The translations under genes and the position numbers were made by a program. The notes below the pieces were generated by a model that ran no database searches, was not told the origin of the DNA, and saw only the letters and a program-made list of their open reading frames with translations. DNA of 39,080 nucleotides from a virus (lineage: Duplodnaviria; Caudoviricetes): IMG/VR virus record IMGVR_UViG_3300031784_000077, positions 1-39,080 of that record, one strand, 5' to 3'. Positions 1-39,080 of this stretch are shown piece by piece; the first letter of the stretch is position 1, and every line of letters begins with the position of its first letter.

Positions 1-580
1 GTTTGCGGTCATCGAGGCCATGTGTGCCTCCGTTGATACGCTTCGTCAGCGCGAGGATTGCGGCATCGTTGATGCCCTGATCGCAGATACCCCACAACTT
101 GTTCTTGTCGAAGAACCACAGAGCGCTCTCGAAGCAGAGTTCACCGGCCACGAGGTCTGGGTTGTCCATCACGTCGGGGCGGCCAATATAGTCGGCGAAG
201 GCTTGGTAGTTGGCCTTCCCGGTGAGTTGGAGGGCACCCCTGCCCCGGTACTTCCAGCCGTCGCCGGAGGCCTCGTCGCCGTTGGCCATGCGGTTGGCGT
301 AGACGCGGTTGGCGATGCGCTGCGGCTGGCGTTCGTAATTCTTAGCCATGCCTTCGGTCGGGAAGTACTCGCCGAAGATGCCGCGCAGACCCTTCCAGCC
401 GTAGTTCAGGTTCTCGCTGAACGCCTTGAAGTTGCCGCTTTCGTGCGCCGTTTGAGCAAAGAAATGCGCAGCCCGATTGGGCGACAGCTTGTAGTAAGCT
501 GCCGCCGCCTTGAGCGTACCGGGGCCGAAAGCCCCGTCAGCCGTTACGCCGATTTTCTTTTGTAGATTAATTAGGCTCAT
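1..580 (-). CDS. Endolysin, glycoside hydrolase family 19 (3' end runs off the window; absent from the ORF track)
   Basis: Manual translation from the ATG at 580 (ATGA overlap with the upstream stop): MSLINLQKKIGVTADGAFGPGTLK...AAHFFAQTAHESGNF...ENLNY...RIANRVYANRMANGDEASGDGWKYRGRGALQLTGKANY...SALWFF...LTKRINGGTHGLDDRK. HESG, YRGRGxxQLTG and INGG are GH19 endolysin motifs; the N-terminal DGxFGPGT resembles a peptidoglycan-binding motif. Confidence 0.93.
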   Translation of the reverse strand, partial: MSLINLQKKIGVTADGAFGPGTLKAAAAYYKLSPNRAAHFFAQTAHESGNFKAFSENLNYGWKGLRGIFGEYFPTEGMAKNYERQPQRIANRVYANRMANGDEASGDGWKYRGRGALQLTGKANYQAFADYIGRPDVMDNPDLVAGELCFESALWFFDKNKLWGICDQGINDAAILALTKRINGGTHGLDDRK

Positions 581-1083
581 TTCCCTGCACTCCGCCAATC
601 TGGAAAGTCGTTTTCGTCAACTACGCCGTCGCCGTTGATGTCATAGCGCAGGTCACCGCGATACTTTTCCCAAGGCTCCATGTCATCGTCATCATCGTCG
701 TCAGGAAGGTCTGGCGTGTCGACGGCAGTCGTGCCCTCGTGGCCCATAGGCTCTGTTGCCTCCATCGCGGGCGTCAGGTCGAGTGGCGGCAGTGGCGCTG
801 GCGCAGGCTCTTCTGGCTCAGGGTCGTTGCGGTCTTCCGGCGGTGGCGGAACCAGCTCACCCTTCATGCCCATCAGCGTGGCGTAGGAACCAGCCACAGC
901 GCCGACGACCGAGGTCATGACGTAGCTGAGGAGACCGAAGACGTCCTTGTTGTCGATAATCTCGTTCGACACGAACAGGCCAACAATCATCGCGCAGGTG
1001 ATGGCGATGATGACAAACGCCATCGTCTTAGCCGCCAGCAAGAGCGCCTTGATGCGCGCTTCCAATAGTTTATCTTCCATCAT
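577..1083 (-). CDS. Putative holin-like membrane protein with Pro/acidic tail and EF-hand-like loop
   Basis: Two hydrophobic segments (MAFVIIAITCAMIVGLFV; VFGLLSYVMTSVVGAVAGSYATLM), directly upstream of and overlapping the endolysin; C-terminal DINGDGVVDEND. Confidence 0.55.
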   Translation of the reverse strand: MMEDKLLEARIKALLLAAKTMAFVIIAITCAMIVGLFVSNEIIDNKDVFGLLSYVMTSVVGAVAGSYATLMGMKGELVPPPPEDRNDPEPEEPAPAPLPPLDLTPAMEATEPMGHEGTTAVDTPDLPDDDDDDDMEPWEKYRGDLRYDINGDGVVDENDFPDWRSAGK

Positions 1084-1604
1084 CAGTCCTTTCCGGCCAG
1101 CGGGTTCGCCAGCGTCTTTTGAATACGTTCCGCAGTCTGGGCTTCAAGTTCCTTGACCCGACGCTGCTGCTCCTGATCCTGCTGGCGCAGTTGCTCTATG
1201 ATAGCGCGCTGCATGGCCATGTTCTGCGCGTCGCTATTCCTAACGCTGCTCGACACCGCGTCAACCGTCTGGCGCGTTCCGCTGACGCTGCTGGAAATGC
1301 TGCCCGTCATGTAATTCAGGGCTTCGCTGTTGATCTTGGTCAGGCGCTCGACGCTCGTGACGCGCTCATCCAGCACAGAAATGCGGCTTTCAATGCCCGA
1401 CAGATCAGGCGGCACATAAGCCGCCGTGACCTCCTTCATGGTCAAGAACTGCTGATACACCTGAAAGCCAGCCCAAAGACCACCAATGATGGTTGATAGG
1501 GCAGCAAAGATAATGGCAATTTTACCACTGCTCAGTTTACCAATGCTGAAGCTGAAGCCACTCTCGTCAAAGGCGACCTTGGGTTCCTCATCTGTATTGC
1601 TCAT
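1083..1604 (-). CDS. Single-pass membrane protein with long coiled coil (possibly spanin-like)
   Basis: Hydrophobic IAIIFAALSTIIGGLWAGF followed by heptad-rich segments (LSGIESRISVLDERVTSVE; LRQQDQEQQRRVKELE); overlaps both neighbours. Confidence 0.6.
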   Translation of the reverse strand: MSNTDEEPKVAFDESGFSFSIGKLSSGKIAIIFAALSTIIGGLWAGFQVYQQFLTMKEVTAAYVPPDLSGIESRISVLDERVTSVERLTKINSEALNYMTGSISSSVSGTRQTVDAVSSSVRNSDAQNMAMQRAIIEQLRQQDQEQQRRVKELEAQTAERIQKTLANPLAGKD

Positions 1605-3084
1605 CTACCATCTCCTGCCAGCGGGCGTCGTTTGTCTGCATCAGGCGATACAATTCGAAGTTTGCATCCGGCAGCCTGCGCCTGCGGTATATATCACGAA
1701 CTGCGTAAAAGTCAGCCCTGTCTTGCAGGGATGCCTGCGTGTATGCCGCGAACCCCGGCACCGCACCCATTTCCGAAATTGTTTCGCTTTGCCCCTCAGA
1801 CATTCCGCCTTCGGATTGCTGTGCGCTTGCGGTCGAGGCGGCGGGAGGGGGTGAGCCGACCCCCAAGACCTCAACCGCATTGGCCATGGACAGCGGGCTG
1901 ATGGGGGAGGTCGCCATATCCAGCGGCGACGCGCTTTGTGCCACCGACATTGTTGGCCCAAAAGAGATTGCCCCACCAAACGTGGTGTCGAAACGCATTT
2001 GTGTGGTAAACGCGCCAGACGCTGAGGCGTCCTGCGTTTCTTGAACAAAGCTGCTCTGCGCCTGTGTATTGGCTTGGACCTGCTGCGCCTCCTGCGCGGG
2101 GCCATCCTGTTGCATGCCGTCTTCAAAGTCTGGTCCGGTCGCGGCAAGCGCAGCAACCTCATCAGGGCTAAGGCGCTCAGCCGTGTCGGTTTCATCCGCA
2201 CTGACCTCCGCTTCAGCGCCAGCGCTTTCTGTGGCGGCTTCAGGCTCTTCTGCCGGTGCTACAGCTTCAGCGACCACCTCAACCTCTTCTGCCCGTTCCA
2301 GCGCAGCCTCAGCCACCTCCTGCACCCGATCCATCGCCTCCGGCTCAATGACCGCGCTCTGCTCCACAGCTTCGGTAATCGCGGCCACGGGATCAGGTAT
2401 AACGTCTACAGCGGCTGGCGGGCAGGTTGGGTCCATTGGCGTCACATTACAGTCAACGGCCACGACCTCAGGTTCAGGCGCAATCCATGACAGGATGCCG
2501 GACTGGTTCTGCATGAACTGCGCGTTGCGCCCATAAAAGAGGGTGATGTTATCGTCCGCAGTTGGGCCAGTAATCCCAGCGGTGAAGGTGTGGCCTCCAT
2601 TAAAGCCCAAATTGCCGTAATTCAGTTGTATCTTGCCGTCGGCAAAGAGGCCTATCTCGAAGGTGCTGCTGTTGTTCGTGCCATACTCGTTCACACCATA
2701 CCAGCCGAAGAGGATCGAGCCATTGTCGCGACGATAGTAAGGGTTGCCGGTAAAGCTGATTAGGTCTGACCAATAAGCGTAAATGGTATTGCGCTGCGCC
2801 ATTTCGATGGGCTGGCCGTTGCAGCACAAATGCGCCCCGCTTTGAAACGATACGAAGCCGTTGCTCGACACCCAAACGTCGGTGAAAGTCTGGCCCCAGT
2901 ACTCAAACTCAAAGCCAAGAGCGACGTTCCGCGTGTTGTCGTCGCCCAGATTGAGCGGCGTCATCGTCGTTGGAGCGCCAAGAATTTGTGGAGCCACCAA
3001 GACAGGCTCATAGGTCTGCGCGGAAACAGGTGCTGCGAAAGCCGATATAAGGAAAAGGATTTTAATCCTTGTCAGGGCGCGCAT
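1588..3084 (-). CDS. Exported protein with NIDO (nidogen)-like domain and acidic linker
   Basis: Probable true start is ATG 3084 rather than 3177, giving a signal peptide MRALTRIKILFLISAFAAPVSA. GDD..LGFEFEYWGQTFTDVWVSSNGFVSF...YWSDL...FEIGLFADGKIQLNYG resembles NIDO domains; a Glu/Ala-rich linker follows. Confidence 0.6.
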   Translation of the reverse strand: MRALTRIKILFLISAFAAPVSAQTYEPVLVAPQILGAPTTMTPLNLGDDNTRNVALGFEFEYWGQTFTDVWVSSNGFVSFQSGAHLCCNGQPIEMAQRNTIYAYWSDLISFTGNPYYRRDNGSILFGWYGVNEYGTNNSSTFEIGLFADGKIQLNYGNLGFNGGHTFTAGITGPTADDNITLFYGRNAQFMQNQSGILSWIAPEPEVVAVDCNVTPMDPTCPPAAVDVIPDPVAAITEAVEQSAVIEPEAMDRVQEVAEAALERAEEVEVVAEAVAPAEEPEAATESAGAEAEVSADETDTAERLSPDEVAALAATGPDFEDGMQQDGPAQEAQQVQANTQAQSSFVQETQDASASGAFTTQMRFDTTFGGAISFGPTMSVAQSASPLDMATSPISPLSMANAVEVLGVGSPPPAASTASAQQSEGGMSEGQSETISEMGAVPGFAAYTQASLQDRADFYAVRDIYRRRRLPDANFELYRLMQTNDARWQEMVDEQYR

Positions 3085-3946
3085 CGACGTTTTCTTCCCA
3101 CGCAGCGCTGGCTTCGTCGCCAATCTTACCCATGAACGGGCAAGGTGTGCCAGCCATTTCCATTGCCTTAAAAACACGGCGGTCTTGGCACAGGAGGCTC
3201 ACAGCGGCGACGCGCATACCCATGTCGTATAGGGTCTTAGACAGCTTCATGCGTTCGCAGTTTTGGTCGCGCACAGTGCGCCCAGCCGACAAGCCAATGA
3301 TTTGCGTCTGCACCGCACCAGACTGGCCGGTGGTGCAAAGATCTTGGCTGTAGGACATCATGCTTGGCGCGATGGCGCTGGGAGGTGGCGACTTGATATT
3401 CTGGTCGATTATCTGGCGACTGACGCTTTCGCTGTAGCTTTTGCTGTCGGACACGTTGACGTTGTTGTTCTGGTTGACGTTGTTCGTCGAGGCCGTGCTG
3501 TTGATCGTGCTATTGCTTGTGTCGATATTCCGGTTGGTATTGTCAGACGTGCTGTTCACGCTCTGGTTGATCGTGCTGTTGCTGGTGTCGTTATTGTAAT
3601 TGTGATTGGAATTCGAATTCACCGACGTGCTGGTGTTTTGGTTGATATTCGTCATGGTCCCAGAATTGATATTCTGGTTCACATTCGTACTGGTGGACGT
3701 GTTGTTATTGTTGTTGGTCACCGTCCCAGAATTTATGTTCTGGTTGACGTTCGTGTTGGTTGACGTGCTGGTGGACGTATTATTGTTGTTGTTCGTATTG
3801 GTGCTGGTGGACGTGTTGGTGTTGTTCGACGTGCTGTTGGTGGTCGTGTCGTAAACATAGGACACTGGCGCGGGGGTCGATTGTGCAATCACCATGGAAG
3901 CTGCACCGATTGTGGCCACAAAACCTATCAAAAAACGCTTCATCAC
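3062..3946 (-). CDS. Exported protein with Asn/Thr/Ser-rich repeats and Cys-containing C-terminal domain
   Basis: Signal-peptide-like MMKRFLIGFVATIGAASMVIA; about 150 aa of N/T/S low-complexity repeats (NVNQNINSGT twice); C-terminal domain with 4 Cys (DLCTTG, QNCERMK, LLCQD, TPCPF). Confidence 0.7.
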   Translation of the reverse strand: MMKRFLIGFVATIGAASMVIAQSTPAPVSYVYDTTTNSTSNNTNTSTSTNTNNNNNTSTSTSTNTNVNQNINSGTVTNNNNNTSTSTNVNQNINSGTMTNINQNTSTSVNSNSNHNYNNDTSNSTINQSVNSTSDNTNRNIDTSNSTINSTASTNNVNQNNNVNVSDSKSYSESVSRQIIDQNIKSPPPSAIAPSMMSYSQDLCTTGQSGAVQTQIIGLSAGRTVRDQNCERMKLSKTLYDMGMRVAAVSLLCQDRRVFKAMEMAGTPCPFMGKIGDEASAAWEENVDARPDKD

Positions 3947-4170
3947 CGATCCGCCTTGTTATCCAGCTTGTCCTCAATCCTGCGGAGATGGATCATCACC
4001 TCATCAAACTTTTTATCGATGGCGTTGAATTTTTCGTCGCCAAAGCCAAGGCGCGCTTCAAGTAGCGTCAACTTGTTGGTCAGATTTACCCATACAGTGA
4101 TCAGCGCCCCAACAAAAGTCAGGGCGGTGATGACAAAGCCGATGATGGTGAGCAGGGTATCAACCGTCAT
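3943..4170 (-). CDS. Small membrane protein (one TM helix plus coiled coil), holin/XhlA-like architecture
   Basis: LLTIIGFVITALTFVGALITVWV then LRRIEDKLD; 4-nt overlaps with both neighbours. Confidence 0.6.
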   Translation of the reverse strand: MTVDTLLTIIGFVITALTFVGALITVWVNLTNKLTLLEARLGFGDEKFNAIDKKFDEVMIHLRRIEDKLDNKADR

Positions 4171-4733
4171 AAGAGCGCATCCGCCTCAAGGGTAATGGTT
4201 GCCGTATCAAGCACAGTTGCTGTGCCAACCTTGCGGATTTGAAGCGTAATCTGCGCTGTTTCATACCCACCAGCATTCGCAAATGTATTCCACTCTTGAG
4301 TGCTTGATAGCGCCAGCCAAGCGCCGGTCACGCCAGCGTTCAAAGACCCATAAACAAGGGTGGCAAAGACCTCGTAGTTCGAGGCTTGCGATGTCGGCGT
4401 ACACCACTGCCCTATGTTACTGTAGGAATTGTTCAGGCGCTCGTCCGTTTGACCGCCGGATGTAAGGCGATACCCAGCGGTGGCACTTGAAAGCCCACCC
4501 GAAGCGTAAGAGATGTTTTGGTCGCTAATCGAAATTACGACATTGGTGGTGCCGTAAAAGTTTTGGATGCTGATTGCACCAGAGGAGGGAACGGCACCGT
4601 AAGTGCCAGTTGTGCCCGCCGGAACCAGACCGCCGCCTGCATAATACTCGCTTAGCGAAATGGGGTTTGTGCCACCAAATTCGCCTTGAATATCGGAAAG
4701 CGACAGCGGTACGCCGGGGCCCGGTAGTGCCAT
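4167..4733 (-). CDS. Putative fibre-tip adhesin / receptor-binding protein
   Basis: N-terminal LSLSDIQGEFGGTNPISLSEYY...VPSSGAISIQNFYG module of the kind that follows S74-terminated fibre genes, then a beta-rich C-terminal domain; coupled to the fibre gene at 4733. Confidence 0.6.
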   Translation of the reverse strand: MALPGPGVPLSLSDIQGEFGGTNPISLSEYYAGGGLVPAGTTGTYGAVPSSGAISIQNFYGTTNVVISISDQNISYASGGLSSATAGYRLTSGGQTDERLNNSYSNIGQWCTPTSQASNYEVFATLVYGSLNAGVTGAWLALSSTQEWNTFANAGGYETAQITLQIRKVGTATVLDTATITLEADALL

Positions 4734-6244
4734 TATTTTACTCCCCGAAGTTCATCCACCTCAGCGCGCAGTTCCTTTATGGCCTCGACAAGAAGCCCAA
4801 CAAGGTTGCCATAAGCCAGCGACAGAGTACCATCATTATCCGCGACCGCCTCTGGCAGCACGGCCTGAACGTCCTGTGCGATTAAACCTGTCTCACGATG
4901 GCCTGTATCTATGCGTGTGTAGGTATAGCCAGTCAGCGTATCGACCTTATCAAGCGCATCGCGTATCTGCGCCATGTCAGTTTTAAGCTTGGCATCGGAG
5001 TAAGCGGTTACGTTACCCGAAGCCGTGATGCTGCCTGAAGCCGTCAGGTTGACGATGCTGTAGCTATTGGCACTATTCAGAGCGTTGGCTGTTGTCGCCG
5101 TCGTAGCCGTTGTGGCGCTGGTGGCCGACGTTGCCGACGTTGCCGATGTGGCCGTCGCAGCGTTGCCACTGATGCTTATATTCCATGTGCCAGTGGCACC
5201 CGTGCCGTTGGGCTGGACAGGGGTATAGGTAAGAGCGGTCGTAATGTCTGCCGCACTAAGCGTAACCGCGCCCGTGCGGGTGTTAAAACTGGTAACGCCT
5301 GTGCCCAGAGCCTGTGAAACCCAAGCCGTTCCGTTGGATGTAAGTACATTGCCTGCGGTGCCGGGGGAGACAGCCGTAACAGCAGACGTGCCCGCGCCGA
5401 TCAGGACCGCGCCTGAGGTTAGCGTTGTGGCACCAGTGCCGCCATTGGCAACCCCCAGTGTGCCGCCAAGCGTCAGGGTTCCTGATGTGGTAATTGGGCC
5501 ACCGGACAGCGTCATGCCGGTGGTGCCACCCGATCCCGACACCGAACTTACGCTACCGCCGCTCACGCCAACGGCCACACCGTTAACAAAAAGGCCAGTC
5601 GCGTTAATTGTGCCAGCACCCTTTGCGCCAGCAGTAGGTGAGCCTACCTGAATGCCCGCAGAGGCATTGAGGCTGGTGATGTCGGTGTTGGTGCCTGAGG
5701 CAGCGGCTCCAAGACTGTTGCGGGCGTCCGCTGCGGTGGTCGCGTTTGTACCGCCATTGGCAATAGGGAGGGTCCCCGTTATCTTTGAGGCGGCAAGCGA
5801 TGTGATCCACGACGGGTTGGCGTAGCTGGAACTGATCAAGGCGGCGTTTGTTGTATTGAGGCCAACATTGGTGCCATCGCAAATAATCCCAATCGTATAC
5901 CCCTGCGGGACGGTAACGGTGCTACCGCCACCAGCCGAAGAGAATAGAATGGAAAATGCCCCGGACGTATTATTAAATATGTACCAGAAACCGCCGACGC
6001 CAGCAGGAAGCTGGTAATTGACGTTTGCTGTCAGCGTCCCTGTAATAGCAATAATCGGAGGCCTGTATTGCGATACTGATAGCGTCACAGTTCCAGACGC
6101 GCCAACAGCATTTATGGTTGTCGTGCCACCAAAAGCCGTATCGATGATGTCCCAGTCGTTGTTGACCGGGGTTGACCATGTGTTGTTATAGTCACCGTTT
6201 GCGGGCTTTTCGATATATTTATTGGTGGTATACGAACTGACCAT
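4733..6244 (-). CDS. Tail fibre with C-terminal peptidase S74 intramolecular chaperone
   Basis: Fibre motifs GTLPIANGGT, GTLGVANGGTGAT, VTSFNTRTGAVTL, ATSATSAT; C-terminal YSDAKLK...TGLIAQDVQAVLPEAV...YGNLVGLLVEAIKEL is the canonical S74 pattern. Confidence 0.88.
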   Translation of the reverse strand: MVSSYTTNKYIEKPANGDYNNTWSTPVNNDWDIIDTAFGGTTTINAVGASGTVTLSVSQYRPPIIAITGTLTANVNYQLPAGVGGFWYIFNNTSGAFSILFSSAGGGSTVTVPQGYTIGIICDGTNVGLNTTNAALISSSYANPSWITSLAASKITGTLPIANGGTNATTAADARNSLGAAASGTNTDITSLNASAGIQVGSPTAGAKGAGTINATGLFVNGVAVGVSGGSVSSVSGSGGTTGMTLSGGPITTSGTLTLGGTLGVANGGTGATTLTSGAVLIGAGTSAVTAVSPGTAGNVLTSNGTAWVSQALGTGVTSFNTRTGAVTLSAADITTALTYTPVQPNGTGATGTWNISISGNAATATSATSATSATSATTATTATTANALNSANSYSIVNLTASGSITASGNVTAYSDAKLKTDMAQIRDALDKVDTLTGYTYTRIDTGHRETGLIAQDVQAVLPEAVADNDGTLSLAYGNLVGLLVEAIKELRAEVDELRGVK

Positions 6245-6254
6245 GGGTTACTCC

Positions 6255-9200
6255 TTAGATGGCTTTCTGCGCGACAGCCAAGGCACTTGCTATAGCATCA
6301 TCGCGCTCATTTAGCAGGGGTTCCGTTGCCTTGTTCGAAACCTTTTTAGCCATTTTCGCTTTGTTCATCAACGCCTGAATAAGCGGCTCAATCCCGCCAA
6401 CCTTGCCGCCAGCCTTGTATGCAGCGCGACCGCCACGGGCTTGTGGTTGAGGTTGTTGTTGTTGTTGTTGTTCAAACTGGGCCGCTAATTTTTCAGCATC
6501 AGCTATGTTCTGGCTTTCCATCATTGCATTTGCATCTGAATCATTCTGAGCAGTTTGCTTCGCATCCTGATAGCCAGAAACAACACCAGATGTGCGAAGA
6601 GGCGCGTTAACAGTCCACTGAGGTATGTCCACTGAGTATTTTGGGGCCCCACCAAGTTCGTTGCGAAGCAAGCCAAGATCGGCAGCCCCTCGACTTGCGG
6701 GCCCGCTACCAAGCGCGCCTGTTCCCGCCATATAACCAAGCGTTCCAGTCGGGTCTATGGTACTCCCGGCAAGGTATCCGAAGGTGCCCCTTATAAGCGG
6801 CTTGGCCCTTTCGTAAATCCGTTGGCCAACACCCATGTTTGCGTCTAAATCACGGACAAGCTTAAAAGGCTCCCTTTGCGGGATTGCATTAGGGTCAGTA
6901 GCCGCCCGCGCAGCCATGCTCCGCTCAAAAAGGTTTGCTTCGTTGGGGTCAAGGATATTGCGGTTTCCGTAGGTGCTATGAAAAGCCGCAAGATCCTGCG
7001 GCGAAGCGCCCTGTTGGCCATACCCTGTACGGATATAATCTTGAACCAAGGTTGGGTCTGTCATAAGGCCGCGATTAGGGTCTGTAAGGACATCAATCAG
7101 GGCATTGGGGTTTTGATAAGATGGCGTGACACCCTTTTCCCCTACAAATTTATCCTTGAAGACGTCGCCAATGTAAGTGGCGGCATCTGGCTCACTTGAA
7201 AATACAAACCTGCCAGTCGCGGGATCGCGCTGTGTAAGGTCGAACGTCCTTTGCGCCGCTGTCCGAACAATATCGTTCGCGGGCGTTGGAGGGGCATCGA
7301 TGCCATTCTGCCGCCAGTTGCGGAATTCCTTGCGCGCCTCCGCCAAGTGGTTAATGGCTTCGTTAATTTTCGGTCCATTGTGCGTAGGAGCCATGTCAAT
7401 GGCTGTATTATCTAGCGCATCAACCTGTGCCATGGCGGCTTTGTAGTCGCCCATATTGCCACTTTGGTAAGCCTTCTGGGCAACCGCGTTCAGCCGCTTG
7501 CGCTCAATTTCCAAATTTTGCAAATTAAGCATGTTGCGCGGGGGCGCTTGACCAGCCGCAATACTCGCAGCGTTTTCTTGATTTAGATACCGAACCAAGT
7601 CGGGCAGCGCTGGCTTCCCGCTGTTGGCGTCAATCCAAGTGGGAATTGCGGGATTGTAAGTGTATGTTGTATTAATCCCCGGTATGGTCGCGGTTAAGGG
7701 TTCAACGGTCTGACCGTAGCCACCAATGTTTTTTATTGAATTATCAAAAGACGCCGCCGAATTTGGGAAAAGGCTGGGGTTTTTGGCCACATCTTGCGCG
7801 CTCAAGCCCTGCTTGCGGAGCGCGGCATCATATTCCTGTTGGAACTTTGTTACAAAGGCGTCGGGGTCAGTGTAAACACCGCCACCTTCGGTTTCCGCAG
7901 CTTTATCATATGACCACTGATATGCATTCCGCTTCTCAAGATCGGCCCGAATAAAATCTTCAGCAATGTCTTGGTAAGTTACAGGGTTGGCTCCCTGACC
8001 GCCCAAATTTTCGCTAAGGTAATCACCCAACTGGTTGGTGGTTGAGGTCCGCGCCGCTGCTTCCCGGTTGCTGGAAAACAAACCGCTTTGCCCCATGCCC
8101 TTGTTTTGCTGTAGAATGCCCGGAGGTTCATTCGTGGCTGTTGACCGGGTAATGCCTATGGCATCTTTGGTGTTTCTGGCGGGAACGCCAGTTAAGCCGC
8201 CGCCCTCTGGCGCTGCGGTGCGAATAGCACCCTCAGCCAAAATAGCAGGCGTGATGCCCTTACCCTTACGGTTGATTGTCTGATCGATTACGCCGCCAAT
8301 ATAAGGGGGAGCATAATTCTCGCGCTTAAAGCCACGTCCTTGGTCTTCAAGCGCATCGAATGCTGCGTTAGCTTCCTTCGAAAATGGGTTGTCAAATTTG
8401 TCGCCAGTTTCTGCCTGAAACTGCTCCCAAATGCCCCGTTGGGTCGGTATCGATATAATCTGCTCAGCAGGCACACCTGAATCAATAAGCTTTTGCTCTT
8501 CAGCCTTCTGGAAGGCACCCCACTCGCGATTAAATTCTGGGCTATAGATACTGACTTTGTATGGGGATATTTGGCGCGCGGTATTGACGCCGGTTTCTAT
8601 AGCCTGAGCGCCCACTTTGCCGACAATAGGCGTTATGGGATCAAGACCCCTGCCAGTCAGATCAAGGGCTTTGCCGGTCACGTCGAGCGCTTTTGTTAAT
8701 CCCTTCCCCACGTCGGTGGCTGCGGCACTTCTGTACACATCACGCGCAACTTTGGCCTTATCGACCACAGCGGTTCCAAAATCACGAACTGCCTGCATGG
8801 CTGAAGCGGTGCCCGAAAATTCTTCTGGGGAAACCAATCTTGTGCCCTTGAGGCGTGAAAGGTTTTGAACAAGCGATAGGCCATTCTCAAGGCCAGATGC
8901 CTTTCCTAACCATGATGCAACCTTAGAAAAGCCAGCACCGCCGCCAACAAAAAGTGATCCAACCTCAGCGGGGTGCTGCGTAAGGTCACGCGCAAAACCG
9001 TTCCAATCGAATGACAATTCCTTTGTCTTGGGGTTGTATACCCCATAAAGGGCCAAGGCCATTTTATAGTTTGCTAAATCCTCTTGGCGTCTTTTTGCAG
9101 CCGTTTCGAGGTCCATTTTGTTGGCATCGACAGGATCAACAAACGTAGGGGCAAAGGGGTTGAATCCCATAGGCATGAGCCCCGACTGCCACCCATTCCC

Positions 9201-9635
9201 ACCACTAAGAAAAAATGTGTCGCGATATTGCTCAGGCGTCATGCCTGCGGCAAAAGCACCGCGCTTTAAGGAGTCAAGAAACGCAAGCCCCTGCGGTGCA
9301 TCTGCAAGACCCTTTACGGCATCACGCGCAACCTCAAGTGGGTGCCAGTTGTGTACGACGTTGTGCCCAGCCTCATAAAGAGTAAGGGGTGGAGACTCTT
9401 GTGTACGGTATCCATATTTGGGGTCGATAAGGGCGTTGCGCACCTGAGCCTTGACGGGTTCGCCGTCAGGCCCAATAATTGGCTGACCGTTTTCATCCAA
9501 CTGGACTTCTTCATAAAGCTTGCGCTCTGATGGCTTAGCTTTAAGCCATTTTCCAACCATATCTACGGCGCCAAGTAACCCTTGGGCCTCTAGCTGATCC
9601 GCAGTTCCGATTGCTGGTACATCATCTTTAGCCAT
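6255..9635 (-). CDS. Large putative internal virion / DNA ejection protein (1126 aa)
   Basis: Long ORF with AGGCG upstream, following the 1849-aa protein in the position of podoviral ejection genes; predominantly helical composition; C-terminal QARGG / YKAGGKV motifs. No catalytic motif recognised. Confidence 0.6.
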   Translation of the reverse strand: MAKDDVPAIGTADQLEAQGLLGAVDMVGKWLKAKPSERKLYEEVQLDENGQPIIGPDGEPVKAQVRNALIDPKYGYRTQESPPLTLYEAGHNVVHNWHPLEVARDAVKGLADAPQGLAFLDSLKRGAFAAGMTPEQYRDTFFLSGGNGWQSGLMPMGFNPFAPTFVDPVDANKMDLETAAKRRQEDLANYKMALALYGVYNPKTKELSFDWNGFARDLTQHPAEVGSLFVGGGAGFSKVASWLGKASGLENGLSLVQNLSRLKGTRLVSPEEFSGTASAMQAVRDFGTAVVDKAKVARDVYRSAAATDVGKGLTKALDVTGKALDLTGRGLDPITPIVGKVGAQAIETGVNTARQISPYKVSIYSPEFNREWGAFQKAEEQKLIDSGVPAEQIISIPTQRGIWEQFQAETGDKFDNPFSKEANAAFDALEDQGRGFKRENYAPPYIGGVIDQTINRKGKGITPAILAEGAIRTAAPEGGGLTGVPARNTKDAIGITRSTATNEPPGILQQNKGMGQSGLFSSNREAAARTSTTNQLGDYLSENLGGQGANPVTYQDIAEDFIRADLEKRNAYQWSYDKAAETEGGGVYTDPDAFVTKFQQEYDAALRKQGLSAQDVAKNPSLFPNSAASFDNSIKNIGGYGQTVEPLTATIPGINTTYTYNPAIPTWIDANSGKPALPDLVRYLNQENAASIAAGQAPPRNMLNLQNLEIERKRLNAVAQKAYQSGNMGDYKAAMAQVDALDNTAIDMAPTHNGPKINEAINHLAEARKEFRNWRQNGIDAPPTPANDIVRTAAQRTFDLTQRDPATGRFVFSSEPDAATYIGDVFKDKFVGEKGVTPSYQNPNALIDVLTDPNRGLMTDPTLVQDYIRTGYGQQGASPQDLAAFHSTYGNRNILDPNEANLFERSMAARAATDPNAIPQREPFKLVRDLDANMGVGQRIYERAKPLIRGTFGYLAGSTIDPTGTLGYMAGTGALGSGPASRGAADLGLLRNELGGAPKYSVDIPQWTVNAPLRTSGVVSGYQDAKQTAQNDSDANAMMESQNIADAEKLAAQFEQQQQQQPQPQARGGRAAYKAGGKVGGIEPLIQALMNKAKMAKKVSNKATEPLLNERDDAIASALAVAQKAI

Positions 9636-9646
9636 TACGCCCTCAC

Positions 9647-12600
9647 CTACCGCTGCATTGTTTTACTTGCCATTTTTCCATTTGCGTCCCGATAGTACAC
9701 TTTTGTACCATTCTTAACAGTGGGATCATTGACGGCTGCTTGATACGACGGGGCATAAACCATCGGATTTTGGGGTGTGCTATTAGGCAAATCCGAGATA
9801 CCCGGTGCCCTTTTTGGTCCAGACGCCTTTTGTGAGCCGGATGTGCCGGGGACTGCCGCTGGTGCCCCTGCCGGACTCGCTGGCGGCGTAGCTGGCGTCG
9901 CAGTCGCAGTCCTAGTATTGGCGTTGTTAATGGAGGGAGTCGCGGTCGGATAGAGCGATTTTTTGGCTCGTTCAAGGCGCTCATCAGCGGTTCTAATATT
10001 CCGGTCAAGAACACCAACGACTGCCGCAACGGCAGCCGTGCTATTTTCAACGCTAAGGGACGCAGGCGAAATACCGGTACCTTCAAGCAGCGTGGAAAGC
10101 GCCGCAATCCTTTGCGCGTTTGTCTGACCTGAGCCAACAATATTCGCTGGAGCGCCATTTGCCAAAGCGGCGCTTGCAACCCTATTCCAGAATGATGTTG
10201 TTGCGCCAAGCTGAAGTTCCTGTCCGGAATCAAGCAATTTCTTAATGTCGCCAACGACATTCCTGATTGCCTCATTCTTAAGGACAATATCCTCAGCCTT
10301 GGCATAAGTGTCAAGGTTGGCAGAGCCAATGTTAGCGACACTGGTATTGAATGCCTGTAGCTTAGGATCAGCGACTGCGCGGAATGCGTCCATATACGCC
10401 TTATCGGCTGTTGCGTATCTGGATTGAGCGGCCACAAGACGGGTTTGTGCCAATTCTATGTCACTTGGAGAAGCATATTGACTGCCCAGCAGCTCTTGTT
10501 GGGCAGCCATGTCAGCTTGTGCCTGTGCGCGTTCATTAAAGTATTGGGCGACATTAGGGTTCGCGTTTGCCCCAGCGACGATGCCCTCAACGCTATTGTC
10601 GCTGGGAGGGGTTGCCGACTTAAACTTAACCACATCTCGCACAGTTTTGGTTGGGGTATACAACTGAGCGCCTTCAGGGACGTCAGGCATGTATTGACCA
10701 GAACCCGTAAGCATTTGCTGTATCATGGCTTGCTTTTGACCGGGCGTAACCAAAAAAGTGTCTTCGCCGGGAGGAGCGCCGGGCTTGGTAAAGGTAAAGT
10801 TCTTACCATCAGGCGCAAGGCGGAAGAATTGATCAGCCAATGTCCTTGCAACCTCAGCCTGCTTGGCAGCGGCAGCCTGACGGACAGGAAGCTGCTTGTT
10901 GCGCTCATTAGCCAAGTTTTGATACGATTGCGCACCAGCGCCAAGGCCAGTCGCGAGTGCTACGCCAAGGCTGCGCGTAGGCGCAGTGCCCATGGCAGCA
11001 ATACCGGTCAGTAGTGGGATGATCGATCCAGCAGACCCGCGCTTAATGCCTTTGAAAAAGGGTTCAGACAGGTAATCATAGCTGTAGGGCGCAACTGCCC
11101 CACCCTCAAGGCTGACAGGATTTTGCCTACCACGACCAAAAATAGTTTTGCGCATGGCTTCCTGCGGCTTGCCACGAGGGTCTAGCTTTGCGGTTACCAC
11201 AATGTCATCCACTACCGGTGGCTTCTTTTCAGCGTCTTCCACTACCGGTGGCGCGACACCAGTGGCGTTAGGTTTGGCATCGGCTGGCGTGGAAGCAGCA
11301 ACGGAAGTGGCATCAGGGCCCGCTGCACCAAGACCGCCCTCTTTGCGCCTTGAAGGCTCTGGAGTTACTGTCTGGATTGGGGTTGCCGCAGTAATTTCTT
11401 CAGCCAACTCTTCTTCAGTTTTTGGAACGCCGCCATCCTGATACCCATCACGCCCTGCAAGGCCACCTGAAGCAAAGCCAATTTCCTTGGCGCGCTTTGC
11501 CATGGTGTTGCCGGTCCAGTTAATGAGTTCGCCAACGGTGCGGATCTTCCTTTTCGCAAACACATCTGGGTTGGCAGTAATTGCGTCTTTATCAACAGCC
11601 AATTCAACTGGCGTATTGGGGTCTGCCCTCAGCGCCCTTACAGCGCCAGAAGGCCCAAGGAAGTGGGCCAAATAGACGTTACGGGCATTTGTATCGAACC
11701 CATATTTCCTGAGATGTTTTGCGTTGTCCGCAATAATCATTGGGCCGAATTGAAGGTTAAGCTTGCGACCTTCGGGCGTGGTGCGAAGAGCCCTAATGCC
11801 TGCATCGCCCAATTCACGAGCCTGCTGCGGGAATGCCTTTTTAAAATAACTGACGTATGTGTCCTTAACAATTCCATACCTACCGAGCGCCGAAGAAGTC
11901 TTGGCTTGACCGTCCCCTTCAGCCGCAAAGATAATCTTTGCAATTCCGGACAGGTCTTTGGGCAAAGATGCCGGTACTGGCAGCAAACCGGCAGCCTTGG
12001 GCGCACCAGCAAGACCCTGATCACGGGGCGCATTTTTGCGGGCCTCCAATTCTTCGCGGAATTTTTTATTGGATGCCGCAAAGTTATCGACACGCTGTGG
12101 TGCAGCTTCAGGCTTGCGGCGCAGCAAAGACTCAAAGTGGCTATCGTTGCCAGCTATCAAATCTTCAGGATCTAGGTTGAAATCAAAGCCCTGTTCATTT
12201 TCTTCAGGAGCAGCCATTTCAGCACCCATCAAGCCAGCGGTTGGCTCACCACCCATCGCGAAATGACCGCGCTTAGCAGCGCCAGAGGTTGCCTTGGCGT
12301 AATCGACAGTCTTGTACTTGCCAGCCAAGCCAACAGCATGAGGCTTATGACCCTCAACCTCTTGAGCAAGAAGCCCGATTTGGGTGCGCGGATCACCCTT
12401 ATAGTTATAGCTATGGACAATCTGGCCGTCAAAAAGCTTACCAATTGGCTTGATGTTTTCTTTCAGGCGCTTGTCGGAGAACATGGCGGCTACCTTAGCC
12501 ACAGTGCCTGCAATTTGGGCAACCTTGGCAGTCTTGCTGAGTCCGCTTTCAGGCTTTTCAAGCGAAGCCGCAGTCATTGGCTGACGCGAGGCATCCAAAT

Positions 12601-15196
12601 CATCCCCTTCAGGAATGTCCAGACCCTGACCACCATAAGGCGTACCGCCGGTTGAAAAGAGACCAATCTTTTGCCCAAATTTACCCAATTTCATTCCGGT
12701 ATCGGCCACATTGGCTACCTTGCTAAGCTTGTCGAGACCGCTTTGCTGACCCGGAAGATTGCCAGCCGTCATGGGGCCGTTTGAGCCACCAGCAAGGGCA
12801 TCCGTTGGGATGTCTAATCCCTGACCGCCGTAAGGGATGCCGCCGCCCATGGCATAATCCTCTGCCCTTTCGGTATCAGATAAAACGCCTATTTCCTTCA
12901 GAAGATCTTTCGAAATACGATATTTGTCGTCTTCAGGTTTTTTGTCATCGCCCCAAGCGCCTATGCCTTCGCCAAACTTATTGATGCTGCTACCAAGATC
13001 AACCATGGTCTTGGCCTGCTCAGCACCAGTGGCTCTCTGTGGCAGCGCGGAGGGCGTCATTAACTGGCTTGGAGCGAAGCTTGACTGCGGCACAAGGCCA
13101 CCGCCAGCATTTGGTCCGCCAGCGTAAATCCCGCCACTGGTAAGCGGGGCGTACATAGCCTGCTGCGCCTCAAGCATTTGCTGCATTACGGCTGGATCGT
13201 ACCCAGCAAGACCGCCGTTGGAGAAGCCCTGACCTGCGTTATATGGCATTACGCTGCCACCAGCGCTTGCAAGGCCACCAGAAGCCATATGGCCACGGTC
13301 GGCGGCATCTTCAGTTGCCTTGTCGTAGTCAACGGTCTTGTAGCCACCAGCAAGGCCAACAGCCTCCGGATGATGCTTCTGGACCTCTTGCGCGATCAGA
13401 CCGATCTGTGTGCGCGGATCGCCCTTGTAGTTGTAGCTGTGGATGGTCTGGCCATCGAAGGTCTTACCGACGGCCTTGATGTTTTCCTTCAGACGTTCGT
13501 CAGAGAAAAAGCCACCGGGCTGTGTAGTTGTGGTTGTAGAGCCTTGCGCCGTACCGGTGCCAAGAGCGATGTTGCTTGCCAATTGAAGCTGCTGGTATGG
13601 CAGCGATTGAGCCTGAAGGAATTGATTGTACAGAGCATTGTTTTCAGCCTGCTGAGTGGCTTGCTGTGCTTGACCTGCCGTCATTTGGGCAGCAGCGCCT
13701 TGCAGGGCCGCAGTTTGAGCGCCTGTGCCAAGGGCAGCAAGCTGGCTGGCTGTGTTGGCTCCTATGTTGTAAAGCCCACTGCCCAATGCCGCTGATGTTC
13801 CCGCTGCCGTGTTTCCTTGGTTAAATAGTTGCTGACCAAGAGCAGCCTGCTGTTGGGCTGCTGTAGCGCTTTGTGCAAACTGTTGCTGACCCAAAGCGGC
13901 CTGCTGCTGGGCTGCGGTGGCGTTTTGTGCAAACTGCTGTTGACCCAAAGCGGCTTGCTGAGCCGCTGTTGTGGCACCCTGATTGAAGAGTGTATTGCCC
14001 ACAGCAGATTGCTGCTGGGCAGTGTTTGTACCTTGGCCGTAAACCTGCTGCCCAAGGGCGGCGGTATTTTGGCCAGTGGTGTTGTTCATGTTAAAGAGTT
14101 GCTGACCAAGAGCGCCCTGCTGCTGTGCGGCGGCAAGCCCTTGTCCGAAGCCCTGCTGGCCAATGGCAAGCGCCTGTTGCGCAGCCTGCTGTTGCGCAGC
14201 CCGGTTGGCTTGAGAGGCACCAAGGTTAAGCTGCTGTTGCTGCTGGGCTGTGTTAAGCGCCTGCCCATAGCCCTGATTAAGAAGGCCAGAAAAGATTTGA
14301 GCGTTAGCTAAATTCTGCTGCTGATTCAGGTTCGCCGCAGCAATCCCTCCACGGTCGCCGCCAAAAGCACCAGAGCGGATGGCATTACCCATCTGCCCAG
14401 CCTGCTGTTGCTGGTTCTGCTGATTAAGAAGGCCAGCGGTGCCCTGCAAAACGGTGCCGAGGAACGGCGACATGTACCTGTTGATCTCATCAGCGCCCAA
14501 TTCAGTCGGGTTCACCGCCTGAGCGCCGCTGGTCATGTAATTAGTGGCTATACCCTGATACGGCTGCGCGCCAGCAAGTGCCTGTTGGGTTCCGGCCAAG
14601 GACCGATTCGTTATATCACTACCCTGCGCCAATCCCTGTTGGTATAGGCCACCAGCGGCTTGGTTGTAAGGCTGCGCCGACGCATAAGCTGCGCCCAAAT
14701 TATTGAGTGCGTTACGCTGTATCCCTGATCCCTCGCCATACGCTGCGTTGAGCGTGTTTGAGGATTGCCCAGCATACTGGTTTCCGACGTTCAGAGCATT
14801 ATTTAAACTACCAGATGACTGGGTTGCGTACTGGTTTCCGGCGTTCAGAGCATTATTCAAACTAGCGGATGACTGGTTTGCATACTGGTTCCCAGCAGTT
14901 ACACCTTGGTTCAGTTGGCTGGTGGCATTTTGATAGTAAGGAGTCACCCCTTGCTGAGCGTTATTAAGCTGGTTTGTTGCATTGCCGTAATATGATTGGG
15001 CCATATTCGATGCGGCATTCGTGTTAGCAATACCTGCCTGTTGCGTAGCCGTCAGCGGGGCGACAAACTGCCCTTGGTAATATTGAAAGGGCTGAGTGGT
15101 GACCGTATCAGCACGGGCGTTGATCGCATTATACCTAGCCAACACCTCTGGTGGGATGCTGATTGCCTGTGTTGACCTAGTGGTTTTACCGCCCAT
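9647..15196 (-). CDS. Giant internal virion / ejection protein (1849 aa): Gln-rich 18-aa repeats, two S74 domains, lytic transglycosylase-like domain
   Basis: N-terminus MGGKTTRSTQ...VAPLTATQQAGI...YMSPF of pilot/ejection type; FFSDERLKENIK and MFSDKRLKENIK S74 domains; AAEGDG..SSALGRY...YLAHFLGPSGA lysozyme-like domain. Confidence 0.8.
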   Translation of the reverse strand: MGGKTTRSTQAISIPPEVLARYNAINARADTVTTQPFQYYQGQFVAPLTATQQAGIANTNAASNMAQSYYGNATNQLNNAQQGVTPYYQNATSQLNQGVTAGNQYANQSSASLNNALNAGNQYATQSSGSLNNALNVGNQYAGQSSNTLNAAYGEGSGIQRNALNNLGAAYASAQPYNQAAGGLYQQGLAQGSDITNRSLAGTQQALAGAQPYQGIATNYMTSGAQAVNPTELGADEINRYMSPFLGTVLQGTAGLLNQQNQQQQAGQMGNAIRSGAFGGDRGGIAAANLNQQQNLANAQIFSGLLNQGYGQALNTAQQQQQLNLGASQANRAAQQQAAQQALAIGQQGFGQGLAAAQQQGALGQQLFNMNNTTGQNTAALGQQVYGQGTNTAQQQSAVGNTLFNQGATTAAQQAALGQQQFAQNATAAQQQAALGQQQFAQSATAAQQQAALGQQLFNQGNTAAGTSAALGSGLYNIGANTASQLAALGTGAQTAALQGAAAQMTAGQAQQATQQAENNALYNQFLQAQSLPYQQLQLASNIALGTGTAQGSTTTTTQPGGFFSDERLKENIKAVGKTFDGQTIHSYNYKGDPRTQIGLIAQEVQKHHPEAVGLAGGYKTVDYDKATEDAADRGHMASGGLASAGGSVMPYNAGQGFSNGGLAGYDPAVMQQMLEAQQAMYAPLTSGGIYAGGPNAGGGLVPQSSFAPSQLMTPSALPQRATGAEQAKTMVDLGSSINKFGEGIGAWGDDKKPEDDKYRISKDLLKEIGVLSDTERAEDYAMGGGIPYGGQGLDIPTDALAGGSNGPMTAGNLPGQQSGLDKLSKVANVADTGMKLGKFGQKIGLFSTGGTPYGGQGLDIPEGDDLDASRQPMTAASLEKPESGLSKTAKVAQIAGTVAKVAAMFSDKRLKENIKPIGKLFDGQIVHSYNYKGDPRTQIGLLAQEVEGHKPHAVGLAGKYKTVDYAKATSGAAKRGHFAMGGEPTAGLMGAEMAAPEENEQGFDFNLDPEDLIAGNDSHFESLLRRKPEAAPQRVDNFAASNKKFREELEARKNAPRDQGLAGAPKAAGLLPVPASLPKDLSGIAKIIFAAEGDGQAKTSSALGRYGIVKDTYVSYFKKAFPQQARELGDAGIRALRTTPEGRKLNLQFGPMIIADNAKHLRKYGFDTNARNVYLAHFLGPSGAVRALRADPNTPVELAVDKDAITANPDVFAKRKIRTVGELINWTGNTMAKRAKEIGFASGGLAGRDGYQDGGVPKTEEELAEEITAATPIQTVTPEPSRRKEGGLGAAGPDATSVAASTPADAKPNATGVAPPVVEDAEKKPPVVDDIVVTAKLDPRGKPQEAMRKTIFGRGRQNPVSLEGGAVAPYSYDYLSEPFFKGIKRGSAGSIIPLLTGIAAMGTAPTRSLGVALATGLGAGAQSYQNLANERNKQLPVRQAAAAKQAEVARTLADQFFRLAPDGKNFTFTKPGAPPGEDTFLVTPGQKQAMIQQMLTGSGQYMPDVPEGAQLYTPTKTVRDVVKFKSATPPSDNSVEGIVAGANANPNVAQYFNERAQAQADMAAQQELLGSQYASPSDIELAQTRLVAAQSRYATADKAYMDAFRAVADPKLQAFNTSVANIGSANLDTYAKAEDIVLKNEAIRNVVGDIKKLLDSGQELQLGATTSFWNRVASAALANGAPANIVGSGQTNAQRIAALSTLLEGTGISPASLSVENSTAAVAAVVGVLDRNIRTADERLERAKKSLYPTATPSINNANTRTATATPATPPASPAGAPAAVPGTSGSQKASGPKRAPGISDLPNSTPQNPMVYAPSYQAAVNDPTVKNGTKVYYRDANGKMASKTMQR
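13730..14180 (-). repeat. Tandem 54-bp / 18-aa Gln-rich repeat (consensus QQQAALGQQxFxQxATAA), about 8-9 copies
   Basis: QQQGALGQQLFNMNNTTG / QNTAALGQQVYGQGTNTA / QQQSAVGNTLFNQGATTA / AQQAALGQQQFAQNATAA / QQQAALGQQQFAQSATAA / QQQAALGQQLFNQGNTAA read directly from the translation. Confidence 0.9.
14550..15020 (-). repeat. Second 18-aa periodic block (LNNALNAGNQYATQSSGS type)
   Basis: LNQGVTAGNQYANQSSAS / LNNALNAGNQYATQSSGS / LNNALNVGNQYAGQSSNT with degenerate flanking copies; near-identical 54-bp DNA units around 14770-14900. Confidence 0.85.
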
Positions 15197-15709
15197 TTAA
15201 TGCTCCGTTCTGGAGTAATCCCCAGTTTTCGCGCCGTATAGGAAAAAAGCACCGCTTGGCTTCCCAAACTGGCGCTCATACATCCGTACCTTAGCTTCCG
15301 TCCTGTTATTGGACAATACACCAATTATGAGGGGAATTCCAAGGGTATCAGATACTTTCTTGCTAAATTCGCACAAACGCCTTGCGCGACCGCCTTTTGC
15401 GCTGCGAAATTCAGGGTGAATGAAGATGGCTTTTTCCTCAACGACTGGCGCTTCTGAGTACCACATTGTGCCAATTCGAAGGACCACAATGCCTTCAATC
15501 GCTCCGTCTTTTGGGCCAATTAACCCCACAATACCGTGATCTTGGCACAGGGCTGGGTATATTTCTTGAACTAATTTTGCTGGACTTGCTTCAAGGAAGC
15601 CATTTTCTTCAGTCGCCTGCATGGCAACAACCATAATTTCGTCAAGATCCTCAGGCGTACCAACGCGAATATAAAGGTCATTTGGATTGGTTTTATCTGT
15701 CATAATCAA
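15197..15709 (-). CDS. GNAT-family acetyltransferase-like protein
   Basis: IRVGTPEDLDEI start and IFIHPEFRSAKGGRARRL acetyl-CoA-binding-like motif, C-terminal RMYERQFG; lies just before the ejection genes. Confidence 0.7.
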   Translation of the reverse strand: MIMTDKTNPNDLYIRVGTPEDLDEIMVVAMQATEENGFLEASPAKLVQEIYPALCQDHGIVGLIGPKDGAIEGIVVLRIGTMWYSEAPVVEEKAIFIHPEFRSAKGGRARRLCEFSKKVSDTLGIPLIIGVLSNNRTEAKVRMYERQFGKPSGAFFLYGAKTGDYSRTEH

Positions 15710-16962
15710 TCTTTCTTAGGTCCGGGTAAATTCTTTAATGTATTAACGGTTTCAGCGCGCATGCGCTTAACGAATTCATCCAATACGCGATGGCCCGTGT
15801 CAAGGTCGCCGCCACCAGCCTGCATTACCTGCTCAGGCGTAACGACATATTCCCCGCCAGCAGCGATGATCGGCACTGTCGCAGCGCCACCTTCGGCTTT
15901 GCCGGGCAGCGGCTCACCGTAAGGTCCGCCTTCGACGCCGTAAGGCTCTTCCTGACCGGTGTATGGTACGCCACCGAAAATGGTGCGCATGTGCTTAAAG
16001 CCAGCCATGGTATTGCCTTCGCCCATGGCGCTGATGATGTCGGCTGGGATGACATAGGAGCCGGACGCCACATGCATTGGCAAGTGGTCTGTGCGGCCCG
16101 CTACAGCACTGTGGATGGGGCCGCTGTGGACCTTTGTGCTGACCTGTCCGCCTGTGGCGCGGGCTGTGCGCGCAGACTGCTTAAACGCCTCCGCTGTGGG
16201 TGCGCCTTCGCTGCCGGGTTTGCGCATGCGCTCCTTTGAGCCATGCTTAATCCGCTCACGCTTTGCGTGAATGTTGGCGTAGAGACCGCCGCCGTAGCGC
16301 TTGCTAATGTCGGGATCTTCCGGATCAAATTGACCATTGTTAAGAGTTGGGGACTTTATCTGATTAGGATTGAAAACAACATACTCTGGTGAGTTGAAGC
16401 CGTTTCCATCAAAAATGATGCCGTCATGATCAGGCGTCAAAGCCTCTAATGCTTTCCGCTTTGCCTCTGGGAATGACATGCCCTGCTTGGTATATTTCTT
16501 AATTGCAGCAGTTGTGTTTAGGGGATTTTCTATTCGGAGATGGGCAGCAACCACATCTCCACGCGGCACCTTAATGCTTGCCCCCTTTTCTCTAGTATAA
16601 CCAGACGCATTGAGAGGGTCTGAAGTAAAGTATGTTCCGGGAACATCGCCTTGACCTGACCTTTTTGTAACTCGACTTGTGTCAAATACCCTAACACCTT
16701 TGGCGGTGCTGCCGTGATAGACAACCTTTGGATTACCCTCTTTGTCCGACACTTTGCTTTTACCAAACCAGCGACGCAAATTCTCTTCGCGGCGCGGATC
16801 GCCATGAGTGATGTCATCTTCATTCCGCCCGCCAGACGCCCGCACCTTGCGCGCAGTTGAAAGCGCAGCAGCGATGCTTTGGTCGCGAGGGTGACCAGAT
16901 TTAATCATCTCAGCTATATTTTTGCTGATGACTTTTTGTGATTTACCGGGCTTTAATGGCAT
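15706..16962 (-). CDS. Multi-cassette virion protein containing an ADP-ribosyltransferase-like (polyvalent-protein type) domain
   Basis: RWFGKSKVSDKEGNPKVVYHGS...GTYFTSD...HLRIENPL...DGIIF...EYVVFNPNQIKS matches the ART-like domain of large polyvalent proteins; flanked by RASGG and KRYGG. Confidence 0.75.
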   Translation of the reverse strand: MPLKPGKSQKVISKNIAEMIKSGHPRDQSIAAALSTARKVRASGGRNEDDITHGDPRREENLRRWFGKSKVSDKEGNPKVVYHGSTAKGVRVFDTSRVTKRSGQGDVPGTYFTSDPLNASGYTREKGASIKVPRGDVVAAHLRIENPLNTTAAIKKYTKQGMSFPEAKRKALEALTPDHDGIIFDGNGFNSPEYVVFNPNQIKSPTLNNGQFDPEDPDISKRYGGGLYANIHAKRERIKHGSKERMRKPGSEGAPTAEAFKQSARTARATGGQVSTKVHSGPIHSAVAGRTDHLPMHVASGSYVIPADIISAMGEGNTMAGFKHMRTIFGGVPYTGQEEPYGVEGGPYGEPLPGKAEGGAATVPIIAAGGEYVVTPEQVMQAGGGDLDTGHRVLDEFVKRMRAETVNTLKNLPGPKKD

Positions 16963-16969
16963 AATTACC

Positions 16970-17311
16970 TCACGAATAGCTGACTGTGACAGCTTGGCCT
17001 GTGCCCGGAGTTACAACGATGCCGTAAACCACCGGAAGATTAACAAATACAACACCGACTGTGTTTGGGATAGTGTAAATAGGTCTGGTGGTGGTGCCAG
17101 TTGCGGCGGCATCATAGATAGTGCCAACGCTTGACCCTGCGGTTGTGACTGTAACCATGGCCAGACGCCCGGCAGCGCCATTCACAACCGTCGTAGTGGT
17201 GATGTTTTGCAGGATTCTTGCACCCTGTACTGACACATAAGTCTGCGCTAGGCCGTTAATGGCCGATGCAATGTTTTTTGCGGTAGTGAGAAGATCGCTT
17301 AATGATGCCAT
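16970..17311 (-). CDS. Small virion protein, beta-rich C-terminus
   Basis: 113 aa, in line with the operon; GAAGRL..VTVTTAGS..G.IYD...GIVVTPG pattern. Confidence 0.6.
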   Translation of the reverse strand: MASLSDLLTTAKNIASAINGLAQTYVSVQGARILQNITTTTVVNGAAGRLAMVTVTTAGSSVGTIYDAAATGTTTRPIYTIPNTVGVVFVNLPVVYGIVVTPGTGQAVTVSYS

Positions 17312-17314
17312 GAT

Positions 17315-19411
17315 TTAGAACTTTCCATCCGGTTGAACGCGATAGCGGATGTTCCCAATTCGCCAAAATGAGTCAATGTCGCTACTGCCAAGGCCAATCG
17401 ACACCAACCTGCCACGAAAGCGTGGAGAAATAAATGTCGTGCCCTGCGTCAATGGATACGGGCCATATGTGGTGGGCGTCTGCCCGGCGTAATCCGCAAC
17501 GTAGAATGTCAGGTTGACTGTGGCGTTTTGAGATCCGTCGTAATACCCCCATTTCATGTCTGGCCAGACCTGATCGACAAACATTTTTACGTCCGCTTCC
17601 GCCATGGCAAAATAACCTGTTTGGAAGCTGGATAGCATGGGCTGACCGTCAGCGTTTTGCGATGTCTCATGCTGGTAAATGTAGCGGCTAGTGGGATCTG
17701 CGCCAACGGGCGGCCCAATAACAGACTGATCAACCCAAGCGGATCGGCCAAGCGACCCAAAATCCCAGACCTGTAGGAAGACGTTGTATTTGGCGTATGC
17801 GTTGACCTCGCCGCCACTGCTCATGGTCGGATAATACCAAGTAATTTCACCAAAGCGCGAATTTACCCCGACCCTAATTTTTTCTAAATTAGTTTGGTCA
17901 AGGTCTTGGAATATGACGTCCCAAATTGGGCACGAAACAGGCTGCACACCCTGACCGGTCATTGAAAAGAATTGCGATGGCCCCATCCAATAAACGGCTC
18001 CGTTGATGGATGCTGCGGCTTTTTTAGCAATTAGACCGCAGCCAGAGCCCACCTCGTTGAAGGAATAAACGTATGGCTGCCCGATATACTGCATCGACCA
18101 AACGCCAATGTCGGTCCATAGCAGCGCCTGCTGAGCGGCCTGAATAGCGCCAACAATCCTTGAGCCTTTGGGTATGCGGTAGGAACCAGCCTGATTAATA
18201 ACGGTGGCAATCCAGTCGTTATAATTACTGACATCGCACCACCGGACAAGCAGCGGATCTTGGATGCCCGTAAATGTCGATCCAAAAGCGATGATCTGGC
18301 GCTGAGGCATGGCCACGAAGATGCCGCTATTAACCGGAGGTGCCTGCGGAATGACAGTCGCCTGAGGGTTCGAGTCAGTTGGGTCCCATTCATAAATAGG
18401 CTGAAACTGCGGGGATTGCTCATATGTTGGGCAGGCAAGAAGGATTTCACCCCAGTTATCAAGGCTCCAATCATCCGCATTAATTGCGGTCCCGGTGCTG
18501 GGGGCAACAGCGGTACCGGTTCCGTACCCTCCGCTTCCATAGGTCCCAACGCCATATCCGGTGCCCGATGAAATAGCGCCAACGCCAAAGTTATAAATAA
18601 AGTGGGCTTGGTTGCCGTTTAAATAGCCGGTCGTGGTTGATGTCGGGAGCGTCAGCGCGTTAATCGTAAATTGGCTGCTGCTAATGACGGATTCAACGAC
18701 AAAATCGCCATAAAATGTAGTGCCGCCAACCGTTGTAGACATGAGCACAGGGAAGGTGCTGCCCGGCAAGTAACCATGATTGGCCAATGTGACTGTAACA
18801 GAGGCTGCCCCAGATACAACGGAGAAAAGCGGAAGCGTTGTGGTCGTTGATGTTGATGTGGCTGGGAGCGGCGAACCAAGGCTATCCAGCGCCTGCACAG
18901 AATAAGATGTGGCCCCAAGGTACCCGTCAGGATCGCACTGATACAGACCAAACAGAATAAGGCCGCCAACCGATATTTGCGTTGCGATGTAGACCGTATT
19001 GTACTGTGTTATGCCCGTGGTGGTCGCGTCTGTAATAATGACGAAGCTGCTTCCAGACGTGGATGAGGCCGCTGCCGTGACGTTATCTGAGGTTGAGCGC
19101 GGCGTGATGTCATCAGCAACGCCATTTGTGATTACGCCAAGCTGGGCAGATCCGGTAACGCCCACCTCTTCTGTACCGTAAGCAAGGTGCTTGTTTGCCA
19201 GCGTATCCTGCCAAGCCCACAGAGCGCGGGTGATGGCAGGCGTTGTGTTGGGGTAATATTTAGTCCATCCACCAAGCTTCTGGACCAACGCGCCCTGCTG
19301 CCGATCAGGGATAAAGCGGACAAGTTCGCTGACTGAAATACCAGCCTCATTTAGGGCCGGTGTTTCATTTTGATCGACGCCGGGGCGTAGCTTCAAACTG
19401 GCGTGAGGCAT
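17315..19411 (-). CDS. Tail nozzle / head-closure protein (positional and structural analogue of P22 gp10 or T7 gp12)
   Basis: 698 aa, beta-propeller-like: LRPGVDQNET, WSLDNWGEILLA, DPLLVRWCD, LLWTD..VWSMQYIGQPYVY, VYWMG, RFRGR, WRIGNIRY..QPDG; follows the adaptor gene. Confidence 0.72.
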   Translation of the reverse strand: MPHASLKLRPGVDQNETPALNEAGISVSELVRFIPDRQQGALVQKLGGWTKYYPNTTPAITRALWAWQDTLANKHLAYGTEEVGVTGSAQLGVITNGVADDITPRSTSDNVTAAASSTSGSSFVIITDATTTGITQYNTVYIATQISVGGLILFGLYQCDPDGYLGATSYSVQALDSLGSPLPATSTSTTTTLPLFSVVSGAASVTVTLANHGYLPGSTFPVLMSTTVGGTTFYGDFVVESVISSSQFTINALTLPTSTTTGYLNGNQAHFIYNFGVGAISSGTGYGVGTYGSGGYGTGTAVAPSTGTAINADDWSLDNWGEILLACPTYEQSPQFQPIYEWDPTDSNPQATVIPQAPPVNSGIFVAMPQRQIIAFGSTFTGIQDPLLVRWCDVSNYNDWIATVINQAGSYRIPKGSRIVGAIQAAQQALLWTDIGVWSMQYIGQPYVYSFNEVGSGCGLIAKKAAASINGAVYWMGPSQFFSMTGQGVQPVSCPIWDVIFQDLDQTNLEKIRVGVNSRFGEITWYYPTMSSGGEVNAYAKYNVFLQVWDFGSLGRSAWVDQSVIGPPVGADPTSRYIYQHETSQNADGQPMLSSFQTGYFAMAEADVKMFVDQVWPDMKWGYYDGSQNATVNLTFYVADYAGQTPTTYGPYPLTQGTTFISPRFRGRLVSIGLGSSDIDSFWRIGNIRYRVQPDGKF

Positions 19412-19417
19412 GAAGCG

Positions 19418-20200
19418 CTACCTTGTTGGAGTGGCCGCAACGGGAGGCGACATGGATGACCAAGCGGATGCGCTGAACTTTTTGCGCCCCTCTTCGACCG
19501 CAGCCCCCTTCAGCAGGTTCTGATACTGCAATTCATAAGTTGGCCCCATGGCAGGGTCGTTAGACGCCTGACCAAAGTTGCGCTGGAATTGGGAAATATA
19601 AATCAGCGACGCTTGGATCAAAAGGTCCGGGAAATATGTGCTGATAAAGGTTGTGCCGGTGTTGGCCAAAGGCGTTGTCGCGTTTTCGTATAGCGTTGGC
19701 AGGCGCACCGTGCCGGTCACTTCTACGGTGTAAGCGGCGTCAGGATATGGCCCCACAATAATATTGTTGTAAGTTTCGCCGCCAGTGGAGAGGTCGCCAC
19801 CAAACATGGCAAAAAGCTTTGGCTGAGCCCTGCTGGCGGTAGCCGAAGATCCATACACATTTTGCAGATATTCTTTTGTGGCAGGAAGGAGTGGGTATGT
19901 CACCCCGTCCACGCTCAGGGCAATTGTTTGCACGGTGACAAAATCATACGCCCCAATCTGCAATTTGTTATCGCCAATGGTCAGGGTGTAGGGACGCGAT
20001 GTTTGCGATGGGAGGAGGTCCAAATCGCGCTGGATGCGCAGTTCCGCATAGTTGAGCATTTGGGGGATGATGTCGTTAAATGAAGTATCAACCCCCACGA
20101 CAACACCAGCGGTGGTTTGCACATTAACAACGGCCATGGTGGCGACCTGCGTCACATAGCCATTATAGGTGAGTGGTGTTGTCTGAGGTGTTGCTGGCAT
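19418..20200 (-). CDS. Head-tail adaptor / tail tubular protein A-like
   Basis: Probable start ATG 20200 (CAGGA upstream); LTYNGYV...IPQMLNYAELRIQRDLD...GPYPDAAYTVE...FPDLLIQASL...YQNLL pattern; adjacent to the nozzle. Confidence 0.65.
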   Translation of the reverse strand: MPATPQTTPLTYNGYVTQVATMAVVNVQTTAGVVVGVDTSFNDIIPQMLNYAELRIQRDLDLLPSQTSRPYTLTIGDNKLQIGAYDFVTVQTIALSVDGVTYPLLPATKEYLQNVYGSSATASRAQPKLFAMFGGDLSTGGETYNNIIVGPYPDAAYTVEVTGTVRLPTLYENATTPLANTGTTFISTYFPDLLIQASLIYISQFQRNFGQASNDPAMGPTYELQYQNLLKGAAVEEGRKKFSASAWSSMSPPVAATPTR

Positions 20201-20249
20201 GGCATCCTGCTGCAATAAAAATGATTGCGGCGTTCTACCAAATATAGAG

Positions 20250-21326
20250 TCAATGTTCTAGTGCTGATAATAAATCGGCATTTTTAGTCATGAGCCTTAG
20301 GTTTTCCAGCAATCGCTCATCATCTGGGGCATGCTGGATCGCCAGTTCGCACTGCTCAATTGCCACCTCTTTCATGCCAAGATACCAAGCTGCGATGCTG
20401 GCATAGTCATGCGGCTTCGCTCCCCACACCTCAGGATCGACCGTGTAGACCAGTTCGCGGTCCTTGATGGCCAGTGCAGACAGCGCAGCGCCATAGCATT
20501 CAGCCCACATGTGCCGTTCATAGGCCAGCTTAGCAATCTCGACCCAAGGTTCGCGGGTGTTTGGCGCTTCCACCATGCCCATGCGCGCAGCGCGCATAGC
20601 GTTGTCCCAGTCGCCCAATTCAGAATAGCAGCGCGACATTACCCTGTACGCATAGCAGCGCTCATTCGCCCAACTGGCACCCGGCAACGCCAGATACCGA
20701 TTGCATTCATCAATGGCCTTTTGCCACTGCCCATGGAACGATAATTCGCGGGCATAATAAAACGCGTTGCGTGGATCGTGCGGGTCTTCTTTGACCGACA
20801 TTTCCAACAGCGGCAGATACTGGCCACGGCTCTTGGTATTGTCCGGCTTATGCACCACCAGCAGCATATCTGTCTGGGCGTACTTTTCATCGATCAGATA
20901 AGGCACCGGATATTCATGGCATGGGTGAACCCAGCGATAGCCATGACGCGCATGAATTTTTTCGTAAAAGAACGCGATTCCGGCACCCCAGTCGAATTTA
21001 TATCGCAGGCGGGTGGTGTCTTCCGCCCACACGCGCTCAATTTCCTCACGCCAACCGGGCTGGAGTTCTTCGTCCAGATCAAGGCTGACGCAGATGTCTA
21101 TGTCTTTTGGGATAAGGGCCAGCGCAGCATTGCGCGCATCGTCAAAGCGCCATGGTGTGATGCAAATTGGCAACACCTTTGCGCCATGCTTCTTGGCAAG
21201 CTTGACGGTATTGTCGGTTGACCCAGTGTCAGCAATCAGGATTAGGTCTGCATCGCTGGCCGATTTGCAGAACCGCTCAACAAACATCTCCTCATTTTTG
21301 GAGATGGCATAAACGCATATTTTCAT
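20250..21326 (-). CDS. Glycosyltransferase family 2 with C-terminal TPR repeats
   Basis: KICVYAISKNEE, DTGSTDNT, FDDARNAAL, SLDLDE (DxD), HE motif; helical repeats (RNAFYYAREL...WQKAIDEC; AYRVMSRCY..LGDWDNA). Confidence 0.9.
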   Translation of the reverse strand: MKICVYAISKNEEMFVERFCKSASDADLILIADTGSTDNTVKLAKKHGAKVLPICITPWRFDDARNAALALIPKDIDICVSLDLDEELQPGWREEIERVWAEDTTRLRYKFDWGAGIAFFYEKIHARHGYRWVHPCHEYPVPYLIDEKYAQTDMLLVVHKPDNTKSRGQYLPLLEMSVKEDPHDPRNAFYYARELSFHGQWQKAIDECNRYLALPGASWANERCYAYRVMSRCYSELGDWDNAMRAARMGMVEAPNTREPWVEIAKLAYERHMWAECYGAALSALAIKDRELVYTVDPEVWGAKPHDYASIAAWYLGMKEVAIEQCELAIQHAPDDERLLENLRLMTKNADLLSALEH

Positions 21327-21343
21327 CGCAATATATAATCCAT

Positions 21344-21376
21344 AAAATAGTGGTCGCCCCGTTTATAGAGGCGACC
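21344..21376 (-). terminator. Hairpin, possible weak intrinsic terminator
   Basis: Minus strand GGTCGCCTC-TATAAAC-GGGGCGACC followed by ACTATTTT, in the intergenic gap. Confidence 0.5.
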
Positions 21377-21395
21377 CATAGCGTTATCAAATTTT

Positions 21396-21737
21396 TTAAA
21401 GTGTGGATGGTGCCCACGGCAGTGGAGGGGTCACCACAGGTGGGTCAATCTGGTCGGCAATCTGCTGGGCTACATTGGCCTCATATGCAGCAACCTGCTC
21501 AGCGCCCATAGCAGCTTGCACCCAGCCAATGACCTGCGCTTCGGTCAGGTCTTCATATGGCGTAAAAGGTGCGTCAGGATCAATGGTCACGCCCTGAGAG
21601 CCATATACGCTCCCCACATATGTGCCGTCCGTTCCGGTCAATGTCCAATGTACGGTGAAGACCACATCGGTCTCGCCGTCGTATTCTGGATAGGCGTCCA
21701 TCTGTTGTACGCCCCAAGTGTTCGTGATGGTCATCAT
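21396..21737 (-). CDS. Small acidic tail-fibre-associated protein
   Basis: Probable start 21737 or 21734, overlapping the upstream stop; TWGVQQMDAYPE...DVVFTVHW...FTPYEDLTEAQVIGWV...PLPW. Confidence 0.65.
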   Translation of the reverse strand: MMTITNTWGVQQMDAYPEYDGETDVVFTVHWTLTGTDGTYVGSVYGSQGVTIDPDAPFTPYEDLTEAQVIGWVQAAMGAEQVAAYEANVAQQIADQIDPPVVTPPLPWAPSTL

Positions 21738-22090
21738 TCGGTTCCTTCTGTTATCTCTACCCAAGCCAGTGTGGCTTCGTCCCAGTAATATGGTTTGCCG
21801 TCATCCGGCTTTGGTGTGGGTGCATCCCACAGGCAAGTGTCTTCATCAAGTAGCCACGACGAAAATGGCGATGGCGGGATAAACGCATCGCGCTCTGCGT
21901 CATAGGTGTAGCCAATCCCCGCATAGTTCTTACGCAGCGGACGCCCTTCGGGGTGCTGGCCTCCATGCGTGTTGTAAGATGTCTGGATGAAAAGCGCAGG
22001 GTCGCCAAAAAGGCCCGTGTCGATAACGTCCTGCTCAATGACAAGCACTTCTGCGACGATGCCGTCGATAACTTTGGCAAAGTGGCTCAC
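21734..22090 (-). CDS. Tail-fibre-associated protein
   Basis: MSHFAKV...QTSYN...RKNYAGIGYTYD..RDAFI.P.PF.SW.LDE.TC.W.AP; GTG start overlapping the stop of the glycine-rich gene. Confidence 0.7.
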   Translation of the reverse strand: MSHFAKVIDGIVAEVLVIEQDVIDTGLFGDPALFIQTSYNTHGGQHPEGRPLRKNYAGIGYTYDAERDAFIPPSPFSSWLLDEDTCLWDAPTPKPDDGKPYYWDEATLAWVEITEGTE

Positions 22091-22965
22091 GCCGTGTAAC
22101 TCCCCGATGAGTTAAATTGCATAATAGTGTTTGAGCCGCTGGTCGTGACCGTCGGTGAACCTGTCGTGGCACCGCTATAGCTGGCAGTCGGTACGGAAAT
22201 AATGACCACACCGGAGCCGCCTGCACCGCCTGTGCGCAGAATGTTTGTGGGTCCAGTGCCTGAACCACCACCACCACCGCCAGTGTTCGCGGTGCCCGCA
22301 GAGCCATTGGCGTCTGCGCCACCATTACCCCCGCCGCCAGCGCCGCCTGTGCCAGCAGCCGAACTGGAAGTCCGTTTGCCGCCGCCGCCGCCGCCAGCGC
22401 GTGTGACTGATGTGCCCGTTATTGAAGAAGCTGTTCCATCCCCTCCGGGCGCGCCAGAACCAAAGCTGCCAGAGCCTCCCGCGCCAGCGCCGCCACCCCC
22501 GCCTCCGCACTGTACGTCACCATTTGAGGTGCTGCTCTGGCCAAAACCACCAGAGTTGCCTTGTCCTGAAGTTCCCGCAGCGCCGCCGGGATTGCCTGAA
22601 GCGAATGTGCCGCAACCGCCGCCGCCAGAACCCCCAGAGTTGGGCGCGGTTACAGAACCGAACGAAAGGCTTGAGCCACCACCGCCACCTCCTATGGCAG
22701 TCTGGCCAAGTGCCGAAGAGTTGCTGCCGTTGTTGCCGATAGCCACACTGCTGGGGGAAGCCCCGCCAGCACCCACCGTAATGGTATATGTGGTGCTTGG
22801 AGTTAACGTCGAAGTGCCTGCTAGGTAGCCTCCGGCACCGCCCCCACCTGTACCACAGTTGGTGTCAGCGGTACCGCCTGAAGCACCGCCAGCGATGACC
22901 AGATAGGACGCTGTATACGCGGCCTTAGCACCCGCACCAAGAAGGGCGCACATTACTCCGGACAT
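22087..22965 (-). CDS. Glycine-rich fibre-tip / adhesin protein
   Basis: YLVIAGG..GGGGAGG..YTITVGAGG...GTANTGGGGGG...GGSGVVII...FNSSGSY; polyglycine-rich domain directly downstream of the fibre gene. Confidence 0.78.
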   Translation of the reverse strand: MSGVMCALLGAGAKAAYTASYLVIAGGASGGTADTNCGTGGGGAGGYLAGTSTLTPSTTYTITVGAGGASPSSVAIGNNGSNSSALGQTAIGGGGGGSSLSFGSVTAPNSGGSGGGGCGTFASGNPGGAAGTSGQGNSGGFGQSSTSNGDVQCGGGGGGAGAGGSGSFGSGAPGGDGTASSITGTSVTRAGGGGGGKRTSSSAAGTGGAGGGGNGGADANGSAGTANTGGGGGGSGTGPTNILRTGGAGGSGVVIISVPTASYSGATTGSPTVTTSGSNTIMQFNSSGSYTA

Positions 22966-25727
22966 CAGGTAACGCCCGCCCCGGAGATATACCAGCGGTT
23001 TGTGCCGACCTTAAGGAGTGTGGCCACGGACCCAATCGCCATTGTGCGAGTGCCAGTCGTGGCAGCGCCAGTACCTGCAAGCACAAGGGTAACACCCGAA
23101 GCCGGAACAACCGTCTTTGCTGCGTCTTCGACAACAATCGTGATCGCCGCGCCGATAGGAAAGGCTGTGGTGGCATTGGCCGGAATTGTAATAGCAAACG
23201 CACCAGCCGTAGCATAAACATGGTCACCTTGGTCAGCCAGCGCCAGCGTGTAGGTCGATGTCTGTTGGTTCTGCGGCAGACCCTTGTAGCCAACGGCGTC
23301 AGCGAGGTCAGCGGATGTGATACCGCCTGTGCTGAGGATGCGGAAGCGTTCGTTACCATTGGTACGGAACGCCATTGCGCTTGAACCCTGAACCGTAATA
23401 AGACCGGCATCAGTACAGGCGATTAGGCCATTTTCAGCCGTCACCCCACTGTTGGTGAACTGAAGGGCCGCAGCAGTTGCAGTGGCATTTGAGCGTAAAC
23501 GCGCCGCATAACCAAGACCGGAGGTCGTGTCCGCTGCCGAAACGTCAAGCCTGTAGCCGGGGTCTGTGTTGCCAATCCCGACGTTGCCACCGCTGACAAT
23601 ACGCATACGCTCTGTGGCACTCGTTAAGAACGCAATTGGAGCAGCTTCTTGCGTAATAATCGCAAGCGCACCTGTCCCGCGATGCTCGACATTGCTACCG
23701 CTGTTTGCACCTCCGTTGGTGCGGATTAGGCGGAGGCCGTTATTGTAGGTCGTGTCACCCTGAAGGTCGATAAAGCTGTAGCCGTTACCACTACGACCAG
23801 AGCCAACGCGGATATATTGGTCGCCAGTCGAAGCGCCGGAAAGCAACATGCTTCCGCCCGCACCGACATCTAACTCCTCACCCGGCGAACTCGTACCAAT
23901 CCCGACAAGACCCGCGCTGGTGATGCGCATACGTTCTGTGCCATTGGTAACAAAGGTTGCAAATCCAGTAGCGCCAAGTTCAATATTTCCAGAAGCACCA
24001 GCAAGGTAGCCGACGCCTGTCCCACCAACGCTTAGGCCGTAAAAAGCAGTGGTCGTCCCGTTGACTTGGACAAGACCACGATTGGCAGCAGAATAAGCAA
24101 AAGAACTCGTACCAATCCCGACGTTGCCGCTGGCGTCGATGCGCATCCGCTCTGTGCCACCGATACCCAACAATAATGCTGTGCCGGAACTATCGCTAGT
24201 AAGAATACCGCCGCCAGAAACGCCGCCAATCAGTACGCCAGTATTAGGAGTGCTGTTGCGGAAATAACCTTGGTAATCCGTAGCCGACACCGCCTGAACG
24301 CGGTAGCTTGGTGAACTCGTACCAATCCCGACGTTTGTGCCGTCAAAGACAAAGTTGGCAGAACCAGCAAAAGATCCGCTGCTATTGTACTGAACCTGCG
24401 TGTTGCTGCCGCCAATCGCTGGCGTAGCGCCTGTGGGGCCTGTCGGACCACCAGCACCGGTCGAACCAGTTGGGCCAGTAGTGCCTGTTGGTCCAGTCGG
24501 GCCTGTGTCGCCCTGCACACCCTGAGCGCCTGTAGGACCCGTGGGGCCTGTCAGGCCGGTAGCGCCGGTCGGGCCAGTGGGGCCTGTAGCACCTGTGCTG
24601 CCTGTGGCACCGGTTGGGCCAAGCTGGGTGTACATGACCTGTTGAGCGGTGAAAATTACACCCGGAATAGCGGGCGACACCGGGGTAGTCCCAGCAGGCA
24701 CTGACTGAATTGAGATGGCCGTGTTTGTAGTGGCCCAGATCATTTCGATATAATCGGTGGCCGCGACCTTCAGAATAAAGTTAACGGTCATCAGGCCATA
24801 GCCATCTATGCCGCCGTGTCTTTGCTGAATACTGAGTCGCGTATCACTGTCTGGAATATCGCCAGTGCTGCCGCTATCGTTTTTCCGCAGCCAGACATTT
24901 ACGTCATGAATTTGCGTGTCTGTGTTCACAAATTGAATTGAAAATGTGAGGCTATAGACGCCTGCGCTTGCAAACGTGACGCGGCTGCCGGACGCTACAG
25001 TAACCCCGTTGTTATCGGGATCAGCGCTATTAAGATTGACCGAATAAGCCGTGTTTGCGGCAGCGGCTGTTTGGTCAGTCGTATCCCAGAACGACCCCCA
25101 ATAGCCAAGCGCACCGCCAGACCCTGTTGGCCCCTGATTTCCGGTCGGACCTGTTGGGCCAGTGCCCCCGGTATTGCCAGTTGGACCTGTTGGGCCTGTT
25201 GGGCCAGCGACGGTCGAATCAGCGCCTGTCGGTCCTGTAGGACCTGTCGCTCCTTGGATACCCTGAGCGCCCGTTGGGCCAGTTGGGCCAGCAACAGTTG
25301 ATGCAGCGCCGGTAGGACCGGTGGGGCCAGTTATCGAAGCGCCGGTTGGTCCAGTAGAACCCTGAGCGCCAGTGGAGCCTGTTGGCCCGGTTGGGCCGGT
25401 AACAGAAGGCCCAGTAACACCCTGCTGGCCCTGAGCCCCTGTGGGGCCAGTTGGACCGGAAACACCCGTGGGACCGGTGTCGCCTTGCGCACCTGTTGGG
25501 CCGACGGCACCGCCAGCGCCTGTACTACCAGTTGGCCCGGTTGGCCCTGTGGCACCTGTCGGACCAATTCCGCCTTGTGCGCCCGTTGGACCAGTTGGAC
25601 CTGCCTGAAGCCCTGCAACAGCCAACGTGGTCGTGCGACGCGAAACACCAGCTTGGACAATTTCCAACTGCTCTTCGCCACTCAATGATGTGGCAAGTGG
25701 AAGCTGAGGAATTGTTGTATTAGCCAT
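22965..25727 (-). CDS. Collagen-like (Gly-X-Thr) tail or head fibre protein
   Basis: Two long GPT/GAT/GAQ triplet runs separated by a globular domain, then [11 protein letters not shown] and four ERMRI..GNVGIGT modules. Confidence 0.88.
23887..24332. repeat. Three exact 20-bp direct repeats GAACTCGTACCAATCCCGAC
   Basis: Copies at 23887-23906, 24103-24122 and 24313-24332 (spacing 216 and 210 bp); partial fourth copy near 23572; they encode VGIGTSS. Confidence 0.9.
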
Positions 25728-25729
25728 TG

Positions 25730-26464
25730 TTAAATCCCCGTCTGCGGTATCTGGGTGAAGCCATATGGCAGGCCAACCAGAGCCGTGACCATGTTTGTTG
25801 TGCCGGTGAGCAGCGATGCTGCCGGTATAGCCTTATTTGTCTGATAGGTAAATGCCGTAGCAGTTGTAACCGTGATGCTGTAAAATCCACATGCGTCAGG
25901 ATCTGAAAGTCCTTCGACAGAGATTTGGGCGTCAGTTACAAGGCCGTGAGCCGCTGAGAACGTGACCGCAATTTGATCTGTGCCAACGGCGGAAACCGAC
26001 AAGGGGTTAAGCTTGACGGAGAAATGCTCTTTGCCAACCAGCGGCATGACTGCGCCTTGGGTCAGCCCGGTTGGCACCCCAGTTTGCTGCGTCAGCAAAT
26101 TCTCGCCATCTTCGGTGGAGAGCGTCACATTGACGGGAATTGGGATGCCTGTGGTTGGGTCGATGATCGGTGGCGCTGTGACTGTCTGGTAATCAGTCTC
26201 AGCCTGCCGGAAATCCTGCACACGCGCCTGCATGATAGGAATAGGATCGGCGGGCACCACAATAGCCCGCAACTGGTCCTGAGGCGTATCCACGCAGCTA
26301 TTGCAAACAAGGATGCGGATATTCTGCAAAGCAGCCCCGCGCCAGTCATACTGCCACTGAAGATCGACATGGTTGTAACGAAACCCGCAGCGGTCACAGA
26401 TCGCATGCGCTTGGGGGCTGGATGAACTTGTTCTGGCCCGACCTGACTGTGAGGCGTATGCCAT
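25730..26464 (-). CDS. Virion protein with N-terminal Zn-ribbon (CxxC...CxxC) and C-terminal beta domain
   Basis: [10 protein letters not shown]...VCNSCVD; C-terminal [17 protein letters not shown]...[13 protein letters not shown]. Confidence 0.7.
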
Positions 26465-26469
26465 TTATT

Positions 26470-27336
26470 CTACCTAAAATAGCCAGAGATCATTGGGGAA
26501 ATGTACTGCTGGGCGGTTTCCACGTTCTGCATTGCCGCAATCTGATATGACTCATCCGCCAAAGGCTTCAGGATTTGGACGCGATCTGGTGCCCAAATCA
26601 TGGCCAGACGCTGCGCCAAACCATAGGCAAAAGCCTCAAGGAAATAATAAGGGACATTAACTGTCTGCCCATTGGTAAAATCCGAATCATCAATCTGGCA
26701 TACTTGATAGAAACTCAAGGCTGTCTGGGTGCCGTCCGGAACGGGCCACAGCGTCACATTTCCGCTGATCAGGCGATCCTGCCAATATGTTGTCGGGAAG
26801 CCCTGCTGCTCTTTATTTGGATAAGAAGCATATTCTGTGCGGCTGATTGGCAAAATTAAGCGGTCAATTGACTGCCCTGTCTCACCTGTAATTTGCCCTG
26901 CGGGCACTGTCTGAGATATACTGACAGTCCAACTGCTTCCTGAGCCAGCGGTAATGATGGTTCCGGTAATGATGCCATTACCAGAAATCGACATGCCAAT
27001 TGACGGCGTCCCGGAGGTCACTATCAGGCTTGTCCCGCTGATCGACCCCGTGAACACCTCTCCGCTTGTGACGATATAGGTATCCAGCATGACGATGTTG
27101 TTGCCGGGTACGCTGTATGTTGATTGGCCAGCGACAAGGGGGATTGTTTGGCGCGTGACCGTCCATAGGTTCACACCCTCAGAAGACCAGCGGCCAAGAA
27201 GCAGGTTCGACGCCATGCGCGCCGACTCCATATGCTCCTGAAGCAGCGCGGTATTGCGAATTCCGCACAGGTTAAAGGCATACAGCGTCAGTTCGCCAAG
27301 CGACGGATTATAATTAAAAGTGCCGCTTACGGTCAT
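26470..27336 (-). CDS. Head-tail adaptor / connector protein
   Basis: SGTFNYNP...SARMASNLLLGRWSSEGVNLW...ISRTEYASYPNKEQQGFPT...LWPVPD...VPYYFLEA..GLA.RLA; AAGGA RBS; downstream of the capsid genes. Confidence 0.7.
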   Translation of the reverse strand: MTVSGTFNYNPSLGELTLYAFNLCGIRNTALLQEHMESARMASNLLLGRWSSEGVNLWTVTRQTIPLVAGQSTYSVPGNNIVMLDTYIVTSGEVFTGSISGTSLIVTSGTPSIGMSISGNGIITGTIITAGSGSSWTVSISQTVPAGQITGETGQSIDRLILPISRTEYASYPNKEQQGFPTTYWQDRLISGNVTLWPVPDGTQTALSFYQVCQIDDSDFTNGQTVNVPYYFLEAFAYGLAQRLAMIWAPDRVQILKPLADESYQIAAMQNVETAQQYISPMISGYFR

Positions 27337-27347
27337 GCCGATATTCC

Positions 27348-27683
27348 TTAGTTGCCAGCGCCAGTCTGCAATACTGTCATGGAAACAGAACCAGAGCCAC
27401 TGTTTTGCACCATGCGGATGCCCATAACGGGTTGATTTAAAGCAACCGCCTGAGTGGTGGTCTGAGCGCCAAGGCCAGTAACAGTGACCCAGTTCCCGTT
27501 GGCAGGAACATATCCGTCAGCTTGGATTTGATCCAGCGTGTACTGAACGGTGTAGTTTGCTGTGCCAGTCACAGTGCAGACAATCGTCGCCTGAAACTGA
27601 GACATGAAGGGGTCGAGCGCTACAGGGGCGGTCGCTACAGCGCCGCCGCTGGCATTAGATGTGGAACGTGTAATGGGATACAT
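27348..27683 (-). CDS. Small beta-rich virion protein
   Basis: 111 aa; VTGTANYTVQYTLD...GIRM...GSGSVSMTVLQ; GAGGAG upstream. Confidence 0.65.
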   Translation of the reverse strand: MYPITRSTSNASGGAVATAPVALDPFMSQFQATIVCTVTGTANYTVQYTLDQIQADGYVPANGNWVTVTGLGAQTTTQAVALNQPVMGIRMVQNSGSGSVSMTVLQTGAGN

Positions 27684-27713
27684 GGAAAGTTACTCCTCAA
27701 TCAATAACGCATA

Positions 27714-27983
27714 CTAGCACTTAACGTCCCATCTTTTAAGCGCCAAATTAATTCGGCTGTTGGGATCGTGTGCTGTTTTAGCCGACGTAAGCTTTTCTTT
27801 CATTCCGCACATTCGTGAACGGAAGTTATCGCGCCTATCTGCTGCCGCAGGGCTGCGACTTGCCTCTTCAGCGGTGACCGGGCGCTTGATGTCGCGACCC
27901 TCTGCGCGCAGGGATGCGCGCCCTTTTTCGTTTAACCCGCCAGACTTAGACTGACCTTCTTTACGTTGCCAAGCATCAGACAT
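27714..27983 (-). CDS. Small basic phage protein (recalled as DUF6321-like)
   Basis: Probable start 27983 (GGAGAG upstream); AWQRKEGQSKSGGLNEKGRAS...RRDNFRSRMCGMK...DPNSRINLALKRWDVKC. Family name is from memory. Confidence 0.6.
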   Translation of the reverse strand: MSDAWQRKEGQSKSGGLNEKGRASLRAEGRDIKRPVTAEEASRSPAAADRRDNFRSRMCGMKEKLTSAKTAHDPNSRINLALKRWDVKC

Positions 27984-27996
27984 ACCGCTCTCCATA

Positions 27997-28024
27997 GTAA
28001 AACGGGGGCCGCTAAGCCCCCGTT
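27997..28024 (-). terminator. Intrinsic terminator-like hairpin
   Basis: Minus strand AACGGGGGC-TTAGCG-GCCCCCGTT followed by TTAC. Confidence 0.65.
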
Positions 28025-28047
28025 CTATTTCAACAAGATCTTAGCGA

Positions 28048-28332
28048 TCAGGTCAACGAACCGCTGACATTGCGACCCTTTGCAGGGGTGCCTTGACGAG
28101 CGGACGAGAACGGACTGCCATTGTCGCAAGCCCCACCGGACTTACGAGCCTTGCGGCCAGCGTGGTGCATGGCATCCATGCCCTTAACTTTGCCAACAGT
28201 TTTGCCGCCGCGCTTGCGCTTTTCGGCTTCTTCGTTGACGTTGCTTTGATAGGTGTAGCGCAAGTTCTTTTGGGCAGAGTCCTGCGCCATTTCATTTACA
28301 CCACCCGAAGCGCGTGATTTACGACCCTTCAT
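28048..28332 (-). CDS. Small Lys/Arg-rich protein with three GG motifs (putative head cargo / DNA-condensing)
   Basis: RASGGV, RKRGGKT, RKSGGAC; AAGGAG RBS. Confidence 0.7.
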   Translation of the reverse strand: MKGRKSRASGGVNEMAQDSAQKNLRYTYQSNVNEEAEKRKRGGKTVGKVKGMDAMHHAGRKARKSGGACDNGSPFSSARQGTPAKGRNVSGSLT

Positions 28333-28343
28333 ATCGAGTCTCC

Positions 28344-28838
28344 TTATGCCGTGAGGTTATTGGACTGGATATAAGTGACGGTCAAAACACCGACGCCAGT
28401 ACCCGTGTTTGTGGATGTAACCAAGACCTGAATGTCAGTCGAACCAACATCCGTCCAGTTGGCAATAGCTGCATCAACAGTGCCGGGGTTGGCGCTGACG
28501 ATACCCTTTGTGCCACCTGCAACAGCGCCAGCAGCAGTCAGCGCCGTGGCCGAAGCCGTGGTGCCAATGCCAAGCGTCGATGCAGCACCTGACCAAATAG
28601 TCGAAACCGTCAGCGTAATGCTGAGGATTTGACTGTCAGCAGGGATCACAATGTCAGTCGTGAAGACACCAGCAGACGAACCATTGGTGGCCTGCGTAAT
28701 TGCCTGTGACTGAGCCATGACCGCATAGCCAACATTGGCCGTGCCGTTATAGCCACCAACACCAGCAAGATTGCCGGTGCCGTCGCTCTGGAGGACGTTG
28801 CCTGCCTTAATCGGCCCGGTAAAAGTAGTAGTACCCAT
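28344..28838 (-). CDS. Putative capsid accessory / decoration protein
   Basis: MGTTTFTGPIKAG...IPADSQILSI...GVGVLTVTYIQ; strong AAAGGAGG RBS; immediately after the capsid gene. Confidence 0.6.
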   Translation of the reverse strand: MGTTTFTGPIKAGNVLQSDGTGNLAGVGGYNGTANVGYAVMAQSQAITQATNGSSAGVFTTDIVIPADSQILSITLTVSTIWSGAASTLGIGTTASATALTAAGAVAGGTKGIVSANPGTVDAAIANWTDVGSTDIQVLVTSTNTGTGVGVLTVTYIQSNNLTA

Positions 28839-28857
28839 GGGGACCTCCTTTAAAGTT

Positions 28858-28881
28858 CCCCCTCCCCGTTAAGAGAGGGGG
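28858..28881 (-). terminator. GC-rich hairpin after the major capsid gene (leaky terminator or mRNA stabiliser)
   Basis: Minus strand CCCCCTCTCT-TAAC-GGGGAGGGGG followed only by AACTTT. Confidence 0.55.
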
Positions 28882-28891
28882 TGCCGATTAA

Positions 28892-29806
28892 TTAAGACGT
28901 TGGGAACGAACCGAAGATCGAACGCCAGTTGTAATAGCCGAAGCTATAACGCTCATAACCCTTGACCAAGAGGTTGTCGGTTACGAAATCGACTTGCATG
29001 TCGGTTTCGAACTTGACGCGCTCCATGTACGACAGACCGTCGATGTTGGTCAGAAGGAACCAAGCGTAGGCCGACGTCAAGAAGTCGTTGACCATGTAGC
29101 CTTCTGGCAGACCACCGCTGGTGCTGAGGATGGCGTTGACGTCGTTGTCTGCTGTACCCGGACGGAGTTCCGTCTTGGTGAGGCGGATAGCGACAGGCTC
29201 AAGCTGTGGCGGAACGATAAGCTTACGGCCACGGGCGAATACCTTCAGACCAGCTTGATCCTTGAAGTTCGTGCGGATCGAAATCATCGCGTTCAACAAG
29301 GTAGCTTCGTTAAGGTCAACCTGAGTGGTTGGCGTGTTGGCAACCGTACCACCGTCAATTGGGTGAGCAGTCGAGCAAAGCGCTACGCCGTCACCGCCAA
29401 TGTTGGCGTTGTAGGTTGTTGCCGTGTTCAAGATGTTCGCACCGTAGATTTCCTTGGTCTGTTGGAATGACTCAATCAGGCCGAGGTTCGATGGTTGGAA
29501 CTGGGTCTTGTACAGGTTATCGTCGATGGCTTTACGCGTAATTGCATAGCCGAGAGCAATTTCGTTATGCTCTTGGTTGTATACATAACGCTCACCAGCG
29601 CCGTTATCGAAAGACGTTTGACCGCCTTCAGTCTTCAACTGAGCAAGGCCGAGGTAACGCATTTCAGCGGTACGTTCGAGCGCCAGCTTCGAATCATGCT
29701 TTGTGAAGATCTTGTCGTACTGAGATGGGATCATCTCGTACTTGCCTTCTACACCCCGCAAGCCGGGGAGCAGAAGGTCTTTAATTGCTGATAAATTAAC
29801 AGCCAT
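28892..29806 (-). CDS. Major capsid protein (HK97 fold, Mu gpT-like)
   Basis: LLLPGL...KTEGG...IALGYAITRKAIDDNLY...GGDGVALCSTAHP...KLIVPPQL...ERYSFGYYNWRSIFGS; size, position and motifs fit a major capsid protein. Confidence 0.9.
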   Translation of the reverse strand: MAVNLSAIKDLLLPGLRGVEGKYEMIPSQYDKIFTKHDSKLALERTAEMRYLGLAQLKTEGGQTSFDNGAGERYVYNQEHNEIALGYAITRKAIDDNLYKTQFQPSNLGLIESFQQTKEIYGANILNTATTYNANIGGDGVALCSTAHPIDGGTVANTPTTQVDLNEATLLNAMISIRTNFKDQAGLKVFARGRKLIVPPQLEPVAIRLTKTELRPGTADNDVNAILSTSGGLPEGYMVNDFLTSAYAWFLLTNIDGLSYMERVKFETDMQVDFVTDNLLVKGYERYSFGYYNWRSIFGSFPTS

Positions 29807-29820
29807 GGTACCTTACTCCC

Positions 29821-30414
29821 TTAAATGCCGCTGAGGGTCTTGGTGGATACGTTGTTGAACGCAACAATTGCATAATTGTATGCGCCAGCTTCCGTACCAT
29901 TAGCACCCGGAGGCGCTGTGTCGAGGCCAACAACCTTGAACGGCAGCGTGGCTGTCGTTGTTGGTGTGACGGTGATGTCGATGTATGCGCCAGAAATGCC
30001 GCTCATCGTGTTGGGTGTGCCATAGGCGAACTGCACGTTGGCACCGATGTCGGTGACAGCGAGACCGGTCGAGGACGAACCACCAACCTGAGCCAAGAAC
30101 TTCGCGTTTGGATCATTGACGTAATAAACTTCGACAGTGTTTGTCGAAGCAACGTCAGCAGCGCCCCAGAAGTTCGACCAAACGGTACGCTTCTGCGAAA
30201 CTGAAAGATACTTACAGCCGACGAAAACGCCAGCAAGAATGCCAGTACCGGGAGTGGTAGGATAAATCGAACCATTCGCGTTCTGGAATACAGGGTCACC
30301 GAAATACATAGCAGCGGTGTTATAGGCGCAGAAGCCAACAACCTGCTCGTAAGTCGGAGCAGAACCAGTTCCACTGAACTGGCTAAAACCGAAAGGCGCA
30401 AAAGTATTTGCCAT
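29821..30414 (-). CDS. Putative capsid decoration / cement protein
   Basis: MANTFAPFGF...GDPV...GVFVGCKY...DPN; AAAGGAG RBS; first gene after the internal promoter, directly upstream of the capsid gene. Confidence 0.65.
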   Translation of the reverse strand: MANTFAPFGFSQFSGTGSAPTYEQVVGFCAYNTAAMYFGDPVFQNANGSIYPTTPGTGILAGVFVGCKYLSVSQKRTVWSNFWGAADVASTNTVEVYYVNDPNAKFLAQVGGSSSTGLAVTDIGANVQFAYGTPNTMSGISGAYIDITVTPTTTATLPFKVVGLDTAPPGANGTEAGAYNYAIVAFNNVSTKTLSGI

Positions 30415-30433
30415 GACGGATCTCCTTTAGGGA

Positions 30434-30497
30434 AGCCATCATCGCGCACCGGGGCGACTAAGACTGAGGGTTTTTGAGCCTCCGCACCGGGGGAAGC
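30434..30497 (-). promoter_or_regulatory. Twin stem-loops with identical CCCGGUGC loops in the capsid-operon leader
   Basis: GCUUCC-CCCGGUGC-GGAGGC (30497-30478) and AGUCUUAGUCGC-CCCGGUGC-GCGAUGAUGGCU (30465-30434), ending about 5 nt before the AAAGGAG RBS. Confidence 0.7.
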
Positions 30498-30502
30498 GGC
30501 AC

Positions 30503-30533
30503 GATAAATCGCTTATTTTTTCGGCTTTGTCAA
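30503..30533 (-). promoter_or_regulatory. Putative sigma70-type promoter for the capsid operon
   Basis: Perfect TTGACA (30533-30528), a 17-nt spacer, then GATTTATC (weak -10), directly after a terminator. Confidence 0.5.
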
Positions 30534-30539
30534 CAATGC

Positions 30540-30566
30540 AATAAAAAGGGCGGCATATAGCCGCCC
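30540..30566 (-). terminator. Intrinsic terminator
   Basis: Minus strand GGGCGGC-TATAT-GCCGCCC followed by TTTTTATT, about 15 nt after the stop of the 226-aa ORF. Confidence 0.85.
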
Positions 30567-30581
30567 AATTTACCAATTTTT

Positions 30582-31247
30582 TTATGAAGGAATCGGAATT
30601 GAGTCGTATGATTTCCGAATATTAACCAGTGACTGGTCTTTATTTGCCCGCTCAAACTGGCCGCCTTCTGCGGAATTTAGCTGGGCCTCCTTCTGCCGGA
30701 CCTGATTACGCGCCTTGCGCAATTCAATGGCGCGGGCTTCGTCAGAAATTTCCGACGGACGCTCCATTAGAACCATGCCTTTACGCTCAATAATGGGGTG
30801 ATCACCATTATTTGGCATGTAAGATGGGTGACGCGCCGTTGGGACGGGCTCCCAACCAGCGCGGGCCAAAGCTACCTGATACGCAGGATCTTCGGCACCC
30901 AACAGAAGCTTGCGCTTCCATTCATATTCCCAGCCCGGCGGAATATCATTTTTATCGATAAAGAAGTCATCAGTGCCTTCATCCATATCGCCAAGGTGAT
31001 CGCGGAGTTCTGCGGCACGGCGCGCAGCACGGGTGCGGGGGTCTTCTTCACGCATTGGGGCCCGAATATCCGCACGGATATTTGGTGCAATATCCGCATG
31101 CGTTGGGGCTGGTGCCGCAGAAAGTGGCTCAAATGCCTCTTCCAATACATGCATATTAACGGCTTCTGCGGCGGTTTGGGCTGCGTGATCAAGGGCTTCC
31201 TTAACCTTTGGTGGGCGTCCGCGCTTTTTAGGTGCAATAGGTTCCAT
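30582..31247 (-). CDS. Conserved head-module protein of unknown function
   Basis: Probable start MEPIAPKK (GAGGAG upstream); IPPGWEYEWKR...GWEPVP...IIERKGMVLMERP core; N-terminal KKRGRPPK AT-hook-like motif. Confidence 0.7.
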   Translation of the reverse strand: MEPIAPKKRGRPPKVKEALDHAAQTAAEAVNMHVLEEAFEPLSAAPAPTHADIAPNIRADIRAPMREEDPRTRAARRAAELRDHLGDMDEGTDDFFIDKNDIPPGWEYEWKRKLLLGAEDPAYQVALARAGWEPVPTARHPSYMPNNGDHPIIERKGMVLMERPSEISDEARAIELRKARNQVRQKEAQLNSAEGGQFERANKDQSLVNIRKSYDSIPIPS

Positions 31248-31264
31248 AATAATACTCCTCAAAT

Positions 31265-32155
31265 TTAATTAAGTTTGCCTTCTTTCTGAAGGGTAAGCTT
31301 GTTGCGTCCATACTCTTCAGGCGTCATGCCCATCATGCTTGCCATTTCACGCTCTGCTGCGGTCAGGGTGACGCGGTTTGGCTTGCTTCCGCCGCCACCG
31401 CCACTGCGCGAAACAGGTGCGGCTGGTGGCGCTGAACGACGCTGCGTCGGCTTTGCAGCGTCGGCCATGGCGTCATAATCACCGCCGTTATCCTGACGGC
31501 GGATGCGCAGCGTGTCTTCAATTGCCGCAAAATAATCGTCCGAATCCGCAGGAATATCATCTGCCATGGCCAGATTGTGTGCTGCCAGCATCTTCTGATA
31601 CAGGCGTGGATCGGTTGCGTATTCCGGATTCCGACGCACCCAATCAGCAGAACGCGGCGAAAGCTGCGATGCCAACGCCTCAACAGGATCAGCCACATAA
31701 GGTGTTGGGGCTGGCTGCCGTGGCTGGTTTTCCAGCGCCTGCTTGCCTTGCTCAAGCTGAAGAAGCTTGGCTGCGTTGGAAGACATCTCCGACTGAATAT
31801 CCGCCGCAGTGTCAAAATCACCCATAGCCATGGCGTCGCGGTAATTCGCCTTGAGGATATTATTGTTCTGGATGACTGTGTCGATAGCATTCGACACCAG
31901 ATGCAGGCTTGTGTCCTGTACCTCACCTTTGGCCTCATAAGCCGAATATTCAGCTTCGCTTGCGCGGCGCTGGGCTTCCTGACGCGCCTTGCGCTCAGTC
32001 TCCAACTGTTCCCTTAAGGCTTCAAGGGTGTTGTCTACAGGATCAGCTTCAGCGGCTTTTTCCTCTGACTTTTCGACAATAATGTCTTCGGCTGGCTTTA
32101 AATCTTCGCCCAAATCAATTTCAAATTGGTCTTCTGTGTTATCTTCAATATTCAT
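31265..32155 (-). CDS. Putative capsid scaffolding protein
   Basis: Acidic N-terminus, long coiled coils and a C-terminal VTLTAAEREMASMMGMTPEEYGR helix-turn-helix; lies between portal and capsid genes; AAGGAGG RBS. Confidence 0.7.
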   Translation of the reverse strand: MNIEDNTEDQFEIDLGEDLKPAEDIIVEKSEEKAAEADPVDNTLEALREQLETERKARQEAQRRASEAEYSAYEAKGEVQDTSLHLVSNAIDTVIQNNNILKANYRDAMAMGDFDTAADIQSEMSSNAAKLLQLEQGKQALENQPRQPAPTPYVADPVEALASQLSPRSADWVRRNPEYATDPRLYQKMLAAHNLAMADDIPADSDDYFAAIEDTLRIRRQDNGGDYDAMADAAKPTQRRSAPPAAPVSRSGGGGGSKPNRVTLTAAEREMASMMGMTPEEYGRNKLTLQKEGKLN

Positions 32156-32165
32156 TTTCGCCTCC

Positions 32166-32558
32166 TTACCAGATCATATCGGGATGTGGGACGCTGCCCC
32201 GGATGTTTGTGTCCTTTAGCGCACGGCAAAGCACGTTGTTGACGGTGATCGTCCAGCCATCTGACGGACGGTAAACAACCCAATCATGCAGCTTTACATC
32301 CATGTCGCGGAACCAATTGCCGTTGGGATCGTCAAAAGCTTCGGAACCCATTTTAACGACAAGGCCGACTTTGCTTTGGTGACGGTCTTCGTCACGGTGC
32401 TGATCCGGCAGGTAAATGCCGCTCTTGGTCTTTTCTGGGCGCAGATAAACGGCGACCACCACCTCGTTGTGGAACACCTTGTACTCTTCAATGTCGCCCA
32501 GCGCCTGAAGGATTACCTCCTTTGGGTCTTCTTCATGGGTCATATTCATATGTGGCAT
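32166..32558 (-). CDS. groES: Phage-encoded GroES-like co-chaperonin
   Basis: EKTKSGIYLP mobile-loop motif, KVGLVVKMG, VKLHDWVVY...GWTITVNN pattern of Cpn10. Confidence 0.8.
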   Translation of the reverse strand: MPHMNMTHEEDPKEVILQALGDIEEYKVFHNEVVVAVYLRPEKTKSGIYLPDQHRDEDRHQSKVGLVVKMGSEAFDDPNGNWFRDMDVKLHDWVVYRPSDGWTITVNNVLCRALKDTNIRGSVPHPDMIW

Positions 32559-32575
32559 CTAATTTTTCTCCATAG

Positions 32576-32773
32576 TTATCGTTCAGAAATAATTTTATTG
32601 ACCTCTTCACGCAGGTCTTCAAACTCGCGAAGGCCTGCGATCCTACCAACTTGGTATTTGTAGTCGGAATAATCAACGACTGCATGTGCGTTTGTGATGT
32701 TTTCTGAAAGGGTGGCGATGCGCGCCTCAACGAGTTTCAGCAACTCGAATTCAAATAGATTATTAAAATTCAT
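32576..32773 (-). CDS. Small helical hypothetical protein
   Basis: 65 aa, DYSDYKYQVGRIAGL; fills the gap before the GroES-like gene on the operon strand. Confidence 0.65.
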   Translation of the reverse strand: MNFNNLFEFELLKLVEARIATLSENITNAHAVVDYSDYKYQVGRIAGLREFEDLREEVNKIISER

Positions 32774-32784
32774 CGATAGGTCCT

Positions 32785-32830
32785 ATAAAATAAAATATTG
32801 GGCGACGCTCTTCCAACCAACGCCGCCCAA
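32785..32830 (-). terminator. Intrinsic terminator
   Basis: Minus strand TTGGGCGGCG-N13-CGTCGCCCAA followed by TATTTTATTTTAT, just after the stop at 32837. Confidence 0.75.
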
Positions 32831-32836
32831 ACTCAA

Positions 32837-34204
32837 TTACTTCTTGTGTTTTTGGATCTCCGTCTTTTCCAAACGACCCAGACCGCTACCAGCGCCTGCA
32901 TCCATGTCCTTGTACGAGCGATAGGTGCGGCCACCGCGCTTACGCGGCATTGGCTGCGGGCCAGCGCCCGGACCACCCATTGGAGGCGCAGGCATTGGGG
33001 GAGGCGGCATTTGCATAGGTGGACCAGCTTGTGGCTGTGGGGGAGGCGGCATCTGCACTGGCACACCCTGAGGTGCCGGTGCCTGCTGCGCATCGGGGTC
33101 CATCTGCGGCTGGCCTTTACCAGTTGCGATCACGATGTTGATATTGGTGCCGCTCTTTTTCTTCTTAGCGCGACCACCGCTGTTCATTTCAAGGCCAGCA
33201 AGGCTGCCACCATCGCGCTTTGCAATGCGACCGCCAACCTTTTCCTGCGTCTGCATTTCGCCATCCAGAGATGTAAGGCGACCGCCGCGCTTTTTGCCTG
33301 CGACTTCTGGACCGGCTGCTGGAGCGCCATCTTTCTTCTTAAAAAGCTTGTCGTATGCCAAGGCACCAAGACCGCCCATAAGGATTTCTGGGTTTCTTAT
33401 AGCCGCGCCAATAGCGCCGCCTTTAAGAGCATAATTACCAACATCTTTCAGAACGCCACCAAGGCTTTTGCCGGTGCGACCGCCCTTATTCAGACCCTTT
33501 GCCGAATGCTGCGTGTCGTGCTTCTTGTCCATCTTGGACTTTTCCCAATCCGACATCGACATGCCGTATTTTTTAGCAAGCTTCTTGTCCTGCGCCTCAT
33601 CCTTGGCAGAACCTTCCCAAGCGCGACCACCAGATTTACGCACGTTACGCATGTAAGCTGTTGCTTCTGATACAGTCTTTGGCGAAGGACCTGAGCGCTT
33701 GACTGGCGCTGGTGGGGCTTTCTTTGGCTTAGGCGCAGGGGTTGTTTGACCACCGCCGGGTACCATGCCGAGTTCCTCGTTGGTCATACGGCGACCGGAG
33801 TCAGTTGTGGGGCGCGTGGAAATGCCCTCCTCCATTGGTCCGCCATAGGCTTTTTTCACAGCCCGACCACCCGTTTTCAGGGCACCGACGTGTTTTTTAC
33901 CCTCACGGGCTTCGTTGGCGTCTTTGTAGTTGCGATTGACAAGAGCATCGACGGTAAGATGCTTGCTGCCTGAGCGCGGCTTCTTGCCTGCATGCTTCTT
34001 GGCGTCAGCGCCGGAAACAGCGACAACCTTTCCGCCCTTCTTGTAAGCGCGGCGTGAGATCGGGCGCATGCCGGTCTTGGCTTCGGAGTTCAAAACCTGT
34101 TCTGGACCATAGTCAGAAGCGTCAACCTTGCCCGACTTTGCTGAGGTTAAACGATGAATTTTTGCGCGCATTGCGCGACGAGCGTTGCGGGACATCTCTG
34201 ACAT
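32837..34204 (-). CDS. Highly basic, disordered protein built from GG-delimited segments (putative head cargo)
   Basis: Probable start ATG 34204 (CAGGAG RBS), 455 aa; at least 11 motifs such as YKKGGKV, LKTGGRA, RKSGGRA, LNKGGRT, KKRGGRL, RKRGGRT; Pro-rich C-terminal part. Confidence 0.75.
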   Translation of the reverse strand: MSEMSRNARRAMRAKIHRLTSAKSGKVDASDYGPEQVLNSEAKTGMRPISRRAYKKGGKVVAVSGADAKKHAGKKPRSGSKHLTVDALVNRNYKDANEAREGKKHVGALKTGGRAVKKAYGGPMEEGISTRPTTDSGRRMTNEELGMVPGGGQTTPAPKPKKAPPAPVKRSGPSPKTVSEATAYMRNVRKSGGRAWEGSAKDEAQDKKLAKKYGMSMSDWEKSKMDKKHDTQHSAKGLNKGGRTGKSLGGVLKDVGNYALKGGAIGAAIRNPEILMGGLGALAYDKLFKKKDGAPAAGPEVAGKKRGGRLTSLDGEMQTQEKVGGRIAKRDGGSLAGLEMNSGGRAKKKKSGTNINIVIATGKGQPQMDPDAQQAPAPQGVPVQMPPPPQPQAGPPMQMPPPPMPAPPMGGPGAGPQPMPRKRGGRTYRSYKDMDAGAGSGLGRLEKTEIQKHKK

Positions 34205-34271
34205 TACAGTCTCCTGTCTTACCGAATTACCGGCGAATAAAAGGTTCCACAAAATTGTGGCTGCAAGAGCA

Positions 34272-37200
34272 TTACCCTTTTTTCAAACCCTTTGCAATCA
34301 TCAAGGCGCTGCGGACTTTTCCGCCCTTCTTAAAGCCCCGCTCCTGCTTCTGGCGGCGGTCTTCCATGATGTTATCCAGCCATTCTTGTGTGGCGTCTTG
34401 GTATGGAACCTTGGTCATCAGGGACTGCTGGAACAAAGTCTGACCAGCAGGTGAGTCGTAATCAATTGCCTTTCCGCTTTTGTCCTTTGTTTTCAGTGTT
34501 TTAAAGAAATCACTGAACATAAGCTTTGCAGGGATTGGGACGCTTGACCCGCCCATATACCCTTCATCTTTAGAAGGAATAAGGGCAGGATAAGTTTTAT
34601 GCTTAAGATCTGGATTGGTTACGATGCGACCAGATGGCTCAACTTGAGAAAAAGCGCTGCCCGTTGATAGGCGCGGCGCACCAAGGAGTTCAGGTGTTGA
34701 CGCAGAAAAACGGACTTCGCCAATGTCTGGAAACCCAGCTTTTTGCCATTTTGAACTATCAATCTTTTTGGCGAAGAATGATGCATGCGTACCGGGCCTT
34801 CCAGCAAAAAACTGCTCAGCCTCTTCTGTATTCATAATCCCCGGCCACGCCATGGGATACTTTTTAGATGGCGGCAGCGCCTCACGCATCATGTCATCAA
34901 ATTCATCAATGTGCTTTTGTTGAATTGGTGAATGCGGGATCATGCGGAGGATCGGTTCATAGGCATGGTGCGATGAATCAACACTTCCAAGGCCCATTGC
35001 GACGTGCGTACCAATTGCAGGCGTACCCTCTGGCGTCTGCGATGCGATTTTTTTGGCAAGCGTTTTAGCTGCGCCGACGCGGTTACCGTATGCCGCAGGA
35101 TCGCGGCCCTGCGCAAACTCTGAACGCATAAATCCAGCGCCACCCTGCTGTTCACTGGGGTCGGTCAGATCTGTTTGACCTGATTTAAGCAAAACTTGGT
35201 CAGCGGGTGACAAGTCACCTAGGAATGGGAATATTCGCGAACCGCGACGCTGCATTTCCTCAAGGTCCGCCTCTTTGCTAGGAAGCATGAAGCCCTTCTT
35301 GATGATGGTTGATTCCATTTCCTCAAGCGGCTTGCCAAACTTGCTCATTTTGACGTTTCCGGCGTCCGGATAGGATGCAAGAACGTCGGAGCCCTTGATT
35401 GTAATCTTACGCGCAAGAGCGTGTTGAGCCCTTTGCAGGTATTCTTTAAACTTTTCAGGATCGACGCTTGAGTCGTTCAACCCCGCCATGCCGATTGTTT
35501 GGAATATCTTGGCAACTGGATGGCTGAGTATGCCATCCTCATCGCCATCGCCTTGCGCACCACCATTTGCAGCATGGTGCATGGCGCGCACAACGTCTTC
35601 GTGTGTGGTTTCGTCATTTCCAGCCTTGTCCCACACCGCATGGTGAGTGAGGTGCTGGTAATATGGCTTCAAATGCTCAGGAAGCGATAGGTCCATGGCA
35701 CTCTGGCGCGCCGCAAGCCGATCAACGGCTTCAACACCGCCTGCACCGCCCTTTTTAGCGATGTACTTGCTGGCTTCCTTTGTTGGACGCCCGGTGTGCA
35801 AGATAATCTGGCGCGCATCCAGTGTCGGCTGGTCGCCGCGACCCATAAGCGACGCAAGGAAACCAGACTTGCTGGGGCCGACGCCGCGAATGTGCTGCGT
35901 GAACGCCCGCCATTCTTCTGGGGTGCTTGCCATCAGGTGACCGGCATGAACAAGTTCAGACACCTGCTTTTCCTTGCCCGGAAGGTTAAGCGCAGCCCAT
36001 GTTAGAGCGTCAGGAATGTCTGTCTGGTGACGGCCAAATGGGGCCATAACCTTAATAGCGTCTTCGATTGCTGCCTGATGGATGTTGCCCTTTTCTGCGG
36101 CATCAAGATACGCCTGACCGGCTGGCGTGTGCAGCCACTCGCCAAATGCGCCTTCGGGGCGAATCTTCCCAGTCATTTCTTCCGGCAGATCAAGGCCAGA
36201 TGCGCGCAGCTTATTAACGTCTGCGGCCTGACGCTGGATGCTCGACCGGGTGATGGTGTACGCCTTAATCAAGTCGCGTGGCGTAAGGCCGCTGCTCCCG
36301 GCGCGCTGAGCGATATTGTCCATGAAATCGCCAAACTTTTCGACGTGCGAAGGAATTTCCTTCAAACCGCCAAGGCTTTCTTGGACGTCTTCAACCGGAC
36401 GCCAATTCCAGTCAGAAATGTGCTGCGTTTCTGGATCTTGGTATGCCTCAACGTCGCCGCCAGCGGCATAAGCATGGTCTTTGGGGTCGCCAAATACAGG
36501 GTTCTTGGCCAGAACCAGAGGCCCCACCTGAAGAACCTCCTCTGCCATGTGAATGGGCTTGCGGTGGTTGGAGCGGTCATAGAAATAGCTGTGACGCTCC
36601 GGGTCCATCCCAACTTGAACCCATTCAGGACTGTCCAAAGCATCTTTTGCCATTTCGTGGATGTCATCGACAGATGTCTTTTTCAGGCGTCCATCAATGT
36701 GCGCAAATGGCGACTTGGCGCGGCCCTTAGCAACGGCCACAGCCTGCGACTCAGGCATGTCAAATGTGGCGTCGGTGATGTGCGCCGCTCCCTGATGGGA
36801 GAAAGCCCTACCCCCCTGCAACAGGTCGTGCATGGTCGGCACCCAGACGCCATGTTTGGTGTATGCCGGAATGTCGAGGCGTAGACCAACAGGGTGGCCC
36901 TCCTGATATTCGTCAACGGCATTGATTTTGTGGTGCTTGTTGGTCGTAAGACCGCGCAGCATATCCTCTTCCGTAGCGGGCGCTGGGACACTTTCATAGG
37001 GCGTCACGGGCTTATGCTGGTCGATTAGGTTGTGGTAATGCTCTTGATCAAAGTCAGGTGTGCTAATGTTCTGGGCATATTCCTGAAGATCAGGAGAACG
37101 CCCCGCAATAACACCGCCAGCGGCGTATGTGTGGTCAGGTAAATCAAAAGAAAAAGGATCGTGCGACTGGAACTGCTCAAATGGATTGTCGGAACGTCGG

Positions 37201-37364
37201 GCAGGAAGCCTTCCACCCATGGAAAACTGAAGCGGTTTTCGCATTTCTTCGTAATCAGGCTCACCGACCTGCGGCAAAGGCACACGCGCAAAGTTTGGAT
37301 CGACCATGGCCGCAATATTTCGTGCGGTCATGATTGCTTTGCGGATAGCCTTTGGGTCTTTCAT
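34272..37364 (-). CDS. Polyvalent-type multidomain protein (1030 aa) including an HhH-GPD glycosylase-like domain
   Basis: Overlaps the portal stop; three globular-looking regions separated by YAAGG, YAAGG, HAANGG and FKKGG; the middle region has IRGVGPSKSGFLASLMGRGDQPTLDAR. Confidence 0.7.
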   Translation of the reverse strand: MKDPKAIRKAIMTARNIAAMVDPNFARVPLPQVGEPDYEEMRKPLQFSMGGRLPARRSDNPFEQFQSHDPFSFDLPDHTYAAGGVIAGRSPDLQEYAQNISTPDFDQEHYHNLIDQHKPVTPYESVPAPATEEDMLRGLTTNKHHKINAVDEYQEGHPVGLRLDIPAYTKHGVWVPTMHDLLQGGRAFSHQGAAHITDATFDMPESQAVAVAKGRAKSPFAHIDGRLKKTSVDDIHEMAKDALDSPEWVQVGMDPERHSYFYDRSNHRKPIHMAEEVLQVGPLVLAKNPVFGDPKDHAYAAGGDVEAYQDPETQHISDWNWRPVEDVQESLGGLKEIPSHVEKFGDFMDNIAQRAGSSGLTPRDLIKAYTITRSSIQRQAADVNKLRASGLDLPEEMTGKIRPEGAFGEWLHTPAGQAYLDAAEKGNIHQAAIEDAIKVMAPFGRHQTDIPDALTWAALNLPGKEKQVSELVHAGHLMASTPEEWRAFTQHIRGVGPSKSGFLASLMGRGDQPTLDARQIILHTGRPTKEASKYIAKKGGAGGVEAVDRLAARQSAMDLSLPEHLKPYYQHLTHHAVWDKAGNDETTHEDVVRAMHHAANGGAQGDGDEDGILSHPVAKIFQTIGMAGLNDSSVDPEKFKEYLQRAQHALARKITIKGSDVLASYPDAGNVKMSKFGKPLEEMESTIIKKGFMLPSKEADLEEMQRRGSRIFPFLGDLSPADQVLLKSGQTDLTDPSEQQGGAGFMRSEFAQGRDPAAYGNRVGAAKTLAKKIASQTPEGTPAIGTHVAMGLGSVDSSHHAYEPILRMIPHSPIQQKHIDEFDDMMREALPPSKKYPMAWPGIMNTEEAEQFFAGRPGTHASFFAKKIDSSKWQKAGFPDIGEVRFSASTPELLGAPRLSTGSAFSQVEPSGRIVTNPDLKHKTYPALIPSKDEGYMGGSSVPIPAKLMFSDFFKTLKTKDKSGKAIDYDSPAGQTLFQQSLMTKVPYQDATQEWLDNIMEDRRQKQERGFKKGGKVRSALMIAKGLKKG

Positions 37365-39080
37365 TCGCCTTCGCCTTCGTTGAATTTACGCTCTGACGGG
37401 CCAACCAGTGGCTCGACAGCCTCAGCCTGCTCTGGATGCATCACAAGGTCGCGGGCAAGCTGCAACATGGCAACACGCTCACGGCTCTGGCGGTCCAGAT
37501 CGCGGTTCTGATCTTCAACCATACGCTCTTGATGGCGGACACCAACTTCGCTTTGCTTGGTTTGGGCATTAATCAAATCAGCTTGTGCAGCAGTCATAGC
37601 TGCCTGACCCATTTCTGGCGCGTCCTGCTTTGGCGCAAAGGCACCGGACTGGATCTTGGCTTGCGTTTCTGCCTGACGTGCCTGCGCTTCGATCATGCGC
37701 GCATTTGCGGTCATTTCGTCAGTCTTCATCTTAGCCTGAGCCTGCAACAATTCAGGTGGCGGCGATGCCTGAGCATTTGGCGGTGCCATGAACTGCGATG
37801 GGTTGGACCAGCCGATAGCCTGCAACGCAGCAACGTCGATGGCGATTGGATCGTACATCGATGGGTTTGCCTGCTGAAGCTGCTTCAGGGCGGTGATTTT
37901 CATGATACGCTGGCCCTGCGACGCCGTGTTGGGGTCAGCCTGAGGCGTCAGGTCAAAGTCATTCAGCGCCTGAATGAAGGTTGCCTGATCCCATGACATG
38001 GTTGGCTTAGCGTTGCGCTGCCAGAAGCTTTCAGGGTTTTCGCGGAAGCAGTCGCACAGCAACCGGAACTCTTCGGCCTGTGCAGCGTGGAGGCGCTTGT
38101 GAACGGAATTCATGACCTTGGTGGCTTGCTCAATCATCGCAAGGGTCGTGCCCACAGGAGCGTCAGCGCGACCTTCACCGACCTGCTGCTCAGATGTGCC
38201 GCCGATACGCATGCCGGTCTGCGCCATGTCCCCAACAAGCTGCATCAGCGCCTGCGAAGGCGGCTGGTACGGCAGCGGCATGACGGCTTGTGAGATTGGC
38301 ATGCCGCCAGTCTTGATCAACGCGCCACCGCCGGGAGGAACGCGGAAAATGTTGGTGTTCTGACGTGCCCCGGTGTCAGCCATTAGGAAGCCGGGGAAGT
38401 TGGAGTACATGCCTGCGTCCAGCAACTCGCGCCATGCAGCCGTGATTGCGTTGGTGGTGTTGCCCAGAATGTGCAGGAGGCCGATGTCGTAGAAGCCAAG
38501 GCCCGGTACGAACGTATATTTGACGAAATTCTTTTTAGCGACTGGCAGGTCGGCTGTGTCTTCGTCAAAATTGCGGACAATCGACAGGATTTCCTTTGAG
38601 GAAACGTCAATGGTTACACGGTATGGGATCTCAAGCCCCGACACCTTGCCTTTGTGTTTATGCTCAAAGCCTTTGATGTCCAGTTCGCAATAGCATTCGT
38701 AAATTTCGCGGTCGCGATCCAGTGGATTGGTGGACTCAGTCGAGATACCCTGCTGGTCACGCTCTTCGCGCTGCAATGGATCAAGACGGCGCATGCTAGG
38801 TGTACCTAAATCAACGTCGCGATAAACGCCAAGGATTTGCATGCGTTTCACAATCGACGGGCGCATCATGATCCGGTGCGTAATGCGGCGCGCATTGGAC
38901 AAATCCGTTGCGTCGTTGCTCACGATCAGGTCATCAGCGTCCACAGTCTCCGAAACCGGGCGATTGCGCAGCGGGCAGTAGTAAACCTTCTTGAACGACG
39001 TGCCGCCAAAGCCCAGCATGAGCAGCATGCGGTCGGTGTCGGGGTAATATTCGGACGCCGTCGATGTCAGATAGTGGTTC
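37361..39080 (-). CDS. Portal protein (5' part outside the window)
   Basis: Frame stays open to the window edge (NHYLTSTASEYYPDTDRMLLMLGFGGTSFKKVYY...); FVKYTFVPGLGFYDIGLLH, LLDAG, APVGTTLAMIEQ..KVMNSVHKRLH, P.ADPN and a Gln/Ala-rich C-terminal barrel-like helix, as in P22-like portals. Confidence 0.88.
   Translation of the reverse strand, partial: NHYLTSTASEYYPDTDRMLLMLGFGGTSFKKVYYCPLRNRPVSETVDADDLIVSNDATDLSNARRITHRIMMRPSIVKRMQILGVYRDVDLGTPSMRRLDPLQREERDQQGISTESTNPLDRDREIYECYCELDIKGFEHKHKGKVSGLEIPYRVTIDVSSKEILSIVRNFDEDTADLPVAKKNFVKYTFVPGLGFYDIGLLHILGNTTNAITAAWRELLDAGMYSNFPGFLMADTGARQNTNIFRVPPGGGALIKTGGMPISQAVMPLPYQPPSQALMQLVGDMAQTGMRIGGTSEQQVGEGRADAPVGTTLAMIEQATKVMNSVHKRLHAAQAEEFRLLCDCFRENPESFWQRNAKPTMSWDQATFIQALNDFDLTPQADPNTASQGQRIMKITALKQLQQANPSMYDPIAIDVAALQAIGWSNPSQFMAPPNAQASPPPELLQAQAKMKTDEMTANARMIEAQARQAETQAKIQSGAFAPKQDAPEMGQAAMTAAQADLINAQTKQSEVGVRHQERMVEDQNRDLDRQSRERVAMLQLARDLVMHPEQAEAVEPLVGPSERKFNEGEGE

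Follow-up and report, generated by a model that had tools for sequence, protein, structure and literature searches.

A recurring Gly-Gly motif delimits exchangeable modules in six probably internal virion proteins of an HTVC023P-type podophage and may be a maturation cleavage site

Why would six different proteins of one phage be punctuated by the same short peptide? The question is raised by a 39,080-nucleotide stretch of viral DNA (Duplodnaviria; Caudoviricetes), positions 1 to 39,080 of IMG/VR record IMGVR_UViG_3300031784_000077, here called the window. An earlier note, made from the letters alone, had seen an xxxGGx(V/A/L/I) motif in six putative internal virion proteins and had read it either as a maturation cleavage site or as a capsid-targeting signal. 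We found no published description of this motif system.

The six motif proteins and their setting

By sequence comparison, the window is the morphogenesis operon of an HTVC023P-type podophage, with HTVC023P matches in the same gene order (portal, GroES, scaffold, adaptor, and nozzle). The record holds ~67% of the genome, about a third being missing. To judge from gene position, the six motif proteins are likely packed and injected by this short-tailed phage, and the N terminus of the largest matches ejection proteins (PHROGs). The genes considered here are as follows.

6255..9635, minus strand: 1126-aa ejection-slot protein; motifs at residues 1065 and 1073, near the C terminus
9647..15196, minus strand: 1849-aa ejection protein; N terminus P22 gp7-like (PHROGs)
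15706..16962, minus strand: 418-aa protein in the slot between the nozzle and GNAT genes
17315..19411, minus strand: nozzle/stabilisation protein; context, anchor gene of the co-occurrence test
28048..28332, minus strand: 94-aa basic protein; three motifs, at residues 7, 39, and 63
28892..29806, minus strand: major capsid protein, 42% identical to that of HTVC023P and 91% to that of MW202675; strict motif absent
32837..34204, minus strand: 455-aa basic protein, 19% K+R; 10 motifs (broader pattern)
34272..37364, minus strand: 1030-aa portal-slot polyvalent protein; motifs at residues 47, 80, 299, 597 (degenerate), and 1011
37361..39079, minus strand: SU10-type portal, given for context; truncated at its 5′ end by the window

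The motif is enriched in the six proteins

The core signal, present in all six proteins, is a bulky residue, Ala or Lys, any residue, and two glycines. It was counted with a strict pattern, [FYMRKH][AKSNQ]xGGx[VAILTP], and a broader one, [FYMRKHL][AKSRNQT]xGG. The strict motif occurs 21 times in the six proteins compared to 1.8 ± 1.3 times in composition-matched shuffles, none of 2,000 of which reached 21, and twice in 25 other genes of the window (1.0 ± 1.0 expected), a comparison set that leaves out two Gly-rich fibre genes. The strict pattern was tuned on the window and its close relatives, and it holds in distant genomes (18 versus 2.8 in MW202545, 8 versus 2.3 in psg01, and 7 versus 2.1 in DSL-LC04). 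Bare GG is mildly raised in the six proteins (70 versus 52.1 ± 5.8).

The 22 motifs spelled out in the earlier note are all present in the proteins named there, all on the minus strand, and the enrichment by protein class that it proposed to look for was found. Its count of about 33 is reproduced exactly by GG-x-[VALI], but shuffles give 16.3 ± 3.9 of these, about half of the count; and its "at least 11" in the 455-aa protein becomes 10 by the broader pattern, with 16 GG positions in all. Outside the six proteins, the broader form also exceeds expectation in relatives of the portal (14 versus 5.4; n = 16) and of the tail adaptor (13 versus 4.3; n = 35), an excess that probably represents single conserved sites.

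Within the motif, G-G is the sole invariant part, the non-Gly positions −3, −2, and +2 are under selection, and the residue before the cut proposed below is highly variable (F/Y/M/R/K/H/N). In the 94-aa protein, the two GG pairs at 42-43 and 66-67 are kept without change by 18 of 18 relatives in the alignment. The motif Gly codons are as variable as other Gly codons, and the commonest 9-mer is found in at most 18 of 230 sites. Because the codons vary freely in this way, selection acts on the peptide. GGA and GGG are somewhat more strongly avoided at the first motif Gly than at Gly positions in general, and many joints carry a full and a degenerate motif in tandem.

The motif fences exchangeable modules

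In 53 portal-slot proteins, a motif was found no more than 12 residues from 34 of 103 homology breakpoints compared to 9.5 expected; the HTVC023P slot genes and 9 mis-assigned fragments were part of this class. When the motifs were masked, the figures were 34 of 99 compared to 10.0, and decoy masks gave no signal. A good example is the 1030-aa protein. Its modules, at residues 83-299, 305-600, and about 605-1010, are swapped with those of relatives; it shares residues 1-305 with L009, 286-603 with L010, 305-614 with L031, and 305-1017 with MW202675, and relatives' homology blocks begin and stop at the following motif:

36450..36470, minus strand: junction motif YAAGGDV, residue 299 of the 1030-aa protein

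ART, GNAT, M15, HhH-like, and small basic modules are all exchanged at the motif between related phages, and in MW202675 the GNAT, M15, and ART domains are each flanked by two motifs. The 418-aa protein is built in the same manner, in the order N-terminal phrog_2423 piece with a tag helix, RASGG, ART-PolyVal, KRYGG, phrog_16028, RATGG, and a doubled domain that we call GExV. Its ART-PolyVal cassette sits between the motifs at residues 41 and 221 and recurs in portal-slot proteins of other phages:

16327..16746, minus strand: ART-PolyVal cassette, residues 73-212 of the 418-aa protein (Pfam PF18760, E 9e-22)

The orthologue in MW202675 is 193 aa long and lacks both inserts, and the largest relative found has 1500 aa. 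In the 455-aa family, the median motif spacing is 31 aa.

The S74 chaperone domains follow a similar rule. The 1849-aa protein has two internal ones, each followed by a motif (residues 637 and 979), and further motifs at 658, 781, 847, 1241, 1252, and 1284. Overall, 53 of 55 internal S74 domains are followed by a motif 55 to 95 aa after their own S-D-x-R-L-K start (background, 10%) compared to 0 of 3 C-terminal fibre S74 domains.

These observations show that the motif is enriched, lies at module borders, is selected at the protein level, and bounds the modules that are exchanged. They also confirm the claim of the earlier note that the motif marks domain borders. As for the domains named earlier, ART-PolyVal and both S74 domains were confirmed by Pfam, but the HhH-like and transglycosylase-like ones had no Pfam or PHROG match.

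Beyond the outermost motifs, a short terminal helix is found, which may be a loading tag. The 1126-aa protein has a conserved tail after its motifs that ends in such a helix in 23 of 23 complete relatives, and the 1030-aa protein has one at either end:

37320..37346, minus strand: amphipathic helix near the N terminus, residues 7-15, ahead of the first motif; candidate loading tag
34290..34316, minus strand: C-terminal amphipathic helix, residues 1017-1025, directly after the last motif FKKGG; candidate loading tag

A candidate reader of the motif

The best candidate reader or protease of the motif is the GExV domain of the 418-aa protein:

15709..16143, minus strand: doubled GExV domain, residues 274-418 of the 418-aa protein; half 1 keeps R-T-D292-H, half 2 keeps G-G-E371

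The earlier note had missed that this C-terminal domain co-occurs with the motif. Of 97 nozzle-centred loci, 75 are GExV positive, and these carry 140 motifs outside the GExV protein compared to 48.5 expected, whereas the 22 GExV-negative loci are at background (15 versus 15.2). With a stricter motif form, the counts are 96 versus 17.1 and 6 versus 4.5, respectively. No downstream motif was present in 11 of the 75 positive loci, and none of 16 other gene families in 12 near-complete genomes had the 8/8 versus 0/4 pattern. About 6 changes along the tree underlie the co-occurrence; of 5 independent pairs, 3.9 point in the same direction and none in the opposite one (P = 0.06 at best), and the independent contrasts are too few for a significant association.

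The sole residues conserved across the whole domain family are one Asp and one Glu, each at 90% or more in single-copy elements (n = 49). In parsed doubled domains (n = 134), [ST]-D is kept by half 1 in 133, always without the Glu; in half 2 the Glu is present in every case and [ST]-D is mostly missing (124). The two halves thus keep complementary Asp and Glu residues. The domain is also related, by profile comparison, to the element behind an F-A-x-G-G motif in siphophage tape measures. A profile of the 49 single-copy podophage elements matches Douge gp16 (E 9e-16) and JBD30 gp46 (1e-6), the match to the lambda tape measure being weak (E 1.9), and 599 phage records, annotated mostly as tape measures, match the element. 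A motif lies at most 45 aa upstream of the first GExV element in 117 of 150 relatives, and F-A-S-G-G directly adjoins it in JBD30. "Hook" is the name given to the element by the authors of the JBD30 work, who found no peptidase motif in it (PMC11445458). GExV models had pLDDT values of 69 and 80, the cis motif being disordered in the latter. Against solved structures, Foldseek returned nothing for these models at E ≤ 0.001 and VIA gave best Z scores of 3.4 and 3.2; the pLDDT 80 model matched no protease or other solved fold.

The boundary in T5, crAss001, and lambda

The T5 tape measure pb2 is processed to pb2* and pb2C, with the cut reported after R1127 (Linares et al. 2023, PMC10038345). In pb2 (1219 aa), the five-residue pattern occurs at two places only, and one of them is R1127-A-E-G-G (R-A-E-G-G-M-M). 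The site is disputed, in that earlier work had placed it at V1148 ± 1 and R1127 is also a trypsin site (PMC11937520). The pb2 element downstream of the motif did not match the GExV profile.

A second boundary comes from cargo protein C1 (gp45) of crAss001, which occupies the slot after the nozzle/muzzle (Bayfield et al. 2023, PMC10172136; PDB 7QOG; PF25725). Like the proteins described here, gp45 is a string of modules fenced by x-A-x-G-G, with x-[AK]-x-G-G sites at 206, 260, 329, 370, 424, 559, and 825; a domain border in gp45 would be near a motif anyway. Cryo-EM resolved a portal-bound piece, 425-552, and a tail-bound piece, 214-245, and in the authors' view gp45 is a single uncut chain that passes through the portal (PMC10172136). 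The portal-bound piece begins exactly at the motif Ala, N424|A425-F-G-G. That paper describes neither the motif nor cleavage, and no gp45 site is spanned by the four MS peptide regions it names. In an alignment region spanning residues 200-560 of 120 near-identical gp45 copies, indels extend from motif to motif in 74 of 75 cases (three distinct events, one exception). The gp45 core domain has G-G-x-H-E ... N-x-V-E-x-x-E invariant in 7 of 7 sequences; compared with GExV, its HHalign probability was <1% (from a shallow 7-sequence profile), Pfam PF25725 gave no match, and the Atlas lead was 0.83.

Lambda gpH has motifs at 733 and 778. A cut at 733 would free 12.5 kDa compared to the reported mass of about 14 kDa; gpHC is placed by its authors as starting near residue 690 (PMC12617516).

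Because T5 R1127|AEGG (disputed as it is) and gp45 N424|AFGG share the same position, any cut in the motif likely falls between the bulky residue and Ala, by analogy, and not after the glycines.

Discussion

On balance, and by a little better than even chances, we take the motif for a maturation cut site, likely before Ala, that fences modules in the six likely virion-internal proteins; cleavage itself is inferred rather than observed in this phage or its group. Cleavage, the first option of the earlier note, is the leading reading. Precursors would be loaded into the prohead via the short terminal helix beyond the outermost motifs. Cutting would then remove the tag, free single enzymes and the internal S74 chaperones, and break the basic 455- and 94-aa proteins to peptides, the former likely being an internal core or scaffold-like protein. 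Every product would begin with A-x-G-G. The 15 to 21 repeated motif-coding bases likely double as microhomology for cassette gain and loss. The portal slot of CRP-901 has 13 annotated genes and no motif, and therefore cargo loading does not require it.

A doubtful but serious alternative is that the motif is never cut and serves as a docking or sorting peptide, bound by the GExV domain (or by the portal or capsid) as a means of tethering tagged chains in the prohead or of feeding them out in sequence at ejection. The GExV co-occurrence is equally compatible with binding and with cutting, GExV gave no match to a protease fold, the dense motif arrays of the small basic proteins would favour multivalent binding, and the published readings of crAss001 gp45 (intact, with its CARG1 domain bound to the portal; PMC10172136) and of the JBD30 element point the same way. 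Yet one tag per protein would be enough, whereas motifs flank each module on both sides, and the T5 cut and the gp45 density edge fall in the same register within the motif. Internal S74 domains are followed by a motif where fibres have a free C terminus. The separate terminal helix also suits the capsid-targeting role, the second option of the earlier note, better than the motif does.

It is rather improbable that the motif is a mere flexible hinge, read by no protein and spread by microhomology for cassette recombination. The motif-to-motif indels, the tandem motifs, and the slight avoidance of GGA/GGG would fit. However, synonymous positions are free to vary with no dominant DNA word, the non-Gly positions are selected, the motif falls to background where the GExV domain is absent, and it is conserved in the 94-aa protein, in which no large cassettes are exchanged. 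Least probable is the version in the earlier note, cleavage after the second Gly by an adenain/pS273R (Ulp1-like) viral protease. The adenovirus protease and ASFV pS273R are clan CE cysteine proteases that cut after or within G-G in basic core precursors. The invariant G-G fits such an enzyme, and the basic core proteins, with their many sites, are reminiscent of the core precursors of adenovirus. The register and the enzyme find no support here: both outside boundaries lie before Ala, four residues before the end of G-G, and Pfam and PHROG scans found no clan-CE-like gene in the window (~67% of the genome). The annotation of the complete relative MW202675 likewise lists none, and the SprT-like gene of MW202675 is missing from the other genome stretches compared.

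T4 gp21, phiKZ gp175, and SPN3US gp245 offer a general parallel, in which one protease reads a short motif on many internal head proteins, with capsid-targeting leaders as removable loading tags and a heavily cut core. Enzymes of the T4 gp21 type are S77/S80-type serine proteases that cut after Glu and are encoded beside the capsid gene. Here, in contrast, the enriched motif is bulky-[AKS]-x-G-G-x-V, with specificity mainly after the cut, and the capsid gene lacks the strict motif. Nor was an S77/S78/S80 or assemblin-type prohead protease found by Pfam and PHROG scans of the portal-to-adaptor genes, a 65-aa ORF excepted; the match of the 304-aa capsid protein to a fused head-protease PHROG is confined to the capsid half of the latter (440-639 of 644). 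The scans agree with the earlier note in finding no prohead protease, and indeed no protease gene of any kind, in the window. The mosaic of unrelated effector domains, including ART-PolyVal, that varies between relatives is that of polyvalent proteins, multi-effector mosaics that have ART-PolyVal and InPase domains in common with the proteins considered here; these are described as virion packaged, and release of their domains by peptidases (MPTase, assemblin-like, DD, and LonC) was proposed, the glycine motif being unmentioned in the available text (Iyer et al. 2017, PMC5512222). An embedded MPTase or assemblin-like peptidase is frequent in polyvalent proteins, though not present in all of them. 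MPTase, assemblin-like, and LonC peptidases were absent from Pfam scans of 30 proteins of the ~67% complete record and 27 relatives; an M15 peptidase is present as cargo in MW202675.

The GExV domain is the likeliest catalyst, although with a probability well below even. A GExV homodimer, or the fused pseudo-dimer here, would unite an Asp with a Glu, and would work in cis within tape measures but in trans in these podophages. T5 pb2 has its reported (disputed) cut inside the same motif, at one site near the C terminus of a tail protein, whereas the podophage has numerous sites distributed among six head or ejection proteins; the tape measures of JBD30, Douge, and weakly lambda have the GExV element itself behind the motif, here part of a stand-alone podophage protein. 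More speculatively still in its scope, and at similarly low confidence, GExV could be a new-fold protease family with an Asp-plus-Glu site across a dimer, reading the residues after bulky|A-x-G-G. It would trim siphophage tape measures in cis, and HTVC023P-type podophages would have made of it a stand-alone virion protease that, with a removable helical tag, gives a plug-and-play polyprotein system for injected effectors. Crassviruses, which pair the motif with CARG1, a domain not detectably related to GExV, would run the same code with a different domain.

Tape-measure cutting in lambda and T5 has been open for 50 years, and the Ur-lambda paper gives the catalyst and exact site as unknown (PMC12617516). 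The present proposal would place the cut at bulky|A-x-G-G and name a candidate catalyst in which two residues could be mutated. The crAss001 structure would have a simpler reading, in which the gp45 pieces in the head and in the tail are distinct fragments and no single chain has to be threaded over 420 Å. The nozzle pattern is estimated to occur in about 18,000 stored IMG/VR stretches, making the phages concerned very numerous in collections, and a rule for where cargo modules start and end would allow the single injected effectors in these genomes to be listed directly.

A flanked Gly-Gly motif is enriched in six proteins

The earlier note claimed that a Gly-Gly motif punctuates six putative internal virion proteins (the 1030-aa portal-slot protein, the 455-, 94-, and 418-aa proteins, and the 1849- and 1126-aa ejection-slot proteins). 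All 22 motifs spelled out there were located in the window proteins, and a loose pattern returned its tally of about 33 occurrences, but half of these are expected by chance (16.3). Bare Gly-Gly (70 versus 52) was dropped for a flanked motif that residue frequencies near Gly-Gly in de-duplicated relatives define as follows: −3 is aromatic, Met, or basic; −2 is Ala or Lys; +2 is Val or a small hydrophobic residue; and −6 is often Arg. Enrichment over background, for which the note had called, was evident with the strict form, [FYMRKH]-[AKSNQ]-x-G-G-x-[VAILTP], of which the six proteins have 21 copies compared to 1.8 in shuffles (21 reached in 0 of 2,000), and 25 other window genes have two compared to 1.0 (two Gly-rich fiber genes omitted). 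Among relatives, the broader form, [FYMRKHL][AKSRNQT]xGG, rose 7.6-, 6.5-, and 5.0-fold in the 94-, 455-, and 418-aa families, 3.9-fold in the portal slot, and 2.1- and 1.9-fold in the two ejection proteins. Ratios were 0.2 to 0.9 in the 197-aa, head-adaptor, 244-aa, nozzle, and collagen-fiber families; those of the portal (2.6) and tail adaptor (3.0) are read as probable single conserved sites. No published description of the motif was found in the literature searched (subscription papers and figure images lay outside its coverage), and the available part of PMC12014285 held nothing relevant to it. The motif is real and widespread.

Genome setting

The record (39,080 bases, ∼67% complete) has all its genes in minus orientation. 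Searches of Pfam and PHROGs identified an SU10-type portal, GroES, the major capsid protein, two adaptors, fibers, the nozzle, GNAT, and ejection proteins, and neither identified a prohead protease gene in the window, in agreement with the earlier reading. The major capsid protein is 91% identical to that of MW202675 and 42% identical to that of pelagiphage HTVC023P, and gene order is likewise shared. Other features of this region are as follows.

20250-21326, minus strand: Glycosyltransferase-TPR (GT2) gene of the tail region, next to fibers of the collagen-like and Gly-rich kinds; virion glycosylation is a possible role
25730-26464, minus strand: 244-aa protein adjoining an adaptor, with a conserved N-terminal CxxC...CxxC zinc-finger-like domain and no Pfam or PHROG match
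27714-27995, minus strand: DUF6321 small basic protein, found in 5 of the 8 motif-positive genomes and in none of the 4 motif-negative ones; also a module within larger proteins (PHROGs)
32166-32558, minus strand: GroES homologue, with a small helical 65-aa ORF just upstream, between the portal slot and scaffold; both are kept in most relatives, motif-positive or not
32837-33100, minus strand: C terminus of the 455-aa protein, a Pro/Met-rich low-complexity stretch and then a conserved C-terminal peptide, duplicated in the relative L072 and possibly a capsid- or portal-binding end

Modules are exchanged at the motif

Proteins of the post-portal slot reach 1710 aa. Homology blocks shared with the window 1030-aa protein start and stop at its motifs (L009, 1-305; L010, 286-603; L031, 305-614; MW202675, 305-1017). 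Of 103 internal breakpoints in 53 portal-slot proteins, 34 lay within 12 residues of a motif compared to 9.5 expected, and all five protein classes together gave 334 of 1,200 compared to 202.7; the breakpoints are not independent, and the portal-slot class included nine misassigned fragments. With motifs masked, the count was 34 of 99 (10.0 expected), compared to 18 (13.9), 11 (12.3), and 8 (13.1) with decoy masks, which removes BLAST attraction to the motif as the source of the signal. The claim that motifs fall at domain borders was therefore upheld. The 418-aa protein has an ART-PolyVal cassette that reappears in portal-slot proteins and is missing from the 193-aa MW202675 orthologue, and the KRYGG-to-RATGG cassette of the 418-aa protein is found again within the 455-aa orthologue of L009. 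In one MW202675 protein, GNAT, M15, and ART domains each have motifs on either side.

The Gly codons of the motif vary as other Gly codons do, the first being modestly short of GGA/GGG, which places selection on the peptide. A DNA-level site, such as Chi-like octamers, was rejected because the signal is frame-locked to Gly codons, the peptide explains it, and synonymous positions are free. At many joints of portal-slot and ejection proteins (e.g., L009:2822-2923 and L031:721-822), a full motif is followed by a degenerate one ∼9 residues on, a pattern that would follow if every cassette came with a motif of its own.

Proposed cut register: evidence from T5, crAss001, and lambda

In T5 pb2 (AY543070), the five-residue pattern occurs only at 138 and 1127. 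Proteomics and intact-mass data are reported to place the cut after R1127 (PMC10038345 and a preprint), with a 92-residue product beginning A-E-G-G. The site is disputed; the portion of PMC11937520 available gives V1148±1 from earlier work and R1127 as also a trypsin site. In crAss001, gp45 directly follows the muzzle gene, as the 418-aa gene does in the window, and has seven motif sites, the first at 206 and the last at 825. According to the accessible text of PMC10172136, its portal-bound resolved piece is 425-552 and its tail-bound helix is 214-245. Residue 425 is the Ala of the motif N-A-F-G-G, the helix falls between two other motif sites, and none of the four mass spectrometry peptide regions given in that text spans a motif; the authors there take gp45 as an intact chain, and the text does not mention cleavage. 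Between residues 200 and 560 of gp45, 74 of 75 indels run from motif to motif (120 near-identical copies; three events, one exception). In lambda gpH, the motif stands at 733 and 778; a cut at 733 would give a predicted 12.5-kDa product, below the reported ∼14 kDa.

Within this phage family, a motif follows 53 of 55 internal S74 chaperones, whereas fiber S74 domains simply end (the orthologues are not independent). Two such domains lie in the 1849-aa ejection protein.

13358-13504 and about 12287-12484, minus strand: internal S74 domains of the autocleaving chaperone type; an intact F-S-D-x-R-L-K stands before each of them, and MW202675 has one copy

These domains could themselves split the protein into three parts.

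A terminal helix lies outside the motifs

A short amphipathic helix, [VIALM]-x-polar-A-[LIM]-x-hydrophobic-[AST]-[RKQSL], is found at a terminus in 17 of 34 complete portal-slot proteins (leaving out nine misassigned rows and the HTVC023P rows), at the N terminus in 28 of 36 members of the 418-aa family, and at the C terminus in 23 of 23 of the 1126-aa family, counts that are a lead only, as the pattern was derived from these same proteins. Termini of other families gave none but two single cases. The helix sits beyond the outermost motif: a motif lies at most 45 residues upstream of it in 8 of 12 C-terminal cases (background, 14%) and at most 60 residues downstream of it in 10 of 11 N-terminal cases. 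It may be a removable loading tag.

The GExV domain as candidate reader or enzyme

The GExV domain, which spans residues 274-418 in the 418-aa protein, is made of two copies of an element that lies behind the motif in the JBD30 and Douge tape measures; the match in the lambda tape measure was weak, and 599 phage records match. The available part of the JBD30 paper describes the element as a predicted hook in which no peptidase motif was found (PMC11445458). Among 12 near-complete genomes, the eight with GExV have motif ratios of 2.1 to 6.7 outside the GExV protein (RW not significant) compared to 0, 0, 0, and 2.0 in the four without it. Of 97 nozzle-centered loci with at least 7 kb downstream of the nozzle, the 75 GExV-positive ones hold 140 motifs compared to 48.5 expected, with none in 11 of them, and the 22 negative ones hold 15 compared to 15.2. 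On a nozzle tree of 94 rows, from which three short rows had been left out, six changes are required, and the five independent pairs, too few to reach P < 0.05, went in the same direction in 3.9 on average and never in the opposite one. Other conserved head genes were rejected as the reader: none of 16 families follows the motif the way GExV does, profile sensitivity being limited in distant genomes. The SprT-like zincin of MW202675 was rejected as the protease, with no tblastn match in the other genome stretches compared, some incomplete. The A-F-G-G of the first ejection protein was rejected as a member of the system because GExV-negative loci have it too.

Across 49 single-copy elements, no polar residues but Asp and Glu are conserved. 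In doubled elements (134 of 150 parsed; largely one clade), half 1 keeps T-D with Ser or Ala replacing Glu, and half 2 keeps Glu with Asp mostly lost; the MW202545 GExV, 27% identical, has a similar split. We infer from this pattern one composite Asp/Glu site across a twofold axis. In the predicted model (pLDDT 80, pTM 0.70), each of the two halves runs strand-strand-helix-helix, and the linker, together with its motif, is disordered. Structure searches with two GExV models found no match among solved folds, which does not by itself make the fold new.

Identity of GExV with the crAss CARG1 domain was not supported. In crAss001 gp45, CARG1 (L511 33257-33655; also L512-L517) has motifs on either side; one His and three Glu of the domain are invariant across 7 of 7 distant members, and it could be the crassvirus counterpart of the reader or protease. 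In CRP-901 (L166 35175-45043), 13 annotated genes occupy the portal slot, many of them large or small and basic, with no motif and no GExV gene; this is either a natural negative control or a different tagging code. CRP-901-like phages (L169 12276-13250; L172 5529-6473) have a single F-A-E-G-G, possibly a relic, in a GExV-slot protein lacking the element.

Relation to known systems and proposed role

The proposed window system works like T4/jumbo-phage head maturation, SPN3US included, and falls outside the T4 gp21 system. By architecture, its proteins belong with the polyvalent proteins of PMC5512222, the available part of which gives no glycine motif for that group. The earlier analogy to adenain-type Gly-Gly processing found no support, and cutting after Gly-Gly by an unseen cysteine protease is very improbable.

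Counted against any cutting are the disputed T5 site, the broad pre-cut residue, the GExV domain without a protease fold match, the crassvirus use of a domain not detectably related to GExV, and the filling of the CRP-901 portal slot without motifs. The main rival is an uncut docking peptide read by the GExV domain or the portal, which we consider rather unlikely; a pure hinge spread through microhomology appears less probable still. The balance tips slightly toward cutting of the motif during maturation, between the bulky residue and Ala, with the GExV domain as the leading, if doubtful, candidate for the catalyst. Such cutting would release loading tags, single enzymes, and chaperones and would fragment the basic core proteins.
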